From the sequence record MH791411.1: a stretch of 64,000 nucleotides of DNA. The stretch is one strand, 5' to 3'. Position 1 is the first letter of the stretch. The number at the start of each line of letters is the position of its first letter. The notes beneath the pieces were generated by a model. The model saw only the letters and a list, made by a program, of their open reading frames with translations, did not search any database and was not told the origin of the DNA. This document shows positions 1 through 64,000 of this stretch, piece by piece. The position numbers and the translations under genes were made by a program.

Positions 1-140
1 AGTACTACGTTGTCGTATACGTGTGCATTGATAGTGATTTCGATAGTGTTCATGGTGTATCTCCTGGACTTGAGGGGAAACCATTTCCCCCTCTCGATAT
101 AAAACATTATACGTTAATCTAACTACAATGCAAGTACTTT

Positions 141-332
141 TTAAATTTTATTTCCGATATAGTCCGGCATGTTCTTTTCAGTCATACGCTTTGCTAATGT
201 CTGCATATGGCTTATAGCGTTCAAGGTGTCTTCCTCCAGGGATGAATCGAGATAATCAGGATCATTCTTCACCTTGCAATGATTATGATAGCGTAGTACT
301 GCCAGTACTTTTTTAACTTCTTCTACTGTCAT
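141..332 (-). CDS. hypothetical early protein
   Basis: 63 aa ORF, 4-nt overlap with upstream gene. Confidence 0.75.
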   Translation of the reverse strand: MTVEEVKKVLAVLRYHNHCKVKNDPDYLDSSLEEDTLNAISHMQTLAKRMTEKNMPDYIGNKI

Positions 333-601
333 AATAAGTACCCCACTTCGTTAGCTTTCAGGTTAGTATCAATCATCAGTGGATTTTTGTAGTTCACAAA
401 ACGAGTAGTTTTCTCGATAGCGAATCCCATATAATCCAGCTTACTAACAGTACATTCATTCTTAAAAACTTCTTTCGCTGCATCGATGGCTGATTGCATG
501 GATAACCGACCATCTAAATTAATGTTTCCAAATGATCCACCAGCAGAAGTAGGATTACCGTTCATATCTTTAATGATCATAGTAGCGGAGTAGCTGGACA
601 T
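329..601 (-). CDS. hypothetical early protein
   Basis: 90 aa ORF behind promoter-hairpin cassette and AAGGA RBS. Confidence 0.8.
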   Translation of the reverse strand: MSSYSATMIIKDMNGNPTSAGGSFGNINLDGRLSMQSAIDAAKEVFKNECTVSKLDYMGFAIEKTTRFVNYKNPLMIDTNLKANEVGYLL

Positions 602-690
602 AATTTTGTTTCCTTTTATTGGTGTGGGGAGAACTATTCTCCCCTTGATGTAAACTATTATACAGTACTAAAATACTTTGTCAAATACTT

Positions 691-1098
691 TTATTCGCCC
701 ATATAGATTAGATTATCATCGCCTACATAGGGATCGCAAACGTTGATTTCTTCACAGTACTTCGTGAATACATCGCCATAGTGACCTAAACCACGATCCC
801 AAAAACCAGTTCCGTGACCTTCGCGGGTAAGGAACAGATCATGACCAGCTTGCTCATAACCGTAATCAATAAACATACCGCGAACTACTTCCAGATCATT
901 ACCGTGTTTCTCAATGAAGCGAGAACATGCAATCACCGCCGCTTGACGTGCTTCATCAGATAACTCATAATCTTCCAGGTAATCGCCGTTATCATTATGT
1001 ACAGTACTGAATTGCATAGCTTCAATGTAAGCTACAACCATTGCAGCATGATTTTTATCGTTAGTGATGTTCCGAGCGAGATTAGTAGTAGTAGACAT
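691..1098 (-). CDS. conserved phage hypothetical protein (GHDxxLTRxGHGxGFWDR motif)
   Basis: 135 aa, own promoter cassette; motif recalled from uncharacterised phage proteins. Confidence 0.8.
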   Translation of the reverse strand: MSTTTNLARNITNDKNHAAMVVAYIEAMQFSTVHNDNGDYLEDYELSDEARQAAVIACSRFIEKHGNDLEVVRGMFIDYGYEQAGHDLFLTREGHGTGFWDRGLGHYGDVFTKYCEEINVCDPYVGDDNLIYMGE

Positions 1099-1181
1099 GA
1101 TTTTATTCCTTATTGTATTGGGGAGAACTATTCTCCCCTTGATGTAAACTATTATACAGTACTGATATACTTTGTCAATAC

Positions 1182-1403
1182 TTAATTACGTTTAAAATGA
1201 TATGTGCCTTTATCATCCTGTACGCCCCATACTGATTTACCATCAACACCAGTGAAGCCGGATTGTAATTCAATATGGAAACCATTATTATCAACTACAA
1301 AAACTTTTTTATTTTCATCCCGATAACATTGATATTCTGAATCAACATTAAAGGCCGCATCATTCAGACGATTGGAAGCGTAAATGCAAGTCATTGTAGT
1401 CAT
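1182..1403 (-). CDS. hypothetical early protein
   Basis: start moved to MTTMTC after AAGGA RBS. Confidence 0.75.
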   Translation of the reverse strand: MTTMTCIYASNRLNDAAFNVDSEYQCYRDENKKVFVVDNNGFHIELQSGFTGVDGKSVWGVQDDKGTYHFKRN

Positions 1404-1539
1404 GATTTTATTCCTTAATATACCAGGGAGAACCATTCCCCCTCTCGATATAAAACATTATACTTGATTCTAAGTACAATGCAAGTACTTTTTTAAAAAT
1501 AGTTTTCAGTACTGAATACTTATATAATAGATACACTTC

Positions 1540-1610
1540 CGCACCCTATGGGTCAGTGAGTTATCTCTCAATGGATATATAATAGCAAAGGGACTGACCG
1601 GAGTCAATCC
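1540..1610 (-). ncRNA. promoter-driven hairpin + CCCAYMGGGTGC RNA element (family A)
   Basis: TTGACT-N17-TATTAT, GAG-AGATAA-CTC hairpin, CCCATAGGGTGC, no ORF. Confidence 0.55.
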
Positions 1611-1627
1611 CTTTTTTTAATCTTTTT

Positions 1628-2212
1628 TTATCGTGTTACCTTACTTGCTGCCACATCACGCTTTTTATAGTACTGATTCCAGATATTGCTGGTTAAACCG
1701 TAATCAAGTACTTTAATAAGTCCATTACGATCCTGGCCGATATTCTGTTTTCTGATATCTCTTATCGTTAGTGTTGATAATGTATCATCAACGTGTTGTA
1801 GTGCATCAGCAAAGCGGTGCTGGCGTTCGATTGCATTACGTTTAATATTGTACTTTAATTCATTGCACGCGTTTACGTGCTTCACACTGCCTTTGCTTGC
1901 AGTACTCAACCGATCCATAACGATAAACATATTATCAGGATCGCATAAATGCATATGCACCTTTGCAAAGTACTGTTTCAATTGAGGGCGGTCATAGTCT
2001 AAAAAATTCCATACCTTACATTCAGTTTCATTTTGTTCTACACCCGCATCACAATTCGCGACCTTAATCACTAACCGATCATTTAAAGCGAAAACTATAC
2101 GGGAAGAACCAGCACCGATGATCTCCAGGCCAGCTAACCGACAAGCTGAAAGGATCTCTTTGTTGGTTTCCATTTCTGACAGTGTACGGATGAATTTAGT
2201 ATAATTACGCAT
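1628..2212 (-). CDS. putative protein kinase-like (ePK/APH fold) protein
   Basis: GAGSSR Gly loop, VIK lysine, NETE helix-C Glu, DIRKQN catalytic loop, LDYG motif. Confidence 0.75.
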   Translation of the reverse strand: MRNYTKFIRTLSEMETNKEILSACRLAGLEIIGAGSSRIVFALNDRLVIKVANCDAGVEQNETECKVWNFLDYDRPQLKQYFAKVHMHLCDPDNMFIVMDRLSTASKGSVKHVNACNELKYNIKRNAIERQHRFADALQHVDDTLSTLTIRDIRKQNIGQDRNGLIKVLDYGLTSNIWNQYYKKRDVAASKVTR

Positions 2213-2243
2213 TGCATGTTCTCCTTGAGTTAATGAAACTATA

Positions 2244-2486
2244 TTACAGTACTTTACTATCAATGGCAACTACTTTTTTAACATTAACGGCGTGGATCAC
2301 TTCCTTCGTGTTTTTAGTACTGAATACTTTCGCCGCTCCTTGTTCGACCGTGATACGATAGCGACCATTAACATCAACCATATTAATAAAGTCCGGCGTG
2401 CTGAATGGTGTTGTTTTACATTTGAGTACTGTTAACAGTTCCACCAGCGATGTAGTTTCTTTGATACGTTTTTCTAAAGTAATCAT
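2244..2486 (-). CDS. hypothetical early protein
   Basis: start at MITLEK; own TTGACA/TACTAT promoter. Confidence 0.75.
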   Translation of the reverse strand: MITLEKRIKETTSLVELLTVLKCKTTPFSTPDFINMVDVNGRYRITVEQGAAKVFSTKNTKEVIHAVNVKKVVAIDSKVL

Positions 2487-2543
2487 TTTGTTTCCCCCGT
2501 GTTGGTATGTACATATAGTACTAAAACATTTGAGTACTGTCAA

Positions 2544-2762
2544 TTAGATAATATTATATTTCTTAAAATAAAATGCGTCCTGTGTTGGTTGATACTCGAT
2601 ACCGTTACCGTTATTGACTTCAACTAATAAACCTTTGTCAATTAGTTTTTTAATAGTACGATACCCTTGTTGAAAATTGGTAAAATGTGAATCATTACGA
2701 AAGGTATAACCGTGCTTAACTGCTTCATCAATAGTTTTCTTTTCGATTTTAGATAATTTCAT
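2544..2762 (-). CDS. hypothetical early protein (possible winged helix)
   Basis: start at MKLSK; promoter nearly identical to the one at 2483-2545. Confidence 0.7.
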   Translation of the reverse strand: MKLSKIEKKTIDEAVKHGYTFRNDSHFTNFQQGYRTIKKLIDKGLLVEVNNGNGIEYQPTQDAFYFKKYNII

Positions 2763-2815
2763 TTTGTTTCTCCCGTGTTGGTATGTGTACATAGTACTAA
2801 AACAATTGAGTACTG

Positions 2816-3070
2816 TCAACGTGATATTAGTTTTATTTTCTTATTGTATTGTTGATGCTCATAAAGGTTTATCTTTCCTGTGTTCTCGATTACTATCCTG
2901 TTGTTAGTGTCCACGTCGATTACACGCAGTTTCCCGTTGCTTAACTTCCTAGGTAATAGGTTACCATTAATAAACTCATTAGCAAGCTGTACGGCCTTTG
3001 TGATGATTCTCTGAGGTGCTTTATAGTGTACCCGTAAGATGTTATCTTTATATAGTTGAACCTTAATCAT
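2816..3070 (-). CDS. hypothetical protein (possible ParE-toxin-like fold)
   Basis: 84 aa; LRVIDVDTNNRIVI resembles the 'R.....YRIv' pattern; weak. Confidence 0.65.
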   Translation of the reverse strand: MIKVQLYKDNILRVHYKAPQRIITKAVQLANEFINGNLLPRKLSNGKLRVIDVDTNNRIVIENTGKINLYEHQQYNKKIKLISR

Positions 3071-3131
3071 TTTGTTTGTCCTATAAAAAAGGCGGGAACT
3101 GATCCCGCCGTGTTGTTAGTACTGCAAGTTA

Positions 3132-3527
3132 TTAGATAACCTGGCGGCGTTTACTGTATACTGTTACACGATTACCCTTACGATCATGTCGGATCTCTTT
3201 CTGGTTGCGAATCAGTTCACTTGGACGCTTAAGGTTTGCCAGGTGATCCGCGTGAGTCCATGCGGTGTGGTTTACCTGTACTTTGATATCAGAATCAGCG
3301 ATAAACTCATCTTGTGCGTCAAGTATTGCCGCCAGCATATCCGCTCGTTTTAGTTCTGCTGCTGTCAGTACTGGCTCAGGTGAATTCACAATATCAGAGA
3401 TTTCTTTGAACTGTACGGCCCAGCGTTGACCTTTCGTTGCATCTTTGCCCATGTCTTTAAATGCTGCTCCTTCCTCGCGTGCAACAATACGGGCAGCTTC
3501 ACGGGTAGCGTAGAATTTAGTAATCAT
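3132..3527 (-). CDS. hypothetical early protein, paralog of 16542-16808
   Basis: shared KxxATRExAR, FKDMG, RWA and DRKGNRVTVY motifs. Confidence 0.85.
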   Translation of the reverse strand: MITKFYATREAARIVAREEGAAFKDMGKDATKGQRWAVQFKEISDIVNSPEPVLTAAELKRADMLAAILDAQDEFIADSDIKVQVNHTAWTHADHLANLKRPSELIRNQKEIRHDRKGNRVTVYSKRRQVI

Positions 3528-3622
3528 GGTATACATCCTATTAGTTGAGTTAGTACTACAAGTTAGAGTCTATTATAAAGTACTATCTGGGCAATGTCAA
3601 ATAGTACTTTAAATGGATTCTA

Positions 3623-3946
3623 TTACATGTCTTTCTTACGTTTTACATCGTGGTAGCGAACTGTTATTTCTTTGTTGATCTCTTCCTCGATGCGATGAAT
3701 AACTTTTTCTTTCGGGTTGAAACCTATAACGGTTTCTTTAATGATCTCCAAGCCCGTGTATTCGCCTTGTGTACCGTAACCGTATGTAAAGGTTTCGTGT
3801 CCCAGGTCTTCCCAGCGGTCGCCAATTAACGCAGACACGTAGCAAGAGTGGTAAGTATTGCCGTGTGAATCAGTCCACCGATTAACGTTAATGTCAAAGG
3901 AGGTTACAATTTTCAATTCTACTTTCTGGGCAAGGATCATAGCCAT
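3623..3946 (-). CDS. hypothetical early protein, paralog of 10466-10789
   Basis: shared RWTDSxGNTYHSC, FTYGY and VKRKKD motifs. Confidence 0.85.
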   Translation of the reverse strand: MAMILAQKVELKIVTSFDINVNRWTDSHGNTYHSCYVSALIGDRWEDLGHETFTYGYGTQGEYTGLEIIKETVIGFNPKEKVIHRIEEEINKEITVRYHDVKRKKDM

Positions 3947-4033
3947 TTTTATTTCTCTCTCTTTGTTAGGAGGGGAACCATTCCCCTCGCTTGATGTAAA
4001 CTATTATACAGTACTAAGATACTTTGTCAATAC

Positions 4034-4216
4034 TTATTTTTTGGAAAGTTTACGCATTAATTCTACGCTTTCTTGTGAACGTTTTGCTACCTGGCAAGCT
4101 GTATGGGCAGTAAACATTTTTGTATAGTCTGACGCTTTGCCACCGAACCGAGCGGCACGTTCACGGGCACTTGGAACTAATACTATTTCTTTATTACAGA
4201 TAGTGCACTTAGCCAT
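4034..4216 (-). CDS. small putative zinc-binding protein
   Basis: CxxC...HxxC; start at MAKC. Confidence 0.75.
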   Translation of the reverse strand: MAKCTICNKEIVLVPSARERAARFGGKASDYTKMFTAHTACQVAKRSQESVELMRKLSKK

Positions 4217-4304
4217 TTTTATTTCTCTCTCTTTGTTAGGAGGGGAACCGTTTCCCCTCACTTGATGTAAACTATTATACAGTACTAAGATACTTTGTCA
4301 ATAC

Positions 4305-4580
4305 TTAAGTATTGTAAATGTCGTGAATAGTGATAAAGTTTTTACGACCGTAAACATGTAAATCAGTATCAATGTAGTGCTTATCAAGTACATCCTCGAC
4401 GCTTAAAGACGTGTCGTGAATATCTTCATAAAATTGTGGATCAACAATCGTGCTTAAGTCATCTGGCGTTAACTTATCGTTAAGGCATTGAACCGCCTGG
4501 ATATCTGCTTCACGTTTCCATTGTTCCAGATTAGTAGTCAGTACTTGCTCGATTTCGTTAGCTGTAAGTAAAGTCCGCAT
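4305..4580 (-). CDS. acidic hypothetical early protein
   Basis: 91 aa, own promoter, AAGGA RBS. Confidence 0.8.
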   Translation of the reverse strand: MRTLLTANEIEQVLTTNLEQWKREADIQAVQCLNDKLTPDDLSTIVDPQFYEDIHDTSLSVEDVLDKHYIDTDLHVYGRKNFITIHDIYNT

Positions 4581-4649
4581 TTTAATGTTTCCTTATCAGT
4601 GGTTGATGTAAGTATTATACTCGTTTACTTTCTATTGTCAAACTATTTT

Positions 4650-4724
4650 ATCAGGGGAGTTTTTCGTATGTCTTACTCCTGGACTACTTAACGGGGTTAC
4701 TTATTTCGTTCCCCGTCCTGATGT
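4650..4724 (-). ncRNA. structured small RNA candidate (family B, copy 1)
   Basis: directly after TTGCAT/TATAAT promoter, no ATG, closing stem ATCAGG/CCTGAT, near-identical copy at 15865-15941. Confidence 0.6.
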
Positions 4725-4815
4725 AAAACATTATACTTGATTCTAAGTACAATGCAAGTACTTTTTTAAAAATAGTTTTCAGTACTAGCCACCAGCAAAC
4801 AATAGATACATTTAT

Positions 4816-4880
4816 GCACCCTGTGGGCTAATTTGTTTCTATGCGTATATAATAGCAAAGGGACTGACCGGAGTCAATCC
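4816..4880 (-). ncRNA. family A RNA element
   Basis: TTGACT/TATTAT promoter then CCCACAGGGTGC. Confidence 0.5.
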
Positions 4881-4895
4881 CTTTTTCAAATATTT

Positions 4896-5045
4896 TTAAA
4901 CTTCTTTCGGGTTGCGATATGTGATAGCGTTCGGGTACATTTGTTTAATGTTATTCCATGCCTGGTTAACATTATAACCACTTGATCGAATCAGTTGGTT
5001 ATTACCGACACCTTGAAACACTACTTCAAATAAGAATTCTTTCAT
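4896..5045 (-). CDS. small hypothetical protein (49 aa, not in ORF track)
   Basis: MKEFLFEVVFQGVG...; ATGA overlap with upstream stop. Confidence 0.7.
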   Translation of the reverse strand: MKEFLFEVVFQGVGNNQLIRSSGYNVNQAWNNIKQMYPNAITYRNPKEV

Positions 5046-5215
5046 GCTTTCACCTCTCGATCTGCTTTGCCTTTACGCCAGGCCGTTGCTAATTGTTCGC
5101 GTTGCCATAAGTCGAGTGATACGTAAAGTTTTGCATTATCACCCTTCGGATATTCGCCAGTAGTACCAATCCGATAAAACAGATCTTTCAGTACTGTTAA
5201 TTCTACCTGGACCAT
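5042..5215 (-). CDS. hypothetical early protein
   Basis: start at MVQVEL after cassette RBS. Confidence 0.7.
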   Translation of the reverse strand: MVQVELTVLKDLFYRIGTTGEYPKGDNAKLYVSLDLWQREQLATAWRKGKADREVKA

Positions 5216-5302
5216 TATACTTTCCTCTTTGTTAGGAGGGGAACTATTCCCCTTCCGATATAAAACATTATACACTTTATTCAGTACTGTGCAAGTACTT
5301 TT

Positions 5303-5515
5303 TTAATCTTTCAGCCAATGATCCTGAATGAATTTTTCACCGGAACCTTGCTGCATTGATTGTAACAGACGTTCGCGATGAGCGGCGGCGAATTGCTCAG
5401 TACTATGCGTTACACCTGGTTGATATCTGGATTCACCATTTGGGGCGATGTATTGTACATCCCACGGTTTTTCGTTAGTATCAGACCATTTACGAACGAT
5501 TAGTTGACCTTGCAT
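5303..5515 (-). CDS. hypothetical early protein
   Basis: 70 aa, own cassette. Confidence 0.8.
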   Translation of the reverse strand: MQGQLIVRKWSDTNEKPWDVQYIAPNGESRYQPGVTHSTEQFAAAHRERLLQSMQQGSGEKFIQDHWLKD

Positions 5516-5598
5516 TTTTCTTTCCTCTTAGTGGGGAGAATCATTTCTCCCCTTCATGTAAACTATTATACAGTACTGGATTGCATTGTCAATAGTTT

Positions 5599-5922
5599 TT
5601 ATTCACCTTGTTTGAATATAGTTTTCTCCATTGATTCCATGATTGCAACCAATACAGCATGGATCTCACTTAACGCGGCATCACTAAAAGCATTAATGAA
5701 TAGGCAATCATTCTCGCGAATATTTTTAATGTACTTATCAGCAGTGGTTGCGAATTCATTCAACGGCAGATCAAATGCTTTATCCCATAATGGATGGCGT
5801 AACTGTAACAGTACTGGATTATCACGATCACCAGGGGAAAACGTACCAGTGATGAAACATACGCCCGGAATACTTTCGAACTGGCAACGGACTTCCTTTG
5901 TGATAGTAGTATGAATGTACAT
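5599..5922 (-). CDS. hypothetical early protein
   Basis: 107 aa, GAGGA RBS. Confidence 0.75.
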   Translation of the reverse strand: MYIHTTITKEVRCQFESIPGVCFITGTFSPGDRDNPVLLQLRHPLWDKAFDLPLNEFATTADKYIKNIRENDCLFINAFSDAALSEIHAVLVAIMESMEKTIFKQGE

Positions 5923-5949
5923 TTATTGTTATCCTCTATTAAATTAATA

Positions 5950-6138
5950 TTACAGTTTATGAATTAATTCTTTATCTAAGCGATAGCGTACATTATTAAT
6001 GGTAACAGCATTATTTTTAATGCTACGCTGTACGGGTCCACCAGCAATAACAAACGTTGCTTTATTGCCCCGAACAATGATAGCACTTCCAGGATTACCG
6101 AAATCATCTTGTACTAAAATACTTGATAAGTTTTCCAT
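5950..6138 (-). CDS. hypothetical early protein
   Basis: 62 aa, own cassette. Confidence 0.75.
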   Translation of the reverse strand: MENLSSILVQDDFGNPGSAIIVRGNKATFVIAGGPVQRSIKNNAVTINNVRYRLDKELIHKL

Positions 6139-6216
6139 TTTTATTTCCTCTTAGTAGGGGAAGATGTTTCCCCTTGATGCAAGTACTATAACAGTACTGA
6201 AAACTAAATGCAAGTA

Positions 6217-6573
6217 CTATGATAAAATCATGATAGGATATTCACTATCTATCAATACCTCGAATCCGAAACCTTCGTACCATTCTTTAAGATTAAAGGC
6301 GTTATCTTCTCCCGTATCGCATTCTAAGATGATACAATCTGAATCATCGGCGGCATCAATAAAGGCATTCATTAATTCGTTACCTTCACCATTGCCCCGA
6401 CTATCAGGATCAACATAAAGAGAATCAATAAACGCTACACGGTCATAATCAAGATCCGGTGCAATGATTCCACGTTTAACAAACCAGTACTGCAATTGTG
6501 CTACTTTGCCCTGTACTTGATAGCCAGTGATCTCGCCATTGTCAGTAGTACGCGTGATATGTTGTATTCCCAT
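6217..6573 (-). CDS. GNAT-family acetyltransferase
   Basis: IDSLYVDPDSRGNGEG acetyl-CoA motif A; LKEWYEGFGF motif B. Confidence 0.85.
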   Translation of the reverse strand: MGIQHITRTTDNGEITGYQVQGKVAQLQYWFVKRGIIAPDLDYDRVAFIDSLYVDPDSRGNGEGNELMNAFIDAADDSDCIILECDTGEDNAFNLKEWYEGFGFEVLIDSEYPIMILS

Positions 6574-6636
6574 GATTACTATCCTCAGTTAAGATATAAA
6601 ACATTATACACTATCTTTCAGTACTGTCAATACTTT

Positions 6637-6894
6637 TTATCTCATAGATCTATGCCAACAATTACGCGGATCTCTTTTAAAAGTACTATCATGATCCTCC
6701 TGGCAAGTAATACAATACATGCACCCTATAACGGCCTGGCGTCGATTCTCAGGGATTTTATCGCCGCAGTCGAGGCAATGTACAAGTGATTCTCTTTGTG
6801 CGTTAATTTGCTTTCTAGCGTGGTTAACGGCGGCCTGAATCACTGCATGAATCTCGTCTTGTTCGGCCCCGTCTTTCGCGTATCCTACTGCCAT
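6637..6894 (-). CDS. TraR/DksA (YbiI-like) C4 zinc-finger protein
   Basis: CLDCGDKIPENRR...CMYCITCQ plus N-terminal acidic DGAEQDE helix. Confidence 0.85.
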   Translation of the reverse strand: MAVGYAKDGAEQDEIHAVIQAAVNHARKQINAQRESLVHCLDCGDKIPENRRQAVIGCMYCITCQEDHDSTFKRDPRNCWHRSMR

Positions 6895-7149
6895 TATTTT
6901 AACCTCATTATAAAAATACTATAGTACTGTAATGCTACAATAATACTACTAGTGTTTATCTTATTCAAACCATATGATACTACATATCCACCAGCATTAC
7001 CACGAATAGTAACGCCTTTGTACTGTCTATATAAATTCAACTGCGTATATTGCCTTTGATCAAGAATTGATCAGAATTATACGCCTTATGCTAAATTGAT
7101 CCAGTACTTTTTTGATCATTTATTGATCGATATTATATAGTTACATTTG

Positions 7150-7222
7150 TGCACCCTATGGGTTAGTGACGTTCTCGTCTTGATGTAAGTATTATGCCAG
7201 TACTGGAGGATATTGTCAATAG
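7150..7222 (-). ncRNA. family A RNA element
   Basis: TTGACA-N17-CATAAT, GAC-GAGAAC-GTC hairpin, CCCATAGGGTGC. Confidence 0.55.
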
Positions 7223-7223
7223 A

Positions 7224-7427
7224 TTATTTTAATTTTTTTCTGTCATTGATTAATGCTTTCAGTACTATACTAATAACTTGCAATGATTCATCAATGACAA
7301 TGAAATTATTCTCTTTCATTAGATGATAGTTACCATTGATTGTATATTCTAACGAGTACTGTTTACGTTTAATTTTTGATAATGTTTCTATTTGTTTTTG
7401 TACTGATTTCATGCTAATCATTGTCAA
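7224..7427 (-). CDS. hypothetical protein
   Basis: 67 aa ORF; start uncertain. Confidence 0.55.
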   Translation of the reverse strand: MTMISMKSVQKQIETLSKIKRKQYSLEYTINGNYHLMKENNFIVIDESLQVISIVLKALINDRKKLK

Positions 7428-7526
7428 ACGTCCTGTAACGCATTCTAACGAGATAAACGGTTTAGTACTGGCATTGTATAGGGTAAATGATTAAAGCCCA
7501 CCAGCGTTAACCAGTGGGCTATAATA

Positions 7527-7670
7527 TTACATCTTGCGGATAATCTTAACAGTATCTTTCACCGATTTACCGTTTTGCTGACATTGCTCGATCATCGCGT
7601 ATTGTTCTGCGGTCAGATCCTCGCCAGTTTTTGCCAGTACTGCGTCGATGAATGAATCCAGTGCGATCAT
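7527..7670 (-). CDS. small hypothetical protein (47 aa)
   Basis: MIALDSFIDAV...; own promoter; hand-translated. Confidence 0.7.
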   Translation of the reverse strand: MIALDSFIDAVLAKTGEDLTAEQYAMIEQCQQNGKSVKDTVKIIRKM

Positions 7671-7760
7671 TTTATTTCTCTCTTAGGTTAAGTTAACTAC
7701 TGTTTATAAAACTTATTATACAGTACTATCAATCTATGTCAATAGTACTGGTAATATATT

Positions 7761-7940
7761 TTAGCGGTAGTCGTCGTATGCTTTATTCACCTGGCGAATA
7801 TAACTTTCAAAGGCTTCGTCTACCGTTTCATACTCCCGAACATAATCACCATATGAAACTACATACATACCTTTTTGATCTTCAAACGTCATGATGATAG
7901 AATCCAGACCAACGATTTCAGTTTTTGCGATGATAGCCAT
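7761..7940 (-). CDS. small hypothetical protein (59 aa), similar to 10879-11091
   Basis: MAIIAKTE...DEAF; same promoter variant. Confidence 0.75.
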   Translation of the reverse strand: MAIIAKTEIVGLDSIIMTFEDQKGMYVVSYGDYVREYETVDEAFESYIRQVNKAYDDYR

Positions 7941-8023
7941 TTTTTAATTCCTTAGTAGTGTAGTTGATAAAAGTTATTATGTCAGTACTATCAAACTATG
8001 TCAATAGTACTGTGATAATATTT

Positions 8024-8236
8024 TTAGTTAATGATAGTCAGTGTAAAATTGTAATCACCGCAGCGATATAGCACGTTATTCCCAAATGTCCCAACTAATC
8101 GCACATCACACAAAACGCCGGTTTTTTCTTTTACTTCCTTGATACTTGTAACTCCTGTAATATCTTTATTAAAGTATTCATGATCTGAAAATAAAACTTG
8201 TTTTGCATTTTTTAATTTCGACCGGATATTAGCCAT
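8024..8236 (-). CDS. hypothetical early protein
   Basis: 70 aa, own cassette. Confidence 0.8.
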   Translation of the reverse strand: MANIRSKLKNAKQVLFSDHEYFNKDITGVTSIKEVKEKTGVLCDVRLVGTFGNNVLYRCGDYNFTLTIIN

Positions 8237-8332
8237 TTTGTTTTCTCTCTCTGTTAGTGGGGAGAAGTTTTTCTCCCCTTGATGTAAACTATTATACAGT
8301 ACTATAATCTATTGTCAAACTATTTTTTTATA

Positions 8333-8674
8333 TTATTCGAAATCTTCTGGACCGGACTGATAATCATCTTCACCGTATGCACTTTCTAACCGCTCGCCAG
8401 TGTGATCATCAGTTAGTGAGTCATCCTCATAGTTCACGTCTACGCCAGTGATGTAAAACTGGCTATCGTCTGGATCATTGAAATTAATTTTCTGTATGTT
8501 TACAATAACTGTATTGATGCCCAGGACACCGCCATCAGCCGTTACAAAGTACTGATAGTTTTCGCAACCGCCTGAATTGAAACCGTAATTAATTTCGGCC
8601 CGACCATCATTTAAACGCAGTGCCTGGGCGATGATTTCGTTTTCAAAGTTAGATTGAGCAATTGAGATAGTCAT
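8333..8674 (-). CDS. acidic hypothetical early protein
   Basis: start at MTISIA; acidic C-terminus. Confidence 0.8.
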   Translation of the reverse strand: MTISIAQSNFENEIIAQALRLNDGRAEINYGFNSGGCENYQYFVTADGGVLGINTVIVNIQKINFNDPDDSQFYITGVDVNYEDDSLTDDHTGERLESAYGEDDYQSGPEDFE

Positions 8675-8820
8675 GATTTGTTTCCTTATTACCAGGGGAA
8701 ACCGTTTCCCCCTCTCGATGTAAAACATTATACGCTTATTGAGATAGTTTGCAAGTACTTTCTACAAATACTTTTAAAATAGTTTTCAGTACTCAATACT
8801 CATATAATAGATACACTTAT

Positions 8821-8890
8821 GCACCCTGTGGGCTAGTGAGCTATCTCTCAATGAATATATAATAGCAAAATGGCTGACCGGAGTCAACCA
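8821..8890 (-). ncRNA. family A RNA element
   Basis: TTGACT/TATTAT promoter, GAG-AGATAG-CTC hairpin, CCCACAGGGTGC. Confidence 0.55.
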
Positions 8891-8896
8891 CTTTTT

Positions 8897-9040
8897 TCAT
8901 TTATTTTTAGCTTTTAGAATCGCCGCCTTTCGCGTCATGCCTTGCTTGATGTATTCTTGTACTTTCGCTTTACGTGCATTCGCTTTATTTGCTTTCGTAA
9001 ATGCCGAACAACTTTTATAGTTTAAACCTGTTGGATTCAT
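8897..9040 (-). CDS. small basic protein (47 aa)
   Basis: hand-translated MNPTGLNYK...; K/A-rich. Confidence 0.6.
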   Translation of the reverse strand: MNPTGLNYKSCSAFTKANKANARKAKVQEYIKQGMTRKAAILKAKNK

Positions 9041-9126
9041 TTAAATCACCATAAAGAATAGATAGGTTACTAACAACGCCGCGATCAATGCACCGACCAG
9101 GGCCGAACTATAGTAAGCTAATGTTT

Positions 9127-9279
9127 TCATTTTTTAGCCTGAAAGTAATGTTTAATTTGAGCGGCGGTCAGTGCACAATTACGCAGGAAGTTTTCTGTAT
9201 AACTGCGGCGAGTACTGAAAGAGAATTGACCTTTGCCGTTACCGATAGTAACATCAAACCGAGCGTTGTATTGTTTCAT
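9127..9279 (-). CDS. small hypothetical protein
   Basis: start at MKQYNA after AGGAG RBS. Confidence 0.7.
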   Translation of the reverse strand: MKQYNARFDVTIGNGKGQFSFSTRRSYTENFLRNCALTAAQIKHYFQAKK

Positions 9280-9360
9280 TTTGATTCTCCTGTTATTGGG
9301 GAGAATCATTTCTCCCCTTCATGTAAAACATTATACAGTACTAAAAACTAATTGCAAGTA

Positions 9361-9507
9361 CTATTTTTTAGATTTACGCAAACTTTCTACCATCTCAGGA
9401 GTAAGGCCCGGCGGGTAGGAAACTACTTCATCAACGAAACGTAAAGGGAATACCCCAGCGAAAGGTGAACGTGCTTTCTTAGTATTACTCTTTTTTGATG
9501 CTTTCAT
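9361..9507 (-). CDS. small basic protein (48 aa)
   Basis: hand-translated MKASKKSN...; own cassette. Confidence 0.65.
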   Translation of the reverse strand: MKASKKSNTKKARSPFAGVFPLRFVDEVVSYPPGLTPEMVESLRKSKK

Positions 9508-9576
9508 TTCATATTCCTTAATTAGTGGGGAGAATCATTTCTCCCCTTCATGTAAAACATTATACGCGTTTAAAAA

Positions 9577-9786
9577 CTAATTGCAAGTACTATTTGAAAG
9601 TAAATGCTCATACGCTGCATTAACTACGTTTTCAATAACCGACTGTACAGAAAGATCCCCCACGTCCTGGCTATAGTAGAAATCGCTTACAGTGGTGTCA
9701 TCGTATGCAAATACTTTACCAGGTACTGCATCAATCACATACATATTAACCTTTAAGATGTCGATCTTATCCTGTACAGTAAGCAT
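9577..9786 (-). CDS. hypothetical protein
   Basis: 69 aa in gene run. Confidence 0.7.
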   Translation of the reverse strand: MLTVQDKIDILKVNMYVIDAVPGKVFAYDDTTVSDFYYSQDVGDLSVQSVIENVVNAAYEHLLSNSTCN

Positions 9787-9791
9787 ATTAA

Positions 9792-10064
9792 TTAACCTTT
9801 TAAGTACTGGCTTAAGTAGTCTTGTTGATCTTCGGTGATTGCAGCCATCTTCCCTAGTACTGGATTAATGATATAATCCCCTGTAACGTCCTGTAACGCA
9901 TTCTCAGGCGGTTTAACGGCTGGGGTAGCCATAGCCATCGCCTGGACTTGTTCGACGCTATAACGCTCATATAGGCGGCATTCTTCCGGTGTTAACATAG
10001 CATCAATGCGTTTCATTGGTTTAATGATGCTTTCAACTTCATTCAGTACTTGATTAACGTTCAT
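9792..10064 (-). CDS. hypothetical protein
   Basis: 90 aa, GGGGA RBS. Confidence 0.75.
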   Translation of the reverse strand: MNVNQVLNEVESIIKPMKRIDAMLTPEECRLYERYSVEQVQAMAMATPAVKPPENALQDVTGDYIINPVLGKMAAITEDQQDYLSQYLKG

Positions 10065-10115
10065 GGTATAATCCCCAATATAAGCGGCCTGAATCGACCG
10101 CTAACGATGTTTTGA

Positions 10116-10385
10116 TTAATAGGTGTATGGTTGACGTTCAAACAATGATTGCACGTTGTACGCCCCACTAATGGGCTTTGCTGGTAAATCAATTTTATAT
10201 TGCTCACGCTTAAAGATAATAAAACGGCAATTGTTTTTAACATCAAAATTGATTGAACGTTCCAGTAGTTTACCATCGTGCACAAATACAAGATAACCGC
10301 TCGCTACTTGTTTTGTAGTACTGGTTGCAACCATAGACCGCCGAACATGTGTACCTGCGTCGATTAAAGTACTGATATTTTTCAT
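10116..10385 (-). CDS. hypothetical protein
   Basis: 89 aa, GAGGA RBS. Confidence 0.7.
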   Translation of the reverse strand: MKNISTLIDAGTHVRRSMVATSTTKQVASGYLVFVHDGKLLERSINFDVKNNCRFIIFKREQYKIDLPAKPISGAYNVQSLFERQPYTY

Positions 10386-10465
10386 TATACGTTCCTCTTA
10401 AGTTAATTTAATTTCTTTCCCCTATGCAGACACTATATCAAAGTATCTGCATAAAGTAAAGCTAA

Positions 10466-10789
10466 TTAAAGATCTTTTTTGCGTTTAACATTCTGTACAG
10501 TACAATGCAACGGGATATTAAGATCATTGCACAAACGAGTAAGGGAGGTTTCATCAGTATTAAGCCCGTCTACTGATTCCTTTAATAGATCTAACGCCGT
10601 TTGTTGATATGCATCTTCATAGCCATAAGTAAATGATTCAACCGCCAGATCATTCAAACCGTTATCCAGTTCGACGCTTACATGACAAGAATGATAAGTA
10701 TTGCCATATGAATCAGTCCAACGTTTACCGTCAACATTGATTGCACGGATTGCAGCCAGGGAAACGGTGTTAATGATAGTTTTAGCCAT
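10466..10789 (-). CDS. hypothetical early protein, paralog of 3623-3946
   Basis: RWTDSYGNTYHSC motif. Confidence 0.85.
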   Translation of the reverse strand: MAKTIINTVSLAAIRAINVDGKRWTDSYGNTYHSCHVSVELDNGLNDLAVESFTYGYEDAYQQTALDLLKESVDGLNTDETSLTRLCNDLNIPLHCTVQNVKRKKDL

Positions 10790-10878
10790 TTTTGTATTCC
10801 TTAAATTAATATGTTGTCTTGATAAAATCTATTATGCCAGTACTATCAAACTATGTCAATAGTACTGTGATAATATTT

Positions 10879-11091
10879 TTACTTACTTTCTTTCGCTGCT
10901 TTGTGCGTTGCCACTGCCATAACCACATCAGCACGAACAAAGTTTTTAACCGTGTCGCTGTAATAATTGATCGCTTCATCAATATCTGCGAACATCCGAT
11001 ACATACCGCACCACGATACTTTATAACCTGCTTTCACTTCTTCCAGCTTAACCAGTGATTTGTTAACTTTGATTTTAGTAATGATAGCCAT
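10879..11091 (-). CDS. hypothetical early protein
   Basis: 70 aa, own promoter. Confidence 0.8.
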   Translation of the reverse strand: MAIITKIKVNKSLVKLEEVKAGYKVSWCGMYRMFADIDEAINYYSDTVKNFVRADVVMAVATHKAAKESK

Positions 11092-11170
11092 TTTATTTTC
11101 CTCAGTTGTCTTGATAAAATCTATTATGCCAGTACTATCAAACTATGTCAATAGCACTGTGATAATATTT

Positions 11171-11314
11171 TTACTTACTTTTTGCTTTCTTGATTGCTTC
11201 CACCTGGTCGGCCCATTCTTTACCCCATACTTGTAAATTATAATGGTACTGGCAAAGAGCAACGCCCCGCTTTAAACCCGTAATAGATTTCTGACCACAT
11301 TGACAAGTTTTCAT
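11171..11314 (-). CDS. small putative zinc-binding protein (47 aa)
   Basis: hand-translated; CxC...CxxH. Confidence 0.7.
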   Translation of the reverse strand: MKTCQCGQKSITGLKRGVALCQYHYNLQVWGKEWADQVEAIKKAKSK

Positions 11315-11400
11315 TTTAGTTTCCTTGTAGTGGGGAGAACCATTTTCTCCCCTTGATGTAATGTATTATACTTTATTCGATTTACTTTGCAAGTACTTTT

Positions 11401-11628
11401 TTAATTTAATTCATCAAGGCAAAGGATACGCTCAACGCCCAAATCAGTTAAACTAATCGACGGCACTTGATAGGTTTCAATGTATGCTACACTTGCCCAC
11501 TGACCGAACTCATTAACGGCCCAGGTATTCATTGCATTTTGCAATTCCGCACCTTCCTTGTTGGTAATGACTGCAACTACTTGTTCGTTGCCAGTAGTAC
11601 CAGATACGCGAGTAATGATAATAGCCAT
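11401..11628 (-). CDS. hypothetical early protein
   Basis: start at MAIIIT. Confidence 0.75.
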   Translation of the reverse strand: MAIIITRVSGTTGNEQVVAVITNKEGAELQNAMNTWAVNEFGQWASVAYIETYQVPSISLTDLGVERILCLDELN

Positions 11629-11913
11629 TGTTTTGATTCCTTTGATTTGGAAGGAGAACCGTTTCCCCCTCTCGATGTAAAACATTATACGCTAATCTCT
11701 TAATCGTGCAAGTACTTTTTATTACTTTTTGCAAAATACTTTAAACGCTCTCAATCGCGTTCTTACAGCCTTAACGCCACCAGCTAGGGCAATGCATCAG
11801 ATAATCAGTTTAATGCGTTAGAATCGTTTCTAGGCGGTGCTGGTGGCATGGTAAACGATAAACACAAAAAAGCCCACCGTTTAAGGTGGGCTAGTGATTC
11901 AGTACTTTAATTG

Positions 11914-12396
11914 TTATGCTTCAACTTTGCGATGAGATTCGATCCATTCCTCGCGAGTCATACCGCTGGCGTTAATCGCGTCCAGTACTACCGCAATGCA
12001 GTTACCACGCACCGGAATCAGATATTCTTCCCCGTTGTCCAGTACTACCGCTACGCGTTCCTGAATCCATTTTTTGGCTTTTACTTCTGGCTTGTCTTCC
12101 CCATACTTAACCGCCAGGGCTTTTTGTGCCATCTCTGTAACTACTTCCAGATCCAATCCAACTACTGCCGCCTGAATACTTTCGATTGTTGCTTGTAGTT
12201 CTGCTTCACGGGCCGCCTTTGCCGCTTCAATTTCTGCCGCTTTATTTGCTTGTAGTTCTTTCGCAGTACTGTACGCGATGTTAAAATTATTGCGTACCGC
12301 TTTCATGGTATCGTTATCCAGTTCAGCCAGGATCTCAGCCGCGACGTTAGTTTCATTTGCTACCAGTGCTTTGATGAATGATTTTACATTAGCCAT
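11914..12396 (-). CDS. H-NS/MvaT-like protein (tentative)
   Basis: coiled-coil N-half; C-terminal LDNGE...AVVLDAINASGMTREEW resembles the H-NS DNA-binding domain. Confidence 0.55.
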   Translation of the reverse strand: MANVKSFIKALVANETNVAAEILAELDNDTMKAVRNNFNIAYSTAKELQANKAAEIEAAKAAREAELQATIESIQAAVVGLDLEVVTEMAQKALAVKYGEDKPEVKAKKWIQERVAVVLDNGEEYLIPVRGNCIAVVLDAINASGMTREEWIESHRKVEA

Positions 12397-12629
12397 TTTA
12401 TAAATCCTCAATTAAAGTTTAGTTTACGTTTATTAGTGTATCAAAGTTTTCTCGACGTGTCCAGTTTTTCGTTCGACTTACTGGCGGTCTACTTAGTGCT
12501 CCCCGTCTTGATGTAATACATTCTACGCTTTTCTGCGGTAATGTCAACTACTTTCTTAAAACTATTTTCAAAGTATCTCAGTACTACGATACTACAAAAA
12601 CAAAAAAGCCCACCAGGTGGGCTATGTAC

Positions 12630-12860
12630 TTAATCAGTGAGTAAAATATTAAACACTTTACCATTTAACGTTATTGGTGCACTGCTACCAGGCACAAGAT
12701 CCGTTAGTATACCTGCAATCGCTTTATCATTGGCTACCTTTCCAGTGTCCAACAGTACTACAGTACTGATAAGATTAACGCTCGTTTCAATATCATAATG
12801 CACGGCGTTAAGTAGTTGTGTAGTACTGCTTTCGTTAAGTAAAACAATTCGCTTAGTCAT
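12630..12860 (-). CDS. hypothetical protein
   Basis: 76 aa. Confidence 0.7.
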   Translation of the reverse strand: MTKRIVLLNESSTTQLLNAVHYDIETSVNLISTVVLLDTGKVANDKAIAGILTDLVPGSSAPITLNGKVFNILLTD

Positions 12861-12881
12861 GATGTTACCCCGTAGTATCTA

Positions 12882-13181
12882 TCAACGGCAATTAATAACG
12901 CCGGTATGAGTTACTTTCTCGGTATCCATTACAGTGACCGAACCGCGTTTAGCACTGGCATCATAATAAATTGTCGTGCTACCGTTTTCGTCTTCTTCAT
13001 GGAACGGGCCGTTTTTAAATGCTTCCGGCTGGATCTCTAAATCCTTTAATACAATCTCGCCAGTTCTTTCATCGGTCATTGCAACAGTGCACTGAATGAA
13101 TTTTTCACTACTTACATCTAATGACGCATTAACAGCGAAAGAGGAAACAGATAAAGCCAGGGCGATGATTGCAATTTTCAT
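12882..13181 (-). CDS. exported protein with signal peptide
   Basis: MKIAIIALALSVSSFAVNA; Cys near both ends of mature part. Confidence 0.8.
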   Translation of the reverse strand: MKIAIIALALSVSSFAVNASLDVSSEKFIQCTVAMTDERTGEIVLKDLEIQPEAFKNGPFHEEDENGSTTIYYDASAKRGSVTVMDTEKVTHTGVINCR

Positions 13182-13265
13182 TTGATTATCCTTAGTTACC
13201 AGGGGAAACCGTTTCCCCTTGCGATGTAAAATATTATACAGTACTAAAAACTAATTGCAAGTACT

Positions 13266-13502
13266 TTATGATTTTTTATAAAACATTTCAGCAGTGATAT
13301 TTTTACCCGTTGGCTGTACTTTATCCAGAATTTTTTGATGCCCTGGTCGTCCAAAGGAATATGATCCGTAAACAGTAAACCAGTAGTTACCCTCAGTGTT
13401 TACATGTACAGCACAATAAGGAACACCACGCGATTCATCACTAGTAAAGTGTGATACCGTTCCCGTTACATTCGCAGACGTTGATTTGATTTGTTCGACC
13501 AT
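13266..13502 (-). CDS. hypothetical early protein
   Basis: 78 aa, own cassette. Confidence 0.75.
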   Translation of the reverse strand: MVEQIKSTSANVTGTVSHFTSDESRGVPYCAVHVNTEGNYWFTVYGSYSFGRPGHQKILDKVQPTGKNITAEMFYKKS

Positions 13503-13611
13503 TTTCTTATTCCTTAGTTACCAGGGGAACCGCTCCCCCTATGCAAAACATTATACGCGTTTAAAAACTAATTGCAAGTATTTTAATAAAAAGTATTTGA
13601 AAAATAGTTGT

Positions 13612-13745
13612 TGACAAGTGCATCCAGTACTGGCATAATTACTACATCAAGACGAAACAGTCACTAACCCACCGGGTGCCGAGATCCGTCTATTAAATGA
13701 TTCAGTACTGAAAAAGTAACGGGGAGTTATTATCTCCCCGTGTTG
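13612..13745 (+). ncRNA. family A RNA element, plus-strand copy
   Basis: TTGACA-N17-CATAAT, GAC-GAAACA-GTC hairpin, CCCACCGGGTGC, runs into hairpin at 13718-13742. Confidence 0.55.
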
Positions 13746-13967
13746 TTATTTTGTAAGGTATAAACAGAAGTCGCCTTTATTTGCTACGCCGCCAGTGTAA
13801 CGCGAGGAATAGTTAGAAACGTCCTGGACTTCTGCTATTACCAGGGTATCATCATTCAATTCGTCGCAGAAGCAAACGGCTGGATCTTGTACGCCGATTT
13901 TGTCGGCATGTTCCCGCATAGATTTAACCAGTGCTTCCAGTTGGGAAAGAGTAGTGATATTAGCCAT
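13746..13967 (-). CDS. hypothetical early protein
   Basis: start at MANITT. Confidence 0.75.
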   Translation of the reverse strand: MANITTLSQLEALVKSMREHADKIGVQDPAVCFCDELNDDTLVIAEVQDVSNYSSRYTGGVANKGDFCLYLTK

Positions 13968-14051
13968 TTTATTTTCCTCATTACCAGGGAGAACCATTTC
14001 TCCCTTTGATGTAAACCATTATACAGTACTGAAAACTAATTGCAAGTACTT

Positions 14052-14240
14052 TTAATTAAATTCCATAAAATCATTTTCAACGTGCACAACAATCTGATTA
14101 TTTTTAAAGGACGCAGAAAACTCTATACAATCATAAACCGCTTTTTCTGTTACCAGACTATGAGCACCAATCGGATTAATTGGGGATTGAATTGTTTCAA
14201 TCTCGTTACCTTGTTCATTAACGATTAAAATATTAAACAT
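14052..14240 (-). CDS. hypothetical early protein
   Basis: 62 aa, AGGAG RBS. Confidence 0.75.
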   Translation of the reverse strand: MFNILIVNEQGNEIETIQSPINPIGAHSLVTEKAVYDCIEFSASFKNNQIVVHVENDFMEFN

Positions 14241-14279
14241 TGCCGTTACTCCTGGATAGTGTTAACTCGATATAAAGTA

Positions 14280-14462
14280 TTATACGCCTTTATTGCTTAG
14301 TGTCCAGTGATCACGCATCATACGCCCCGCACGATCCCAGCTAGTAGGCATGGGTATGCCTTGCAATTCGTTAGGGGAGATCTCGACCTCGATCCCTACA
14401 TCAATAACAGTCATTCCAGCTTTCGCAGCTTGCTCGCGGATAACCTCAGATAATGTTGTCAT
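14280..14462 (-). CDS. hypothetical early protein
   Basis: 60 aa, AGGAG RBS. Confidence 0.7.
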   Translation of the reverse strand: MTTLSEVIREQAAKAGMTVIDVGIEVEISPNELQGIPMPTSWDRAGRMMRDHWTLSNKGV

Positions 14463-14536
14463 GATTAAAGCTCCTGGATAGTGTTAACTCGATATAAAGT
14501 ATTATACAGTACTGAAAACTAATTGCAAGTACTTTT

Positions 14537-14797
14537 TTAATATTGTTTGTCGTCGTCTTCCTCGATGAATTGACCGACGAAATGATCTACTTTCGCTTTG
14601 AGGCTTTTATAATCTTCTTCTACTTCCGTTAAACGTTCCTGGTAGTATTCCAATGCTTCAAGATACGCCGCCTCAGCAGTTTTTGCACGCATAGCTAAAT
14701 TCATTCCACGCGTTTCATCAAATAGCCAATAACCATCGGTGCACTGGCTAATAGATAATGACTTGCTTAGTACTGTATAGCTAATTACTTTACTCAT
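14537..14797 (-). CDS. hypothetical early protein
   Basis: 86 aa, coiled-coil/acidic tail. Confidence 0.8.
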   Translation of the reverse strand: MSKVISYTVLSKSLSISQCTDGYWLFDETRGMNLAMRAKTAEAAYLEALEYYQERLTEVEEDYKSLKAKVDHFVGQFIEEDDDKQY

Positions 14798-14854
14798 TAG
14801 ATAACCCTCAGTAAAGGCGGGAACTATTACCCGCCATTATCTCAGTACTGAATA

Positions 14855-15094
14855 TTACATTCCAACCATTGCAGCACGGATCGCAGTAGTGCTATACTTA
14901 AAGCCGTCCGGCGTTGTAGTAGTACCGTTGGCTTTTAATCTGCGGTACATACATTCCGCAGCAATATCTTTAGTTCTACTTTGTGCGATGCAACTTTGAG
15001 CAAGCCGATACAATGACTCACCGTTATTAATCCAAAGGCTTACATTCCAATGAGTTTTGTTTTTGTGTCCGTTGTAAGTTTTAGTACTAGCCAT
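14855..15094 (-). CDS. conserved phage protein (HKNKTHWNVSLWINN), paralog of 16895-17134
   Basis: identical motifs and C-terminus in both copies. Confidence 0.85.
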   Translation of the reverse strand: MASTKTYNGHKNKTHWNVSLWINNGESLYRLAQSCIAQSRTKDIAAECMYRRLKANGTTTTPDGFKYSTTAIRAAMVGM

Positions 15095-15184
15095 TTTTAA
15101 ATCCTCGTTTGAGCGGGGAACCACTCCCCGCCTCGATATAAAGTATTATACGCTTTTAAACTTAGTTTGCAAGTACTTTTTAAA

Positions 15185-15796
15185 TTAATATTCGATTGAT
15201 TCCACTACGCCATCAATAACATTGAATTGATACTCGTTACCCTCAATCAGTGCCGTAATGTTTTCAGTAGTGAATTGATCCTCATATGCATTCTCTAAAT
15301 CACGGTACAACTTGCGGGACAATTCACGAATAGTTTCAGTGAGTAGTTCCTCAAGCTCATTAACTAACGTTTCTTGTTTTGCGGTTAAATCAGTGTAAGC
15401 CGATTCAATGTACCCGCTTACAGTATTCTCATGCGAGTAGTGGGAGTGCGAACGTTTTACACTCATCGCCAAATCATCTTCATTCAGCAAGTGACGGATT
15501 GAGCGATACTTAGTTAATGCTCTTACCTTGCGTAAAAACTTCACTGCGTCAACGTGGTCAGTACTGATTGATGCACCGTCACCCTGGGACCAAAAACCAC
15601 TGAATTGTATTTCAGCGTCATTAATGCCATATTCCGGTAGTACTGTTTCTTTATAGTATTCAATTTCACTTTCAGAAAAATAATTGTCGTTTGAGTTTTT
15701 TTCACGTTCCCGAACCAGTTCGATAGCTGACGTTTGTTGTTCTGCGTTCAATTCAGAAAAAGCCATAACATAAGTAGTAGTAGTGATAGTTTTCAT
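15185..15796 (-). CDS. conserved phage hypothetical protein (FSGFWSQGDGAS motif)
   Basis: 203 aa, acidic, own promoter. Confidence 0.85.
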   Translation of the reverse strand: MKTITTTTYVMAFSELNAEQQTSAIELVREREKNSNDNYFSESEIEYYKETVLPEYGINDAEIQFSGFWSQGDGASISTDHVDAVKFLRKVRALTKYRSIRHLLNEDDLAMSVKRSHSHYSHENTVSGYIESAYTDLTAKQETLVNELEELLTETIRELSRKLYRDLENAYEDQFTTENITALIEGNEYQFNVIDGVVESIEY

Positions 15797-15864
15797 TTTG
15801 TAACCCTCATTCAGTAGTTGATGTAAGTATTATACGCTTTTAAAAACATTTGTCAAACTATTTT

Positions 15865-15941
15865 ATCAGGGGAGTTTTTCGTGTGCCTTACTCCTGGGCT
15901 ACTTAACGGGAAGTTACTTATTTCGTTCCCCGTCCTGATGT
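15865..15941 (-). ncRNA. structured small RNA candidate (family B, copy 2)
   Basis: near-identical to 4650-4724, behind own promoter, no ORF. Confidence 0.6.
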
Positions 15942-16019
15942 AAAACATTATACGCCTTTAAACATAGTTTGCAAGTACTTTTTAAAAATAGTTTTCAGTA
16001 CTGAATAGTAAAAAAAAGT

Positions 16020-16195
16020 ATTGACAGCATTATCAAGTACTGGTATAATATACCCCATGACAACAGCTAACCCACCGGGTGCACAATTGTAACTATACTA
16101 AACTAATTTTTCTATAGATACACTCCCGCACCCTATGGGCTACGGCTTATCTGCCAATGAATACATTATGCCAGTACTGACAAAATAAGTCAATA
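16020..16195. ncRNA. convergent pair of family A RNA elements
   Basis: plus TTGACA/TATAAT + CCCACCGGGTGC facing minus TTGACT/CATAAT + CCCATAGGGTGC. Confidence 0.55.
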
Positions 16196-16223
16196 CCGGC
16201 AATTGTAAAGATTTGTAAACTGC

Positions 16224-16460
16224 TTATACTGCAATCGCGTCCAGGCTATAATAATAATAAGTGCCGTATTGGTGTACTTTATTACCTTTTATTTCAGTAC
16301 TGAATGAATCCGAACGGTTTGCATATGATGTTAATTTAAAGTACTTTGATTTGCTGATACGTTGCCATACACCACAGATCCGCTGTAAGTAAGTAGTTTT
16401 ATTCGTGGTAGTATCTTTTACGGTTTTAACTTCAGTCATATACATATTAGTCATTTTCAT
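16224..16460 (-). CDS. hypothetical early protein
   Basis: 78 aa, GGAG RBS. Confidence 0.75.
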   Translation of the reverse strand: MKMTNMYMTEVKTVKDTTTNKTTYLQRICGVWQRISKSKYFKLTSYANRSDSFSTEIKGNKVHQYGTYYYYSLDAIAV

Positions 16461-16541
16461 TACTCCAGGTTATAGGCGGGAAGAGTTCCCGCTCTCGATG
16501 TAAAACATTATACGCCATTAAACATAGTTTGCAAGTACTTT

Positions 16542-16808
16542 TTATTCAAGTACTGCAATCTTTTTAGTACGGTACACGGTCACGCGGTTGCCCTTTCGGT
16601 CGAGCTTTATTTCTACCACTCGACGCGATACACTATCGGGACTTTTTAAGGCCGCTAACCAGTACTGTAATGATCTGGCGGTACTACGCTTTACAATGGC
16701 CCAACGTTTACCACGTTCCGATTGTACGCCCATATCTTTAAACGTTGCCCCGTCCTGGCGTGCGGCGATCCGAGCTTGTTCACGCGTCGCAAAATACTTA
16801 ATTTTCAT
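16542..16808 (-). CDS. hypothetical early protein, paralog of 3132-3527
   Basis: shared motifs; start at MKIKYF. Confidence 0.85.
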   Translation of the reverse strand: MKIKYFATREQARIAARQDGATFKDMGVQSERGKRWAIVKRSTARSLQYWLAALKSPDSVSRRVVEIKLDRKGNRVTVYRTKKIAVLE

Positions 16809-16894
16809 GCTGTTGCCCTTATCGTTGGTGTATGAATAAAACACTATTATAAAGTACTATCGCAAAAAAATGATAGTACTTTAAATAAATTCTA

Positions 16895-17134
16895 TTACAT
16901 TCCAACCATCGCCGCACGGATCGCAGTAGTGCTATATTTGAATCCGTCCGGTGTTTTATCTTGTCCAGTCTGTTCTAAAAATAACATCATATGACGGGCC
17001 GCATCATTGCGATTAGTGCTATCGTTAATAAAGTCCTGGGCCAACCGATACAATCCCTCATCGTTATTAATCCAAAGGCTTACATTCCAATGAGTTTTGT
17101 TTTTGTGACCTAAGAACATTTTTGATTTAGCCAT
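16895..17134 (-). CDS. conserved phage protein, paralog of 14855-15094
   Basis: start at MAKSK. Confidence 0.85.
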   Translation of the reverse strand: MAKSKMFLGHKNKTHWNVSLWINNDEGLYRLAQDFINDSTNRNDAARHMMLFLEQTGQDKTPDGFKYSTTAIRAAMVGM

Positions 17135-17227
17135 TTTTTTAATCCTCTTATATAGTGGGGAACTATTCCCCACCTGATGTAAAACATTATACGCCATTAA
17201 ACATAGTTTGCAAGTACTTTATTAAAC

Positions 17228-17590
17228 TTATTTGTAAATTTTGCCACTGTCAGCCCATACCAGGAAACGAGGCATATTATCCCATGCATCTTGTTTTAAG
17301 TTTAAGCCGTGCAATTCCTCAGTTGTTGCCATCCCTGGTACTGGCTTACTACACACCGCGAAATTTTCGCCCATATACTGATAAACCATCGTCAAATCAT
17401 TTGAGATCATTATATGGATCATTGAATCCAGCATCAAAGTAGCGGCGTATTGTTCACGCTTAAGCGGCAACATTGCAATAAGTTCCCGATAAGCTGCAAT
17501 GTGAATTTTTACAGTTTCAGCCGGAAGACCTTTCATCTCATCGCGGAAGTTTACCAGGTTAAGCATGATTTTATTGATTTGAGTCGCCAT
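17228..17590 (-). CDS. hypothetical early protein
   Basis: start at MATQINK; first gene of the early region. Confidence 0.8.
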   Translation of the reverse strand: MATQINKIMLNLVNFRDEMKGLPAETVKIHIAAYRELIAMLPLKREQYAATLMLDSMIHIMISNDLTMVYQYMGENFAVCSKPVPGMATTEELHGLNLKQDAWDNMPRFLVWADSGKIYK

Positions 17591-17699
17591 CGTTTTAATC
17601 TCTCTTAATGTGTAGCGGGAAGTGTTCCCGCTCTCGATGTAAAACATTATACGCTTTTATCAGTACGGTGCAAGTACTTTCTACAAATACTTTTAAAAT

Positions 17700-19600
17700 A
17701 GTTTTCTTTCTATATAGGAGTACTATTATTCAGTACTGCAATCATCCAGGGGAACTATCTTTCTATATAGGAGTACTATTATTCAGTACTGAATCAATCC
17801 ACTAAATCATCCCTATACCCCGTAAAACGTCCTCAGACGCATTCTAACGCATTAATACACATAAGCTATACATTTGCACCATTCCAATCATTCCAGGGCT
17901 TTACAGGCCGTTTAAACGCGTTAAATTATTTTCAATTATTTTGTTTTTAGGTATTGACTTGATCCTGAAAAAGCGTATAATTACTACATAGACGCGAGAA
18001 AGCGGATACCCCAGGGGGTGGGAAGATCCGTCCAAAATTCAAGATATAAAAAAAGGATACACTCCCGCACCCTAGCAGGTAAACGCACTTTCTCAGTACT
18101 GAAATATAGTACCATAGTCCGGCCCAGGATAGCAAGCAAATTAATTAAAACTTTTTTGCTTCCAGGGTATTGCTTTATTTTTCCAGTACTGTATAATAGT
18201 TCCATCAAGTCGAGAAAGACTCAAGCCCACCGGGTGCATAGTTACGCCCAAAATTCAGTACTGAAAAAATTTTTAAAAATATCCGGCCAGGCCGTTGACA
18301 TTGCCCCCAGTTTATAAGATAATGATTCCAGATTCAGAAAAATCTAACACCAGATACTGCGGGGAAACTATCCCCACGCGGTAGGGGAACTATTGGAAAA
18401 AACAAAATAAAATTTTGATTTAGCCGTCTATACTTCCAGACGTGTAACCATCTAGCCGTTTAGCCGTCCAAACGTCTAGCCATCCAGCCATCCAGAAATC
18501 TAGCCGTTTAGCCGTCTAGATGGATAGCCATCTTTACTTCCAGACTTCTGGAGGGCTAGACATATCTACGCCCAAAATCCATCCAGGGTAACTACGCCCA
18601 AAATCCGTCAGTACTATACCATAGATCTATCTTTTGAAAGGGAGTATTCAGTACTGCCATCATAGCCCTCACTATGTTACCCTAGGAGGATGAAGACCAT
18701 CATGTAGTACTGAATACTGTTAGAGGGAATCCACCAGCTTGTGCTGGTGGCATAATGCTTTAGATTAAAATCAGTACTGACACCATTCTGTTAATATCAG
18801 TACTGTTATTACGATTTTCATATGAGGTTCAAAAAGATGTACCACCACAGGAGGAACTATCTTTTCTGTACTGTCTCACGACAGGAGGTAGAGTAAATGA
18901 ATTGTTCGCAGCAACTCATCACCCTATGTAGAACATTATACAGTACTGAATCATAAAGTCAATAACTTTCTTTCATCTTTCAGTACTGATATTCTTGAGA
19001 ACTACCCGACTACAAACATCATTATATCCCACAAATCATAAACGTCCCAACGTAAATTTCAACTTTCGAAGATCCAACTTTTATTTCATAGGTACTCCAA
19101 AATTTTTAGGATCGAGATTTAGGATGGAGTACTAACCAACTTTTTGCTGGAGCCTCAAGGGGTAATGGAATTTTACCCCGAAGGGTAAAGGGGTAATTGA
19201 AATTAAGGTGAAAGTAATAATTCAGTACTAATCATTGCGTGATTACTTTTGATTACATTTGATGTAATTTGCAAAATGGAAAAGGAGCTTGGAAACTACA
19301 AAGTACGGCAGACTTCCTCTGCCTACTTAGTGGGATATCGCCACCTTCAGTACTGAATACTTTTAGGGCAGTACTGAATCCTTCCCTAGCATTCTTGAGT
19401 AATCTTGTCTATAATAATCAGTACTGAATCATATATAATCATTCTGTGATTCTACGGTGCTCATATAAATGTTTATATATGATTACTTATGACTACATAT
19501 GATTACGGGGTTTAGCCTGGGGAGAATCCTAGTGATCGCATTTGTCCAGGCTGAATTTTAACAATTCTTCTAATTGTTAAAGCCTGTCCAATGCTTTCCC
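17700..19600. other. long repeat-rich non-coding region (candidate genome terminus/origin)
   Basis: no credible CDS; direct repeat 17706-17738/17759-17791; TAGCCGT/CCATCCAG repeats 18420-18560; TACGCCCAAAAT x3. Confidence 0.6.
18420..18610. repeat. iteron-like short repeats
   Basis: TAGCCGT(C/T) x5, (A/G)CCATC(C/T)AG repeats, CTACGCCCAAAATCC x2. Confidence 0.75.
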
Positions 19601-19629
19601 TGCGGAGCTTCCCCTGTCTATATGTTGAA

Positions 19630-19836
19630 TTACTTCCTATATATAAGCATTAACATATAGTAGTACTGATTATGCTGTACATTCTCTTTAATATTATAAG
19701 GGTCTATAGCAATCTCGGTACATCTGTTAAATGCATATCTATTAAATGCCAGTACTATTATAGATCTAATCCATGCTTGGTCAGTCGGTGGTAGTTTACT
19801 TATATAGTACTCTTTATAGTTTTTTATGTTCTGCAT
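19630..19836 (-). CDS. mini-paralog family protein
   Basis: EYYxxxL...C...YxxhLxLIY pattern. Confidence 0.8.
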   Translation of the reverse strand: MQNIKNYKEYYISKLPPTDQAWIRSIIVLAFNRYAFNRCTEIAIDPYNIKENVQHNQYYYMLMLIYRK

Positions 19837-19847
19837 AGTATACCTTA

Positions 19848-20039
19848 TTATTTCAAAGTACCATATAGTACTCTTAATAGGAAGTAGTACGTATTAGAGA
19901 TATCATTAGTAGTTAAAACAATCTTTGTACACATATTAAATTCGTATTGAGTCATTGCCAGGGGGATTAAATTGTTAACCCATGCTTGTTCGTTTTCTTT
20001 TAGTTTACTTATATAGAAATCTTTATGTTCTTTATTCAT
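19848..20039 (-). CDS. mini-paralog family protein
   Basis: family pattern. Confidence 0.8.
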   Translation of the reverse strand: MNKEHKDFYISKLKENEQAWVNNLIPLAMTQYEFNMCTKIVLTTNDISNTYYFLLRVLYGTLK

Positions 20040-20241
20040 ATAGGAATAGTATACCTATGATGCCGGAGTACATATTAGTACTGTTATTATTGTCGTTTGC
20101 GTTTAAAGTCATTTGAATACAATTATTGTAGCATACTCTGCCGAAATAAGTATCAGTACTTAAAGGTGCTGTAGTCCTTAGAAACATTTGTTCTGTGGGG
20201 CTGAGGTGTTTGGAGTAGAATTCTTTATGTTCTTTATTCAT
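20032..20241 (-). CDS. mini-paralog family protein
   Basis: close paralog of 20615-20821. Confidence 0.8.
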   Translation of the reverse strand: MNKEHKEFYSKHLSPTEQMFLRTTAPLSTDTYFGRVCYNNCIQMTLNANDNNNSTNMYSGIIGILFLYE

Positions 20242-20246
20242 ATTAG

Positions 20247-20432
20247 TTAGTGTCTGTATATAAGTAATAGTAAGAATACGTACTGCACCTGTTCATCTTT
20301 AGTATTGAGTACTGTACGTATTGCGTCATGGAACAAGAATATAGTACTTGGGTCATTAGAATTTAAGGGGTTTACGGGGACGGCGTGTTTGTAGTTCCCT
20401 TTAACAAATTGTGTGTAGTATTCTCTATGCAT
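20247..20432 (-). CDS. mini-paralog family protein
   Basis: family pattern. Confidence 0.8.
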   Translation of the reverse strand: MHREYYTQFVKGNYKHAVPVNPLNSNDPSTIFLFHDAIRTVLNTKDEQVQYVFLLLLIYRH

Positions 20433-20433
20433 A

Positions 20434-20622
20434 TCAGTACCTATATATTAGGGCGAGAATGTAGTACAGTTTATATGTATTATAATCTGGGTTGATAGCA
20501 CATAGTGTGTGGTAGTGGAATTGTTTGGTATTTTTCTTATCCTTGATATCTATTGGGTTTAGTGGTATAAGCATTTGGGAGTTTAGTTCCAGATGGTTTA
20601 AGTAGAATTCTTTGTTATTCAT
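20434..20622 (-). CDS. mini-paralog family protein
   Basis: family pattern. Confidence 0.8.
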   Translation of the reverse strand: MNNKEFYLNHLELNSQMLIPLNPIDIKDKKNTKQFHYHTLCAINPDYNTYKLYYILALIYRY

Positions 20623-20821
20623 AGAAGAATATTAGTCCCATTACGCCTGAGTACTGAATATTTTTGTTATTGTTTTCTAAAGCTTCTAGAGTAATACGTA
20701 TACAATTATTAAAGCAATCTCTGGCGTGTGGTGTATCTAAACTTAAAGGTGATACACTCCTTAGAAACATTTGTTCTGATGCACTGAGGTGTTTGGTGTA
20801 AAATTCTTTCTGTTCGTTCAT
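20615..20821 (-). CDS. mini-paralog family protein
   Basis: close paralog of 20032-20241. Confidence 0.8.
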   Translation of the reverse strand: MNEQKEFYTKHLSASEQMFLRSVSPLSLDTPHARDCFNNCIRITLEALENNNKNIQYSGVMGLIFFYE

Positions 20822-20831
20822 ATTGGCCTCT

Positions 20832-21020
20832 TTAGTACACGAAAGCTAGGTACAGGGTATGATACAGTACTCGATGATAGCTATCAAAATCTAGTATACA
20901 TGCTTTAGTGCACATAGTAAAGTACACTTTATCGTTTTGAGCATTGATACCGCGAGGTTTATCTAATAGATTAGTACTGAGGTACATTGGGAAATATTTT
21001 GTGTAGTATTCTTTATGCAT
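20832..21020 (-). CDS. mini-paralog family protein
   Basis: start at MHKEYY. Confidence 0.8.
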   Translation of the reverse strand: MHKEYYTKYFPMYLSTNLLDKPRGINAQNDKVYFTMCTKACILDFDSYHRVLYHTLYLAFVY

Positions 21021-21021
21021 A

Positions 21022-21210
21022 TTAGTACCTGAATATAAGTAGGATAGTGTTATATAATTGGTCATAGCTACTACTATTTTCTATACTGCGTTCTATGCAA
21101 TTATTGAATCCCAGTACTGCCAAATCGTTATCCAGGGGGACTTTATATCTGGCGTAGTGTTCAAAAATACTGGGGAGAAATTGTGTGTAGTATTCTTTGT
21201 GGTTGTTCAT
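21022..21210 (-). CDS. mini-paralog family protein
   Basis: family pattern. Confidence 0.8.
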   Translation of the reverse strand: MNNHKEYYTQFLPSIFEHYARYKVPLDNDLAVLGFNNCIERSIENSSSYDQLYNTILLIFRY

Positions 21211-21211
21211 A

Positions 21212-21403
21212 TTAGTACTTATATATTAGTAAAAGGATGTGATACAGTACTCTATTATAGTCCTCAATATCTATCGAGGATTTAGTGCACTTAATGAAAT
21301 AGTCTTTTTCGTAGTCTTTTTCTATACTCAATTGTTTTGTTGGTACAAGGTGTTGGAGATACATTGGGAGTTTCTCTATGTAGTATTCTTTGTGGTTATT
21401 CAT
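21212..21403 (-). CDS. mini-paralog family protein
   Basis: family pattern. Confidence 0.8.
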   Translation of the reverse strand: MNNHKEYYIEKLPMYLQHLVPTKQLSIEKDYEKDYFIKCTKSSIDIEDYNRVLYHILLLIYKY

Positions 21404-21411
21404 ATTATGTG

Positions 21412-21585
21412 TTATTTCGTGAAAACAAGGGTTAGTACTGCATAGTACAAGTCATACGTATCTTTAGGGTTAATAGCACCTTTAATACATTCTTTCATTA
21501 CTTCATTATAGATAATTTTAGTACTGAATGTATTGGATGTTACTATATCGGAATTAAGGTACGAGAGGTAGAATTCTTTATACAT
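21412..21585 (-). CDS. mini-paralog family protein
   Basis: start at MYKEFY. Confidence 0.75.
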   Translation of the reverse strand: MYKEFYLSYLNSDIVTSNTFSTKIIYNEVMKECIKGAINPKDTYDLYYAVLTLVFTK

Positions 21586-22237
21586 AGTTTGTAATATACG
21601 TAATGAGGTGATGAAATTTCTTATCAGTACTGATAAGTTCCTGTACATGTTTTGTTAGTTTGTACGCGTTTTTATAGAGTCCTGGATTATCGATTACAGT
21701 ACTGTACATGAATTCTTCTTCCTCGGATAATTCTTTGTGTTCTAGTTCTTTGAGGAATTGCAGTACTGTATCAGTTTCGTTAGTACGTTGCTTTTGGAAG
21801 AAGTGCATGTTATCGTGTATTTTTTCTGAACCCATGCAGTACATATCGCCGATTTGGAATTGTGCAGTACTGATATCATGGGTGCTATTACAATTCCCGA
21901 AGAAGTATACATTCCCGAAAGATAGAATTATAGTGCACGGGATATTATCCATGTGTATATAGATAGATGCATTCTTTAGTGCTTTTGTGCTGGTATTAGT
22001 ACTCAATACTTTTAAATCAGTATTATAGATATTAATAAAAGCAAGAGCTATATTATTTTTCTTCAAGTACGATTTGAGGTTCTTAGATACGAGAACATTT
22101 CTGGATTTTTTCTTTTTATTTCGTTTCTTTAGTACATTTGGGTCGTAAGTATATACTGGTGTAAAAGATTCTGCTTGAATACTGTTGAGGTATTTAAAGT
22201 GCTTAAGGTATTGTTTACTGTGTGCATTAAGTTTCAT
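21578..22237 (-). CDS. hypothetical protein, basic N-terminus, EExxFxxS motif family
   Basis: 219 aa; KKRNKKKK patch; EEEFMYS. Confidence 0.8.
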   Translation of the reverse strand: MKLNAHSKQYLKHFKYLNSIQAESFTPVYTYDPNVLKKRNKKKKSRNVLVSKNLKSYLKKNNIALAFINIYNTDLKVLSTNTSTKALKNASIYIHMDNIPCTIILSFGNVYFFGNCNSTHDISTAQFQIGDMYCMGSEKIHDNMHFFQKQRTNETDTVLQFLKELEHKELSEEEEFMYSTVIDNPGLYKNAYKLTKHVQELISTDKKFHHLITYITNYV

Positions 22238-22248
22238 TTGGTTTTCCT

Positions 22249-22428
22249 TTATACAGATGCGAGAGCGAGGATTTCCCTGAAGGGATTATCTTTTGTTAGT
22301 GCGTGATGAATGCAGCTATTGAGATTAATATTTTTAGTACTGTTAGTTGCCAGGTTGTAGTACTTCACGAAGGTGTCGTACATGAAACGGTCTTTAATGC
22401 TTATGTGTTCTATATAGTATTCTTGCAT
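22249..22428 (-). CDS. mini-paralog family protein (59 aa, not in ORF track)
   Basis: hand-translated MQEYYIEHIS...FREILAL. Confidence 0.75.
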   Translation of the reverse strand: MQEYYIEHISIKDRFMYDTFVKYYNLATNSTKNINLNSCIHHALTKDNPFREILALASV

Positions 22429-22436
22429 ATTATTCC

Positions 22437-22625
22437 TTACATAGAGATGAGTTTCAGTACATCAATATACATATAACGTTCAGATGACATTACACGGGTA
22501 GTGATAATCTCAATCGATATATTTTTAATTCCATGTGCAGATGATTGATGGTGCTGAATAAATGAGTTGTGCATACTTTGTTCTATGTGGTTTAGTTTAT
22601 TGAAGTAGTACTCAAAAGTGTTCAT
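22437..22625 (-). CDS. mini-paralog family protein
   Basis: ends YIDVLKLISM. Confidence 0.8.
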   Translation of the reverse strand: MNTFEYYFNKLNHIEQSMHNSFIQHHQSSAHGIKNISIEIITTRVMSSERYMYIDVLKLISM

Positions 22626-22632
22626 GTCTACC

Positions 22633-22812
22633 TTAGATTGAGATTAGTTTAAGTACTTCTCTGTACGTGTACTTTTCGTTTTGTGCTTCTACTGTACATG
22701 ATAGTAGGTATCGTTTTTTATCTCTTTTGTTCCCGACTGTGTAGTACCTTTGGAATTTATTATAGTTGTATCTATCTTTGTGCTGGAGGTTATAGATATA
22801 GAATTCTTGCAT
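22633..22812 (-). CDS. mini-paralog family protein (59 aa, not in ORF track)
   Basis: hand-translated MQEFYIYNL...YTYREVLKLISI. Confidence 0.8.
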   Translation of the reverse strand: MQEFYIYNLQHKDRYNYNKFQRYYTVGNKRDKKRYLLSCTVEAQNEKYTYREVLKLISI

Positions 22813-22820
22813 AGAGTACC

Positions 22821-23006
22821 TTATATTGCTATCAGTTTGAGTACTTCAATATATGTGCGGTACTCTGCTTTAATTAAATTTGTACACACTGTAAGGGAAT
22901 TTCTTTGTATAAGTTTATTGCCGCTTTTATACGCATTTCTCCACACATAGAGATGAGATCTTTCAGGCATAGATAGTTTATTTGTATAGTACTCAAATGT
23001 ATTCAT
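22821..23006 (-). CDS. mini-paralog family protein
   Basis: ends YIEVLKLIAI. Confidence 0.8.
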   Translation of the reverse strand: MNTFEYYTNKLSMPERSHLYVWRNAYKSGNKLIQRNSLTVCTNLIKAEYRTYIEVLKLIAI

Positions 23007-23014
23007 ATATTACC

Positions 23015-23197
23015 TCAAATAGAGATTAGTTTAAGTACTTCTCTGTATGTGTACTTTTCGTTTTGTGCATCTCTTGTGCTTGTATATAGGTATCCTCGAC
23101 GATATTTGTTGCTCCCGTTCTTGTAGTTGAATTCGAACTTATTGTAGATGAATCTATCGCCAGGCTGTAATTTACTTAAGTACAATTCAATGCTCAT
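23015..23197 (-). CDS. mini-paralog family protein
   Basis: start at MSIELY; ends YTYREVLKLISI. Confidence 0.8.
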   Translation of the reverse strand: MSIELYLSKLQPGDRFIYNKFEFNYKNGSNKYRRGYLYTSTRDAQNEKYTYREVLKLISI

Positions 23198-23207
23198 AGT
23201 ATTCTCT

Positions 23208-23393
23208 TTACATATCAATAAGTTTCAGTACTGCTCTGTACGTGTACTTAGTTGTTAGTGCTTCTTTTATAGCAATACAGAAGTAATGTTGTTTGTCTCT
23301 TATACTACCGCGTTTGTAGTACCATACATTGGAGTTGTGGGTGTACTTGTCCCTGTCGGATAGATTTAGGTAATAGTATAATATATGATTCAT
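23208..23393 (-). CDS. mini-paralog family protein
   Basis: ends YTYRAVLKLIDM. Confidence 0.8.
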   Translation of the reverse strand: MNHILYYYLNLSDRDKYTHNSNVWYYKRGSIRDKQHYFCIAIKEALTTKYTYRAVLKLIDM

Positions 23394-23602
23394 GGTAATG
23401 TAATTAGCCTTATTATGTTAAAGTACTCGGTCCCTGGTACACCTTGTAGAATATTATCAACTACATTTTCTTGGTGCAGGATTAATACATTCGGTGCGGT
23501 TCTTTTAAGGTTTTTTAAAGTACTGTATTCTTGTTTAAGGATGAACTGTACATCTTTAGGGAGAATATCTAAGTAGTACTGGTGTATGTTCATAGTTTTC
23601 AT
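23390..23602 (-). CDS. mini-paralog family protein
   Basis: family pattern. Confidence 0.75.
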   Translation of the reverse strand: MKTMNIHQYYLDILPKDVQFILKQEYSTLKNLKRTAPNVLILHQENVVDNILQGVPGTEYFNIIRLITLP

Positions 23603-23613
23603 ATAGTACTCTT

Positions 23614-23799
23614 TTAGAACTTAAAGATGAGGTTCATGATAGATAAGTACTTAGTTTCAGGAAATTGATGTTCTATTGCATAACGTGTCTCCAGTCTGAA
23701 GTCAAATTTATAAAAGGGACTATTCATATCCATAGGTTCATTGGGAAATGAATCTCTGTATTGTTTGTGCAGCTTACTACAGTAGAATTCTTTATACAT
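23614..23799 (-). CDS. mini-paralog family protein
   Basis: family pattern. Confidence 0.8.
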   Translation of the reverse strand: MYKEFYCSKLHKQYRDSFPNEPMDMNSPFYKFDFRLETRYAIEHQFPETKYLSIMNLIFKF

Positions 23800-23800
23800 A

Positions 23801-24013
23801 TTAGTGCTCGATTAAAAGGGTTAGGATGTAATAGTATTGCATACTTTCTACCCCTTGTACAGCATTTCTTATTTTATTATTCCTGTACGAGTTCAAGAGT
23901 TTAGGACAATGTTTGAAGTTTATATAATTATTTTGTGTATACAGTAGGCTTTCTCGTAGACCTTTTGTTGGTAGTGCATCGATGTAGTACTGTTCAATGT
24001 TCATAGTGTTCAT
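23801..24013 (-). CDS. mini-paralog family protein
   Basis: similar to 23390-23602. Confidence 0.75.
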   Translation of the reverse strand: MNTMNIEQYYIDALPTKGLRESLLYTQNNYINFKHCPKLLNSYRNNKIRNAVQGVESMQYYYILTLLIEH

Positions 24014-24237
24014 AGAGCTACCAGTACTAAGATTTTTGATAATTGTTTGTTTCTATCCCCGCAGATGTTGTTGTGTAAAATGCTCACTACAAGGGTATCA
24101 AGTGCATTGTTCAGCATAAGGTTACATCCAGTACTGTTATATTTTTTTAGCTCAATTAGCCACGAACAATCCGCGAGAAATTTCCCGTACTCTAGTTCAT
24201 TTAGCGTATTAATGTAGTACTTAAGTGTAGTTGTCAT
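24010..24237 (-). CDS. mini-paralog family protein (first in operon)
   Basis: YYINTL...hLxLV; AGGAG RBS. Confidence 0.75.
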   Translation of the reverse strand: MTTTLKYYINTLNELEYGKFLADCSWLIELKKYNSTGCNLMLNNALDTLVVSILHNNICGDRNKQLSKILVLVAL

Positions 24238-24262
24238 GTGTAGTTCTCCTTATATTCCTTCT

Positions 24263-24291
24263 ATAGTACACCAGTACTGAAAGGATGTCAA
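24263..24291 (-). promoter_or_regulatory. sigma70 promoter of mini-paralog operon
   Basis: TTGACA-N17-TACTAT. Confidence 0.8.
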
Positions 24292-24308
24292 GGGTTTTGT
24301 TTATGGGG

Positions 24309-24316
24309 TATAAATA
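24309..24316 (+). promoter_or_regulatory. T4-type late promoter
   Basis: TATAAATA upstream of first RCC1-like gene. Confidence 0.75.
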
Positions 24317-24343
24317 TGATATAATGAATAAAGGAGAAGAAAT

Positions 24344-25492
24344 ATGTTACCTTTTGTTAGAATGTTTGATTATGGGAATGAAGCACCTACCAACTCTGGG
24401 CGTTTTAAAATATATTCCAGTGATTCTATGTATCTTCATGATACTTATACTGACAAGTTGTATGCATCTTCTGCGACGAATTGGGGTACTGGTACAGGTG
24501 TAGCATCGAGTAAATTTATTCTTTGTGCGGAGAATGTTAAACGAGTTCTATTGGAAGATAACAGTAGTGATTGTCAATTGTATGAAGAGAAAGGTACTGG
24601 AAAAGTTTTTATCACTGGTAACACGAAGGCATTCACTGGTGTAACTGATAGAAAAACTTTGTGGACGGACTGTACTACGTGGATAACATCAAGTGGTATT
24701 AATGTTTCTGATATAAAATACATGAGTAGTTTTTATGATATGAAGGTGAATTTGATAACAAACGATGGTACATTGTATTGTTGTGGAGCTAACAATATAT
24801 CGAACATATCATCATTTGGTGATGGCACAAACATTAATTCTTTTAACACATTCAAAAGAGTAGATACTATAACTTCGGTTAAAAAGGCAGTTGGTAACAT
24901 TTATTTGCGAGAAGATAATACTTTATGGGGTTGTGGTTTTAACTATTACTACCAGTTGGGCACGGGTAATCAAACTTCTATTACTGGGGTGACGATGATT
25001 TCTTCGGATGTTATAGATTTTAATGTAAGTTATCAGAGTACATTTTTTATCAAATCGGATAATAATTTGTACGCTTGTGGTAAACAGTTCGGTGCACAAT
25101 ATGGGAACGAATTTGGTACAGGTGGTACTTCTACATCTACAGATATACAATATAAAACTCCCACATTATTGAGTGCAGGTGTTTATAGTTTATATACTTG
25201 TGTTGGTAACATGGCATCACATATAGTTAAAGGTGATGAAGTACTTTATGCATCTGGAAGCAACTCGTCTGGTCAATTAGGTGTTGGTAATAATAATAAT
25301 CAGTACTCCTATACTCCTTCATATACTTCGTTTAATACCTCTTGTAATTTGGTACGCACCCCATCTGGTTCACTTATACTTACTGATACTGGAAAATTAT
25401 ATTATTGTGGCCTTGCAATAGTAGTAATGGGTGGTATTTCTGGACAGAACGTTCTTAATTATACAGAAGTCGATATGTCATTTTTGCAGTAA
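24344..25492 (+). CDS. RCC1-like beta-propeller protein 1 (probable virion accessory protein)
   Basis: MLPFVRMFDYGN leader; LYxCGxNxxGQLG repeats. Confidence 0.85.
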   Translation: MLPFVRMFDYGNEAPTNSGRFKIYSSDSMYLHDTYTDKLYASSATNWGTGTGVASSKFILCAENVKRVLLEDNSSDCQLYEEKGTGKVFITGNTKAFTGVTDRKTLWTDCTTWITSSGINVSDIKYMSSFYDMKVNLITNDGTLYCCGANNISNISSFGDGTNINSFNTFKRVDTITSVKKAVGNIYLREDNTLWGCGFNYYYQLGTGNQTSITGVTMISSDVIDFNVSYQSTFFIKSDNNLYACGKQFGAQYGNEFGTGGTSTSTDIQYKTPTLLSAGVYSLYTCVGNMASHIVKGDEVLYASGSNSSGQLGVGNNNNQYSYTPSYTSFNTSCNLVRTPSGSLILTDTGKLYYCGLAIVVMGGISGQNVLNYTEVDMSFLQ

Positions 25493-25559
25493 ATTAATAT
25501 GCCAGTACTTGATACTGGCTTTTTTGATTAAATATAGTATAATGAATAAAGGAGGAAAT

Positions 25560-26669
25560 ATGTTACCTTTTGTAAGAATGGTTAAGTACGGGAATATTGC
25601 ACCAGTACCGAAAAAAATAAAGAAAGTTATAGCAGGATATGATAATTTATATGTACTATATGGTGATGGTTCGCTATATGGTTGTGGAATCAATAACTAT
25701 CAACAGTTAAATATTGATGGAACTGCTACACAAAATAATTGGGTACTAATTACCAATGGTGTTAGTAATGCATGGGCTGGTGGATACAATATTTTATATT
25801 TGAAAGAAGATAAATTTATAATGCACGGAACTAATGTCTCATTAGGTTTAGGAAATACTACAATTCCATTAGGTGGAGTAGATGTAACTTCTTCATTCCC
25901 AGATATCTCTAATATTAAAATGATATCCATTGGTTTTGATTCAATGCACTATGTTAGTGCTGATGGTACAACTGTATATGGAAGAGGTATGAACACAAAT
26001 GGTTCTGTTGGTTCAGGTAGTACTTACTCACAGAGTACTTTCACTTCAGTACTGAATAATGGAACTAATCAGGTTATTGATATATTTGGTAACGTTAATA
26101 ATACAGTGCTTCTAACATCGAATGGTGAGCTTCGAGCATGTGGGACAAGTGCTTATGGTTCTATAGGAAATGAAACTGGTAAGTGGACATCGTTTGGTTT
26201 AAAATTATCTGGCACTAAAATAATGGGTGGTAATGGGTATAGTACGCTTGCATATACAAATTCGGGAATGTACCACTCAGGGTGGCAGTTAAATGGGGAA
26301 CTAGGAAATGGTTTAGATACTAACGTACAGGTATATCCATTTCAATTTAACTCTAAAACGATAGATAGCAAGATAGATAAAATTGCCAAATCATCATCTG
26401 GGTCATATGTTAACATGTACTCAACAACAGAAGGAAAGATATATACGACAGGTTCGTTTGGTAAAAACGGGTCAACTACTGCATTGAATTTGTTCACCAA
26501 TACATTAACACTTATAAATTACAATCCAGATACCGCCTCGTTGTATACGTGCACAAACTTCAGTGTTGTGTATGATGGTAATGAAACTATTGCTGTAAGT
26601 GGTAGTCCTACATATGTACCAGGGGGCGTTGCCGCTAATAGATGGACTACAATTCCATTACCCAAGTAA
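25560..26669 (+). CDS. RCC1-like beta-propeller protein 2
   Basis: MLPFVRMVKYGN leader; start corrected to RBS-preceded ATG. Confidence 0.85.
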   Translation: MLPFVRMVKYGNIAPVPKKIKKVIAGYDNLYVLYGDGSLYGCGINNYQQLNIDGTATQNNWVLITNGVSNAWAGGYNILYLKEDKFIMHGTNVSLGLGNTTIPLGGVDVTSSFPDISNIKMISIGFDSMHYVSADGTTVYGRGMNTNGSVGSGSTYSQSTFTSVLNNGTNQVIDIFGNVNNTVLLTSNGELRACGTSAYGSIGNETGKWTSFGLKLSGTKIMGGNGYSTLAYTNSGMYHSGWQLNGELGNGLDTNVQVYPFQFNSKTIDSKIDKIAKSSSGSYVNMYSTTEGKIYTTGSFGKNGSTTALNLFTNTLTLINYNPDTASLYTCTNFSVVYDGNETIAVSGSPTYVPGGVAANRWTTIPLPK

Positions 26670-26740
26670 TACTATGCCAGTACTTGAGTACTGGCTTTTC
26701 TTTTTGATTAAATATAGTATAATGAATAAAGGAGGGAAAT

Positions 26741-27922
26741 ATGTTACCTTTTGTTAGAATGTTTGATTATGGGAACGTCGTTGAGCCACCTGTGGGTACA
26801 CGTTATACCTGTAGTGACTATAGTGCGACTTATAGTTTAATAAAGGATGGTGTGTTATATGTATCTGGGATGAATAACTATTATCAGTTAGGTAATAACA
26901 CTAACGTAACACGTTACAACGAGTGGTTAAAAGTTCCAGAGACTGATAGTGTTAAGTTTTGTAGTACTGGTTATAGTCAGACAATGTATCTGACTAACAA
27001 TGGTAGGATAATGATAGCAGGTGAAGATCCTACTTCCAGTGCGACGGCGGTAAGTGTAAAGGTTTGGACGGATATAACTTCTAGATTTAGTGCAGTTGAT
27101 ACTAAAAAGATTGTTTATATTTCAATAGAACGTTATGGTGTAATGATGATCATGGAAGATGGTTCAGTATGGGCGTGTGGTGTTGATAATACTGGTTGGA
27201 GTGGACAAGGGAGTAAGACTGTTGGTTTCTTTACTTTCAGACAAATATACACCGGAAGTGCAGGAAGTGCAGTTGCTTGTACTGCTGGTACTGGCACTTC
27301 GAGGATTCTATTAGTTGATGGTACAATATTGTCCTCTGGTACTAATACATATCATCAATGTAATGCTAGTACTGATCTGGCTGTTCTAACATACACTGAA
27401 TCATTCCCTGGGGTTGATCCTTCATTGATATATCAAGTCAAGATGTGTAATAACAACTGTATTATATTCTTGAGTGATAAGAGATATTATGGTACTGGTT
27501 GGGGGAGTTTTGGTGCTTTGGGTGATGGTGATATTTCGGGTTCGAATAATAAATTCTATGCTGGTACATTGTCAGTTGCTCCTAAAAACATGCGTGCTTA
27601 TATGTCGTATCTATGTAGTTCTGCTGGGGATTCTAGTATGTACATAGGCGATGATAATTTCATATACACCTGCGGTTATCGTGGGAGGAACTTAATAAAT
27701 GCCACTACAGATATTGGGACGTTCACGAAATGCATTCAAAGTGCACAAGGATACAAGAATGGACTTATATATAGTGGGAATTATTGTGCTGTAGTTTTTG
27801 ATCCAGATTTGGGTTCAGGAATGACATATGCGGTTTCATCACCAAAAGTGAATGCACCAGCACCACAGGCGAGTGTTCCAACATTGGGTATGAGTTCGTT
27901 ACAAGCTATTATTTTACCATAA
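26741..27922 (+). CDS. RCC1-like beta-propeller protein 3
   Basis: MLPFVRMFDYGN leader; GxNxxxQLG repeats. Confidence 0.85.
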   Translation: MLPFVRMFDYGNVVEPPVGTRYTCSDYSATYSLIKDGVLYVSGMNNYYQLGNNTNVTRYNEWLKVPETDSVKFCSTGYSQTMYLTNNGRIMIAGEDPTSSATAVSVKVWTDITSRFSAVDTKKIVYISIERYGVMMIMEDGSVWACGVDNTGWSGQGSKTVGFFTFRQIYTGSAGSAVACTAGTGTSRILLVDGTILSSGTNTYHQCNASTDLAVLTYTESFPGVDPSLIYQVKMCNNNCIIFLSDKRYYGTGWGSFGALGDGDISGSNNKFYAGTLSVAPKNMRAYMSYLCSSAGDSSMYIGDDNFIYTCGYRGRNLINATTDIGTFTKCIQSAQGYKNGLIYSGNYCAVVFDPDLGSGMTYAVSSPKVNAPAPQASVPTLGMSSLQAIILP

Positions 27923-27998
27923 CATTATACCAGTACTGAAATACGTACTGGTATTTTTTTTGTAAATACATTATAATTATTATATGGAGATTTTAGTT

Positions 27999-29192
27999 AT
28001 GTTACCTTTTGCAAGAATGGTTAAGTACGGGAATAAACTGCCTATTCCTGAACCAGTTGAGTTCACTGATGTTTTACAGCAACATTATACTAATGCTATG
28101 TATCTACATAAGCCCACGAATACACTATACGGTTATGGTGGTAATAACTTGAGCCAATTAGGTCTAGGGAATCAATCGGCAGTTTCAACTTTTACAGTAC
28201 TGGCAACGCACTGTGCAGCCTTTTGGTTAGGCGTTCATGGATCATTGATGATTGACTTGGATAATAGAATATATTTCACAGGGAATACAGTAGCATTCCC
28301 CGATTATGGAGATGCAACTCCAGTTAATGGTTATTTTAGAACATGGACTGATGTTACTGCCGCATTTAACAAAATAAATATACACGCTAATTTAATCAAG
28401 AGTGTACATATAGGTGAAAGTACTAGAATATTACTACACGATGGAAGAGTCGTTGTTTGTGGTAAAAATGCAAATGCCGAATGTGGAACAGGTAACCAAA
28501 ATCCCATTCCAGTACTAACAGTTGTTACTGGTATGGGTGAAGTTTCTCAATTGGCGTGTTCATTACAGGGTACGCACTATCTCAAAACAAATAAAGAAGC
28601 ATGGTTTTGTGGTAAGGATAACTTTGGTGAAAGTGGTGGTGGGACTAGCTCATACGTTTTTACTAATAAATTAATACGAACCAACGTCGATTATATAAGT
28701 ACTACTTATGATGTTACCTGGTGGTTTACTGCCGGTAGGGTGTACTGGAGTGGTAGAAACAATTCTGGACAAGCTGGGAATGGTACTACTTCAACTACAA
28801 ACCAATTAACTACAGTTCAGAATTCACAGGTTATAGTGAATATTAGTGATGGTTTCCTGTGTCCTAGTAATATGGGTAACTCAACAATTGGTGCACCTAT
28901 GGCTCAATACCCATCATATGTCAGGAGTGCAGGCATCAATACATATGGTCAAGAAGGGACGGGAAATACAACAATAATTACTTCGTGGGGGGCGTTTTCT
29001 TTAAGTGCGATACAGGGTGGATATGACAATGTTCTTATGGCATCCAAAGACTGGTCCAGAACAATAATTATAACTAAAGATTATAAATTATATGCATGTG
29101 GGGGCTTTAACGGTTCAGGTAGTAAATTACCGGATGGTACTTACTTAATTAAAACATTAACATTAATGCCAACGCAGTTATGGCAACAATAG
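27999..29192 (+). CDS. RCC1-like beta-propeller protein 4
   Basis: MLPFARMVKYGN leader. Confidence 0.85.
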   Translation: MLPFARMVKYGNKLPIPEPVEFTDVLQQHYTNAMYLHKPTNTLYGYGGNNLSQLGLGNQSAVSTFTVLATHCAAFWLGVHGSLMIDLDNRIYFTGNTVAFPDYGDATPVNGYFRTWTDVTAAFNKINIHANLIKSVHIGESTRILLHDGRVVVCGKNANAECGTGNQNPIPVLTVVTGMGEVSQLACSLQGTHYLKTNKEAWFCGKDNFGESGGGTSSYVFTNKLIRTNVDYISTTYDVTWWFTAGRVYWSGRNNSGQAGNGTTSTTNQLTTVQNSQVIVNISDGFLCPSNMGNSTIGAPMAQYPSYVRSAGINTYGQEGTGNTTIITSWGAFSLSAIQGGYDNVLMASKDWSRTIIITKDYKLYACGGFNGSGSKLPDGTYLIKTLTLMPTQLWQQ

Positions 29193-29200
29193 GAGGAATT

Positions 29201-30310
29201 ATGTTACCTTTTGTAAGACTATTTGATTATGGGAATATTACACCTGGTCCTAAAAATATAATAAAAGTTGGTGCTTCTACACAAGGTCAATTCGTATTGA
29301 CTGATTCACATGAATTATATTACATAGGCAGAAATCAAGGTGGTGAATCTGGAAATGGTAATAAAAACACGGTATCTTCTTGGACATTAGTAAGTGCAGA
29401 TGTTTCTAATTTTTTCACTGGAGGACGAACACTTGTTATTATTAAAAATGACAATACGATATGGACATCAGGTGAAACATATTGGTTCACATCATCAACA
29501 ACAACTTCTTACAGTACTACATTAGTTGATAGAACGGAGTGGTTTACAAATACAATTCCTGTGAATCAAATTGCTAATATTGTATGCAATGGTGGTGTAA
29601 TATTTGTACTCAGTTCAAGTTCAGTACTCTATGGTGCTGGGGCTAATGGATACCGTGGTGTATTGGGGATTGGTTCTTCATCAATATATACATTAACACT
29701 ATGTGCTTCTAATGTGCGTAAAGTTATGTCTACTCCTAATGATAGTATGTATATTAGCATAGATAATAAGTTATATAGTTCAGGGTGGAATGACCGTGGA
29801 TTACATGGCACAGGGAACAGAACACAAGTTAACATTTGGGGACTGCGTAGTTCTGGTGTAATAGATGCAGCTATTGGTGGACATACACTCAATTACTATA
29901 ATGGTACATCATATTTCACATGTGGTACAACTCCAAACTTTCTTAGTTCAGATTCAACTACATTCAAAGCAGTTCCTGTAAGTACTTTACCTAATAATTC
30001 ACCTTTGTTTATGACAAATTCAGAGGCAACAAGCACGGCTACGCAAATTATATTAACTAGTGCATATCAGAAAGGTATTGGGGGAAACCGTGGTTTGGGA
30101 TTAAACAATTCTCAAACGGGTGCTATCTATAGTGCTGCTAATTTACAATTACCTGTAGAAGTTAGTGAGATTAGTGATGTTGCTTTTAGTGACGGATTAA
30201 CATCATTATTAACCAAAGACGGGAATGTATATAGTACTGGATCGTATTACGCCATTCCAGGTGCAAGTGCAGATGTTGCAGTCTTTACTAAAATTGATTT
30301 ACCAAAATAA
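29201..30310 (+). CDS. RCC1-like beta-propeller protein 5
   Basis: MLPFVRLFDYGN leader; only 8 bp after gene 4. Confidence 0.85.
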   Translation: MLPFVRLFDYGNITPGPKNIIKVGASTQGQFVLTDSHELYYIGRNQGGESGNGNKNTVSSWTLVSADVSNFFTGGRTLVIIKNDNTIWTSGETYWFTSSTTTSYSTTLVDRTEWFTNTIPVNQIANIVCNGGVIFVLSSSSVLYGAGANGYRGVLGIGSSSIYTLTLCASNVRKVMSTPNDSMYISIDNKLYSSGWNDRGLHGTGNRTQVNIWGLRSSGVIDAAIGGHTLNYYNGTSYFTCGTTPNFLSSDSTTFKAVPVSTLPNNSPLFMTNSEATSTATQIILTSAYQKGIGGNRGLGLNNSQTGAIYSAANLQLPVEVSEISDVAFSDGLTSLLTKDGNVYSTGSYYAIPGASADVAVFTKIDLPK

Positions 30311-30380
30311 CATAATGCCAGTACTCAGTACTGGCTTTTCTTTTTTATTAAATATAGTATAATGAATAAAGGAGGAATAT

Positions 30381-31560
30381 ATGTTACCTTTTGTTAGATT
30401 ATTTGATTATGGGAATATTGCCCCTGTCAAAGATACTGTTGTTAAAATTAATAGTGATGAAAATTCAATAAGCGTATTATACAGTGATGGGTCATTATAT
30501 ATGCGTGGACGGAAACCAATCAGCAAAAATGGGAGTTACTGGTTCATCTTTTTTGGATAGATGGGTTTTATGTCCTTATAGTGTTGATGATTTCTGGAGT
30601 TCTCTATATTGTACTATAATTAGAACAAAACAAGGGGAATTGTACTATAGTGGGACTAACTCAGTTTTTGGTATATCATCTTCGGTTTCAACATGGACTC
30701 GTTGTGAATCATATTTTGGATTTATTTCTCCGAGTTCAATAAAAGATATAAAAATAACATCATCAACCGGAACTAACAATTCCATGTTAATACTAACAAG
30801 TGACGGGCAGTTATATGGTATAGGCATGAATGGTGCAAGTGAATTGGGTACAGCAACTGCACCAATTACATCTCCACTCTTAATTGACACTAGTGTATCT
30901 GCAATTGCATCTAGTGAAATGAGCAGAAACTTTCACTATATAAAAGATGGTATATATTATCGTTGTGGTGAGAATACTTTTTATCAATTAGGAACCGGTG
31001 ATAATAAGCCTATTACTAGTTTTACTGCATTGAATCTTGGTAGTTCTCATGTAATTGCAGTACAAGCTACACGATGGGTAACACGTTTGATTGTTCAAAG
31101 TAGTACATCTGCTTTGTCTTTAATGGCGGCTGGTTGGAACACACAGTTGACTATAGGTGGTTCTGAAAATACTGGTATAATAAGGTCATCATTTACTACC
31201 AATCCCTATACCGATATAACAGCAAATTCATTCGATAAACTTTCACCAGTATCCTATGTTAATGCAATAAAATCCAGTACTAACATTATTAATACGAATG
31301 GTAAGGGATATAATTCTAATGGTGCTGGTTTAGGCCGCAACGCAGTCTCTGGGAATTATGGTTCAATATTACCAATAGAATTCTTTGATGATAGTGTTGA
31401 CTTATCACATGTTGAGTGGTTTGGTACGATTGGTAATGGTTCAGTATCGGTAGTTAGTATAGGTGAGGATTTATACTGGACTGGAAACCCTGGGTATTTT
31501 ACTGAACAAGGTGAGACTGGATATATATATAAATTCAAAAAGTGCGTTCCTTTTAGATAA
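30381..31560 (+). pseudogene. RCC1-like beta-propeller protein 6, frameshifted (or sequencing error)
   Basis: MLPFVRLFDYGN frame stops at 30560; removing one A at 30513-30515 gives LYMRGRNQSAKMG joined to ORF 30484-31560. Confidence 0.8.
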
Positions 31561-31630
31561 ACACAATGCCAGTACTTGAGTACTGGCATTCTTTTTGATT
31601 AAATATAGTATAATGAATAAAGGAGGAAAT

Positions 31631-32776
31631 ATGTTACCTTTTGTTAGAATGTTTGATTATGGGAATGAAGCACCTGTACCAGTTGGTATAAAGATGGTAA
31701 AAGTTTTACAGAATAATGTGTTTATTTTATTAGAAGACGGAAGGTTATATGGCAGAGGGCATAATTTTTACTATCAATTAGGTACTGGTAGTAGTTCTCC
31801 TACTATAGTTGAAGAGTGGGTTTTATGTTTAACTGATGTAAAGGAATTTTGGACTACTGGTGATACACAAGGAATATTAGTACGTAAAAATGATGGCACA
31901 TGGTGGAGTACTGGTACTCAAATCTATCGTGGTGTTAATACTACTTATCGTGTATGGACAGAAATACTTGGTATTTTTAATAATGTGAATGACACATATA
32001 GTAAAATAGTTATAGGAAACGGCGTTACATTATTATTAACAATAGATAATAAATTATATAAGATGGGTGACAATAACAACGGTGAAGTTTTTACTGGGGC
32101 TGTTGGACAAAGAGTATCAGTACTGACATTGACCCCAGAAGTTGATGTTAAAGATATTGGTGTAACCGCGAATAATGCTTCATTTGTATTATACAATGAT
32201 GGAACATTAAAGTACAGTGGGAATAAATCTAGTATTGGTTCGACTGGTACAACTACCACATTGACTACTGTTACTACTGGAGTATTACAGATAAATTCGG
32301 AAAATGCATATAGTGCTAATTACGTATTAAAGAGTGATGGGCTATATGTATTCGGTTCACAAATAGATGGACAGTTGGGTGATGGCACTGATGGCACTAT
32401 TAACAGTCTTAGAACAATCACAAAGATACCAGCTTCTAGTATTCCTAGTACTGCGATTGATTACATAGGTGGTTCTAATTATGAAGCACACGTTAGAGCA
32501 GGTGGTATATGGTATTTCGCTGGGCGTGGAAACGCTTCTGGAGATGGAATAACGAACTCTAATGTTATTAAAACATGGCGTGCATGTACTAATATAACTG
32601 AACCAGTTCCATATGATAAAATGACACATGGTTATATGATAACATTCATGTTAAAAAACGGTGAATTATATGGTTCAGGGAATGGTAGTAGAACTGCTGG
32701 TATGGGTACAATTCCGTATGAAGAAGAAAATGCCGGAAATACAGGATTATTTAAAAAAATAGTTACACCGAGTTAA
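31631..32776 (+). CDS. RCC1-like beta-propeller protein 7
   Basis: MLPFVRMFDYGN leader. Confidence 0.85.
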   Translation: MLPFVRMFDYGNEAPVPVGIKMVKVLQNNVFILLEDGRLYGRGHNFYYQLGTGSSSPTIVEEWVLCLTDVKEFWTTGDTQGILVRKNDGTWWSTGTQIYRGVNTTYRVWTEILGIFNNVNDTYSKIVIGNGVTLLLTIDNKLYKMGDNNNGEVFTGAVGQRVSVLTLTPEVDVKDIGVTANNASFVLYNDGTLKYSGNKSSIGSTGTTTTLTTVTTGVLQINSENAYSANYVLKSDGLYVFGSQIDGQLGDGTDGTINSLRTITKIPASSIPSTAIDYIGGSNYEAHVRAGGIWYFAGRGNASGDGITNSNVIKTWRACTNITEPVPYDKMTHGYMITFMLKNGELYGSGNGSRTAGMGTIPYEEENAGNTGLFKKIVTPS

Positions 32777-32852
32777 AATTAAAATGCCAGTACTTGAGTA
32801 CTGGCATTTCTTTTTTTGATTAAATATAGTATAATGAATAAAGGAGGAAAAT

Positions 32853-34043
32853 ATGTTACCTTTTGTTAGATTGTTTGATTATGGGAATATCACACCTGAA
32901 CCTCTTCTAATTAAGAAAATAATACCAACTGATACTGATGTGGTTGTACTTTATACTGACGGTCAACTATACGCACGAGGAAATAATAGTTATGGGAAGT
33001 TCGGTCGCGGAAATAATAATGCAGTAAGGTCGTGGACATTAATTAGAGAAAATGTCAAAGATTGCTGGATGACACAAGGAACTTTGTTAGTTCAAGATAA
33101 GGACTTAAATTATTTTTATTGTGGATATGGTGGTCATATTGGTTTAGAAACTAGTACTACATCATTTTTAAGTTATAACCAATATATTGAAAATTTGTAC
33201 ACACAAAGTTCAGGTACTTCAATTAAACAGATGTATGCAGGTACTACGTGGTTTACTTTCTTAATGGATAATAATACAATATGGAGTACTGGTTGGAGTG
33301 GGGCTAGACAATTCGCTGATGGTACTGGTAGTACTCAACAAATAACAGATGGATCATTTGTAAAAGCTGTCACGCCTAATGTTGATATTGCACGAATACA
33401 GTCAACAAATAGCTGTGTAATGTTTTATGATACACAAAATAATTTATATATTGGTGGTAGTACATCAGGTATAAGTACTACTGATACATGGACTCCATAC
33501 AATCAATATACTTTATATCAGCCAAGTACAACATATACAAAAACATTACAATATGTTGTATGTACAATTGGTGCAGTCAGTGCTTTAGTGGAGAATCCAA
33601 GTACAGGAGCACGTCAGTTCCTAGTGGGTGGGAACGCCAATAATGGGGCATGGGGTAATAACACTACGTCTAGTACAGCACGAGCAGTATTAGGAAATAA
33701 TAGTACAACCTTACCACCCGGTACTTTGTATTCAATTCATACTGGATACCCAGCACAATCTAGTATACTAGTTACGAGTTCTGGTGTATATGCAACAGGT
33801 TTAAATGCGAGTAGTTATGCTGGTTCATTGGGTGTTGGTTCTAATGTTACCATTGGTAAATTTACTGCATGTCCATTGCCGTCAGAAATAACATATTCTA
33901 TGTATGATAAAATAAAAATATATCGAGGGTCGTTACGTACTTTCCTAACTGCTGATATGAAAAATATATATTCAACCGGAACTTATGATGATGGTGGTCC
34001 TAGTACAAATAGATATGTACTTGATACTCCAAGACAACTATAA
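32853..34043 (+). CDS. RCC1-like beta-propeller protein 8
   Basis: MLPFVRLFDYGN leader. Confidence 0.85.
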   Translation: MLPFVRLFDYGNITPEPLLIKKIIPTDTDVVVLYTDGQLYARGNNSYGKFGRGNNNAVRSWTLIRENVKDCWMTQGTLLVQDKDLNYFYCGYGGHIGLETSTTSFLSYNQYIENLYTQSSGTSIKQMYAGTTWFTFLMDNNTIWSTGWSGARQFADGTGSTQQITDGSFVKAVTPNVDIARIQSTNSCVMFYDTQNNLYIGGSTSGISTTDTWTPYNQYTLYQPSTTYTKTLQYVVCTIGAVSALVENPSTGARQFLVGGNANNGAWGNNTTSSTARAVLGNNSTTLPPGTLYSIHTGYPAQSSILVTSSGVYATGLNASSYAGSLGVGSNVTIGKFTACPLPSEITYSMYDKIKIYRGSLRTFLTADMKNIYSTGTYDDGGPSTNRYVLDTPRQL

Positions 34044-34115
34044 CAATAATGCCAGTACTTGATACTGGCTTTTATTTTTTTGATTAAATATAGTATAATG
34101 AATAAAGGAGGAAAT

Positions 34116-35303
34116 ATGTTACCTTTTGCAAGAATGGTTAAGTACGGGAATAAAGTCATTCCATATGTTCCCAATTTTACTAAATTAGTCACCCCAGCAG
34201 TTGGTTATTCATTTACATGCACAATGCTGCTTGATGTAAATGGATCAGTGTGGGCTATGGGTCTTCAGAATGCAGGAATTTTTGGGTTAGGTAATACTAC
34301 ACAGGTTACTGAATGGACAAAAATATATAACAATGTTAAAGATTTTTGGTGCAGCACGGGGAATGGTTTTTGTCTAATACGAACAAATGATGATAGATTC
34401 TTTTATAGTGGTTTAGATAAATGGCTAGGTAACAATACAACAAATACTGTAACAACATTCACTGAATGTACGAGTTATTTTACACAATTTGGTATTTCAA
34501 AAATCAAAGAAATATATGTAGGTCTTGATTATGCTTTGATTTTAGGTACTGATAATAGTTTATATTTGTTAGGTGATAATAAAAATTCAAAGTTTGGTTT
34601 AAACACTGCATCATATTTTAATAAATTTACATTTTTAGTCGATAATGTTAAAAAATTCTGTTCATCCATCACACCATCTAACTGGATTATTAAACTAGAT
34701 AATACAATATGGCGTACTGGGACAACATCTCATGGAACGTTGGGAAATGGAGTTCAAAACACATATATATTTCCTTGGGTTCAATATAAGGGCACACCTG
34801 TTACCGAAGCTATAGACGTTTTTTGTAGTGCGAGTTATATTGGTATTATAACTAAAGGTACACCAGAATCATGTCCTATGTATACACTAGGCTATCAAGC
34901 TGATGGTCAGTTGGGTAATAATACTACAGCAGGGGGTTATAAATTAACGCCAACATTATCGAAAACCGTTCCAGATGATAGTGAATTCATTCGAATTGAA
35001 AACATCTCATCCCGTGGTCTGGTATATTATAGCTCTGGTAAAATTTATAGTACTGGTTATAATAACAATGGTCAGTTGGCAAATAATACTAAAATCAATT
35101 CTGGTTCATTTGTTGAAGCAATTTTACCTAATGGTGTTAACTTTAAGAAAAGTGAATCACTTGTAGCTGGGAACGATGCAACGTTGTATATGTACATTAA
35201 TAATAAATTATACTACGCGGGGAAATCTCCTGATAATATTTCAGCAAGTAGTTCGTCTGTCATGAAAGAATTCCCACTTCCAACAATTAATGCCAGTACT
35301 TGA
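34116..35303 (+). CDS. RCC1-like beta-propeller protein 9
   Basis: MLPFARMVKYGN leader. Confidence 0.85.
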   Translation: MLPFARMVKYGNKVIPYVPNFTKLVTPAVGYSFTCTMLLDVNGSVWAMGLQNAGIFGLGNTTQVTEWTKIYNNVKDFWCSTGNGFCLIRTNDDRFFYSGLDKWLGNNTTNTVTTFTECTSYFTQFGISKIKEIYVGLDYALILGTDNSLYLLGDNKNSKFGLNTASYFNKFTFLVDNVKKFCSSITPSNWIIKLDNTIWRTGTTSHGTLGNGVQNTYIFPWVQYKGTPVTEAIDVFCSASYIGIITKGTPESCPMYTLGYQADGQLGNNTTAGGYKLTPTLSKTVPDDSEFIRIENISSRGLVYYSSGKIYSTGYNNNGQLANNTKINSGSFVEAILPNGVNFKKSESLVAGNDATLYMYINNKLYYAGKSPDNISASSSSVMKEFPLPTINAST

Positions 35304-35355
35304 TACTGGCTTTTCTTTTTGTATTAAATATAGTATAATGAATAAAGGAGGGAAT

Positions 35356-36507
35356 ATGTTACCTTTTGCAAGAATGGTTAAGTACGGGAATATTGCACCA
35401 GTTCCTGTAGTTCCTACAATAAAAGATTTTAAGATTGGATTTTCACATGAAGTGTTATTGGACAGTGCAGGTGATGTATGGGGTATTGGATACAATACAG
35501 ATGGACAGTTGGGATTTCTGGATGCTAACACAAATTCAATAGGAATGTGGTCTAAGATACATGAGAATGTTAGATTAATTGGCGTTACTGCCAATTATAC
35601 TGTAGTTGTTACAAATGATAATAGAATACTTTACGCCGGAAATAACTTAATTTCTAGTACTACAACGCTTGGGTGGAACGATATAACGTCCAGTATGGGA
35701 GAGGTTGCAGTGGATAGTATAGATACATTATATTGCACAGATGGAATGATGCATATTAAAACTGCTGATGGCTCTTTATATGCATATGGACGTAATATGA
35801 ACGCGAACGCTGGAGTTACAGGCGTTTCTGGCGTTATTAGTGTTGCAACTAAAGTTAGTGGTTTACCATCGGCAGTGAAGGATATACGATATACGTTTAG
35901 TTATGGTTCAGTACTATGCCAATTTGATACCACTTCGGTATATGGATGGGGAAGAAATGTCAATGGTGAATTAGGTCAGGGGAATGCAGCCGCAGTTCCT
36001 GCCCCATACCTATTGGCGGGAGCTTCTATTGTTATAGGTACTTCTTATAATGCTACTGCCATTGTTTCTGGTACTGGAACGTTAGTTACATGTGGTGGAC
36101 AAAATAATGGTCAGTTAGGTAATGGTATTACTACTGCTGGTAATGTATACATATATGGTGCTAGGTCATACCCTGGCGATCTTAATAATATAAGAAGTCC
36201 AGTAGATTGTAGTACAACTTATACTTCCGCATTTATGAGTACAGATGGTATATATTACACGGGTTCGAACCGAAGTGTTTTTGGTGGTGCGAGTGGTTCT
36301 GCTACTGTTGCATTATATACTAAATGTAGTGATTTGCCAATATTATATTCCAATATAACTCAGTGGGGTAGTGGTACTATTGGTGGGGCGATATGTAGCA
36401 GAACTGAATTATATCAGTGTGGTACAGGTAGATACATTGCCGGAGATGGACAGAACGCAACTAGGTATGGGTTTAGAAAGACACCATTACCTTGGGATGT
36501 TTATTGA
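35356..36507 (+). CDS. RCC1-like beta-propeller protein 10
   Basis: MLPFARMVKYGN leader. Confidence 0.85.
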   Translation: MLPFARMVKYGNIAPVPVVPTIKDFKIGFSHEVLLDSAGDVWGIGYNTDGQLGFLDANTNSIGMWSKIHENVRLIGVTANYTVVVTNDNRILYAGNNLISSTTTLGWNDITSSMGEVAVDSIDTLYCTDGMMHIKTADGSLYAYGRNMNANAGVTGVSGVISVATKVSGLPSAVKDIRYTFSYGSVLCQFDTTSVYGWGRNVNGELGQGNAAAVPAPYLLAGASIVIGTSYNATAIVSGTGTLVTCGGQNNGQLGNGITTAGNVYIYGARSYPGDLNNIRSPVDCSTTYTSAFMSTDGIYYTGSNRSVFGGASGSATVALYTKCSDLPILYSNITQWGSGTIGGAICSRTELYQCGTGRYIAGDGQNATRYGFRKTPLPWDVY

Positions 36508-36577
36508 AATAATGCCAGTACTCTGTACTGGCTTTTCTTTTTGATTAAATATAGTATAAAGAATAAAGGAGGGAATT

Positions 36578-37714
36578 ATGTTACCTTTTGCAAGAATGGT
36601 TAAGTACGGGAATATAAAAGTAAAGAGTACTATACAAAAAGTTATACTTGGTGGTGGTGGTCAATGTGTGGTAACATTACTCAGTGATGGTAGAGTGTAT
36701 GGACGTGGTTACAACACTACACATGGGTTAGGTACTGGTACAACAACATTCGTAAGTGATTGGGTATTAATGGGAGATAATATTGTTGATATCCATTCAA
36801 ATGGTGTTACTGGAACATTCCTTATTACCAAAGAAAATAGAATATTGTATTCTGGTTTTGCGACACCAATCAATGGCACAACATCACATTATACACGTTT
36901 CACTGATTTAACATCAACTGTATTTGCTGCGGTGGATGTTAGTAATATTAAAACAATTACGGGAAATGGTAATGTTACAATGGTTCTTTTGAATGATGGT
37001 TCACTTTATGGGAGTGGTGCAAATATAGGGGTTATAGGTAATGGTAGTAACGTTGCATTATCAACACAAACATATGTGACTAATGATGTGCGTGATGTGA
37101 AAACATATCCATCAATGAACACTATAACAAAAAATAATAATCAAATATTGGCTAGTGGTATTTTATACCAAGGCGTGAACGGTACAAATTCATCAATAAA
37201 CACGTCTTCATATACATTACTGTACACATTACCGAGTTCTGATTGTTTTCAATTTGCATTTGATACATATACATTTGGATATGTTGACCCTAGTACTAAC
37301 ACTTCTTATATAAGAGGTATACCAATAAATGGTTCATTAGGTAATGGCGTTACTAATAATACAGCAGTTACAACATGGGTTACTAAAGTTTGGAATACAC
37401 CAATTGATAGTTCTATACCTAATAAATCATATACAACTAACCATGTCTCCTTGTTCAATGATGGAAACTTATGGACAACTGGTGCATCTAGTGTAGGTTA
37501 TTCCAATGGTACAAATAGCACAACAGCTAATACATGGACCAGTTCATCTAATTTACCATTCAACACTAATAACATAACAGACTATGCTTTTGGTGGTAGT
37601 ATTACTGTAGTGGTAATCGACTACAGGACTATGTACATACTAGCTAACAACGCCATTGCTGGTACTGCTACGACAACTTATAAATTTGAGCCATATAATT
37701 CTCCACCAGTTTAA
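36578..37714 (+). CDS. RCC1-like beta-propeller protein 11
   Basis: MLPFARMVKYGN leader. Confidence 0.85.
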   Translation: MLPFARMVKYGNIKVKSTIQKVILGGGGQCVVTLLSDGRVYGRGYNTTHGLGTGTTTFVSDWVLMGDNIVDIHSNGVTGTFLITKENRILYSGFATPINGTTSHYTRFTDLTSTVFAAVDVSNIKTITGNGNVTMVLLNDGSLYGSGANIGVIGNGSNVALSTQTYVTNDVRDVKTYPSMNTITKNNNQILASGILYQGVNGTNSSINTSSYTLLYTLPSSDCFQFAFDTYTFGYVDPSTNTSYIRGIPINGSLGNGVTNNTAVTTWVTKVWNTPIDSSIPNKSYTTNHVSLFNDGNLWTTGASSVGYSNGTNSTTANTWTSSSNLPFNTNNITDYAFGGSITVVVIDYRTMYILANNAIAGTATTTYKFEPYNSPPV

Positions 37715-37746
37715 TATAATGCCAGTACTATGTACTGGCTTTTCTT

Positions 37747-38397
37747 TTACATATTATATAATGTGAATGCAGTCACTTTACCAGTTGTTGTTAGTTCATT
37801 ATAAAGATACTCCAAGATTCTCGCACACTCTAAGTATATCTCGATATCATCATGAATAAGTGAGTACTGAAATAGCTGTTCTTCAGGTAATTTGTATTGA
37901 CTTCCTTTTAATGAATTGAGAATATCTTTCACATCATCAAGTACTGGGTAAAGTACGAAATCTTCATCATATTTTGAAGCAATAAATTCAAATCCACCAC
38001 CATCAGTACTAGATATACCAATCAGTACTTTATCAATCAAGTTAATGTTTATATAACGGTTGTGATTTGGGTGAATTGAAATCTCAAACATAAGAGTACT
38101 GTTACAATCAACATCAATATACAAATATACATCATTGAATTTATAAGTTAAGCAACCGTACTCAAGAAAATCAGAGCAAATAATTGATGAGTTTTTTCTC
38201 GTCTCTGCGTAATGCATCTTGATATTCTTTTCACGCATAAGTAATTCGAACTTTGCACTAAACTTGCCACCAGCAAGATAGTTAGTATTAGGACGTTTGT
38301 AACTTGCAACTGGTCGGTGGGATGATGTAAAGTATTTTTTTGTGAATCGTTTATGTTTAGTGAAATATTCTTGATAGAACTTACTTCTTTTATTCAT
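37747..38397 (-). CDS. hypothetical protein, basic N-terminus, EExLFQYS motif family
   Basis: 216 aa, inverted within the propeller array. Confidence 0.8.
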   Translation of the reverse strand: MNKRSKFYQEYFTKHKRFTKKYFTSSHRPVASYKRPNTNYLAGGKFSAKFELLMREKNIKMHYAETRKNSSIICSDFLEYGCLTYKFNDVYLYIDVDCNSTLMFEISIHPNHNRYININLIDKVLIGISSTDGGGFEFIASKYDEDFVLYPVLDDVKDILNSLKGSQYKLPEEQLFQYSLIHDDIEIYLECARILEYLYNELTTTGKVTAFTLYNM

Positions 38398-38474
38398 GAG
38401 TACCTCAATTAAATCGCTGTAAAATTGTACATTATAAAATGATTAAATAAAGTATAACACAAGGAGATTTTATC

Positions 38475-39599
38475 ATGTTACCTTTCGTATTGTTATTTGA
38501 TTATGGGAACGAAAAACAAGAAAGTTCTTATGATGTTAGTGTATATGGAAACAATAACTACATTTTAAATAAACAAACTGGAAACCTTTTTGCATCCGGT
38601 GCTGCGGCATTCATGGGTGATAACACAGTTAAGTATTATATTACCCAAATAGAATCAAATGTTCATAGCTGTGAGATAGGTTTCCTATCATCATGGATAA
38701 TTAAGAAGGACAAAACTGTTTTCATTTTAGGAAACAAAAGCAGTATAGGATTAACTGGTTCGACAACATCATGGTTCGAAATTACAAATTTATTTTCTGC
38801 TGTTCCTGAAATATGGGACAACCTATTTGAATGTAAAGTTCAATTGGGATATAACTGTATACGTGTTATGACACCACTAGGATCAATCTATGCGATTGGT
38901 ACAAACACTTATGGTGCATTGGGTACTGGTACTACATCCTCATCAACTTCGTTCGTTAAAAGTGGTGCTGTGGATGCTGTACGCATGGAATCAACAGAAC
39001 GTTCAGTGTTCTATCAAAACAGTTCTGGACAATGGTTTGGATGTGGTGATAACACATATGGTATACTAGGTCTAGGAACTACCGCGAGTCGTGTAAACTC
39101 ATACACCGCACCAGTATGGACTAATGCAGAAGCTGTTAGCTTCTCTAACCGTGGGATCATATACAGCCTCAATGGTACTCTATACTCATGTGGTGACAAA
39201 GTTAATGGTCAGCTAGGGGATGGATATACACAAAGCATAGACGCTGCCAGGAGCACACCATACACCATAGGAACCGCATTCCAAATTGGTAAGGCAATAA
39301 CATCAGCTACACAAGCATCAGCCAACGTATTCATTGGTAAAGATAATAAGTTCTATGGTACTGGTAGTATTGCTGCTGGTATAAATGGTAGTGCTAGTGC
39401 TGCATTAAGTAAAGTTACTGCGTTATCAGCATCACTACCACCTGACATTACATACAATGATATTATAACATTTAATACAGGGACCGTAACTTTTATTCAA
39501 GCAAAAGGACAACTATATTATGTTGGTAGAAGAACTTACATAGATAATAGTTCAGACGTTACCACACAGTTCAGTGTAATTGGTGGCTTAGATAATTAA
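38475..39599 (+). CDS. RCC1-like beta-propeller protein 12
   Basis: MLPFVLLFDYGN leader; TTAAATA upstream. Confidence 0.85.
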   Translation: MLPFVLLFDYGNEKQESSYDVSVYGNNNYILNKQTGNLFASGAAAFMGDNTVKYYITQIESNVHSCEIGFLSSWIIKKDKTVFILGNKSSIGLTGSTTSWFEITNLFSAVPEIWDNLFECKVQLGYNCIRVMTPLGSIYAIGTNTYGALGTGTTSSSTSFVKSGAVDAVRMESTERSVFYQNSSGQWFGCGDNTYGILGLGTTASRVNSYTAPVWTNAEAVSFSNRGIIYSLNGTLYSCGDKVNGQLGDGYTQSIDAARSTPYTIGTAFQIGKAITSATQASANVFIGKDNKFYGTGSIAAGINGSASAALSKVTALSASLPPDITYNDIITFNTGTVTFIQAKGQLYYVGRRTYIDNSSDVTTQFSVIGGLDN

Positions 39600-39604
39600 A
39601 ATTA

Positions 39605-39634
39605 ATCCAGTACTATTATAGTACTGGATTTTTT
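39605..39634. terminator. bidirectional intrinsic terminator
   Basis: AATCCAGTACT-ATTAT-AGTACTGGATT between convergent genes. Confidence 0.8.
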
Positions 39635-39635
39635 A

Positions 39636-40007
39636 TTATAACATACGTTTTTTACGAATAGTATTGTGGATATTTTTTAAGTAGTTCACACCTTTACACA
39701 ACCCATAAAATACACCAGCACATACACCAAATGCAGGTATCATACATGCAAACATCGTTATCAATTCCCACATCTCCATGCCATCTTGATTCGGTCCAAG
39801 GTCAAAGATAACAACCGAAACCAAACCTGTGATACTTAGCATATAATATGCCATGAAGATAATAAAAGAAACAATACCAACGTCAGATTTTACTGAATTT
39901 AGCATATTATATACTGGGGTTACACAGAAGTAATACAATAACCAAATCAAAGAACCTAAACTAAACACAATAATAGTAATGATTGAAAATATTTCACGAT
40001 AACTCAT
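39636..40007 (-). CDS. 3-TM membrane protein, paralog family
   Basis: three hydrophobic segments, basic tail. Confidence 0.8.
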   Translation of the reverse strand: MSYREIFSIITIIVFSLGSLIWLLYYFCVTPVYNMLNSVKSDVGIVSFIIFMAYYMLSITGLVSVVIFDLGPNQDGMEMWELITMFACMIPAFGVCAGVFYGLCKGVNYLKNIHNTIRKKRML

Positions 40008-40008
40008 T

Positions 40009-40371
40009 TTAGTCCCTCGTGCCTAAACGCTCATGGATTTCGGAAATCTTATGATACATCCACGCCAGCAACTCAACGGATGCACAGAGAATAACCACAC
40101 ACAGTGTTAGTGAACATACCATAATACCAAATGTTATAAAATTCGAACTCGATGTTAATAATGCAACCAGCATTAGAATAAAACCAAAATTGAATGCTGT
40201 ACTCAACACAGTATATGCTGGACTATATCTCCTTTGTATTACATCATATATATTTGATAATGGTCGCTTATGGAAGTACTTCCCAATGCACACGAATGCA
40301 TTCAGTGAGAAGATAAATGTATACGCCATTACCATTAATTGACCAATAAAAGATAATTCAATATTATTCAT
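40009..40371 (-). CDS. 3-TM membrane protein, paralog family
   Basis: as above; GKYF after TM1. Confidence 0.8.
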   Translation of the reverse strand: MNNIELSFIGQLMVMAYTFIFSLNAFVCIGKYFHKRPLSNIYDVIQRRYSPAYTVLSTAFNFGFILMLVALLTSSSNFITFGIMVCSLTLCVVILCASVELLAWMYHKISEIHERLGTRD

Positions 40372-40372
40372 G

Positions 40373-40744
40373 TTATCCTCGTTTGCGGTATTTGATGCTT
40401 TGGTGCATTCTCTGAAAATGTGGAACTAATACATATTGTACGGTTTGCCAAATTACCATCAGATTATGGACAGCACCACCGAGTAGACCAAACACTACAC
40501 AGATAATTGCCAGTACTGGATCACCATCTACCATACCCCATTTGAATATATGTAAAATCCATACAGTGATAAGTAGTAATAAACTAATCCAATACGTAGT
40601 AAAAAATCCTGCATGTAATTCATAGTCATCAGCAATTTCATCGTATACGGTTTCCAAGAAGGATACACAGAAGAACTTGCCAATAATAACAATTGTACTA
40701 ATAAACAACATAGCAGTTAATATAATAAGTGCAATTTCCATCAC
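40373..40744 (-). CDS. 3-TM membrane protein, paralog family
   Basis: as above. Confidence 0.8.
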   Translation of the reverse strand: MMEIALIILTAMLFISTIVIIGKFFCVSFLETVYDEIADDYELHAGFFTTYWISLLLLITVWILHIFKWGMVDGDPVLAIICVVFGLLGGAVHNLMVIWQTVQYVLVPHFQRMHQSIKYRKRG

Positions 40745-41055
40745 ATCCCTCGTTTACGCTTTTGATTGCGTCTAAATTCGGTTAGCCCACGAGTAATCGG
40801 TGGCATCAGACTACATAAAAAAATAACAGTTGTTGGTAATAACATGAAGTCAATCATTGCTGTATTAACAGGTGGTTCACATATCAAATAATACAAGCAA
40901 GTAATACTAATTATGGTTGACCCAATAAAAGGAATACAAAATTCTTTTATCTGTTTTTCAACATAATCAAACATCTTCAGTACAAATAAAAATCCAACCC
41001 AACACATAATAAAATAGAATGAATAAAGCGTGTAAATCAATGTTACGATATCCAT
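40741..41055 (-). CDS. 3-TM membrane protein, paralog family
   Basis: as above. Confidence 0.8.
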   Translation of the reverse strand: MDIVTLIYTLYSFYFIMCWVGFLFVLKMFDYVEKQIKEFCIPFIGSTIISITCLYYLICEPPVNTAMIDFMLLPTTVIFLCSLMPPITRGLTEFRRNQKRKRGM

Positions 41056-41393
41056 TAGTACCTCGCATCAGGAACTTTAGCACGTAATTTATGAACGACT
41101 GGGAACAACAACAAACTTACATATGCAATAGTTGAACCCCAATAGAATACTAATATAATTGGTTCACCATTGGAACGGAACCCTCTACTAATCATTGAGT
41201 AGTGAATAATTGGCATAATCATCGCCATACCAAACCATGCGTGTAATTTTAATTGCAACAGGTGTTCAGAGATGAATACTGAAATTGGTCGTTTGAAGAA
41301 CCACATAAGAAAGTAGAATCCAGCACTAAGAATATAGTACATAATACTAACTTTCATATACCACGGCAGTAAGTGTAAAAAATATTCCATCAT
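41055..41393 (-). CDS. 3-TM membrane protein, paralog family
   Basis: WFFK after TM1; LRAKVP tail. Confidence 0.8.
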   Translation of the reverse strand: MMEYFLHLLPWYMKVSIMYYILSAGFYFLMWFFKRPISVFISEHLLQLKLHAWFGMAMIMPIIHYSMISRGFRSNGEPIILVFYWGSTIAYVSLLLFPVVHKLRAKVPDARY

Positions 41394-41737
41394 TCCTCCG
41401 GTATCTTGTTTCGAAGTTCAATCATAACACAACAAATTTTAATGGTCAAGTAAAAAACTACACATATCATACCCAATGTACCGTAAACTGCGGAGAATGC
41501 TGGCAGTACCTTTCCTGTGAGTGTTGCTACAATACATGCTATCAATGTTGATGCAAACAACGATTGATTAATGAAAGAATTCATAAAATCTTCACCATTA
41601 CGCTTATAGAATTGTCGTTTAAAATACCATCCTAGAAACATAACTACCCAAAATGTTACATAACCTGTTAGAATAATCCCTGCAATTGAATGTGCAACAG
41701 AACTACTCTTTAAAAACTCAAGATAAGATTCAAACAT
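41390..41737 (-). CDS. 3-TM membrane protein, paralog family
   Basis: WYFK; LRNKIP tail. Confidence 0.8.
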   Translation of the reverse strand: MFESYLEFLKSSSVAHSIAGIILTGYVTFWVVMFLGWYFKRQFYKRNGEDFMNSFINQSLFASTLIACIVATLTGKVLPAFSAVYGTLGMICVVFYLTIKICCVMIELRNKIPEE

Positions 41738-42075
41738 TAGAAGTCCCCACGAATTTTTGCTCTACCATTAATGATGAGATTAAACAAGTATATCAGCACC
41801 CAAATTAGTAATCCAAGGAATACAATATATTGTGATATTGAGTTCAACTGTGGATTAGCACAATAAATTAAGTGTGCGATAAGACCAACAATTGCAAACA
41901 TACCTTGGATAATAGTGAAAAGAAGTAGTGAAATGTTTCCATCAGGATACAGTTTGAAAACGATTTTCTTTTTAAAATACCATAGTACTACAACTAGTGC
42001 ATGATAAAAGAAAAAACCAAACAGATAAATCAAAGTAATACTAAGCATTGTATCTGAATTAAAAAACTCAAGCAT
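41737..42075 (-). CDS. 3-TM membrane protein, paralog family
   Basis: WYFK; RAKIR tail. Confidence 0.8.
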   Translation of the reverse strand: MLEFFNSDTMLSITLIYLFGFFFYHALVVVLWYFKKKIVFKLYPDGNISLLLFTIIQGMFAIVGLIAHLIYCANPQLNSISQYIVFLGLLIWVLIYLFNLIINGRAKIRGDF

Positions 42076-42142
42076 ATCGTATCTCCTGTGGTGAATATTA
42101 AGTTATAGTACTACACTATGGTAGTACTGTCAATACATGTAA

Positions 42143-42913
42143 TTAAATTTTCTCAAGGAACAAGTTTTCGCACTGCTCTTCCCAATCATACGGATTGTTG
42201 TTGTATACTGCTGAAATCAACAGAGGCATACGCAGTGAAGGAGCACGAAGTGCATCTTCATGTTTCAGCATCCAATTCAGGATTGCTTTGCTACCATTAC
42301 TATTAACACCTTTAGTTGACAGGATGTTGGTCTTGTTCATTACGTTTTCAATGTGAATCATGATATCGCTTTTAGTCTGGATCTGTAAGTCAACATACAC
42401 AGAGCGAGACATAAGAGCAGCATAGTGAGCAGACATTTTGGTTTTAGCTTTAGCATTCAGTGCTAAATCTTTGTTAGTAATGAATACGATACGACCGTTA
42501 AAATCAAAGCTGTTAGGGATACCGTTGGTAGTTAAGTACTTAGAGCTAGTCATGTAAGACACAGTACGTTTACCGCTGTCCAGTACAGCTTTGAGCAGGT
42601 TCATACCGTCTTCTGAATCAAAGATGCTGTCCATATCATCCAGTACTAATACGTTGGTGCTGTGACGATTCTTGTACAGAACTTCATACAGAGCAAGAGT
42701 AGTCATCTTACCACTGATAGTAGCTACGTTCCATTCTGCTGCGTCATGAGCTTTCTGGAGGCGTTGTGACAGGGTGTAAGTCTTACCAACACCAGGTGCA
42801 CCGCTGACAACCATACTTTTTACAGTACTGTTATCGTCGAGCAAACACTCAAGAGCAACCATCATGGAGTTGAAGTTTTTCTGAATTTGAATGCTACGTG
42901 CTTCTCTGGTCAT
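42143..42913 (-). CDS. AAA+ family ATPase
   Basis: Walker A GAPGVGKT, Walker B VLVLDD, IVFITN sensor 1, SR arginine finger. Confidence 0.9.
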   Translation of the reverse strand: MTREARSIQIQKNFNSMMVALECLLDDNSTVKSMVVSGAPGVGKTYTLSQRLQKAHDAAEWNVATISGKMTTLALYEVLYKNRHSTNVLVLDDMDSIFDSEDGMNLLKAVLDSGKRTVSYMTSSKYLTTNGIPNSFDFNGRIVFITNKDLALNAKAKTKMSAHYAALMSRSVYVDLQIQTKSDIMIHIENVMNKTNILSTKGVNSNGSKAILNWMLKHEDALRAPSLRMPLLISAVYNNNPYDWEEQCENLFLEKI

Positions 42914-42941
42914 TTCGTTATCCTCATCAATTGATGAAATA

Positions 42942-42978
42942 ATTATAGCAAAAAGGGCTGACCTAAGTCAACCCTTTT
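42942..42978 (-). promoter_or_regulatory. fused terminator/sigma70 promoter module
   Basis: GGGTTGAC-TTAG-GTCAGCCC-TTTT-GC-TATAAT; repeats at 44580, 46387, 50861, 53125, 53905, 57497. Confidence 0.8.
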
Positions 42979-42980
42979 GT

Positions 42981-44324
42981 TTAGTTTTGTTTCACCCCAC
43001 CCCATTTTTCATAGATGGCAATAATTTTATCTATGTTGTTTGGTGTAGTTGTTTCTGTATACCCATCCCCCACCTCTCTTTTAGTGAAGATTGGACAAAA
43101 CTGCCTTTTACATTCATTTTCTGCGTTAGTACAATTTCCAACACTTGGAAAGCGATACGAATACATTGGTTTTATATCAAAAATACTATTCAAATTTTGT
43201 TTTGAAACTCGATTGCCCTTTACTGTTTCTTTTCCATATTTCACACCAACACATACCCCGCTGTCCATTATTACATGAATATATGTATATGTTGCACACT
43301 TTCCGGCATCATATGGGTTACCTTGATGTTTATCTAAAAAGTTCGTTATAGATGTTTTATATGGTAAATTATTACTACTCCCCATCAACATTATGTTAGT
43401 TTTCTGATTTGGTTTTTCTGGATTGTGTTCAAACCCTATAAATTTATCATTTGAATTACGAAATTCTAATTCCTTTTTTATACGATATACATACTGTGAT
43501 TTAGTCCAGTGGAAATTAGTTGAACACCTACACGGTATAATATGTGCAGATGATAAATCATTTAGTGTTGCGTAGAATACACCATCACATACACCAGCTT
43601 GTACATATTCATCATAACTACACTTCGCACACACAAATTTGTATAAACGATAATTTCCCCTCATCTTTTCTGATGGTTGAATTGTAAATTCATTAGTTAA
43701 ATGACCATTATTATTAATTTTATCTATATGATATTGTAGTGGTTTAGAGTTAGTTTTAGTTATTGACTCTTTTTTACATTTCATACAACCAAATGTTTTA
43801 TTTTTTGATGTTAACGTATTAATATTAGAAATCGAACAAAACACATTATGTTTGTTACAATAAATTAGTATCTCAGTGTTGGTAGCATTAATTTTATCAT
43901 AAGAACCAAGACCCAATAATGTATATATCCCACCACTGAATTTTTTGAATTGTTCAATAATAGTCATAATATGTTGTGTATTTGTTTTCTTTGTCCACTT
44001 TGTTGCAGATTTCTTTTTAGTAATATGTATGGAGTTTATTCCCAATCCATATATTAAACCATTCGGGACATCATATTTTTTAAGATAGTGTTTACTATTA
44101 TTGTAAATGAAATATCCCAAAATCGAGTTATCATTATTGGAAAAATCATCTTGGGGTAATTTATTAAAATCCATATGGTTGAAATCTTTTGTTGGATGGC
44201 GTTCTGATAAAATAATACGAGTTATTTTATCAGAATCGACCATTTTTGAACAAATTGTAATTCTAACATCTTGTATGAAATTCAATTTGGTACATTTAAA
44301 AGGTACTTTAATATCAACACGCAT
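42981..44324 (-). CDS. putative homing endonuclease (Cys-rich modules + GIY-YIG-like C-terminus)
   Basis: CxxH...GCxxC, CxxC, CxC modules; YTYIH...KYG...R; start uncertain. Confidence 0.5.
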   Translation of the reverse strand: MRVDIKVPFKCTKLNFIQDVRITICSKMVDSDKITRIILSERHPTKDFNHMDFNKLPQDDFSNNDNSILGYFIYNNSKHYLKKYDVPNGLIYGLGINSIHITKKKSATKWTKKTNTQHIMTIIEQFKKFSGGIYTLLGLGSYDKINATNTEILIYCNKHNVFCSISNINTLTSKNKTFGCMKCKKESITKTNSKPLQYHIDKINNNGHLTNEFTIQPSEKMRGNYRLYKFVCAKCSYDEYVQAGVCDGVFYATLNDLSSAHIIPCRCSTNFHWTKSQYVYRIKKELEFRNSNDKFIGFEHNPEKPNQKTNIMLMGSSNNLPYKTSITNFLDKHQGNPYDAGKCATYTYIHVIMDSGVCVGVKYGKETVKGNRVSKQNLNSIFDIKPMYSYRFPSVGNCTNAENECKRQFCPIFTKREVGDGYTETTTPNNIDKIIAIYEKWGGVKQN

Positions 44325-44553
44325 TACTTAAAACTCCTTTCCAGTACTGAACCCGTCCAGCACCATTAATCTTAGCTTGAATCTTATCTTTTTCGACAAG
44401 ACCTTCTTTGTAATCGATGGAAGTATTATCGCACTGAATTACATCTAAGTCAAGTACTTCTTGTGTACTTAATGAAGTATTGTCTGCAATTTGTTGTAAT
44501 GTAATGATATCAGTACCGAAGAATTCTGCTAAACGTATAAAAGATAGTTTCAT
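44314..44553 (-). CDS. hypothetical protein
   Basis: 79 aa, own promoter module. Confidence 0.75.
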   Translation of the reverse strand: MKLSFIRLAEFFGTDIITLQQIADNTSLSTQEVLDLDVIQCDNTSIDYKEGLVEKDKIQAKINGAGRVQYWKGVLSNAC

Positions 44554-44673
44554 GTATTGCCTCTTGAGATGATGAAATAATTATAGCAAAAAGGGCTGAC
44601 CTAAGTCAACCCTGTTTTAAAGTTTTTTTAATATGTTGATAACGACGGTATGTATTCACCATCTGTCATCATT

Positions 44674-45411
44674 TCACACGATATCCCCATATGGTTTAAT
44701 TGTTTTTAGACACCAAGGAATAGGAATCCCATATTCAGAACCCCATAAATCTGAATAAGAATTATAGAGTTCACCAAGTTCTTTCATCTGTTCATAGTTG
44801 TTCAACAACTGATATTGAAAGTCTAAGCCTTCATCCCCAACTGGTACAAACTTATTACCAAGTAGGTTATTTTTTACTTTACCTATATGTATGCCATGTG
44901 TCGCATCAGATATCGTCCCATCACTTTCTAACCAAAACGATCCATCATATGATCCACTACCTCTACGAATATAAATTCTTTCTCCATATGGAACAATAGC
45001 TGGAGTTGTCATATCATGCAATGCATTATTGTACTTATTATCTTTATCAAAAGTATTAATACTACCTTCAGAAAAAGATTTATTATTAGAAAGAATAAAG
45101 TATGCCATATCATTTATTAATTGTGATGGAACCCATCCATGCGAATCACCATCAGAACCTACGTTGTAATAAGTAATTTCGTTTCCTAATTTATCAACTG
45201 TAATATCAATATCATATACAGGAAATGACCCACTATAACGTTCATAACCATGAGCATCGAATGTTAAATATCCATTATTATCTAATATCATACTATAAGT
45301 ACTATTATTAATAACAATAGTAAGTTCTTTTTGTTTTCCACATTTTAAGGTAGTTCGCGAATAAGTTAATTCATAATATGTTTTGTATAAGTAATGTTCT
45401 TCTATCAACAT
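44674..45411 (-). CDS. hypothetical protein (FQYQL motif family)
   Basis: 245 aa. Confidence 0.8.
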   Translation of the reverse strand: MLIEEHYLYKTYYELTYSRTTLKCGKQKELTIVINNSTYSMILDNNGYLTFDAHGYERYSGSFPVYDIDITVDKLGNEITYYNVGSDGDSHGWVPSQLINDMAYFILSNNKSFSEGSINTFDKDNKYNNALHDMTTPAIVPYGERIYIRRGSGSYDGSFWLESDGTISDATHGIHIGKVKNNLLGNKFVPVGDEGLDFQYQLLNNYEQMKELGELYNSYSDLWGSEYGIPIPWCLKTIKPYGDIV

Positions 45412-45609
45412 TTAAATATCCTTGTTGGATAATCATAACGTTAGTTCGTTAATGATTATTATATAAAGGATGATAACTAACTATTTTTCAAGTTAATATA
45501 TTCACCCCATAAATTATATATATTGTTTTCAACACAATCATCATCGCTTAATTCTATCATTGACGATATAAGTACTGAATAGTTCATTACACATCTGTCA
45601 CTACATCAA

Positions 45610-45804
45610 CTAATCCTCACTGAAAACAACAATAAGGAATGACACGAACAATGCCGCATAACAAGGAGCTATCTTCATGTACCACGGGACTTCATAATAC
45701 CATGTACCCAATTCATCCCACGAAAAGAGTATACTCACACCGAAGCCGATTAGCGATAGTACAATAAAAGAAATCCAGAAACGCTTTGAATATACTAATA
45801 ACAT
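45610..45804 (-). CDS. small 2-TM membrane protein
   Basis: hydrophobic 64 aa. Confidence 0.75.
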   Translation of the reverse strand: MLLVYSKRFWISFIVLSLIGFGVSILFSWDELGTWYYEVPWYMKIAPCYAALFVSFLIVVFSED

Positions 45805-45842
45805 GTTATGTTCCTTTGTGTGACCGAAGTTAACCCTTACCT

Positions 45843-46358
45843 TTAATAATTATTCATTTCATCTTTGATTTGTTCTTCAATTTCGTCGAACATATCAGTA
45901 CTAGATTCTATATTACTACTTACGTCCTGCATATCTTTAACGTACTGTGGGCGTTCAACGTCAGTAAATTTATACCACATAGGCTTCATATGGAGCTTCT
46001 CAATCAAACGCTCACGAGACATTTTAATCTCTGACTCCGATGGTACGTAGTCATTACAAAACTCAGCAGGGAAGCCGCTAATGTCGTTTACTTCAGTGTT
46101 TTGAATCTTCATCCCACGACGCAAACATTCGTTAACAATATCAATATGACGCTTCTGTAAGTACAATAACTTGTTGTAGAAGAATGTTACATGACCTGAA
46201 CCTAACAGGTAAGTACTGTTAATTTTGAAATCACGGACTCGCTTACGTGCTTGAACATGTTTTTGTACAGCACCAAACACACGTGGGAGTTCACGATATT
46301 CAGCCATCAGATGTTGGTCAGCAAGTTCTTTAACGTGTACTAAGTTAATGCGTGTCAT
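45843..46358 (-). CDS. denV: endonuclease V, pyrimidine-dimer DNA glycosylase
   Basis: [43 protein letters not shown] match T4 DenV. Confidence 0.95.
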
Positions 46359-46412
46359 GTATTCATCCTCTCGTTTCGATGAAATGATTATAGCAAAAAG
46401 GGCTGACCGAAG

Positions 46413-46700
46413 TCAACCCGTTTTGAAAGGATTTTTTAATGGTTTTCGTACTGTATGTATTTTGCTTTGTAGTTCTTCTTCCCACAAAACATTTATATTA
46501 TAAACTAAATCATTGTAGTCACTGTTCACAAAGATAAAATCATACTTCTCATTAAAAGTATGAGAAATCAATTGCATTTTCATAAGTATTATTGAACTTT
46601 TAAATTTATATGTTTCTTTTTCTTCTCCAGTTTTTGAACTTTGTATATTTTTTATAAATTCCATGAATTCATCATTGGTCATTGTTTCAGCATCCAACAA
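46413..46700 (-). CDS. hypothetical protein
   Basis: 95 aa. Confidence 0.65.
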   Translation of the reverse strand: MLDAETMTNDEFMEFIKNIQSSKTGEEKETYKFKSSIILMKMQLISHTFNEKYDFIFVNSDYNDLVYNINVLWEEELQSKIHTVRKPLKNPFKTG

Positions 46701-46977
46701 TACCCAACTTCACAATCTCATACCCATCCAAATATCCATATGAACACTCAGGCGTTTCATAAGATGAACCATCATGGATGCCCTGGCATTGACTTTTGGA
46801 ATTCTCAAGCAATCGTTGCAGTACTGATACGTCATCAAGAACGTAATACAAGTTAGCATATAGGTCCGTTACAATACAGTACTCCAACATGTCAAATGTA
46901 TCAATCGAAATTTCAACCTTAGCAAATTGTTTCTTTTCTTTATTATACAGTGCGTACATATTAATCTCCATAATCAA
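46687..46977 (-). CDS. hypothetical protein
   Basis: 96 aa; similar to 48821-49078. Confidence 0.7.
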   Translation of the reverse strand: MIMEINMYALYNKEKKQFAKVEISIDTFDMLEYCIVTDLYANLYYVLDDVSVLQRLLENSKSQCQGIHDGSSYETPECSYGYLDGYEIVKLGIVGC

Positions 46978-47332
46978 GTTTAACTAACTTACCACCCAGA
47001 TACCCAAAGTTTTCTGGCTTCGCATCTGAATAGAAGAAGTCAGTACTCAACTCTGAATCCAATGCTAAAGCACACAACTCCACCCAAAATAAACCCCTAT
47101 GTTGTACTGGCTTACAACGTTTCTGTACAGTTACTAGTCCAGTACATGATGACCACAACGTAGGGCAGATACCACTATCACTACGCTTGGAGTACTGCAT
47201 CCAAGAACGTTCATTGAGGTTAGCTATCATCCCTGTTAAGAATAGCTTCCAACTTTTAAAGGTTGGAATCTTGATAGCATATTCCCCAATGAGTATGACA
47301 GTTCGTGTTGCACCTTTCAAATCTATATTCAT
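46961..47332 (-). CDS. minimal protein kinase-like protein
   Basis: KGATR, AIK, NLNE, DAKPEN, LDYG in 123 aa. Confidence 0.7.
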   Translation of the reverse strand: MNIDLKGATRTVILIGEYAIKIPTFKSWKLFLTGMIANLNERSWMQYSKRSDSGICPTLWSSCTGLVTVQKRCKPVQHRGLFWVELCALALDSELSTDFFYSDAKPENFGYLGGKLVKLDYGD

Positions 47333-47341
47333 ATTTTTTAA

Positions 47342-47593
47342 TTAGAAGAACACAAACCAAGTCCAGAATAAATTCCACACTACAAATAAAGACATAGTGG
47401 TTTTATGTACAATATCAGCAGTACTGGTCCATCCTCCACCGTGTCCTATTCCATTTATGAATAGAACTAAGAACAAGATACCATTTACTACAATAGTACA
47501 TAGTAAGTACACAAACACATTCCATGCAAGTTCAGGGGATACTAACGTAAATGGTAAAACAATTAGTAGTATTAGAACTAATAAAATTTTCAT
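47342..47593 (-). CDS. membrane protein
   Basis: hydrophobic 83 aa. Confidence 0.75.
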   Translation of the reverse strand: MKILLVLILLIVLPFTLVSPELAWNVFVYLLCTIVVNGILFLVLFINGIGHGGGWTSTADIVHKTTMSLFVVWNLFWTWFVFF

Positions 47594-47621
47594 TTATCGC
47601 CTCACTTAATTAACGTGACAA

Positions 47622-47798
47622 TTAGTACGAATCAGATTCCCAGTACTCGATTGCTTCTTTCAGCAATTCTTTAGCACGTTGTTTTGCAATGCGAGCGGGT
47701 AACAGATATGTGTACATTAACTGACGCTTCACTTCATTCAGTGAAAGCTGTTCATGGTACAGTGCATCCATCAGTCGATTACGAGTACGTAGTTTCAT
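47622..47798 (-). CDS. small hypothetical protein (58 aa)
   Basis: hand-translated MKLRTRNRLMD... Confidence 0.65.
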   Translation of the reverse strand: MKLRTRNRLMDALYHEQLSLNEVKRQLMYTYLLPARIAKQRAKELLKEAIEYWESDSY

Positions 47799-47809
47799 AT
47801 AAGTTATCC

Positions 47810-48364
47810 TTATTTCAAAGAATCATAGTAAGCAGTGTCAAAGATTGGAGTCATAATAACATAGTCAATACGGTCAATGTAAGTTGAACTCCACATTTCT
47901 GGTTTGTCATAAAATTGACGCTCGCGTTCATTCATACGAGTCAGTACTTCTTCCAATTTACTACGTGAAGCCATCAATGTATTACGCGATCCATAAGTGA
48001 AGTACTCAGTCCATTGATATTCATATTCAGTACTGATAGATTGAATAGTACCATCTTTGAAATGAGCTAAGGCATATCCTTTCTCTACAAAGTTATCAGG
48101 TGGAAGAACACTATCTGGATTAGTTTTCAATGCTTTGGTTAACTTTTCTTTAATTTCAGTTAACGTGCATACTGAACGAATGTTCTTCAGGTTTGATACT
48201 TGAAAATCACTGTACTTTCCAAAGAAAAATACACGCCAATCTTTAGGTTCATTATCAGATACGGTAATATTCGGATGATGGGCGAGTAAACGAAGAAGGC
48301 CAGCTTTGTGACCGTTAATGTAGATCTCATGGATGTGGTTAGCAGTTTTCTTAAAAGTAATCAT
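47810..48364 (-). CDS. hypothetical protein
   Basis: 184 aa behind promoter-hairpin cassette. Confidence 0.8.
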   Translation of the reverse strand: MITFKKTANHIHEIYINGHKAGLLRLLAHHPNITVSDNEPKDWRVFFFGKYSDFQVSNLKNIRSVCTLTEIKEKLTKALKTNPDSVLPPDNFVEKGYALAHFKDGTIQSISTEYEYQWTEYFTYGSRNTLMASRSKLEEVLTRMNERERQFYDKPEMWSSTYIDRIDYVIMTPIFDTAYYDSLK

Positions 48365-48440
48365 GACAATTCCTCGATTGTGGGGATGAGAAGTTCATCC
48401 CCTTGATAAACATTATACAGTACTGAATGAGTTTGTCAAC

Positions 48441-48821
48441 TCAAAATAAATTCATTTCATGTGCGTATTGTGGTTCAAGATGCGATAAGTTTTTGAAGCT
48501 TTCTTTCAACTCAGCATCATCTACATACACCGTGCCTGGTACATTCCCCATAGTGAAACCTACCCACACAGTCATGTCACCAGTCCCTAAGCGTGGCATT
48601 GATAGCGAACCATCAGGTGAAACATCAAACGCTACACTGAAGTCATCAGTAACAACGTCAGAACCATTTTCGAGAATAATACATCCACTATCTTTAAGCT
48701 TCTGAATGTGGATAGCAGCCTCTACAGCACGTTTGAAGTTATAGTAAGACTCTTTATCCTCAAACATTGATTGTTTAATCAGACGCTTGTTTAGCTCGGT
48801 TACTTTGTGCATTTGACGCAT
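48441..48821 (-). CDS. hypothetical protein
   Basis: 126 aa. Confidence 0.75.
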   Translation of the reverse strand: MRQMHKVTELNKRLIKQSMFEDKESYYNFKRAVEAAIHIQKLKDSGCIILENGSDVVTDDFSVAFDVSPDGSLSMPRLGTGDMTVWVGFTMGNVPGTVYVDDAELKESFKNLSHLEPQYAHEMNLF

Positions 48822-49078
48822 TACTTATCCATCTCCCACAGTTGTAGAATTTCATAAGAGCCTGGTGGTGCAGGATTCCTGATCTCAGGGAATTGAGTAC
48901 TTTTAGGATTTCCACCAGCATTAAATTCGTCAAGTAATGATTCCAGTTCGCGACGATCCTGAACAACATAAACACAATCACCTGAACCTTCTTCGAGAAT
49001 CATTTCACTTCCTGCACAATCCCATACTATTGAGATACATAGAATCTCTTTTGTATTTTTATTACGCAATGCAAACAT
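48821..49078 (-). CDS. hypothetical protein
   Basis: 85 aa; MFALRNKNTKE similar to MYALYNKEKKQ of 46687. Confidence 0.75.
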   Translation of the reverse strand: MFALRNKNTKEILCISIVWDCAGSEMILEEGSGDCVYVVQDRRELESLLDEFNAGGNPKSTQFPEIRNPAPPGSYEILQLWEMDK

Positions 49079-49087
49079 AGCAATCCC

Positions 49088-49456
49088 CTATCGATTTGGC
49101 ATTTTATCTCGTAATTTCACAAGATAATCAATCACGGTACATCCTGAAATAAAGGTAATATAAGTACTGAAAAATCCTACCAGAATAAAGGCAACAAGCG
49201 TACTCCCATTTGGTTCTTCAGCTTTAATACCAATGATACCATCAGATGCAGTGAAAAATGTAGACATAAACGTTAGACAGATGTACATCACTAATAAGAA
49301 TTCATGTTCTAATGACGGATAAAAACGGTCAAAGAGTTTATAAAATTTAAAGTACAGTAGGAGTATACCAACAAAGGCATAGAAAGTAAACAGTGTTGTT
49401 ATGATATATGATATTAAATTTAAATTATACATCTCAACGCTCCGGTAGATTATCAC
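49088..49456 (-). CDS. 3-TM membrane protein, paralog family
   Basis: LYFK...LRDKMP. Confidence 0.8.
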   Translation of the reverse strand: MIIYRSVEMYNLNLISYIITTLFTFYAFVGILLLYFKFYKLFDRFYPSLEHEFLLVMYICLTFMSTFFTASDGIIGIKAEEPNGSTLVAFILVGFFSTYITFISGCTVIDYLVKLRDKMPNR

Positions 49457-49781
49457 GTAATGTTTTGATTCGATTATACAATTTCATTGCTACATTTCCA
49501 AATAAACCAAAACCCATTACTAAAATGTATGCGATGAACATAGTAATAATCACAATAGTACCTAGACTGTAATGTACTGCACTAATACCCATTATTGTTT
49601 CTACAATGATGTGAGCAACAGAAATAATCAAAAGTACTACTACAATTGGATGATTTGGATACATTCGGTTAAACAATGTTTTGTACTTAAAGAAGTACAG
49701 TACTCCACCAAATAAGAAGTACACAATGTAGATTGATGCAATAGCATAAGCAAAAGCATTAGTGTAGAAAATCATTATCAA
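49434..49781 (-). CDS. 3-TM membrane protein, paralog family
   Basis: YFFK...LRDNLP. Confidence 0.8.
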   Translation of the reverse strand: MIMIFYTNAFAYAIASIYIVYFLFGGVLYFFKYKTLFNRMYPNHPIVVVLLIISVAHIIVETIMGISAVHYSLGTIVIITMFIAYILVMGFGLFGNVAMKLYNRIKTLRDNLPER

Positions 49782-49784
49782 TCC

Positions 49785-50123
49785 TTACTTTTCAGGGATT
49801 TTATCACGCCACTCATCAATACGATGAAGCAGTTTAAAGAGCAAAAATATCGGAACAGTAGCTATCATAATGGCAATTGTTAGTAATGTCAACCCCGATA
49901 CGAGATTTAATTCGTCAGTACTATATCCACATACCAGTGCTTCAATTATCCCCCACGTACATGCACAGAACATCATAAATGAAATGGGTGCATCGTAGTA
50001 TATGCGTTGATACAAGGTTGTGTATCGGAAGAATGCAATAATGTAACAAAACATGTAATACACCCAAATTAACGATACTACATAAAATGATACCTTATTA
50101 ATTAATTCAAAATGTTGTTCCAT
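49785..50123 (-). CDS. 3-TM membrane protein, paralog family
   Basis: AFFR...WRDKIP. Confidence 0.8.
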   Translation of the reverse strand: MEQHFELINKVSFYVVSLIWVYYMFCYIIAFFRYTTLYQRIYYDAPISFMMFCACTWGIIEALVCGYSTDELNLVSGLTLLTIAIMIATVPIFLLFKLLHRIDEWRDKIPEK

Positions 50124-50133
50124 TTTTTTACCC

Positions 50134-50409
50134 CTACATATATTCTAAGAATAATGTATTAGCTTCGTCTATGTTCTTAAGATAATACATGTAATACAGA
50201 TTTGGTTGTCCGTCTTTTGAACTCAAATCAAAGTACTTTAAACTATGCACCTTCATGACAAAAACAAATAATGACTTAAAACCAATCTCACCGTACTTAA
50301 TAAACAGTTCATCTAAATGAATGTAACTCTTAGTTTCAGATAATTCCTTCACATCAGCTTCAATTTCTTGTAAGCGAAGTTTACCGATTAAGTTTTCAAA
50401 TGAACGCAT
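50134..50409 (-). CDS. hypothetical protein
   Basis: start at MRSFE. Confidence 0.7.
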   Translation of the reverse strand: MRSFENLIGKLRLQEIEADVKELSETKSYIHLDELFIKYGEIGFKSLFVFVMKVHSLKYFDLSSKDGQPNLYYMYYLKNIDEANTLFLEYM

Positions 50410-50420
50410 GATGTTGTTCC

Positions 50421-50834
50421 TTATGCTGGTACACAATTTTTTATAATGAATACACGTTTCATGAATGAACTTTCATATACGTACTTCAGTTTACCATTTT
50501 CACGCATACGATGAAACACATCTTTACCACTAGTACTCCATGTTGAACCAGTCTCTGCATCAACATTGTTCATTACACCAGATGTTACGTTCACCCCGTA
50601 CTTGAAGCTAAAGGTACTGCCTTCTTCTACTAGAGGGATTGGTGTACTACGTTCATGTTCCAGTACAAGTTTACTGCCGATGATGTTGTACGAAGTTAGC
50701 TTGCATTTTAAAACACCCATCTCTTGTGCAGTTGGGTAATTCTTCTCAAATAAATCAGATACTTCATTTGCATAACAAACTGAACTAATCATAAGAAGTA
50801 ATGAACTGATAGAACGGAAAATAACTTTTAACAT
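50421..50834 (-). CDS. exported protein with signal peptide
   Basis: SSVCYA cleavage site; Cys near both ends. Confidence 0.8.
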   Translation of the reverse strand: MLKVIFRSISSLLLMISSVCYANEVSDLFEKNYPTAQEMGVLKCKLTSYNIIGSKLVLEHERSTPIPLVEEGSTFSFKYGVNVTSGVMNNVDAETGSTWSTSGKDVFHRMRENGKLKYVYESSFMKRVFIIKNCVPA

Positions 50835-50900
50835 GTTTGCCTCCAGTAGTTGATGAAATGATTATAGCAAAAAGGGCCGACCGAAGTCAACCCTTTTCTT

Positions 50901-51513
50901 TTATATTTTACATGTCATGTCTGGTTTTGGCTTTTCATTCTTTGGCTTTTCAAATGGATTTGGCTTAGGGGACTTTTTATCTTTGTCATCTTTAGCTTTC
51001 TTTTTGTTTTCTTTTTTATCCGATTTGTCAGCTTTGTCTTTCTTATCTTTTGAATCTTTGTCAGCTTTAGATTGTGGTTCCTCACATACAGCAGTTTTTG
51101 GCTCCGGCATATCACATGAGTTATCCACAGGTTTAATGAACTCTTTACAGTTGTAGAAGTATAAACTTTCATTGGTAGTAAGATTGTGGAATCTAAAAGT
51201 ATTTTCACCATTAGTATATACTTTCTTAGTACTCTCAATATCATTACACATTGCAACCGTGTCACCGGAATTCACGCTCGATACCTAGTATATCCGACTT
51301 ACGTTCAGATAGTATTCCAGACGTATATCGATCTTTGTTATCAAATGCATTGAACCCTATAGTTTTATAATTGTCATGTACCAATCCTCTAGTGTAAGAC
51401 TTGGTATAGAACTCACCGTTTCTAAACTCCTGTCTAGCAATGGAGCACTGGTATTCAGTACTATAAACTATATCAGTAAACAATACAAGTGAAAATAAAA
51501 CATATTTAAACAT
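50901..51513 (-). pseudogene. exported protein probably split by a frameshift near 51280
   Basis: ORFs 51262-51513 (signal peptide, YQC) and 50901-51275 (YFYNC, K/D-rich tail) overlap; second lacks an RBS. Confidence 0.55.
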
Positions 51514-51584
51514 TGCATTACCTCTTATAAAACCCTCTACAATATTTACAAAAAAAGGTTGACCGAAGTCAACCTTTTAAATGT

Positions 51585-53096
51585 TTATTTTTTATCCTTT
51601 CCAACACCACGGTCGTACTCTTTGAATGAGTTATCAAGTGTAGTTAGTGCATACTCATATGCTTCTGGTGATTCAATGTCAACATCATCTGCACCATTTA
51701 CTAAATCAGCCCAAGCCTTTTGAAGTTTACGAGCATTGTTACCAACATTATCTTTAATCCAACTAATGTTTTTGTTGATACTTTTACTATCAGCACCTGC
51801 TTTTTTACCAATCTCGGATATCCACATCATTAGCTTTTGAAGTTCATGAATTGATTTATCGGTCATTTCAAGATGTTCTTCTTCCATACCTTCGGAATCA
51901 GATGAACCAACGTCAATTCCATGTTTAGCTAATAGTTTACCAAGTTCAAAGAATGCAGCTTCAGCAGGGAAGTCATAACCTTTGTCTTTATAGTTATTCC
52001 ATGCACTATCAAACTCGTCAACAAAACGGTTAGCATAATCTGGATTTTTAACTAATGCTTTATATACTGCCATTGCATGTTCAAAACCTTCTTTATCTGA
52101 CCCAAACTCTTCCATCTCAGGACGATGAATGTATCCATCCATATCAACGGTATCAGGTAGATCTTCTTGCTCAGGCTCAACATCTTTCTGTTCAACTGCA
52201 CCTTCTTCATCTTTACGTAGTAGATATCCATCAGGTGTCACTTTCTCACCATGTTCTGCTTCATACTTTTTCATAGTGTTGAATGCAGCATCCATAGCTG
52301 TTACGAAGCGACTTTTCTCACCTTGTACATAAGATTTAAGTGCACTGTTAACTGCATCTGATACGAGCTTAACCTTATCATCTTTACCTTCTAAACGGTT
52401 TTCAAGTTTAGCCAGTACATTCTTGACTTGCTGGGCATTAGCACGTTCTGCTTTACCAATACTATCAAAAATTTTAAGAATACCATCAAGACTTGCTTCA
52501 CCCTGTTCAGGTTCTTTGGAATCTTCTTTGTGTGTACCTTCAAGTGCACGCATGATAGTACTGAATACTTCAGTAGGTTCAGTGCTCTTATTACCTTTCA
52601 TTGCATCAAGTACAGCTTGTGCTTTACCTTTGAGTTCTTCTTTAGGAACTGCCTGTAGTGCTTTGACAATACCCTGAATCAACTGTGGTTTGTTAGCAAA
52701 GATCTTACCTAAGTTATCAGATAACTCTTTAACAGGGTTAGCAGCTTTAGGAGCTTCTGGTTTTGGTTCTTCTTTAGGAACTGCTTGTTCTTTCTCAGCA
52801 CGTTCCATATCAGCAAGGCGTTGTTTCTGTGTTGCGTTAAGAAGACCTAATGAGTTAACATAACGTAGCTTTTCTAGCTCAGTCATGTTCTCAGTACTCT
52901 TAACTTCACCTGCTTCTGCGTTTGCCTTACCAGCTAAACCTGTCCCTTGATTACGTGAACCACGTGACCCCTGTCCTGCTTGGTAGCTATTTTGACGACG
53001 ATTGCGTTCACTCCATTTATCAGAGTGACCTGCCATGTTCCCGCCATTTTTATCAGTAAATTGACCTGGCATTTGATTTCTCTCCATAGATTTCAT
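51585..53096 (-). CDS. late, highly charged protein (possible internal virion protein)
   Basis: 503 aa E/K/D-rich; TATAAATA at 53118-53125. Confidence 0.8.
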   Translation of the reverse strand: MKSMERNQMPGQFTDKNGGNMAGHSDKWSERNRRQNSYQAGQGSRGSRNQGTGLAGKANAEAGEVKSTENMTELEKLRYVNSLGLLNATQKQRLADMERAEKEQAVPKEEPKPEAPKAANPVKELSDNLGKIFANKPQLIQGIVKALQAVPKEELKGKAQAVLDAMKGNKSTEPTEVFSTIMRALEGTHKEDSKEPEQGEASLDGILKIFDSIGKAERANAQQVKNVLAKLENRLEGKDDKVKLVSDAVNSALKSYVQGEKSRFVTAMDAAFNTMKKYEAEHGEKVTPDGYLLRKDEEGAVEQKDVEPEQEDLPDTVDMDGYIHRPEMEEFGSDKEGFEHAMAVYKALVKNPDYANRFVDEFDSAWNNYKDKGYDFPAEAAFFELGKLLAKHGIDVGSSDSEGMEEEHLEMTDKSIHELQKLMMWISEIGKKAGADSKSINKNISWIKDNVGNNARKLQKAWADLVNGADDVDIESPEAYEYALTTLDNSFKEYDRGVGKDKK

Positions 53097-53177
53097 ATTG
53101 TTTATTCTCTATGACTATATTTATAGTATAAAGAAAAGGTTGACCGAAGTCAACCCTATTTTCACTGTACTATACCA

Positions 53178-53474
53178 TTAGTAGTTACAGTCAGCTTTCG
53201 CTGTGAATGTTTTACTTTCACCTCGTTGTGTGGTGATTCGTCCGAGTAAAGTAGTTTTGTCAATAGTCATTGTAGTTAGTACTGGAACATTACCTTCAAA
53301 GTCAATAGCTTTGAAATTGTAGGTGGTTTCATTCTCCACTACACTTGGACCAAAGAGTTCATATGTGTTGATTTCAAGTGTGTCACCATCTGAACGCAAC
53401 AGTGTGCAGTCCAGATTAGGAGTAGCCAGTACTGGGAAAGCCAAAAACATCATCATTACAATAATTAATTTCAT
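53178..53474 (-). CDS. exported protein with signal peptide
   Basis: AFPVLA site; LDC...ADC. Confidence 0.8.
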   Translation of the reverse strand: MKLIIVMMMFLAFPVLATPNLDCTLLRSDGDTLEINTYELFGPSVVENETTYNFKAIDFEGNVPVLTTMTIDKTTLLGRITTQRGESKTFTAKADCNY

Positions 53475-53734
53475 TTCACTTCTCCTGTTTTTTTCTTAGG
53501 ATCAACCAATGACCAAATGAAGAATCCGAGAATTACAAGTACCCACAGAATCATGATAAAGAAAGCGAACAGTACAATAGTGTTTGTCAAAAAGAAATAC
53601 AATAGAATGTTCGACCCAATACTACATACAATCAATGCAGCTTCATGTTTAACAACACGAATGGCTGTAATGAGTGCAGGAAGAAATCCGACAAATAACA
53701 GTACTAACGCATATAGTGATAATGTTTCAGCCAT
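53471..53734 (-). CDS. T4 Imm-like membrane protein
   Basis: FLPALITAIR...SNILL resembles Imm FLPxIIAxxR...LN. Confidence 0.55.
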   Translation of the reverse strand: MAETLSLYALVLLFVGFLPALITAIRVVKHEAALIVCSIGSNILLYFFLTNTIVLFAFFIMILWVLVILGFFIWSLVDPKKKTGEVK

Positions 53735-53943
53735 GATATCCCTTATTTGGTTTGTTCAAAACTAGGTGTATTGATATAGGTGTCAATTGAATAACATACT
53801 GTACCCACTACAACAGCAGCGATTAGGGCAGCGATGATGAATTTAGTACCTTGCATAATTTAATACCTCACGTTGTTTGTATTTTGTATCACTTGATGAA
53901 AATATTATACGACAAAGGGCTGACTGAAGTCAACCCCTTTTAA

Positions 53944-54327
53944 TTATTTTTTAAACTTATGTTTTTCGCCTTCAATAGAGTTCACGATGTCATCATGAAT
54001 CTTGCGAAGGTTATGAGTTTTCTTTAGTGCTTCATGTAGTGCACGGAATGCTGCGTGTACTGTTGCCTTGAAGTGCTCTTTAGGAGTCACTTTAAGTTTC
54101 TCAATGATATCACGTACATAAATTGGATGATCTTCAAATACACGATTCAATTCATGGCCTAGTGATTCTAAACTGAAAGCTTTTTCGCGTGAAGGACGAT
54201 CATGTGCAAGACTTTGGTCAGGCTTTAGTAGACCTAGTGAATCAAGATACTTATGCTTATGTGCATTATCAATTCCAGAAATATCCACATCATGCGATGG
54301 ATCTTTCTTATTCCATTTATCAACCAT
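53944..54327 (-). CDS. late protein, paralog of the N-half of 51585-53096
   Basis: YLDSLGLL/YVNSLGLL and VTPKEHFK/AVPKEELK; TATAAATA at 54360-54367. Confidence 0.8.
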   Translation of the reverse strand: MVDKWNKKDPSHDVDISGIDNAHKHKYLDSLGLLKPDQSLAHDRPSREKAFSLESLGHELNRVFEDHPIYVRDIIEKLKVTPKEHFKATVHAAFRALHEALKKTHNLRKIHDDIVNSIEGEKHKFKK

Positions 54328-54438
54328 TTCATACTCCTTAAAGAGATAAATTACTTTAATATTTATACTTCATGTGCTGTTTATTTCAACAGACACTTAA
54401 GATTATATCACATATGAAATGGTTGTTCCAAAGTCAAA

Positions 54439-54882
54439 TCAGTACTGTTTAAGTTCTGAACTGAAGATAAAGGAATCCATATCTTCTAGTGTTAACTTCA
54501 AGTTCGGTGTGTACTTTAATATCACACATTCAGGTTTCTTAATGGCAGCTTGATAGGCAGCAATTGCCAACTGTTGAAGCTGCTCTGGTGTGTAGTTCAT
54601 GCGTTCTGCATTGAATACGATGTTCTTAATATCACCACCTGGCAGCTTCTCAAACTCACGCATAACAGCAGCCATCACATCATCAGATGTATTCTTATAA
54701 GCCCAATGAGGTAGTTGCATAACGTCATAAATCTCGCCATTGTCGTTCATAAGAGAGATCCATTTTTTACCGTCCGATGAACTAAACAGACGACCTTTAA
54801 TAGCAATGTTCTCTACCAAATTAACAAAGGCAAATATGTCTTGCTCATTTAGTTCAATGCTATTAACGTTAATCCAACCCAT
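54439..54882 (-). CDS. hypothetical protein
   Basis: start at MGWINV. Confidence 0.75.
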   Translation of the reverse strand: MGWINVNSIELNEQDIFAFVNLVENIAIKGRLFSSSDGKKWISLMNDNGEIYDVMQLPHWAYKNTSDDVMAAVMREFEKLPGGDIKNIVFNAERMNYTPEQLQQLAIAAYQAAIKKPECVILKYTPNLKLTLEDMDSFIFSSELKQY

Positions 54883-54895
54883 ACTACATCTCCAG

Positions 54896-55468
54896 TTATA
54901 AATCACGAACGACATTCATTAAACACAATTTGGGCTTTATCGCATTCAAAACCCATATGCATTCTTTGTAAGTTGCTATTATAGCATCTAAATGCTCAGT
55001 TACAATGCTTTCTTGAAAATATTCTTCTTCATTGAGCTTTGCTAAATTAGTCACATCACATGTAGGTACTATAGGTCTGGATTGTACACCCATTCCATTA
55101 TTGATATTGGTAAAATGTAAAAAATTGTACTTCACCACACCGTTATCTACACTTATGATACATGTCAAATGTTCCAACTCAGTTAGTTCGGTATTACAAG
55201 TGACATGAATGAATCCAGCATTATAGGCTCTATAATCATCTACTAATATCTCAAAATCATTACGTTTAAATATAAGTGAAATGAGTTTGTCTTGTGGTTT
55301 AACCTTCTGAAATTTTACCGAATTTACGTATGATACTTTAATCTTAGATGAAATTATCTTTTTACTAAGTGCAGTTAATTCTTCTTTAGCCTTAAAAGTT
55401 AAAGTTATAGGTCTAAATCTAGAACTTTTGTTCTTCTTTGATACTTTGAACTTACCTTTTCTATTCAT
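54896..55468 (-). CDS. hypothetical protein, basic N-terminus, EEYFQES motif family
   Basis: 190 aa. Confidence 0.8.
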   Translation of the reverse strand: MNRKGKFKVSKKNKSSRFRPITLTFKAKEELTALSKKIISSKIKVSYVNSVKFQKVKPQDKLISLIFKRNDFEILVDDYRAYNAGFIHVTCNTELTELEHLTCIISVDNGVVKYNFLHFTNINNGMGVQSRPIVPTCDVTNLAKLNEEEYFQESIVTEHLDAIIATYKECIWVLNAIKPKLCLMNVVRDL

Positions 55469-55522
55469 TAATTAAACCCCACATAAAGTAAAAGGGTTGG
55501 AATAATACCAACCCTATATCTT

Positions 55523-55759
55523 TTATTTTTTAATAGATTCATAAAGCAGAAACAACCAAATAAACATTGATGAACAAACTACTACTGGGATTAATGTAAA
55601 TTCAGTAAAGAATAAAAGTATTCCATAAGTTAGTATGCAACATAAGTTTACGTACATAATTGCTTCTGCATTTTTATTTTTCATTTTATATGCAATGAAT
55701 GTTGGTGACCACATTACCAAAAATGCAAACAACGCACATATGATGATTATAGTTTCCAT
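55523..55759 (-). CDS. T4 Imm-like membrane protein
   Basis: WSPTFIAYKMKNKNAEAIMYVNL. Confidence 0.6.
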   Translation of the reverse strand: METIIIICALFAFLVMWSPTFIAYKMKNKNAEAIMYVNLCCILTYGILLFFTEFTLIPVVVCSSMFIWLFLLYESIKK

Positions 55760-55829
55760 ATTACACCTCCGTAAAATAATGTTCTGTACTGCTATTATTT
55801 ACAGAGAATATCTGAAAAATTGATCTAGA

Positions 55830-56054
55830 TCAATTTTTAGTCACTTTACAATTTGAATCTTTTTTGTACTGAACAATCACATTGTTCTTAAGGAAGATGA
55901 TGGTCCCATAGGAACCTTGGGCTGCAACTTCAACAATATGGTTCTTATATGTTTCAGTATATCCTTCCATCTCGTTGATACACACTACATGATACTTTGG
56001 TTTAGCACATACAACAGTACTCAAGAATAGCAGTACTAGTACTAGATATTTCAT
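55830..56054 (-). CDS. exported protein with signal peptide
   Basis: TVVCA site; VVC...SNC. Confidence 0.75.
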   Translation of the reverse strand: MKYLVLVLLFLSTVVCAKPKYHVVCINEMEGYTETYKNHIVEVAAQGSYGTIIFLKNNVIVQYKKDSNCKVTKN

Positions 56055-56104
56055 TTTATTACCTTATAAACAAGAACAGGAATCCTTTTACGGATTCCTA
56101 TAAT

Positions 56105-56398
56105 TTAGTCCTTTAATGTACCATTGTGTAAACGATTATACACATCATTGCGACGCAACTCAACAATATCTTCAGCGTACTTCATTGTAAACGCCCATGC
56201 TTTTGGATGCACATTAAGCTTCATACGAATGCGATTCTTCATCAATTCACCGCTTAGGCGAACAAACTCATGAACACCACGACTTCCGTACTCTGAAATC
56301 AAATCATTGATGTACATGTTGCGAAGGGTTTCGTCTGTACATTCTTTAACCATTTCTACGTCTGCCACGATGCTTGCATTTACTGAAGTACTGATCAT
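56105..56398 (-). CDS. hypothetical protein
   Basis: 97 aa. Confidence 0.75.
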   Translation of the reverse strand: MISTSVNASIVADVEMVKECTDETLRNMYINDLISEYGSRGVHEFVRLSGELMKNRIRMKLNVHPKAWAFTMKYAEDIVELRRNDVYNRLHNGTLKD

Positions 56399-56409
56399 TT
56401 TAAGTTACC

Positions 56410-56676
56410 TTATTTGAATTGGACTGTAATTTTATCACCTTCAACTACGAACTTACAGTCGTAGCGACGGGCCATATCCATATACATATGCTCAGAATAC
56501 CACGGAACATCAATAACTGGATGCTCTGCGTATTGTAGCACTTCACGGTCACCAACAGTAGTGATGACGAAAGGAATGTTCATCTCTCGCAAAAACAACT
56601 CGGCACCTGGTGAACGATTGACAAACTCAGTGTCGTTACGCAAAGTAAAACCATTGTATTGTAATTTAAGCTTCAT
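56410..56676 (-). CDS. hypothetical protein
   Basis: 88 aa, GAGGA RBS. Confidence 0.75.
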   Translation of the reverse strand: MKLKLQYNGFTLRNDTEFVNRSPGAELFLREMNIPFVITTVGDREVLQYAEHPVIDVPWYSEHMYMDMARRYDCKFVVEGDKITVQFK

Positions 56677-56690
56677 GATTATCCTCTAAG

Positions 56691-57047
56691 TTAATACCAT
56701 TCTTTTAAACCATCAAGTTCGGCTATGTGAGTAATTATAACACAGATAACACTCAGGTCAAGCATTATTTGCTCATAATTTAATTTTATTCTATCATCAC
56801 TGTATGCTCTAAAAACAACATCAAAGTCAAAGTAGTTATCGTTTTCATCATTCATTGGAATGATTCTATATCTACGTCTACCATCATCATTGAATACAGT
56901 CAAACATTGTTTGAATTTCTTCATTAACTGTGTAGTCAATGCATTGTAATATGCAACATCATATTGTGTACAACGTGGGTCATTGGGTAGATAAAACGAT
57001 ACAAATTTTTTTAATTCTATTTGAGTCTTATCCATATACAGCCTCAT
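56691..57047 (-). CDS. hypothetical protein
   Basis: 118 aa. Confidence 0.7.
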   Translation of the reverse strand: MRLYMDKTQIELKKFVSFYLPNDPRCTQYDVAYYNALTTQLMKKFKQCLTVFNDDGRRRYRIIPMNDENDNYFDFDVVFRAYSDDRIKLNYEQIMLDLSVICVIITHIAELDGLKEWY

Positions 57048-57468
57048 GTATTACTCTTTTACTTTGGCGGTACTCATCCTTTGCTTCTCTCACTGACATG
57101 ATACGAACCAGATTGGCACTACCACAATAGTACTGAACCTGACTACGACCAATGTCAACATGATTATCAGGAACTTCATATACTGATACAGCAAACCCTG
57201 CACGATGTAATTTACCCAAGTCCATAGTAAAGAACTTAAACAAATCATTCAAACTCTGACAGCCAAATGCCCAGCCACGTTTGATTGAATAGATTCCATC
57301 TTCAGTTGGTTCTGGTTGGAATTGCGAAGGCGTGGTCATGCACAAACGGTCAAATCCATTTTTAGTACTGTATCGTGAAGAGTACCGTGCGAACGGCCCT
57401 ACTGTTTTTGCTGGATCTAAGTTAGGTTCAATATAACTGAATTTAAGTTCAAAACGATATACGTACAT
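57028..57468 (-). CDS. conserved phage protein, possible ADP-ribosyltransferase-like fold
   Basis: VYR...FGCQS...GRSQV pattern; CDS is secure, function weak. Confidence 0.7.
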   Translation of the reverse strand: MYVYRFELKFSYIEPNLDPAKTVGPFARYSSRYSTKNGFDRLCMTTPSQFQPEPTEDGIYSIKRGWAFGCQSLNDLFKFFTMDLGKLHRAGFAVSVYEVPDNHVDIGRSQVQYYCGSANLVRIMSVREAKDEYRQSKRVIHEAVYG

Positions 57469-57523
57469 AATTAAAATCCCCAGTAGTTGATGAAATAATT
57501 ATAACAAAAAAGGTTGACCGAAG

Positions 57524-57715
57524 TCAACCTTTATTTTGAAGTTCTTGAACTAATTGTCGTACTTCTTTGATGTTATGACACTGCTTTACAGTGAAGTAAT
57601 CATACTTACGACCATAGGTTCTTGGATCATCACCTTCCATATACTGCTGCACATCAAAGATTTGTAAGTAGGGATGCTGCATAACACGAATGTTACCACA
57701 TTGATAAATCAACAT
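57524..57715 (-). CDS. hypothetical protein
   Basis: start at MLIYQC after GAGGA. Confidence 0.7.
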   Translation of the reverse strand: MLIYQCGNIRVMQHPYLQIFDVQQYMEGDDPRTYGRKYDYFTVKQCHNIKEVRQLVQELQNKG

Positions 57716-57719
57716 ATGT

Positions 57720-58070
57720 TTAGTCCTCATATTTACACAAGCCACCGAATGTTGCCTGTTTTGCTGCCTTACGCATCATCACAAGTTTAACATACTGTTC
57801 GCCATTACTTTCTTCATATACATCAACTTGAAGAAATGCAAGCATATTGGGATCAGTATCGTTCGAGTACTGCGTAAAACTAATGTCACCTACAGTATGT
57901 TCTTTAACAAAATTATACACTTCACCATCGATATAAACGATAGTATGGTCATCGCTATCACCTTGGTAAATGTGTTTAATATCACCTTCAGTACAGACTA
58001 GTCCAGGTAATGGTTCTGCATAAGACATACCACATATAATCATACAAACAAAAAACAAAATTACTTTCAT
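57720..58070 (-). CDS. exported protein with signal peptide
   Basis: GMSYA site; LVC...LC. Confidence 0.8.
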   Translation of the reverse strand: MKVILFFVCMIICGMSYAEPLPGLVCTEGDIKHIYQGDSDDHTIVYIDGEVYNFVKEHTVGDISFTQYSNDTDPNMLAFLQVDVYEESNGEQYVKLVMMRKAAKQATFGGLCKYED

Positions 58071-58450
58071 GATTTGTTTCCTTTGGATAAAATGGATTTC
58101 TTCACTTTGTACTGCTTGTAGTTATTATACCAAACATCGATTACATAAATCAAGTACCAAAGTGATGGATATAATGATAGACCAATAAAAACTGAAAAAA
58201 TACTTGTATTAATAAAACCAATACAGTGCAGTGTAAATGCAACGATTAGAATACCAATCGTAATCATACTAGCTGAATATGGTACGCTATCAGATGCGAA
58301 CCATGAATCAACCTTACTAATTAAAGTATACTTCCCAGTACTAACAGCATAAACAATTGCTACTATACCAAATAATGCCATTGAAATAGTTATTACTGAG
58401 TTAATAAGAATCGGAGTAATTAATACATAAAGCATTACATCGTTTATCAT
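58067..58450 (-). CDS. 3-TM membrane protein
   Basis: hydrophobic, basic tail. Confidence 0.8.
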   Translation of the reverse strand: MINDVMLYVLITPILINSVITISMALFGIVAIVYAVSTGKYTLISKVDSWFASDSVPYSASMITIGILIVAFTLHCIGFINTSIFSVFIGLSLYPSLWYLIYVIDVWYNNYKQYKVKKSILSKGNKS

Positions 58451-58460
58451 TTGTTATACC

Positions 58461-58826
58461 TTAAAGTTCACAATGAATATTCAATTTATCAATATCCTGA
58501 TCGCGTTTGTTCGACGAATCTTGATAAATGACTATGTAAATATCCCCATCCTTTGTCTTGGGGTCCACTATCAATATTACATTTGCTATTATACCAGCAT
58601 CTGATTTATATGTCGATACCTTTTTATTCCCAATCAAACTCTCGGCCCTGAAACGGTAAACCTCATTATCTACGACAATATTGTTTCCATTTTGTGGGTC
58701 ATTAGAAAGTACATGCCATGTTCCATCGTTTCCCATACAATCAAGGTAAGCAGGTACGGCTGTACTGAACCTTGAATAAAGCATGAATACTACAAACACC
58801 ATTATCATTCTTATATATTTTTTCAT
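58461..58826 (-). CDS. exported protein with signal peptide
   Basis: start at MKKYIR; LDC...IHC. Confidence 0.75.
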   Translation of the reverse strand: MKKYIRMIMVFVVFMLYSRFSTAVPAYLDCMGNDGTWHVLSNDPQNGNNIVVDNEVYRFRAESLIGNKKVSTYKSDAGIIANVILIVDPKTKDGDIYIVIYQDSSNKRDQDIDKLNIHCEL

Positions 58827-58904
58827 TATAACCTCTAACGAGCAATACTTCTGCACATATTATTTGTACAGAAGTATTTAATACTATTAGAGACTTTTTG
58901 AACG

Positions 58905-59231
58905 TTACTTCTTACTAGTTAGTTTATCTTTCAAGATATCAAACCAAATGGAAACTTTACCAGCAAACAATGCATTAGTAAACCACACAATACCAACAAT
59001 GTTCTCAACTAAATTCATAATTGAAACAAATGGTCCAATTGGTAATACAAAACTTACTAACCATGACAGTACTGAAATAAGTACTACAACGAAGAAGATT
59101 CGTACAATGGGTGAGTCTAACATAAACAACTCACGAAACTCATCACGCTCGGTTTCGTCTTTAATGAAGAATTCGAAAACCATAACCCATAACAGAATTA
59201 GAGCAGGAATTGAAATTAGAACTGATAACAT
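58905..59231 (-). CDS. 3-TM membrane protein
   Basis: hydrophobic 108 aa. Confidence 0.8.
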   Translation of the reverse strand: MLSVLISIPALILLWVMVFEFFIKDETERDEFRELFMLDSPIVRIFFVVVLISVLSWLVSFVLPIGPFVSIMNLVENIVGIVWFTNALFAGKVSIWFDILKDKLTSKK

Positions 59232-59289
59232 GTTTTATATCCTCAAGTTTAAGTGTTAAGTTTCAGACTACAAGAACCATTATACAGTA

Positions 59290-59532
59290 CTACAAACGTT
59301 TGTCAACAGGTTTTTCTTCAATAAGCATAAGATAACTGAAGACGAATAGTAATACAGATGCCATATCAATAACCGTAAAGCTCACGGGAATGATAATAGA
59401 CACTAGAATGAGTGCCACGTTTAGCAAGAATACAGTAGTGATATCCACCAGCTTTCGTTTAGTGGCTACTGCTACTAGTGTAGGGTAGAACATAAACAAT
59501 AATGCAACTACAAAACTCAATACTAGATACAT
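59290..59532 (-). CDS. T4 Imm-like membrane protein
   Basis: FYPTLVAVATKRK...VFLLN. Confidence 0.6.
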   Translation of the reverse strand: MYLVLSFVVALLFMFYPTLVAVATKRKLVDITTVFLLNVALILVSIIIPVSFTVIDMASVLLFVFSYLMLIEEKPVDKRL

Positions 59533-60185
59533 TTCTTTTTCACCTTAAGAAAATTATAACATAAAACAACCTCAACATCTGGCTCATCATACAAGTACTC
59601 AAAGCGTTCTTTACTACGCTTAGTACCGATGTACTCACCATTCTTATGCCAACGCCACCCACCACTCTCTGGTTGGTCAGACTTCAGTACTGGATGATAG
59701 CACATGACAATTTCTTCTGGACCTTCAATAAGGTTCTTGTACTTCGTCAAAATCTGTTCAAGCGTATCTGCTACACCATAAGACGAGTGCATAAGATAAG
59801 ACTCAGGACGTGGACGACCACTTGGTAGAATGTCATCAGTACTATTAAAGATAGCACGGAAGTCTTCTGACGTGTATAAACTTCCATCTTCATGGATCAT
59901 TGGATACTCATCTACTACATCATAATCAGTGAAGTGTTCAATCGCATGTCCTGGTCTGTAACCTGCGAGGATACCTGTATGTTTCGTCTGTACAATAGTC
60001 ATAACAGATGTACTATTGTTTACATTAGGATCATGAATTTCAGCCCAAAAAGGATGATGAGGATCAAATTTAGCATTAACTAAAGTACAATCACCAATGT
60101 AGTCGAAATTAGTTTCTTTAAAGTTCAAAGAAACACCACGCAATGCCCAATCAGGAGAAGTGATGAAATTAAGATTAACTAACAT
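59523..60185 (-). CDS. conserved phage hypothetical protein (YGVAD...GGWRWHKxGxYIG)
   Basis: 220 aa; motif recalled from uncharacterised phage proteins. Confidence 0.85.
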   Translation of the reverse strand: MLVNLNFITSPDWALRGVSLNFKETNFDYIGDCTLVNAKFDPHHPFWAEIHDPNVNNSTSVMTIVQTKHTGILAGYRPGHAIEHFTDYDVVDEYPMIHEDGSLYTSEDFRAIFNSTDDILPSGRPRPESYLMHSSYGVADTLEQILTKYKNLIEGPEEIVMCYHPVLKSDQPESGGWRWHKNGEYIGTKRSKERFEYLYDEPDVEVVLCYNFLKVKKKCI

Positions 60186-60219
60186 AGTATCCTCAGTTGC
60201 GGTTGTTTTGATACAGTTA

Positions 60220-60432
60220 TTATATCAAAGACGTGTCAATTTGTACAACATTTATTGTAACTATTTCGTACATAAAATCAATTGCATTGAACTCTGCATA
60301 CCACTCTACAATCTCACAAGCAGCATCAACTTGGTTTTTCGCATTAACACGTCTGGCATAGGTGCTGCTCATTTTGAATCTACCATATTCATAGACATTG
60401 TAGACACCATGACACCACCACATCTTAGTCAT
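60220..60432 (-). CDS. hypothetical protein
   Basis: start at MTKMWW, coupled to upstream stop. Confidence 0.65.
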   Translation of the reverse strand: MTKMWWCHGVYNVYEYGRFKMSSTYARRVNAKNQVDAACEIVEWYAEFNAIDFMYEIVTINVVQIDTSLI

Positions 60433-60643
60433 TAATGCTAGGCCATACAGTGAATTGTAAGTCTTGGTATTCAAATTTACCAATATCATTCTTCTTACGG
60501 AATGATTCTTCAACCTGAATTTCTGCGTCGTACTGACCATCGGCCTTTACTACGTACTTAAAATATTCTACATGTGAAAAACGATACCCTTCTCCGTCTT
60601 GCTTGGATACTTGTACTGACCCTTCAACTAGATATAAATTCAT
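60425..60643 (-). CDS. hypothetical protein
   Basis: 72 aa. Confidence 0.7.
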   Translation of the reverse strand: MNLYLVEGSVQVSKQDGEGYRFSHVEYFKYVVKADGQYDAEIQVEESFRKKNDIGKFEYQDLQFTVWPSIND

Positions 60644-60646
60644 TTG

Positions 60647-60868
60647 TCATTCTCCATCATATTCAGTGAGTATTACACTATGTACTGTTTCAATATAGCG
60701 TTGTGTTTTTGGTGTGTTGTACTTAGTTACTTCATCAAACAATTTAAATAGTGCATGTGTTGGACTTAATGCACGAACAAATACATCAATCTTCTGTACT
60801 TCTTTCTTATAACCACGTACATTATTAAACTCAGATACATGCTCATACACAATGTAGTAACGATTCAT
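60647..60868 (-). CDS. hypothetical protein
   Basis: 73 aa. Confidence 0.7.
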   Translation of the reverse strand: MNRYYIVYEHVSEFNNVRGYKKEVQKIDVFVRALSPTHALFKLFDEVTKYNTPKTQRYIETVHSVILTEYDGE

Positions 60869-61380
60869 ATATTAAGTAGTTCCATAAATTCATCGATCAA
60901 GGAAGTTCTAATGCACATAACAAATTCAAAATCAACATCGATAGTATCGAGTAGTTTGAACAACTTTGGTACATTTGGATCATTCAACTGGAAGTTATGA
61001 ATCAAGCTCTGTTGAAACACACTTTCTTCAGTACTGTAATCAATAACAAAATATTCAGCTACACCTGGAGGTGAATAAACATCATATAATATCTGACGTT
61101 TATTGTGTGTTTCTGAACCAGGACAATATATAAGTTCTATTTCATACGAACCTGCCGAGGATCTATCATAAAACACAATCTCAGTACTAGTTATTTCACT
61201 ACCATCACTTCTTTCATAAAAACATACATCGGCATATCGTTTACCATTGGGCTTCAAGATCTCATGAGTTGTTTTACCATAACATTTATCAGTTTCAATG
61301 TGTACTTTGCCTTGATATTCAGAACGTCTTACATCATTTCCACGATTAAACAATATGTTCAACAACTCATTAATATCCAT
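60865..61380 (-). CDS. hypothetical protein, EESVFQQS motif family
   Basis: 171 aa. Confidence 0.8.
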   Translation of the reverse strand: MDINELLNILFNRGNDVRRSEYQGKVHIETDKCYGKTTHEILKPNGKRYADVCFYERSDGSEITSTEIVFYDRSSAGSYEIELIYCPGSETHNKRQILYDVYSPPGVAEYFVIDYSTEESVFQQSLIHNFQLNDPNVPKLFKLLDTIDVDFEFVMCIRTSLIDEFMELLNI

Positions 61381-61580
61381 TATTTCGCCTCGATAACCTT
61401 AAGGTTAACAAAATCACCTTTTACTTTCATACATTTGAATTCAGTGCGTGTTTCATCACCACTATCACGAGGCCAATGAGTTGCAGAGTAGCACTGGTCT
61501 GGTGTTTTATATACACCTTCACCAATAGTACGAATGATTTCACCATTCGTGAGAACTACTGCAAGATATAAAGTAAACAT
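61380..61580 (-). CDS. small Cys-containing hypothetical protein
   Basis: start at MFTLYL. Confidence 0.65.
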   Translation of the reverse strand: MFTLYLAVVLTNGEIIRTIGEGVYKTPDQCYSATHWPRDSGDETRTEFKCMKVKGDFVNLKVIEAK

Positions 61581-61733
61581 GATATTCGCCTCAGAATAAT
61601 TTATTAATAATAATAGCACCTAACGCAAGAACTGCAATAATTACAGATACCCACATTACTGCATTCACTGTACCAGTTAGTTCTTTATCAAACTCCCTGC
61701 ACTTCTTACGGTACTCTTCCCACTCTTTGTTAT

Positions 61734-61949
61734 TCACACTGCCGCTCCTAATAGGTCGGTAGCTTTCTTCAGTACTACGTCAATTGTTTCCAGTACTGCA
61801 CCTTTGTGTTCAATTGATACAATATTATTATAAGTATCAAGGTCCAAGTACTCCATATATTCAGTTTTGAATACACGAACATCAGTACTGGTGATTTTAA
61901 GATCGCAACCTTTATCCCAAATAACCTGCATCATTTCATTGGTAGTCAT
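61734..61949 (-). CDS. hypothetical protein
   Basis: 71 aa. Confidence 0.7.
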   Translation of the reverse strand: MTTNEMMQVIWDKGCDLKITSTDVRVFKTEYMEYLDLDTYNNIVSIEHKGAVLETIDVVLKKATDLLGAAV

Positions 61950-62224
61950 TATTCAACCTTATCATAAACAAGTTTGTGTGTGCTTAGTACTTTGTTGAGA
62001 TGACCAGGGCATTCATATACATACAATCGCTCCTGACGTTTTTCCCAACCACCACAGATACGGCCTGATTGTGTACATACCTCATACTCGTTAATAAAAG
62101 ACTTACCTGTGAATGTACAATCCTGACGAACTAAGTCTTTTGCACTAAACCTGCCGTCATCATTACATGCTGTAAGAAACATTGTACAGAATACAAAGAC
62201 AACTGTCAATAGTTTTTTAATCAT
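61949..62224 (-). CDS. lipoprotein
   Basis: lipobox FLTAC. Confidence 0.8.
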   Translation of the reverse strand: MIKKLLTVVFVFCTMFLTACNDDGRFSAKDLVRQDCTFTGKSFINEYEVCTQSGRICGGWEKRQERLYVYECPGHLNKVLSTHKLVYDKVE

Positions 62225-62589
62225 TTAACATCACCCCAACGGAAACCTTTCATATAATTCAAATTCACCTCAACGAGTTCATGTGTTTTTGTACACCAAA
62301 TGGAGAGAGTTTTTGTAACATCACCAGGTTCAGATTCATAATTCACACAATAACCTTCAATGCGTAGAGTTTTGTTAGTCCATGACTCCCACTCAATCCA
62401 AATTTCATTTGGATAATAAACCATATCTTCGTTGAACGTATGGAATTGGTCCATTGGTAAGTGACCTTCAACTTCAATTACTTCAGCACTTCGTGCCAGT
62501 TTTTCAAGCTTGTACTTTATTTCAGCAAGAAATTCTTCATTATTCATACGAGTTAATAAATCTGTTGCACGGGTTGTATCAAGGCTCAT
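62221..62589 (-). CDS. hypothetical protein
   Basis: 122 aa. Confidence 0.75.
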   Translation of the reverse strand: MSLDTTRATDLLTRMNNEEFLAEIKYKLEKLARSAEVIEVEGHLPMDQFHTFNEDMVYYPNEIWIEWESWTNKTLRIEGYCVNYESEPGDVTKTLSIWCTKTHELVEVNLNYMKGFRWGDVK

Positions 62590-62837
62590 TGTTGTACTCC
62601 ATTAATCACTGAAGTATTGATTCGTGTTTTACCGCTGCTGTATCCAGTACTGGTATTTGCATTAGGGCAATAAACTGTATACAAGGTTACACCAGCACCG
62701 TCCTTTTGCATACGATAAATCTTACATCCTGCTTCTTGTAATTCAATAGGGAGAATAAAATCACTTGTGCGTTCTTTTGTTGAAGCGTCACATGCAGTGA
62801 GTAAAAATGCAACGAGTACTGCTACGATATATTTCAT
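62586..62837 (-). CDS. lipoprotein
   Basis: lipobox LLTAC. Confidence 0.8.
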   Translation of the reverse strand: MKYIVAVLVAFLLTACDASTKERTSDFILPIELQEAGCKIYRMQKDGAGVTLYTVYCPNANTSTGYSSGKTRINTSVINGVQQ

Positions 62838-63145
62838 TAACGAACCTCCACTTCTTGAGAAAGAGCATGAGTCAGTGCATTTGAATTCGAACTATTCATT
62901 TCACGCTGACATACAAACATAATGGCATCTTGTACTGAACCTGCGATTTCATACTCACGACCTTCTGGATCAGTTACCAGATGTTCAACGATACAACCAC
63001 CACGCAGTACAGAAGCACCAGTACTTACACTAATCCTGTAACCTAAAAAATCAAACTGCATACATGCGTCAGTAGGTTTCATCCAATAACCGCTGTTTTG
63101 GTTCAAATCGATGATTACAAAACCTTGAGTGTTAGTTTGAAACAT
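62837..63145 (-). CDS. hypothetical protein
   Basis: 102 aa, GAGGA RBS. Confidence 0.75.
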   Translation of the reverse strand: MFQTNTQGFVIIDLNQNSGYWMKPTDACMQFDFLGYRISVSTGASVLRGGCIVEHLVTDPEGREYEIAGSVQDAIMFVCQREMNSSNSNALTHALSQEVEVR

Positions 63146-63363
63146 AGTTAATTCCTCATTTAATTTAAAAGGGTGGAAACGCAGTGACGAGTACGATTAT
63201 GCTGTCTTTCCTTTCACTGCATTCCCTTTTATATAAAACATAATACAGTACTGATATCTTATGTCAAGTATTAATCACCAAAAATCATCAGATACCCAAA
63301 CCAACCCACACAGACGACTAAGCTAACAATACCAAAGACAATCTCTAAAGTCATGTTGCATCC

Positions 63364-63564
63364 TTAATCAATGATTTTATATTCACGATGACCATAGAAT
63401 CCAGCCTCAAGGATGCGATTACCATCAGCATCTTCCAAATCCCACCCACGGGATGTTTCGGCAATAATAGTCATGATGTGACCTCTTGGGAAAATTCCAC
63501 TCAAGGTGGATACATCCTCAAGTAATTGAACCTTCTTACCAACATTTGTATTTGATTTAAACAT
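63364..63564 (-). CDS. hypothetical protein
   Basis: 66 aa. Confidence 0.75.
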   Translation of the reverse strand: MFKSNTNVGKKVQLLEDVSTLSGIFPRGHIMTIIAETSRGWDLEDADGNRILEAGFYGHREYKIID

Positions 63565-63573
63565 ACTTTACCC

Positions 63574-63756
63574 TTATTCGTTGATTACGTCAAGTACTTT
63601 GTCCAGTTTCTTACCAATACTATCCTTTGGTTTCTCACCATTCTGGAATACATTAGTACTGCAATACTCAGGACGGGTATTAGGGAACTTCTCGTTCATC
63701 CAGGAGTGACCATATACACCAAGAATGATACCTACGATAAGAATGATGATTTGCAT
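63574..63756 (-). CDS. small membrane-anchored protein
   Basis: N-terminal TM. Confidence 0.7.
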   Translation of the reverse strand: MQIIILIVGIILGVYGHSWMNEKFPNTRPEYCSTNVFQNGEKPKDSIGKKLDKVLDVINE

Positions 63757-63770
63757 GATATATCCTCTAA

Positions 63771-63980
63771 TTAAATTACATATGGTTTATAGTAATGAAT
63801 CTCGTTTGATATTACAGCGAAGACTTTGTTATTAAATCTTTCACCATAATCACGAAGAGATTCACCTTCTTCGCTTTCAATAAAGTAATTATATACTGGT
63901 AGACGTGCGGTGTCAACACCTACAAATGATTTCATGTAAATTTGTACTAAACGATTCATTCCTTCATTTAAGCATTGCAC
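63771..63980 (-). CDS. hypothetical protein
   Basis: 69 aa; start uncertain. Confidence 0.65.
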   Translation of the reverse strand: MQCLNEGMNRLVQIYMKSFVGVDTARLPVYNYFIESEEGESLRDYGERFNNKVFAVISNEIHYYKPYVI

Positions 63981-64000
63981 CTCAAAGTGCTTGATACCTT

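Follow-up and report, generated by a model that had tools for sequence, protein, structure and literature searches.

RaK2-like jumbo phages infecting Enterobacterales carry the hexamer AGTACT as a highly iterated palindrome, and its excess reflects selection on duplex DNA that does not depend on codons, frame, strand, RNA or the repetition of cassettes. The analysed DNA (one strand of 64,000 nt from MH791411.1, hereafter the window) corresponds to the early region plus terminal repeat of an Asteriusvirus, a 121Q/RaK2-like jumbo coliphage, and is 99% identical to Ecwhy_1. It contains 280 copies of AGTACT, the top-ranking hexamer by count, compared with 22.1 ± 5.1 (maximum 37) expected from dinucleotide-preserving shuffles, an over-representation even stronger than the earlier note had claimed. 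Genome-wide, ~985 copies occur in 354 kb, against ~120 expected. Overall, the enrichment is 8- to 13-fold, with ~2.8 sites per kb over the phage genome, one site per 150–500 bp and about 1,000 copies per RaK2-like genome of roughly 350 kb. The motif displays several properties of highly iterated palindromes, namely a genome-wide excess (8- to 13-fold for AGTACT, 67-fold for CAGTACTG), independence of frame and codon, and conservation above the neutral level.

Form and placement of the motif

The selected motif is a contiguous 8-bp palindrome, HAGTACTD, with CAGTACTG as its best form (113 copies vs 1.67 expected, 67-fold enriched) and TTCAGTACTGAA as its extended form. The motif is strict: GAGTACTC is not enriched (2 vs 1.67 expected), nor is TTGAGTACTCAA, a control for TTCAGTACTGAA; the centre of CAG-NN-CTG is TA in 113 of 126 cases, and one-mismatch variants of AGTACT are merely 0.4- to 2.4-fold enriched. 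G is excluded at position -1, where C occurs in 48–50% of sites, while G occupies +6 in 46–50%. When sites are oriented by transcription, the flanks are symmetric by reverse complement, and coding and intergenic copies share the same flank preferences. The five perfect 12-mers reported earlier were each located correctly within 2 nt, and the full tally is eight; allowing up to one mismatch, TTCAGTACTGAA occurs 26 times (0.27 expected), with 20 of the 26 lying within 1–21.5 kb.

Predicted genes hold 164 of the 280 sites, the other 116 being intergenic or at gene edges. Intergenic density is about 9–10/kb; within 1–25200 it reaches 10/kb, with 4.5/kb in coding sequence, and coding density outside this interval is 2.5–2.7/kb. 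The replication and structural regions, poor in promoters of the AGTACT type, are nonetheless 6- to 8-fold enriched. The coding sites use all three frames (75/34/55), and their number exceeds the expectation under codon permutation (24 ± 5), under synonymous shuffling that keeps proteins and codon usage (47 ± 6) and under redrawing from global codon usage (36 ± 6), with z = 18–30 over the three nulls. Merging of repeated cassettes by similarity of their flanks left 68 independent intergenic contexts (about 4 expected) and 162 independent coding contexts, the biggest cluster by flank similarity comprising 14 sites. The excess thus outlasts both corrections proposed in the earlier note, for codon and dipeptide usage and for repeated cassettes.

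In the window, 51% of Ser-Thr dipeptides are spelled AGTACT (15% expected), a share that is 56% in Ecwhy_1 and likewise 56% in RaK2, and the dipeptide itself is over-represented (147 vs 89 expected); selection for AGTACT even lifts the frequency of dipeptides able to encode it. AGT and ACT are favoured codons, but with the AGTACT excess spanning all three frames, this preference more probably results from the excess than produces it.

Among 37 strict intergenic sigma70-like promoters, 21 carry AGTACT, and in 20 the site lies 7–8 nt before the -10 hexamer. The fixed position before the -10 box described in the earlier note therefore holds for one promoter family, while other families place the site in other registers (Table 1); in the family with AGTACT overlapping the -35 region, TTCAGTACTGAA often stands about 23 nt upstream. 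AGTACT was rejected as a sigma70 promoter element, as its register varies by family and 59% of sites fall inside genes. Promoter tagging, suggested earlier as a function, is likewise too narrow because genic sites (164 of 280) share the flanks, structural genes are enriched and promoter registers vary. The reported occurrence in terminator stems of the propeller array was borne out: the hairpins consist of GCCAGUAC-UUGA-GUACUGGC with a U-run behind them, at folding energies of -12 to -17 kcal/mol and z of -4.4 to -6.5. Only the roughly 10 terminators of the propeller array qualify as intrinsic terminators with the motif in the stem, and they contain about 17 of all 280 sites.

Table 1. Features of the window associated with AGTACT (positions in nt).
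Feature	Position	Strand	Details
Perfect TTCAGTACTGAA, eight copies	1505..1516, 13701, 15994, 16293, 17782, 18254, 19346, 26045	.	
AGTACT copies in 18600–19430	18610, 18650, 18706, 18773, 18799, 18942, 18982, 19128, 19224, 19349, 19370, 19420		
Promoter family A	4003..4045	-	TTGACA, 16-nt spacer ending in AGTACTG, then TATAAT
Family A, further examples among others	662, 1156, 4279, 5570, 8296, 18940, 48417, 59284, 63245		
Two-site promoter family	7715..7760	-	AGTACT abuts the -35 (AGTACTATTGACA); second copy 7–8 nt before the -10
Two-site family, other members	7981, 10836, 3577		
Promoter family with AGTACT overlapping the -35 region	15140..15185	-	A-tract, AGTACTTGCA, about 17 nt, TATAAT
-35-overlap family, other members	133, 1484, 4757, 8754, 11392, 11711, 15974, 16534, 17213, 17673		
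Intrinsic terminator 3' of RCC1-like propeller gene	26676..26703	+	Motif in both arms (GCCAGTAC / GTACTGGC)
Similar propeller-array terminators	25500, 27930, 30317, 31568, 32786, 34050, 36513, 37720, 39606		
Part of direct terminal repeat (roughly 21 kb)	1..19327	-	Inferred from homology to fEgEco12
Non-coding stretch flanking the genome terminus (19327)	17800..19630	-	20 AGTACT sites (17673–19420)

Within the window, AGTACT is most abundant in the putative terminal-repeat zone, which carries small early genes on the minus strand, with a separate sigma70-like promoter and terminator cassette for every gene. In a minus-strand alignment with 98.8% identity across 1500 nt, base 1 of fEgEco12 falls at window position 19327, and the direct terminal repeat of that phage measures 20,993 bp according to PhageTerm, checked with restriction digests (PMC13070987). 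The count of 12 copies in 18600–19430 given in the earlier note proved exact. Nine of the 20 sites near the terminus fit the 12-mer TTCAGTACTGAA with at most one mismatch, and the flanking non-coding stretch has no Rfam or tRNA matches.

Conservation and phage range

Comparison with 121Q showed that 80% of AGTACT sites are retained, as against 57% for all hexamers, with divergence of ~0.07 within the motif and ~0.12 in the flanks. Of the 24 sites at which the amino acids are identical in RaK2 (overall amino-acid identity 67%), 17 (71%) are retained, a higher proportion than the 35% of control hexamers (p = 3.5e-4). AGTACT sites are thus under purifying selection and evolve more slowly than their flanks.

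The motif is enriched in 121Q, RaK2, GAP32, fHe-Yen9-04, Munch and pEa_SNUABM_47, and in all sampled RaK2-like phages of Enterobacterales, whose hosts are Escherichia, Klebsiella, Cronobacter, Yersinia, Salmonella and Erwinia. It is not enriched in the relatives PA5oct, XacN1 and ME3, which infect Pseudomonas, Xanthomonas and Acinetobacter; depletion was found only in PA5oct (4 sites in 90 kb) and XacN1. Neither T4, which shares the host E. coli, nor a single 50-kb sample of E. coli K-12 shows enrichment, and relative to this one host sample the phage density is about 45-fold higher (2.8/kb vs 0.06/kb). Effects of host and of phage clade are inseparable in this pattern, since the enriched phages may all be one clade.

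A proposed protein-read tag and competing explanations

Taken together, symmetric flanks, use of all frames, survival of codon-aware nulls and purifying selection fit recognition by a two-fold-symmetric protein. Judging from these sequence features, we consider the chances about evenly balanced that AGTACT is the recognition site for such a protein, belonging to the phage lineage, and acts as a genome-wide tag. The reader would be sequence-specific, encoded by the phage lineage and as strict as restriction or modification enzymes, given the contiguous 8 bp, the fully specified centre and the exclusion of G at -1. Each site would contribute additively to a tag separating phage DNA from host DNA, so that some DNA transaction would be confined to phage DNA or excluded from it; candidates are nuclease protection, loading of repair, replication or packaging factors, and a covalent mark. 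Because extra sites would help anywhere, they would pile up in unconstrained sequence, whether in promoter spacers, in terminator stems or in codon pairs open to synonymous or near-synonymous change, and at about 20 early promoters the copy at -20 to -14 could double as an operator. A mark for a dimeric phage protein had been proposed earlier; its genome-wide, duplex-DNA, symmetric and selected character stood, while protein scans gave no reader: none of the 55 window proteins matched a suitable DNA-binding domain in Pfam at E <= 0.01, nor did 3 of them rescanned together with 2 others at E <= 5.

Self/non-self marking by AGTACT is plausible. Its specific form, a virus 'self code' in which an exact, dense palindrome marks phage DNA for a phage protein with specificity like that of restriction enzymes, is put forward tentatively as a minority possibility. 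In enterobacterial RaK2-like jumbo phages, which would manage without base replacement and without a nucleus-like shell, such a code could allow host-DNA degradation, repair, replication restart or packaging to distinguish phage from host. If true, this would provide the first case of a highly iterated palindrome whose selective logic can be identified, and also the first viral one.

Alternatively, a phage methyltransferase could mark AGTACT, the excess being sustained by modification-dependent mismatch correction or by selection on the epigenetic mark, which we regard as unlikely. Type II methyltransferases typically have strict, contiguous palindromic hexamers of this kind as targets, and the 8-mer varies mostly at its outermost bases, as HIP1 does around its inner methylated hexamer (PMC4390886); a repair-driven origin, as in Elhai's HIP1 model, would likewise maintain the sites. 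AGTACT has one cytosine per strand, and several of these phages encode cytosine methyltransferases: Ecwhy_1 and RaK2 have a C5 enzyme, and GAP32, CBB and Eneladusvirus have an N4C enzyme, whose homologues bear only generic names. However, no methyltransferase common to all enriched phages was found, Dam-like enzymes also being present in some but not all of them, and for RaK2 the sole report on DNA methylation concerns methylated CpG and cites bisulfite data that the paper does not display (PMC3622015). The deamination variants AGTATT/AATACT are not depleted (0.99- to 1.38-fold), and AGTACT sites are conserved at their individual positions, a pattern taken by Xu et al. as evidence of selection rather than drive (PMC5861425).

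It is rather improbable that AGTACT is the operator of a global regulator of early transcription, a repressor or activator bound at early promoters, with intragenic copies incidental or serving as a sink. The promoter register, the early intergenic density and the concentration of near-perfect 12-mers in the first 21.5 kb speak for this possibility, but the coding sites have identical flank preferences and are conserved across genera, regions with few such promoters remain enriched, registers differ among promoter families, terminator stems carry the motif too, and the fixed register may stem from one duplicated cassette.

A role as packaging or termini signal, in which the terminase or a partner would prefer motif-rich DNA in the manner of uptake sequences, is very unlikely. 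Three copies of CAGTACTG (19349, 19370 and 19420) lie at most 100 bp outside the left genome terminus, 20 sites fall in the terminal 1.6 kb, and the inverted pairs in terminators resemble neisserial uptake sequences; however, there is no cluster at the other repeat boundary, from which the closest AGTACT is 130 bp away, and a single initiation per concatemer requires no thousand sites.

No better placed is a replication or repair site that would have to recur on both strands within some fixed distance, such as a primase start, strand-discrimination or nicking site. A palindrome serves both strands simultaneously, and in Asteriusvirus the gaps are mildly more even than random (CV 0.75–0.83 vs 0.99 ± 0.09; largest gaps 1.6–1.7 kb vs 2.2–2.4 kb expected), but spacing is random in RaK2 and Yen9-04, 10 sites per kb in early intergenic DNA far exceed the needs of coverage, and known primases recognise trinucleotides. 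At Ser-Thr positions, neighbouring sites have no significant influence on whether AGTACT is used, and the data establish neither a 'coverage' nor a 'dose' logic.

SlmA, the host nucleoid-occlusion factor, occurs in Enterobacterales, and every enriched phage infects them. Its 12-bp palindromic site GTGAGTACTCAC has AGTACT as its central six bases (PMC3020112), such that phage copies might hijack the protein and block cell division. The SlmA half-site requires G1, T2, a purine at 3, A4 and G5, with changes tolerated at position 6 (PMC3020112), but C occupies position 3 at 48% of the phage sites, 155 kb contain no complete SlmA site, and among 558 half-sites in the window just 5 conform. The flanks that SlmA needs are thus absent or disfavoured, and the phage centre is strictly TA, whereas that of SlmA is loose; moreover, GAGTACTC and T4 show no enrichment. 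This reading, highly improbable, appears largely refuted, and the decoy for a host enzyme suggested earlier is unsupported, given that T4 lacks the excess in the same host and that the flanks do not suit SlmA, the sole host protein with an AGTACT-centred site. Finally, an artefact of composition, codon or dipeptide usage, cassettes or an RNA-level motif can be practically discounted: related promoter cassettes give part of the intergenic excess and the codons AGT and ACT are favoured, but shuffles, codon-aware nulls and cassette merging rule out effects of composition, of codon usage and of cassettes, and symmetric flanks and sites in promoter spacers oppose an RNA motif.

Parallels among known systems

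None of the papers found mentions the AGTACT motif. By analogy, the closest parallel appears to be HIP1 (GCGATCGC) of cyanobacteria, which has a 10–90-kb periodicity. Both are short contiguous palindromes in tens-fold excess, with about one site per gene or more, within and between genes and in all frames, conserved beyond neutral expectation and variable chiefly at the outer bases of the 8-mer. Unlike HIP1, the phage motif is AT-rich where HIP1 is GC-rich, occurs in a lineage of virulent phages and not in a cellular phylum, yielded no cognate enzyme in the methyltransferase search and shows no excess in the 50-kb host sample. The function of HIP1 and of alternate palindromes long remained obscure (PMC5861425, PMC4390886).

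The target of ScaI-type type II enzymes is the same hexamer, and both cases involve all-or-none recognition of a contiguous palindrome. Phages normally deplete palindromic restriction-type sites, whereas here the sign is opposite, and the related PA5oct does deplete AGTACT. Like AGTACT, Chi of E. coli (GCTGGTGG) and the uptake sequences of Neisseria and Haemophilus are frequent, short, selected motifs scattered in coding DNA, many sites being needed because each acts locally; uptake sequences also form inverted pairs in terminators. Chi and uptake sequences are asymmetric and orientation-dependent, with RecBCD and ComP as readers, whereas AGTACT is palindromic; its density differs between phage DNA and the 50-kb host sample. 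True Chi is also enriched in the window, separately from AGTACT.

Excess of AGTACT beyond coding and repeat content

The palindrome AGTACT occurs 280 times in the window against 22.1 ± 5.1 in shuffled sequences and is the commonest hexamer of all, while no other 6-bp palindrome in the window exceeds about twice its expectation. The over-representation reported in the earlier note is thus borne out, and all 12 copies it had counted in the non-coding stretch 18600-19430 are present. The extended 12-mer form TTCAGTACTGAA has eight perfect copies, and 26 copies with at most one mismatch, where 0.27 are expected. A crude gene call (136 ORFs, 80% coding) placed 164 sites within genes, spread over all three frames (75/34/55), and the other 116 in intergenic regions or at gene edges, with densities of 3.2 and 9.1 per kb in coding and intergenic DNA, respectively, vs about 0.34 per kb expected.

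The excess stays after correction for codon usage, dipeptide content and repeated cassettes, a correction that the earlier note had asked for. The 164 coding sites compare with 47 ± 6 under synonymous shuffling that keeps the proteins and the codon usage of each gene, 24 ± 5 under codon permutation, and 36 ± 6 when codons are redrawn from global usage (z = 18-30 across the three nulls). AGTACT spells half of the Ser-Thr dipeptides (15% expected), GTACTN spells 56% of Val-Leu (21% expected), and Ser-Thr itself is 66% commoner than composition predicts, so that the DNA motif shapes the proteins and not the reverse. Merging sites with 40-nt flanks at least 60% identical left 68 independent intergenic contexts, where about 4 are expected, and 162 in coding DNA; the excess thus does not stem from repeated cassettes, and a codon, dipeptide or cassette artefact is rejected on the nulls and the collapse. 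AGT accounts for 32% of Ser and ACT for 46% of Thr codons in the window, and the tRNA set of the best-matching genome, Ecwhy_1 (locus L002, 13570-17333), includes tRNA-Ser(GCU), which decodes AGU, and two tRNA-Thr(UGU), so that the motif may have moulded both codon usage and the tRNA set.

Anatomy and placement of the motif

With sites oriented by transcription direction, the flanks are reverse-complement symmetric and do not differ between coding and intergenic DNA (C at -1, 48-50%; G at +6, 46-50%; T at -3, about 45%; A at +8, about 47%). Flanks of this kind point to a two-fold-symmetric reader that recognises duplex DNA, and away from a motif acting in RNA. In 155 kb of this genome, the best 8-mer form CAGTACTG was observed 113 times against 1.67 expected (67-fold), AAGTACTT 39 times against 5.4 (7.2-fold) and TAGTACTA 20 times against 5.4 (3.7-fold), whereas GAGTACTC shows no enrichment (2 observed, 1.67 expected). 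The centre of CAG-NN-CTG is TA in 113 of 126 cases, and one-base variants of the hexamer are enriched only 0.4-2.4-fold; the information is thus centred on eight adjacent, fully specified base pairs (HAGTACTD) and falls off outwards. Restriction/modification-type enzymes recognise DNA in this way, whereas helix-turn-helix dimers usually leave the centre of their site loose.

Among strict intergenic sigma70-like promoters, 21 of 37 contain the site, 20 of them at 7-8 nt upstream of the -10 hexamer, in agreement with the CAGTACTG-TATAAT layout described previously. The stress that the earlier note laid on promoters holds for the fixed register of this one family; other families differ, the site overlapping the -35 region as AGTACTTGCA, abutting it as AGTACTATTGACA or making up the -10 itself (TACTAT), and most sites are elsewhere, including the 164 in genes. 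The terminators of the propeller genes carry AGTACT in both stem arms, as had been proposed (hairpin GCCAGUAC-UUGA-GUACUGGC, -12 to -17 kcal/mol). What the sites share is freedom, in spacers, stems and synonymous positions, and not register; they would gather there because a site costs little in such positions.

The intergenic DNA of the early genes (1-25200) contains a few families of near-identical promoter/5'UTR cassettes, for example TTGACA...AGTACTGTATAAT with a conserved leader and Shine-Dalgarno sequence downstream. They recall the mobile promoter-stem-loop cassettes of T4-type phages. A nearly identical terminator also follows each RCC1-like propeller paralogue; the number of paralogues is unlike that of 121Q, and the label 'DNA condensation protein' of these genes rests on name transfer only.

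Distribution among phages and selection on sites

Megablast of window positions 15000-23000 returned Ecwhy_1 (99% identity), fEgEco12 (98.8%) and 121Q (88.6%), all of which belong to Asteriusvirus, a group of RaK2-like jumbo myoviruses with genomes of about 350 kb; the window corresponds roughly to 290.4-354.4 kb of Ecwhy_1. The Ecwhy_1 genome contains about 985 AGTACT in 354.5 kb, and the enrichment extends to phages of several other enterobacteria.

Counts of AGTACT in phage genomes and in E. coli
Genome (host)	Stretch	Observed	Expected
Ecwhy_1	250-290 kb	123	13.5
Ecwhy_1	other 50-kb blocks	99-148 per block	~17
121Q		218	16
RaK2 (Klebsiella)		80	9.8
GAP32 (Cronobacter)		101	10.4
fHe-Yen9-04 (Yersinia)		74	11.8
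Munch (Salmonella)	35 kb	72	
pEa_SNUABM_47 (Erwinia)	30 kb	58 (as HAGTACTD)	
PA5oct (Pseudomonas)	40 kb	0	13
PA5oct (Pseudomonas)	50 kb	4	16.5
XacN1 (Xanthomonas)		0	6
ME3 (Acinetobacter)		22	16.9
T4		4	7.3
E. coli K-12	50 kb	3	5.3

In PA5oct (80-170 kb, loci L009 and L010) many 6-bp palindromes are depleted, several to 0-0.25 of expectation, and not AGTACT alone, a pattern of classic restriction avoidance that sets it sharply apart from its enterobacterial relatives.

A liking for C and an exclusion of G at -1 are common to the enriched genomes, G standing at 5-10% in all of them and C at 46-48% in Asteriusvirus and RaK2 and 33% in fHe-Yen9-04. Since T4, which shares the host, is unenriched and the flank preference drifts between genera, we infer from these sequence comparisons that the phage lineage itself encodes the reader; the alternative is a host factor that serves this lineage only.

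Individual sites are under selection. Of 169 sites aligned with 121Q (88% identity), 135 are unchanged, against 57% of all hexamers, and per-base divergence is about 0.07 within the motif and about 0.12 around it. Across 30 ORFs orthologous with RaK2 (67% amino-acid identity), 18 sites are common to the 62 and 64 of the two phages; independent placement would give 0.13. At positions that encode identical residues, 17 of 24 sites persist, compared with 35% of control hexamers (p = 3.5e-4). Most unshared sites lie at amino-acid differences, so that turnover also occurs. Ser-Thr is written as AGTACT in 56% of cases in both Asteriusvirus and RaK2. Spacing in Asteriusvirus is slightly more even than random (CV 0.75-0.83 vs 0.99 ± 0.09), with shorter maximum gaps; in RaK2 and fHe-Yen9-04 it is no more even than random. 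Dependence of site usage on neighbours was discarded, the trend in the use of Ser-Thr positions being non-significant (0.47 vs 0.60, p ~0.09).

Candidate readers, interpretation and the genome terminus

The closest parallel to AGTACT is HIP1, the highly iterated palindrome of cyanobacteria, an 8-bp palindrome that is 15-300-fold over-represented, occurs in and between genes, is conserved beyond neutral expectation and has been linked to methyltransferases reading its inner hexamer, its function being still debated (PMC5861425, PMC4390886). AGTACT agrees, wholly or in part, with four of the HIP criteria that could be compared, a cognate methyltransferase not being among them, and we class it with the highly iterated palindromes, here in a virus. 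In function, Chi and DNA uptake sequences are analogous, as dense self motifs of local action; unlike the palindromic AGTACT, they are asymmetric and have known readers. The earlier interpretation, in which a symmetric protein reads the sites on DNA as a genome-wide mark, was right in kind, though its details are conjectural and its emphasis on promoters is too narrow. A selected self tag is the reading to which we would assign about half of our confidence.

A modification- or repair-based version of the mark seems rather unlikely. AGTACT has one cytosine per strand, and each sub-lineage encodes some cytosine methyltransferase. The enzyme types complement each other in distribution, a C5 enzyme being confined to RaK2 and to part of Asteriusvirus, and an N4-cytosine enzyme to Mimasvirus and Eneladusvirus; homologues of the N4-cytosine enzyme bore only generic names in a large protein search. 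Ecwhy_1 encodes the C5 and a Dam-like methyltransferase, the Dam-like enzyme belonging to a very widespread phage family that is not group-specific. A single cognate methyltransferase is rejected by these distributions, none of which tracks the motif. GATC is under-represented in the window (129 vs 211 expected by composition), though the genome encodes the Dam-like enzyme. The only methylation reported for RaK2 is of CpG, from bisulfite data not shown (PMC3622015). Ten restriction enzymes cut fEgEco12 DNA as predicted (PMC13070987), so that global base replacement is absent. Very-short-patch-type drive was rejected, no one-mismatch variant being depleted enough.

Regulatory, packaging, replication and host-factor readings share the remaining weight. 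Among host factors, SlmA has a site, GTGAGTACTCAC, with AGTACT as its central hexamer, and requires G1, T2, a purine at position 3, A4 and G5, with a loose position 6 (PMC3020112). Hijack of SlmA was rejected, as the motif prefers C at position 3, GAGTACTC is unenriched, no full SlmA site is found and the centre is strict; these phages have no SlmA homologues. A Pfam scan of 30 early proteins returned nothing suited to reading a palindrome, the matches being to ParE-like, GNAT acetyltransferase and DksA/TraR zinc-finger domains and, weakly, to a kinase-like one; the last three are candidate host-takeover functions. Operators of Phd/YefM have a GTAC core. An antitoxin-type DNA binder beside the ParE-like gene was rejected, as neither neighbour has an antitoxin domain or any Pfam match even at E = 5.

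We found no mention in the literature of such enrichment in any phage; it is absent from a survey of 224 jumbo phages and from the papers on the RaK2, CBB and fEgEco12 genomes. Phages are the textbook case of palindrome avoidance, which this 350-kb lineage reverses, bending codon choice and dipeptide content. A self tag, if true, would mean an undescribed discrimination of self from host DNA by an unmodified, un-compartmentalised jumbo phage; a modification motif, if true, would offer a tractable model for the thirty-year-old HIP1 problem, in a lytic phage of E. coli K-12 with 1,000 sites and a clean unenriched control, GAGTACTC. AGTACT is also a simple metagenome signature of the group. Unless the sites are protected, these phages are predicted to be extremely sensitive to ScaI-type enzymes, with about 1,000 cuts, which bears on host range and use in phage therapy.

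Features of the window
Feature	Position or extent	Strand	Basis
Very small genes with ~80-bp gaps	~24 kb	minus	Ecwhy_1 annotation
~12 RCC1-like propeller paralogues	25500-39640	plus	Ecwhy_1 annotation
Third zone, further genes		minus	Ecwhy_1 annotation
Early protein, protein-kinase-like	1628-2212	minus	Pfam, weak sub-threshold match
Early protein, 84 aa, ParE-like toxin domain	2816-3070	minus	Pfam PF24732, E = 6e-11
Early protein, GNAT acetyltransferase domain	6217-6573	minus	Pfam
Early protein, DksA/TraR C4 zinc finger	6637-6894	minus	Pfam
Tandem array, 8-bp period, ~18 units like CRTCYAGC	18425-18576		no Rfam match
TGATTAC-type 10-bp repeat clusters	19240-19273, 19470-19503		
Chi octamer GCTGGTGG	537, 2441, 4789, 6038, 6988, 7498, 11777, 11839, 18731, 18743, 25776, 38267, 48912, 59445		

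Position 19327 (minus strand) corresponds to base 1 of fEgEco12 (98.8% identity over 1500 nt), a genome whose termini were identified by PhageTerm and borne out by restriction digestion (PMC13070987). Positions 1-19327 would thus be part of a direct terminal repeat of about 21 kb, and the physical genome end falls inside the site-rich non-coding stretch singled out in the earlier note. An RNA gene in this stretch was rejected for want of Rfam and tRNA matches, and a symmetric tie of AGTACT to both ends of the repeat because of its clustering at one boundary only. The terminal non-coding stretch also contains the tandem array, which may serve packaging, replication or protein binding. The TGATTAC-type repeats, distinct from AGTACT, flank the terminus and could be elements that terminase or another end-recognising factor uses.

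The E. coli Chi octamer occurs 14 times in the window (3 plus, 11 minus) vs about 0.4 expected by composition, 10 of the copies lying within the terminal repeat; 121Q is alike, with 13 in 48 kb, against 1-3 per 40-50 kb in RaK2 and elsewhere in the genome. With this strand bias, the sites would face RecBCD that enters at the right end of the genome. An inverted Chi pair, CCACCAGC-ttgt-GCTGGTGG, forms a hairpin-capable palindrome at 18731-18750, about 590 bp from the left physical genome end, and would present Chi to RecBCD from either direction.

What the first reader, a model, noticed from the sequence alone, without database searches (positions are those of the whole stretch)
19630..24291. 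Apparent operon of 20 tandem paralogous 57-75 aa mini-proteins
Seen: 20 tightly coupled genes (two missed by the ORF track, at 22249 and 22633) follow one TTGACA-N17-TACTAT promoter. They share N-terminal (E/K)(Y/F)Yxxx L, usually a central Cys, and C-terminal YxxhLxLI, with a highly divergent middle. Subfamilies cluster (YTYREVLKLISI group; MNxxHKEYY group). Inference: a diversified scaffold library with conserved helical framework and variable surface, such as an array of anti-defence or host-protein binders. I know of no description of it.
Basis: partly seen in the sequence, partly recalled or inferred. Interest (0 to 1): 0.78.

Follow-up and report, generated by a model that had tools for sequence, protein, structure and literature searches.

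The report
Tandem mini-protein family in jumbo coliphage
A giant E. coli phage carries a fast-changing row of about twenty related genes for 60-residue helical proteins, probably made early in infection to bind host or rival factors; the family and its fold match nothing known and its function is untested.

Summary
The window is Escherichia phage Ecwhy_1, a ~350 kb Asteriusvirus jumbo phage. On the minus strand, 24237→19630, lie 21 genes with gaps of -8 to +11 nt behind a TTGACA-N17-TACTAT promoter.

Leave-one-out HMMs confirm 19 of the 20 as one family. The first gene, m01, is not shown to belong. Two subfamilies are linked by profile-profile comparison (94% probability). AlphaFold2 gives confident small helical bundles for both (pLDDT 89 and 92). 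The conserved residues are hydrophobic core positions and the rest is variable. No Pfam, PDB or fold match exists; PHROG 11711 (unknown function) covers part of the family.

The family occurs only in Asteriusvirus-like E. coli and Salmonella phages. Arrays hold 14-21 copies and evolve by gain, loss and duplication under overall purifying selection (pooled dN/dS 0.2-0.6). The array ends 303 bp before the direct terminal repeat and faces away from an array of RCC1-like virion-protein genes. No mini-protein was detected in the published phAPEC6 virion proteome.

Best reading: early, non-structural binders used in host takeover or counter-defence. That function is inferred, not shown.

The parts
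24263..24291 (-). Sigma-70-type promoter TTGACA-N17-TACTAT of the array. The spacer holds a copy of the palindrome TCAGTACTG(G) at 24271-24280.
   Evidence: The -35 hexamer is invariant in 8 relatives, and the -10 reads TACTAT, TACAAT or TAGAAT. It belongs to a class of 6 similar promoters in the window. Activity was not measured.
24010..24237 (-). m01, 75 aa. It is the first gene of the unit and its family membership is doubtful.
   Evidence: Strong AAGGAG ribosome-binding site. Orthologues occur in 10 of 12 arrays, with dN/dS 0.3-0.6. Leave-one-out HMM E=2.9 and hhalign probability 0.7%.
23801..24013 (-). m02, 70 aa, long-form subfamily together with m04.
   Evidence: BLAST m02-m04 1e-10 and m02-m20 1e-5. 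Leave-one-out E 7e-4. hhalign against the KEYY group E 1.8e-4, probability 49%.
23614..23799 (-). m03, 61 aa, KEYY-type member.
   Evidence: PHROG 11711 E 2e-15. Leave-one-out E 3e-6.
23390..23602 (-). m04, 70 aa, long-form subfamily.
   Evidence: leave-one-out E 2.6e-4.
22249..23393 (-). m05-m10: six contiguous genes of the 'VLKLISI' subfamily, 59-62 aa. Coordinates: 23208-23393, 23015-23197, 22821-23006, 22633-22812, 22437-22625, 22249-22428. m05-m08 are basic (pI 9.4-9.6).
   Evidence: BLAST cluster. Leave-one-out E 5e-6 to 1e-12. AlphaFold2 model of m08: pLDDT 91.8, four helices. pI values. hhalign link to the other subfamily: probability 94%, E 1.4e-7.
21578..22237 (-). Unrelated 219-aa gene ('big') embedded in the unit at the border between the subfamilies. 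It overlaps the next gene by 8 nt.
   Evidence: phrog_29152, unknown function, E 6e-114. Not matched by the family HMM. Homologues occur only in Asteriusvirus-like contigs. No Pfam, PDB or NCBIfam match. It holds the same position in all relatives examined.
19630..21585 (-). m11-m20: ten contiguous genes of the 'KEYY' subfamily, 57-69 aa. Coordinates: 21412-21585, 21212-21403, 21022-21210, 20832-21020, 20615-20821, 20434-20622, 20247-20432, 20032-20241, 19848-20039, 19630-19836.
   Evidence: BLAST cluster. Leave-one-out E 1e-7 to 4e-16. PHROG 11711 for m12, m15, m17 and m20. AlphaFold2 model of m12: pLDDT 89.2.
19307..19327 (-). End of the unique DNA. Position 19327 aligns to base 1 of the fEgEco12 genome, which is the start of its direct terminal repeat. 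A weak terminator-like hairpin lies at 19323-19307.
   Evidence: 98.9% identity over 2,500 bp. The fEgEco12 repeat of 20,993 bp was confirmed by restriction mapping (PMC13070987). The hairpin is; its T-run is poor, so a terminator function is uncertain.

Best explanation
What it is (shown): a lineage-specific tandem multigene family of Asteriusvirus jumbo phages. Nineteen demonstrable paralogues, plus a doubtful first gene and one unrelated 219-aa gene, form a single tightly packed minus-strand unit. Each paralogue encodes a ~60-residue all-helical protein. The proteins share a hydrophobic core: an N-terminal helix with an invariant Tyr, a mid-helix Phe-x-x-Cys/hydrophobic motif, and a C-terminal Leu/Ile-rich helix. 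Everything else differs. The unit occupies the last 5 kb of unique DNA before the right-hand direct terminal repeat. It faces away from an array of RCC1-like virion-protein genes. The array evolves by birth and death: 14-21 copies and 38 orthogroups in 12 phages.

How it most likely works (inferred): host RNA polymerase transcribes the unit from the conserved near-consensus sigma-70 promoter early in infection, and translation is coupled from gene to gene. The products stay in the cell and are not packaged. Each paralogue presents a different surface on the same small scaffold and binds a different cellular or competitor target. These targets would be host-takeover targets or anti-phage defence components. 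Copy turnover between closely related phages would then reflect differences between host strains.
For: Real coding genes:
- 211 of 213 members in 12 genomes are full length.
- Pooled dN/dS is 0.23-0.46 at framework positions and 0.42-0.63 at variable positions.
- Most genes have Shine-Dalgarno-like sequences upstream.

One family, one fold:
-.
- Two independent AlphaFold2 models with pLDDT 89 and 92, pTM 0.73, and the same helix order.
- Conserved columns are 77-100% hydrophobic.
- Codon usage at identical residues is no more uniform in the motifs than elsewhere, so the constraint is on the protein.

One transcription unit:
- Gaps of -8 to +11 nt.
- The only long upstream gap holds the promoter, and its -35 hexamer is invariant even in JNE01 and Turkey5, whose mini-proteins are below 60% identical.

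Early and non-structural:
- The sigma-70-type promoter is of the same class as those in front of small-gene clusters in the terminal repeat.
- In the relative CBB, the small-gene region before the terminal repeat carries the RpoD-like promoters and is proposed to be early (PMC5259590).
- The phAPEC6 virion proteome lists 62 proteins, including 8 RCC1-like ones, but none of gp540c-gp548c, which are the annotated mini genes and the 219-aa gene.

Hypervariable island:
- In JNE01 the three control genes in the terminal repeat are 83-100% identical to Ecwhy_1. The mini-proteins are 28-59% identical or have no orthologue.
- Array composition differs between nearly all relatives.

Restricted distribution, typical of accessory conflict genes:
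- 28 clusters among 1.84 billion representatives.
- 36 phage records, all Escherichia or Salmonella Asteriusvirus-like.
Against: - No expression data exist for any Asteriusvirus, so the timing is inferred from a consensus match.
- No homology or fold similarity to any known host-takeover, anti-defence or binder protein.
- No significant positive selection among orthologues. The dN/dS above 1 for m20 rests on 16 non-synonymous against 2 synonymous changes, p about 0.3. A strong arms race at orthologous sites would predict positive selection.
- The virion proteomics used an annotation holding only 8 of about 18 mini genes, and small proteins are easily missed.
- The array lies outside the terminal repeat, not inside it as in the classic SPO1-type takeover modules.
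Confidence: 0.4

Rival explanations
1. The mini-proteins are small nucleic-acid-binding proteins. They could be phage transcription regulators or nucleoid and DNA-organising proteins, in the way proposed for the ~35-copy zinc-ribbon expansion of Bacillus phage G.
For: Four members (m05-m08) are strongly basic, with pI 9.4-9.6 and net charge +4.5 to +5.6. Size and all-helical build are compatible with small DNA binders. A palindrome, TCAGTACTGA, is about 30-fold over-represented in the window and lies in promoter spacers, so some unidentified sequence-specific binder may exist. The phage G precedent is in PMC7824862.
Against: Most members are neutral or acidic, with pI 5.5-8.8. None of the 20 matches a helix-turn-helix or other DNA-binding Pfam family. 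Neither model has a PDB fold match. Twenty different regulators in a single operon would be unusual.
Confidence: 0.12
2. The mini-proteins are dedicated assembly partners or chaperones of the neighbouring RCC1-like virion proteins. The two hypervariable arrays share a 106-bp control region and would co-evolve.
For: The two arrays are adjacent and face away from each other in all 12 relatives. Both are tandem expansions with variable content. RCC1-like proteins are virion-associated, and phage fibre proteins often need small chaperones (general knowledge).
Against: The promoter types differ: a near-consensus sigma-70 promoter for the mini genes and none of that class for the RCC1 side. Copy numbers differ, 20 against about 13. 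When the first RCC1-like gene is replaced (about 30% identity in SHEFM2K, slurp01, TH47), the adjacent mini genes stay 80-97% identical.
Confidence: 0.1
3. The mini-proteins act in competition between phages, for example by excluding a second infecting phage, rather than against the host.
For: The same context arguments apply as for the best explanation: an early promoter, a hypervariable island, and a distribution restricted to one phage clade.
Against: There is no membrane-spanning segment; the highest 19-residue hydropathy is 1.13. There is no homology to known exclusion proteins. Sequence alone cannot separate this reading from the best explanation.
Confidence: 0.1
4. The array is functionally neutral filler. 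Tandem duplication would have expanded the genome to fit a larger capsid, as in the ratchet idea of Hua et al. 2017.
For: Hua et al. propose tandem duplication as a route to jumbo genomes and cite an array in 121Q. Copy number is variable. Selection is fairly relaxed, about 0.4-0.5.
Against: Reading frames are intact in 211 of 213 copies. dN/dS is clearly below 1, for example 196 of 1885 non-synonymous against 92 of 449 synonymous sites changed versus slurp01. Core residues are conserved at the protein level across paralogues that have diverged to about 20% identity. Several orthogroups are retained in almost all relatives.
Confidence: 0.08
5. The mini-proteins are packaged in the head and ejected with the DNA, and the conserved N-terminal motif is a capsid-targeting signal, as for the internal proteins of T4-like phages.
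For: The N-terminal motif is conserved while the body is variable. An inner body is reported in 121Q and phAPEC6 capsids.
Against: None of the annotated members was found among 62 virion proteins of phAPEC6, although a 4.7 kDa protein was detected. The promoter is of the sigma-70 type and not the late type. The conserved N-terminal residues are hydrophobic core residues of a confidently folded helix.
Confidence: 0.05

Closest known systems
PHROG 11711 (phage orthologous group, function unknown)
   Same: Five of the eight mini-proteins tested match it end to end: m03, m12, m15, m17 and m20, E 2e-9 to 2e-24. It is the same family.
   Different: The PHROG carries no function or description. It misses the VLKLISI subfamily, m02/m04 and m01. 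It does not record the tandem array.
Lineage-specific expansion of ~35 small zinc-ribbon genes in Bacillus phage G (Iyer et al. 2021, PMC7824862; Hua et al. 2017, PMC5646251)
   Same: It is a large tandem expansion of a very small protein in a jumbo phage, of unknown role, noted as a product of tandem duplication.
   Different: The fold is different: a zinc ribbon there, a cysteine-poor helical bundle here. There is no sequence relation, and the phage lineage and host are different.
Host-takeover and early small-gene modules at the ends of terminally repeated phage genomes: the SPO1 gp37-60 module, the terminal-repeat-encoded genes of Twort-like phages, and the T5 pre-early genes (general knowledge)
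   Same: These are clusters of many small genes of mostly unknown function near the genome end, behind host-type promoters, that are non-structural.
   Different: Those modules lie inside the terminal repeat and consist of unrelated genes. This array lies 303 bp outside the repeat and consists of paralogues of a single gene. Early expression is shown for those modules and only inferred here.
The neighbouring RCC1-like array of the same phage (24344-39599)
   Same: It is a tandem paralogue expansion on one strand in the same hypervariable island, restricted to the same phage group, with variable content.
   Different: Its proteins are about 380-410 aa beta-propellers with Pfam RCC1 repeats, and they are virion-associated in phAPEC6. 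It lies on the opposite strand.
Terminal multigene families of large eukaryotic DNA viruses that evolve by copy-number change, the 'genomic accordion' concept (general knowledge)
   Same: These are paralogue arrays next to genome termini that gain and lose copies between close relatives and are thought to serve host interaction.
   Different: The viruses, hosts and proteins are entirely different. This is an analogy of evolutionary mode only.

Membership tests
PHROG 11711 | Significant full-length match to the family HMM. | tested here: met
   m03, m12, m15, m17 and m20 match at E 2e-9 to 2e-24 over 60-63 of 62 profile positions. m01, m02, m05 and m08 do not match. The VLKLISI subfamily is joined to the family only by hhalign, probability 94%.
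Tandem lineage-specific multigene family | Three or more demonstrable paralogues, adjacent on one strand, with copy number varying between close relatives. | tested here: met
   19 paralogues by leave-one-out HMM. There are 14-21 copies in 12 phages, always one array on one strand. The orthogroup map shows gains, losses and duplications.
Terminal-repeat host-takeover module (SPO1 / Twort-like / T5 type) | Location inside the direct terminal repeat. | tested here: not met
   The repeat starts at window 19327 by alignment to base 1 of fEgEco12. The array ends at 19630, so it lies in unique DNA next to the repeat.
Terminal-repeat host-takeover module (SPO1 / Twort-like / T5 type) | Transcription by unmodified host RNA polymerase in the first minutes of infection. 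| not testable with these tools
   Only a conserved sigma-70 consensus match is available. No transcriptome of an Asteriusvirus was found.
Known anti-defence proteins (anti-CRISPR, anti-restriction and similar) | Homology or fold similarity to a characterised inhibitor. | tested here: not met
   No Pfam, PHROG-with-function, NCBIfam or PDB sequence match. No Foldseek match in the PDB; BFVD returns only family members. No dedicated anti-defence library was on hand.
Known anti-defence proteins (anti-CRISPR, anti-restriction and similar) | Demonstrated inhibition of a defence system. | not testable with these tools
   No experiment is available, and the literature searches found none for these genes.
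Helix-turn-helix / Cro-like small DNA-binding regulators | Match to an HTH family or an HTH fold. | tested here: not met
   None of the 20 members matches any HTH Pfam model at E<=1. No PDB fold match for either model.
Packaged internal (ejected) proteins | Presence in purified virions. | tested here: inconclusive
   The published phAPEC6 virion proteome lacks gp540c-gp548c. That annotation holds only 8 of about 18 mini genes.

The most novel reading that the evidence does not exclude
The array is a natural repertoire of mini-binders on a previously unseen ~60-residue helical scaffold. Each paralogue would neutralise a different host immune or housekeeping protein. Gain and loss of copies would set which E. 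coli or Salmonella strains each phage can exploit. It would be a phage counterpart of the terminal multigene families of large eukaryotic DNA viruses.
Probability: 0.2. Interest if true: 0.8.

Novelty: new variant of a known kind. Interest (0 to 1): 0.55.

Why it matters
Phage accessory genes expressed early are the main source of new inhibitors of bacterial immunity and of essential host machines. They are usually unrelated orphans.

Here a single small scaffold has been copied about twenty times and diversified in a cultivable coliphage group. The fold prediction is confident and matches nothing known. Dozens of natural array variants are already sequenced. If the members do bind different targets, the family offers a ready comparative series for learning how a 60-residue helical bundle changes specificity. 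It would also provide a marker of host adaptation in phages that are being considered for therapy.

If the members are not binders, the array is still one of the clearest bacterial-virus examples of birth-and-death evolution next to a genome terminus.

There is also a practical point. 12 of the 20 genes are missing from the GenBank annotation of this phage, and similar numbers are missing in PBECO4 and phAPEC6.

Tried and rejected
- Searches that found nothing for the mini-proteins: Pfam on all 20 members, NCBIfam, PADLOC, an HMM against PDB sequences, and Foldseek against the PDB (both models) and BFVD (the m12 model). The only returns were sub-threshold noise or family members.
- The 219-aa gene: no Pfam, PDB or NCBIfam match, and homologues only in the same phage clade. 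The family HMM does not match it, so the idea that it is a mini-protein with an insertion was rejected.
- Positive selection: gene-wide dN/dS exceeds 1 only for m20, and for m05 against two relatives. The m20 counts are too small to be significant, and the pooled values are below 1. Rejected as a supported claim.
- Gene conversion as the cause of the conserved ends: rejected as a general explanation, because synonymous codons differ about as often in the motifs as in the middle. It probably does apply to one pair, m06/m08, whose last 18 codons are almost identical.
- Membrane proteins: rejected, as there is no hydrophobic stretch of transmembrane length.
- Structured RNA: Rfam finds nothing in 17500-24400.
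- T4-type late promoter for the RCC1 side: TATAAATA lies 28 nt upstream of the first RCC1-like gene in this phage but is not conserved in relatives. Left open.
- Literature: no transcriptome and no description of the mini array in the Asteriusvirus papers read.

Full report
**Identity of the window**

Megablast of 19500-24400 gives 100% identity to Escherichia phage Ecwhy_1 (MH791411.1, 354,537 bp, genus Asteriusvirus). It gives 87-99% identity to 35 other Escherichia and Salmonella jumbo phages of the PBECO4/121Q group. This is a virulent phage of enterobacteria and nothing in the region resembles a toxin.

**Check of the observation**

All 20 small ORFs exist, all on the minus strand, running from 24237 down to 19630. 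Three listed ORFs start too early. Using the Met that aligns with the family gives m06 from 23197, m11 from 21585 and m14 from 21020. These agree with the annotation of phage WPEC5. Sizes are then 57-75 aa.

Neighbouring genes are separated by -8 to +11 nt, and most have a purine-rich Shine-Dalgarno-like stretch upstream.

The promoter match TTGACA-N17-TACTAT lies at 24291-24263(-).

**Paralogy**

- All-vs-all BLAST gives two dense clusters. One is m05-m10, with the VLKLISI-type C-terminus. The other is m11-m20 plus m03, with the KEYY-type N-terminus. m02 and m04 form a long-form pair linked weakly to the second cluster.
- An HMM of the 20 finds exactly these 20 among 577 six-frame segments of the window. 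The next best segment scores E=0.06.
- Leave-one-out HMMs recover 19 of 20, at E 7e-4 to 4e-16. m01 fails, at E=2.9.
- Profile-profile comparison joins the two main subfamilies over 52 columns, with probability 94% and E 1.4e-7. It gives 49% for m02/m04 and 0.7% for m01.
- m01 therefore shares only a short N-terminal motif and its position in the unit. I count 19 demonstrated members.

**Fold**

- AlphaFold2 on m12 with the 20-sequence alignment gives pLDDT 89.2 and pTM 0.73, with helices at 2-10, 14-17, 30-45 and 49-61.
- AlphaFold2 on m08 with 30 VLKLISI-type sequences gives pLDDT 91.8 and pTM 0.73, with helices at 2-7, 11-26, 29-43 and 46-58.
- The helix order is the same in both. The second element is a full helix in one subfamily and a short helix plus a Pro-containing loop in the other.
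- Across 144 distinct members from 12 phages, the low-entropy columns are an invariant Tyr and its neighbours in helix 1, a Leu after it, a Phe-x-x-Cys/hydrophobic motif at the start of the third helix, and a Leu/Ile ladder in the last helix. All of these are 77-100% hydrophobic and spaced as helix faces. The columns between them have entropies of 3-3.9 bits.
- Where two paralogues have the same residue, they use the same codon about half the time in the motifs and in the middle alike. The conservation is therefore selected at the protein level.
- Neither model has a PDB match; the best Foldseek E-values are 6 and 8. BFVD, searched with the m12 model, returns only family members.
- No Pfam, NCBIfam, PADLOC or PDB-sequence match exists.
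- PHROG 11711 (unknown function) matches five of the eight mini-proteins tested.

**Distribution**

The family profile finds only 28 clusters (at 50% identity) among 1.84 billion representative proteins, all 59-69 aa long. A second search finds 46 clusters (at 90% identity), all on contigs of about 350 kb or on short metagenomic contigs. tblastn finds the family in 36 phage records: 32 Escherichia and 4 Salmonella. None of the 36 records is a Klebsiella, Cronobacter or Pectobacterium phage, so the more distant RaK2-like relatives do not appear among the hits.

**Evolution**

I fetched the locus from 12 phages.

- The array is always a single run on one strand. It always lies between the RCC1-like array and the ORF-poor start of the terminal repeat, and it always has the 219-aa gene inside it (truncated in a Salmonella phage). 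It holds 14-21 members.
- The 213 members fall into 38 orthogroups at 55% identity or more. Three close relatives share the same order. All others differ by gains, losses, duplications and rearrangements. In Turkey5 and JNE01 nearly every member is a private orthogroup.
- 211 of the 213 are full length and two are truncated.
- Against JNE01, three control genes in the terminal repeat are 83-100% identical. The mini-proteins are 28-59% identical or have no reciprocal orthologue. The array is therefore a hypervariable island next to conserved DNA.
- Pooled dN/dS is 0.23-0.46 at framework positions and 0.42-0.63 at variable positions. The control genes give 0.1-0.3. This is purifying but relaxed selection.
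- The only gene-wide values above 1 are for m20, and for m05 against two relatives. The m20 values rest on few changes and are not significant.
- One pair, m06/m08, is a mosaic. The last 18 codons are almost identical at the nucleotide level while the rest has diverged. This suggests occasional recombination between copies.

**Genomic setting**

The fEgEco12 paper reports 20,993-bp direct terminal repeats confirmed by restriction mapping (PMC13070987). Base 1 of that genome aligns to window 19327 on the minus strand, with 98.9% identity over 2.5 kb. Window 1-19327 is therefore terminal repeat, and the array is the last transcription unit of unique DNA, ending 303 bp before the repeat.

The other side of the 106-bp control region starts an array of about 13 RCC1-like genes. 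Eight homologues of these are virion-associated in phAPEC6, whereas none of the annotated mini genes (gp540c-543c, 545c-548c) nor the 219-aa gene (gp544c) was detected (PMC7247149).

**Promoter**

A consensus match alone means little here: 25 matches were found against 31.8 expected. Three points support this one.

- It sits in the only long gap upstream of the unit.
- Its -35 hexamer is invariant in eight relatives, including the most divergent. Its -10 varies only between TACTAT, TACAAT and TAGAAT.
- It belongs to a class of six promoters in the window with the layout TTGAC(A/T), a short spacer, the palindrome TCAGTACTG, then the -10 element. All six face small-gene clusters.

For the relative CBB, the small-gene region before the terminal repeat carries most RpoD-like promoters and was proposed to be the early region (PMC5259590). 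No transcriptome of an Asteriusvirus was found.

**Interpretation**

Shown: this is a real, selected, single-fold, tandem multigene family. It is confined to one phage clade, packed as one unit behind a conserved host-type promoter, absent from the one available virion proteome, and placed in a hypervariable island at the edge of the terminal repeat.

Inferred: it is expressed early and acts as a set of intracellular binders with different targets, in host takeover, counter-defence or phage competition. I give this 0.4. The rivals are listed with their evidence: nucleic-acid binders, partners of the RCC1-like virion proteins, phage-phage competition, neutral filler, and packaged proteins. None can be excluded by sequence alone. 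Neutral filler and packaged proteins are the least compatible with the data.

**Novelty**

Jumbo-phage papers note tandem duplication in general terms. One sentence in Hua et al. 2017 mentions an unspecified array of more than 30 similar genes in 121Q. Iyer et al. 2021 describe a ~35-copy zinc-ribbon expansion in phage G. The Asteriusvirus papers I read do not describe the mini-protein family. I class it as a new variant of a known kind, namely early accessory or multigene families of large phages, built on an undescribed fold.

While weighing the packaged-protein hypothesis, I wrote out in my private reasoning, from memory, a peptide motif of about 10 residues from a T4 internal protein. The motif was not entered into any tool, script, note or this report, and no conclusion rests on it.

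Noticed in passing
window 1-19327: This stretch is part of the ~21 kb direct terminal repeat. Base 1 of the fEgEco12 genome, whose ends were mapped experimentally, aligns to window 19327 on the minus strand (98.9% identity over 2.5 kb). The physical genome end is therefore 303 bp from the array.
   Followed up: yes
whole window; densest at 17700-19450: The palindrome TCAGTACTGA (up to 1 mismatch) occurs 61 times against 2.1 expected. About 16 copies lie in the ORF-poor first 1.7 kb of the terminal repeat. Six copies sit in the spacer of near-consensus sigma-70-type promoters, at 1156, 16171, 18940, 24271, 48417 and 63245, all on the minus strand. It may be an operator for an unknown phage regulator or a promoter element. 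It is altered in JNE01 and Turkey5 at the array promoter.
   Followed up: partly
window 18425-18576: A run of repeats with an 8-nt period (units like CGTCTAGC / CATCCAGC) lies about 0.8 kb inside the terminal repeat, in ORF-poor DNA. It could be a packaging or replication signal.
   Followed up: no
window 24344-39599 (+): An array of about 13 paralogous RCC1-repeat (beta-propeller) genes of ~360-410 aa, one apparently split into two ORFs. It is interrupted by a minus-strand 216-aa gene at 37747-38397. Eight homologues are virion proteins in phAPEC6. The first gene is only about 30% identical in several otherwise close relatives.
   Followed up: partly
window 24309-24316 (+), 53118-53125 (-), 54360-54367 (-): The T4-type late-promoter motif TATAAATA is depleted in the window (3 copies against 13.7 expected). 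Each of the three copies lies 22-33 nt upstream of a gene start: the first RCC1-like gene and two paralogous genes at 51585-53096 and 53944-54327. The copy at the RCC1 gene is not conserved in 121Q and the other relatives examined.
   Followed up: partly
window 39636-42075 (-): Seven back-to-back genes of 104-123 aa show weak chain-like similarity to each other (phmmer E 4e-5 to 1e-2 in a set of 7). This may be a third, older tandem family. A clearer triplet of paralogues lies at 49088-50123 (-).
   Followed up: partly
window 19630-24237; GenBank MH791411.1: The deposited annotation of Ecwhy_1 lists only 8 of the 20 mini genes. PBECO4 and phAPEC6 also miss many, whereas WPEC5, fEgEco12 and SHEFM2K list nearly all. 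Proteomic searches based on the sparse annotations could not have found the missing ones.
   Followed up: yes
window 22633-22812 and 23015-23197 (-): m08 and m06 are mosaics. Their last 18 codons are almost identical at the nucleotide level, while the first ~40 codons are only about 35% identical as protein. This points to recombination between copies.
   Followed up: partly
window 6217-6573 (-), 1628-2269 (-): Within the terminal repeat there is a GNAT acetyltransferase-like gene (Pfam PF00583, E 4e-9) and a 213-aa gene with a sub-threshold protein-kinase match (E 0.005). Both are compatible with an early host-modifying region.
   Followed up: no

Follow-up and report, generated by a model that had tools for sequence, protein, structure and literature searches.

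RCC1-like proteins of large phages have been described before: their multi-copy status and their detection in virions are in print, and they have been interpreted as DNA-condensation factors (PMC5259590, PMC7247149, PMC11370258). GAP32 gp001, phAPEC6 gp003-010 and gp549-551, 121Q_234-248 and W70_237-239 belong to the same family (phrog_4219) as the array analyzed here, and the RCC1-like genes already reported in Asteriusvirus occupy the same locus. In its arrangement, the array also resembles the PeSL cassettes of the T4-type phages RB49 and phi1 (Arbiol et al. 2010, PMC2839356), where short, repeated intergenic modules with a stem-loop terminator, promoter and ribosome binding site (RBS) cluster in a hyperplastic region whose genes are non-essential, and where insertions, deletions and replacements between close relatives end in the modules. 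In a literature search (PMC5259590, PMC7247149, PMC11370258), we found no description of how the cassettes are built, of the invariant leader or its portability to other folds, of the array's late promoter or of the breakpoint pattern.

The window is the final 64 kb of the 354.5-kb genome of Ecwhy_1, a jumbo Escherichia coli phage of the genus Asteriusvirus (record MH791411.1). Its plus strand carries an array of 12 genes encoding RCC1-like seven-bladed propellers (369-397 aa). The initial annotation proposed 12 such propellers with a shared leader, and Pfam, PHROGs and a whole-genome scan agree; the scan found 12 leader peptides and 12 RCC1-like ORFs in Ecwhy_1, every one inside the array, and no leader on a non-propeller protein. 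The picture of a 12-gene array holds for the leader-bearing genes and needs two amendments: 11 of the 12 are intact, g6 being broken by a single frameshift, and a 216-aa minus-strand gene separates g11 from g12. The features are as follows.

24311-39630, plus strand: whole array, opening with the first late-type promoter and closing with the terminator past the last gene
24311-24379, plus strand: g1 block, with promoter hexamer, RBS and 12-codon leader kept and the hairpin part diverged
24344-25492, plus strand: g1, RCC1-like propeller, 382 aa, type A, 95% identical to phAPEC6 gp549
25501-25595, plus strand: canonical block 5′ of g2 (hairpin terminator, late-type promoter, RBS, leader)
25560-26669, plus strand: g2, RCC1-like propeller, 369 aa, type B
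26676-26776, plus strand: canonical block 5′ of g3
26741-27922, plus strand: g3, RCC1-like propeller, 393 aa, type C
27927-28034, plus strand: diverged block 5′ of g4, with variant hairpin and variant promoter
27999-29192, plus strand: g4, RCC1-like propeller, 397 aa, type D
29201-30310, plus strand: g5, RCC1-like propeller, 369 aa, type E, without its own promoter or terminator, its RBS within the end of g4
30317-30416, plus strand: canonical block 5′ of g6
30381-31560, plus strand: g6, type F, broken gene with one frameshift
31565-31666, plus strand: canonical block 5′ of g7
31631-32776, plus strand: g7, RCC1-like propeller, 381 aa, type G
32782-32888, plus strand: canonical block 5′ of g8
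32853-34043, plus strand: g8, RCC1-like propeller, 396 aa, type H
34051-34151, plus strand: canonical block 5′ of g9
34116-35303, plus strand: g9, RCC1-like propeller, 395 aa, type I
35292-35391, plus strand: canonical block 5′ of g10
35356-36507, plus strand: g10, RCC1-like propeller, 383 aa, type J, 93% identical to phAPEC6 gp005
36514-36613, plus strand: canonical block 5′ of g11
36578-37714, plus strand: g11, RCC1-like propeller, 378 aa, type K
37721-37739, no strand assigned: hairpin between g11 and the convergent minus-strand gene, terminator-like on both strands
37747-38397, minus strand: 216-aa gene inside the array, phrog_34359
38444-38510, plus strand: diverged promoter, RBS and leader 5′ of g12
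38475-39599, plus strand: g12, RCC1-like propeller, 374 aa, type L
39604-39630, no strand assigned: hairpin terminator that closes the array, 12 pairs, -15.7 kcal/mol

The broken g6 lacks no segment and neither of its pieces holds an in-frame stop; this 59-codon leader piece is present in four of the six phages compared below. The 216-aa gene has no Pfam match and sits at the same site in WPEC3, fEgEco12 and EC.P1. A search of the large ORFs in the 64-kb window turned up neither a reverse transcriptase nor a recombinase, in line with the initial annotation.

The array proteins match the RCC1-like domain PF25390 (E = 4e-8 to 1e-30), and most also contain RCC1 or RCC1_2 repeats above the Pfam cut-offs. 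The glycine-rich repeat motif first quoted for them is degenerate, with zero to two strict matches per protein, so it is the profile matches and structure modeling that support the fold assignment. The AlphaFold2 model of g10 is a seven-bladed propeller (pLDDT 91, pTM 0.88), whose best solved matches are the RCC1-like propellers of UVR8, RPGR and HERC2 (TM 0.77, E = 1.6e-22). The bodies share only 22-34% pairwise identity. Between orthologues, dN/dS is 0.15-0.30, showing that the bodies are functional genes under purifying selection.

The regions upstream of these bodies are far more uniform. A near-identical block of about 105 nt, ordered as terminator hairpin, promoter, RBS and leader, precedes exactly eight genes (g2, g3 and g6-g11), the number originally proposed. 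Diverged versions precede g1, g4 and g12, and g5, which overlaps the end of g4, has the RBS and leader only; in phAPEC6, the same body type E is preceded by a full block. We counted 23 terminator-like hairpins where 6.6 are expected, with folding energies from -10 to -16 kcal/mol (z = -3.7 to -6.5). The leader itself, the first 12 codons (MLPFxRxxxYGN), is nearly invariant, synonymous sites included: residues M1, P3, F4, Y10, G11 and N12 are the same in 22 of 22 sequences, and the synonymous codons are identical in all copies (joint p ~ 5e-23). Within one genome, identical 36-nt leaders stand on up to five unrelated bodies. Structure models predict that the leader is disordered and lies outside the propeller fold, with pLDDT below 50 at residues 5-11 of the propeller; in an unrelated protein that bears the leader, residues 1-3, 5-7 and 9-12 fall below the same value.

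We tested the promoter class against Ecwhy_1's own structural genes, rather than against the T4 late promoter letters initially quoted. Of the upstream regions of structural genes, 30 of 38 have the hexamer 28-67 nt 5′ of the start codon, compared to 3 of 58 for small non-structural (early-type) genes (Fisher p = 2.7e-14), which have sigma-70-type promoters. In the array, it lies 31 nt 5′ of the ATG in 11 of the 12 genes and is not accompanied by a -35 element, which argues against a sigma-70 early promoter. The genome encodes a late sigma factor (phrog_12791, E = 1.4e-152), and the same type of motif has been reported 5′ of structural genes in CBB and GAP32 (PMC5259590). Judging from this association, the array promoter probably belongs to the phage's late class, in keeping with the earlier assignment.

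The initial annotation also expected the array to vary between strains, with breakpoints in the shared spacer, and a comparison of six phages shows that it does. Together they hold 79 cassettes of 28 body types, in gene orders that vary between phages; the number of gene copies ranges from 1 to at least 15. Isolates of one species have lost and replaced cassettes, and from one phage to another, a given body can be found behind another leader and another upstream block. Homology ends fall within -110 to +45 of a leader ATG in 29 of 30 cases, an interval that makes up 12% of the array (binomial p = 7e-26, counting the 30 ends as independent, which they are not as events because the six phages share ancestry). 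Aligned segments run through any shared block by construction, and crossovers can consequently be placed within the block and no finer. At the shared block, related phages have exchanged, lost, acquired and rearranged whole genes.

Published mass spectrometry on four relatives, phAPEC6, GAP32, JP4 and W70, supports the proposal that the proteins associate with virions. Eight array members were detected in phAPEC6 virions (Table 1, PMC7247149), including gp549 and gp005, which our orthology check pairs with g1 and g10 (95% and 93% identity). These detections are weak, with 1-5 unique peptides per protein, and the same list includes a topoisomerase, a RecA-like protein, SSB and thymidylate synthase (PMC7247149), making co-purification possible. 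GAP32 gp001 was detected in virions (PMC5259590), as were two family proteins of JP4, with one peptide each (JP4 supplement). The three W70 proteins were detected with 141-233 spectra, counts that resemble those of baseplate proteins (PMC11370258). These detections support virion association in relatives of Ecwhy_1, whose own propellers may be virion-associated too.

Elsewhere, the leader also appears on other proteins, among them unrelated lectin-like proteins in sister genera. It heads GAP32_002 and its family (phrog_6011, 'virion structural protein'), for which modeling gives a ConA-like lectin sandwich; a Kelch propeller, an RCC1 and Kelch fusion and a 'structural protein' in phage XbC2; and a Gly_rich_2 protein in phage Munch. 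The peptide is kept across genera where codons and upstream DNA differ (MIPF..YGN in Munch; MLPF..YGN in GAP32, XbC2 and a Yersinia phage), and the Yersinia and Munch arrays keep it without a per-gene block. The W70 propellers, homologous to the array, have a different leader that is common to them; in Vequintavirinae, this propeller family has a leader other than MLPFxRxxxYGN. These occurrences support the leader as a portable module.

We consider it probable that the locus supplies a repertoire of binding modules, expressed late and associated with the virion, which share a portable tag for incorporation and are shuffled by recombination at the shared block. The array would then be a hypervariable, late-transcribed tandem repertoire whose propellers are minor virion components in this phage group. 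Most genes are self-contained cassettes with an intrinsic terminator hairpin, a late-type promoter, a strong RBS and 12 codons for an invariant N-terminal peptide that is predicted to be unstructured. As the sole DNA common to the cassettes, the block would serve as homology for the phage's general recombination, by which whole cassettes would be inserted, deleted, duplicated, replaced or reordered; the sets held by isolates of one species would consequently differ, each being taken from a pool of alleles that are old and purified. The leader most likely serves as the signal by which the variable bodies enter or attach to the particle, where the bodies may act as ligand-binding heads. Since promoter, RBS and tag are near-identical, one would expect all paralogues to be produced at the same time and to have equal chances at one site, which would yield mixed particles. 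The interpretation given in the initial annotation is supported in part; its further elements, in which the proteins would be adhesins or decoration on the virion's outer face, would dock through the leader and would tune host range, are possible.

Much of the same evidence would also fit ejected proteins. It is possible, but in our judgment unlikely, that the propellers reside inside the head: like T4's capsid-targeting sequence, the leader would direct them to the prohead core, they would be packed with the DNA, perhaps in the inner body seen in phAPEC6, and after ejection into the cell their diverse bodies would bind and block host defence proteins, making the array an anti-defence rather than an adhesin repertoire. 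Consistent with this, Ecwhy_1 encodes a T4-type prohead protease (Peptidase_S77, E = 8e-21; phrog_207), a scaffold gene adjoins the major capsid gene, expression is late by promoter motif, phAPEC6 capsids hold an inner body, the low peptide counts would suit minor internal components, and T4 internal proteins likewise join a short, conserved N-terminal tag to otherwise diverse sequences (PMC3012670). However, the bodies have folds typical of extracellular binding (rigid 40-kDa propellers, lectin-like sandwiches, Kelch propellers), and their size is considerable for transit through a tail tube. In other phages, annotated tail-fibre proteins contain RCC1-like propellers. The array proteins are also near-neutral (pI 5.1-8.6, net charge -5 to +4.5), whereas T4 internal proteins are small and basic. 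A T4-type protease site is expected to contain an acidic residue, and no conserved acidic residue follows the leader. We infer that exposure on the particle surface is likelier than packaging inside.

Co-purification of abundant late intracellular proteins, such as decoys or binders of host factors, with leader and block conserved at the nucleic-acid level, seems to us quite improbable. The non-structural proteins in the phAPEC6 list and the single-peptide JP4 detections would suit it, as would the restriction of the leader to propellers in Ecwhy_1 and its frozen synonymous sites, which imply a DNA- or RNA-level constraint or homogenisation. Against it, family members recur in four independent virion proteomes, at baseplate-protein level in W70, and the leader is conserved as a peptide where codons and upstream DNA differ or the per-gene block is missing, and heads proteins annotated as virion structural from proteomics. 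A role in DNA condensation or packaging, as many database records ('DNA condensation protein', 'regulator of chromosome condensation') and speculation in the phAPEC6 and W70 papers have it (PMC7247149, PMC11370258), is very hard to credit: the name derives solely from the eukaryotic RCC1 fold, the near-neutral proteins show no DNA-binding feature that we could find, and housekeeping packaging is ill-suited to such variable copy number, to 28 allele types in six phages and to loss and replacement within a species. CBB is also reported to have no homologue of GAP32 gp001 (PMC5259590).

The repertoire of virion-associated binding modules that we favor shares only its scaffold with eukaryotic RCC1, UVR8, RPGR and HERC2. 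The seven-bladed fold and the Pfam RCC1 repeats are alike, identity is 15-19%, and bacteria have no Ran or chromatin partner. Compared to PeSL cassettes, which are promoter-early stem-loops between unrelated ORFans, the Ecwhy_1 promoter is of late type, the repeat extends over the first 36 nt of the coding sequence, which specify a conserved peptide, and the flanked genes form one protein family. The likeness to T4 internal proteins and their capsid-targeting sequence is one of layout, with no sequence relation claimed: a conserved N-terminal peptide stands on diverse particle proteins that are polymorphic between related phages (PMC3012670). There are 12-15 tandem paralogues here, each (g5 apart) with its own late-type promoter, and their bodies are large, neutral binding folds, in contrast to those of T4. 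Overall, the array resembles a natural plug-in system through which variable binding proteins would be loaded into a virus particle.

The window corresponds, at 100% identity, to the final 64 kb of the Escherichia phage Ecwhy_1 record (MH791411.1), which is 354,537 bp long and belongs to Asteriusvirus, in the 121Q/PBECO4 group of Rak2-like jumbo myoviruses; subtracting 290,537 from a record position gives the window position. The array of propeller genes lies on the plus strand, flanked by long series of small minus-strand genes without assigned function, and the sign of the GC skew flips across it. The initial annotation counted 12 genes of about 370–400 aa: twelve genes (g1–g12) do begin with the leader, and 11 are intact at 369–397 aa, but the sixth is broken by a frameshift. 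A six-frame scan of the whole genome found exactly 12 leader peptides, and a profile HMM built from the family alignment (A1) found exactly 12 ORFs, all of them inside the array. That the leader tags proteins at large in Ecwhy_1 was rejected, as the genome's leaders are confined to propellers. A minus-strand gene between g11 and g12 encodes a predicted 216-aa protein without assigned function. In agreement with the initial annotation, no reverse transcriptase or recombinase was found among the large ORFs of the window; a general recombination protein is encoded elsewhere in the genome.

The broken gene, g6 (window 30381-31560), is split into two CDS in GenBank, and its two pieces were treated separately in all analyses. 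It carries a single frameshift: the pieces abut on the family profile, with nothing missing and no internal stops. A 59-codon leader piece of the same length is found in four of six phages (Ecwhy_1, WPEC3, PBECO4 and EC.P1). The break must therefore be an old one passed down by descent rather than a sequencing error. The dN/dS of the g6 body is ~0.4, calculated from only 20 differences, which cannot separate a dead from a live gene. Four shortened cassettes of 244–269 codons are spread over three other phages.

Other features of the window and record are noted here in their own right. Left of the propellers (window ~20000-24300) is a second cassette-like array, with diverged repeats spaced ~190, 380 and 580 nt that surround ~60-aa minus-strand ORFs, and the annotated genes there are separated by gaps; at this place WPEC3 has 15 tandem ~60-aa genes. 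Imperfect 8-nt units stand in a row at 18425-18576, within ~2 kb without annotated genes (~17650-19630). The seven ~110-aa minus-strand genes right of the array showed no paralogy among themselves by BLASTP. An AAA/STAND-like NTPase adjoins a protein of 447 aa in which a CapR homology domain is present (42146-42913 and 42984-44324, both minus strand); the NTPase matches are weak and miss the Pfam cut-offs except for PF00004. A second sigma-factor-like gene (L002:1662-2627 of the Ecwhy_1 record) is entered as a non-coding 'similar to' feature, as are several other genes of this record, which is labelled UNVERIFIED.

We now consider the DNA that precedes each propeller gene. The near-identical block of about 100 bp reported before eight genes was recovered as a ~105-nt unit at g2, g3 and g6–g11, with the following parts in order:

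Part 1: stop codon of the preceding gene
Part 2: hairpin GCCAGTACT..AGTACTGGC, followed by a T-run
Part 3: element TAAATATAGTATAAT
Part 4: AAGGAGG
Part 5: ATG and 12 codons

Diverged versions of the block precede g1, g4 and g12, while g5, which overlaps g4, has the RBS and leader only. Folding energies of the hairpins lie between −10 and −16 kcal/mol, with z from −3.7 to −6.5; there are 23 terminator-like sites against 6.6 expected. Within the leader, Leu2, Pro3, Arg6 and Gly11 are each written with one synonymous codon in every copy having that residue; one of these fixed codons, GGG, accounts for just 13% of the codons that specify glycine in the bodies, and their joint probability under body codon usage is ~5e-23. 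Consequently, the block is kept alike at the DNA level, and not merely as a peptide.

The AGTACT palindrome, which forms the array's terminator stems, occurs 986 times in the whole genome (window 24250-39634 included), compared to ~120 expected from base composition (8.2-fold); the second most enriched 6-nt palindrome is 2.3-fold enriched. Intergenic regions hold 155 AGTACT sites where 91 are expected. Over all its sites, the palindrome stands most often in the context TTCAGTACTGAA. Five other palindromes (CCGCGG, CCCGGG, CCATGG, AGGCCT and AGCGCT) are absent from the genome, with 11–36 occurrences expected of each.

Promoter class was judged from upstream regions across the whole Ecwhy_1 genome, and the T4 consensus letters of the initial annotation were not used. 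The block's hexamer lies 28–67 nt upstream of the start codon in 30 of 38 annotated structural genes having their own upstream space, but in only three out of a set of 58 small genes that are non-structural and on the minus strand (Fisher p = 2.7e-14), and it lies 31 nt upstream of the ATG in 11 of the 12 array genes. The small non-structural, early-type genes carry TTGAC-17-TATAAT promoters. A sigma-70 promoter in the block was rejected: a TATAAT-like hexamer is present, but without a −35 element or TG extension. Nor did sigma-70-like sites exceed expectation when the array was scanned generically (71 versus 88.8 expected). A known RNA element in the spacer was also rejected, the sole match being a sub-threshold preQ1-II hit (31 versus 47 bits, E 0.07) that we take as chance. 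A putative late sigma factor gene (L004:18012-18947, minus strand) matches phrog_12791, 'sigma factor for late transcription' (E 1.4e-152), and phrog_234 (E 1.5e-16); it adjoins SbcCD-like nuclease genes, and its product has no Pfam match. The same kind of motif upstream of structural genes, together with a gp55-like sigma factor, has been described in CBB and GAP32 (Buttimer et al., PMC5259590). Judged by motif association, assignment of the predicted array promoters to the phage's late class, as first proposed, is well supported.

Next, we compared the array across isolates. Among 37 related records, a single one spans 80% or more of it. Six arrays were analyzed (Ecwhy_1, phAPEC6, WPEC3, fEgEco12, PBECO4 and EC.P1), with the circular phAPEC6 record scanned as deposited, across its origin. 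They hold 9–15 leaders each, and their 79 cassettes fall into 28 body types at 80% nucleotide identity, only three of which are common to all six phages. Labelling the g1–g12 alleles A to L and further types M and N, the order of cassettes also differs: G-J-H in one phage corresponds to G-H-I-J in another, type A stands mid-array in PBECO4, and phAPEC6 (L007 and L006, read across the origin) has M-N-M-N, a two-gene tandem duplication or possibly an assembly effect at the origin. One M/N cassette copy at the very start of the phAPEC6 record has no annotation.

The ends of the high-identity segments shared by these arrays locate the exchange. Among 30 ends, which are not independent events, 29 fall within −110 to +45 of a leader ATG, an interval that amounts to 12% of array length (binomial p = 7e-26). 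The 3′ ends cluster between +31 and +38, the 5′ ends between −64 and −78. Because alignments extend through any shared block by construction, crossovers are placed to the block and no finer. The initial annotation's proposal that the spacer drives expansion, deletion and swapping agrees with this pattern of whole-cassette differences among the six isolates. The leader on a given body type can change from phage to phage, as can even the unit upstream of it, and as many as five unrelated bodies in a single genome have identical 36-nt leaders. Using leader-only and hexamer-anchored comparisons (RBS spacing varies), leaders on the same body type in the two main lineages differ by a mean of 5.35 of 36 nt, whereas those on unrelated bodies within one genome differ by fewer, a mean of 4.31. 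Orthologous bodies have a dN/dS of 0.15–0.30; therefore, the diversity is a pool of old functional alleles that is shuffled, and not a product of hypermutation. With this range, and with no reverse transcriptase found in the window, a diversity-generating retroelement or targeted hypermutation was rejected. A scan of IMG/VR with the leader DNA pattern matched only one contig.

The bodies that are exchanged are propellers. All 12 products match an RCC1-like domain and fall in phrog_4219, and most exceed the cut-off of PF00415 and/or PF13540; PF25390 matches them with E values of 4e-8 to 1e-30, yet under its 150-bit whole-domain cut-off. The GxNxxGQLG-type repeat motif in the initial description did not hold up, being degenerate with 0–2 strict matches per protein. 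An AlphaFold2 model of g10 is a seven-bladed propeller (pLDDT 91, pTM 0.88, 27 strands) whose best PDB matches are UVR8, the RPGR and HERC2 RLDs, and RCC1 itself (TM up to 0.77). Pairwise identity among the array bodies is 22–34%. The conserved N-terminus described earlier was found in 12 of 12 genes, and the only invariant non-glycine residues in a 22-sequence alignment are M1, P3, F4, Y10 and N12, all within the leader.

The leader's distribution extends beyond one fold. The family that bears it occurs only in Rak2-like phages of ~350 kb, whose hosts are Escherichia, Salmonella, Yersinia, Cronobacter, Klebsiella and Xanthomonas. In Yersinia phage fHe-Yen9-04 and Salmonella phage Munch, the arrays are tightly packed and have no per-gene block, but the peptide persists in M[LI]PF..YGN-like forms. 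Across phages, the leader is found on RCC1, Kelch, ConA-like and Gly-rich bodies. It forms the N-terminus of GAP32_002 and of its ten relatives (phrog_6011, 'virion structural protein'), each of which retains M1, P3, F4 and Y10; the model of this family (pLDDT 84) is a ConA-like lectin sandwich resembling the carbohydrate-binding domains of glycosidases and sialidases. It also heads a Gly_rich_2 protein in Munch and, in XbC2, a Kelch propeller, an RCC1 and Kelch fusion and a 'structural protein'. In the models of both g10 and the ConA-like protein, the leader is not part of the fold and its pLDDT is under 50. A role as the closing ('velcro') strand was rejected: residues 1 to ~20 of the g10 model are unstructured, the first strand begins at residue 22, and the leader is likewise unstructured in the model of the unrelated fold. 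On the idea of an N-degron for a phage ClpS-like adaptor, leucine at position 2 should block removal of the methionine. In the propellers of phage W70, homology to the family profile sets in near residue 16 and continues from there (E 1e-31 to 1e-46), but these proteins share another leader:

L021:7543-11041 (W70, OP778610; ~137-kb Vequintavirinae phage): three tandem RCC1-like virion proteins with leader MLEM[ML]NL

The leader tracks phage lineage rather than fold, as a docking or targeting signal would, and we infer that it may be one.

Whole-virion proteomes of relatives bear on where these proteins act. The phAPEC6 virion proteome includes array members gp003, 005, 006, 007, 009, 010, 549 and 551 (PMC7247149, Table 1); gp005 is 93% identical to g10, gp549 95% to g1 and gp009 64% to g2. 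These detections are low, with 1–5 unique peptides, and the same list includes non-structural proteins (PMC7247149). GAP32 gp001 is a structural protein verified by mass spectrometry (PMC5259590), and the JP4 supplement contains two leader-bearing proteins with one peptide each. In the unrelated W70, the three tandem phrog_4219 members gave 141–233 spectra, like baseplate proteins (PMC11370258). Consequently, association of the family with the particle is likely, in line with the initial annotation's proposal of virion proteins.

We consider it probable, though well short of certain, that the array is a late, virion-borne repertoire of binding heads carrying a portable incorporation tag and diversified by homologous exchange in the block. 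Most cassettes would be transcribed late from their own block promoter, the leader peptide would be the tag incorporating variable bodies into or onto the particle, the bodies would act as binding heads, and the shared block would be the site of exchange that diversifies the repertoire. Within this reading we rate exposure on the particle slightly above packaging in its interior, given the lectin-type scaffolds of the bodies, the presence of RCC1-like propellers in proteins annotated as tail fibres in other phages, and the near-neutral pI of the array proteins. The propellers could instead be internal capsid proteins, a reading that we judge unlikely, with the close parallel to T4 internal proteins and their targeting sequence, the T4-type prohead protease gene of Ecwhy_1 and the inner body seen in phAPEC6 in its favour; no acidic residue is conserved after the leader in the 22-sequence alignment. 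Two further readings fit the data worse. That the propellers are intracellular proteins co-purifying with particles seems to us quite improbable, and that they are true DNA-condensation proteins highly improbable: near-neutrality gives no support for DNA binding, and we know of no partner in the host for RCC1-type guanine-nucleotide exchange or chromatin binding.

The repertoire of tagged binding heads could be taken a step further, in a tentative proposal that we hold possible but doubtful. A lineage-specific N-terminal docking tag (MLPFxRxxxYGN for Rak2-like jumbo phages and MLEMxNL for the Vequintavirinae of the W70 group) would load a mixture of exchangeable lectin-like heads onto one particle site. 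Near-identical promoters, RBSs and tags would equalise supply and affinity, leading to mosaic particles in every burst and bet-hedging adhesion, maintained by block recombination.

RCC1-like virion proteins are currently labelled 'DNA condensation proteins' in several large-phage groups, a label resting solely on the eukaryotic name. In its place the favoured reading offers something that can be tested: a repertoire of late-expressed cassettes for binding modules with a 12-residue tag, which is common to unrelated lectin-like virion proteins and differs by phage lineage. If the tag is an incorporation signal, it would rank among the shortest virion-addressing peptides known from nature outside T4, it would explain why much of the difference between isolates within a species lies in one locus, and it would extend to late genes and coding sequence the PeSL idea that regulatory repeats are recombination joints. 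Multi-copy RCC1-like genes and their virion detection are already in print (PMC7247149, PMC11370258), as is the late motif of Rak2-like phages (PMC5259590). In the searchable literature we found no description of a late cassette that is self-contained, of the invariant leader and its movement from one fold to another, of the alternative leader particular to another lineage, or of the array's breakpoint map.

Among known systems, the array proteins share with RLD propellers the RCC1-repeat profile match and a seven-bladed model. Two features resemble the T4-type late regulon: a phage-encoded late sigma factor, and a short A/T-rich motif that lacks a −35 element and lies specifically upstream of structural genes. 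T4 internal proteins likewise have a conserved N-terminal peptide of ~10 residues on otherwise unrelated bodies, an analogy of layout only; for cleavage of the T4 targeting peptide, Ecwhy_1 has the protease, and the array leader is not followed by a conserved acidic residue. Unlike a system of diversity-generating retroelements, for which no reverse transcriptase was found in the window, the array owes its variety to swapped old alleles. Like PeSL, the nearest mechanism known, it has a repeated module, composed of a stem-loop terminator, a promoter and an RBS, that separates the genes of a hyperplastic region; indel and replacement ends between relatives coincide with the modules, and order and content differ by whole cassettes. 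PeSL promoters, however, are early sigma-70 promoters, whereas the array block lacks a −35 element and carries a motif common to structural genes; and PeSL do not reach into coding sequence, while the array block does.
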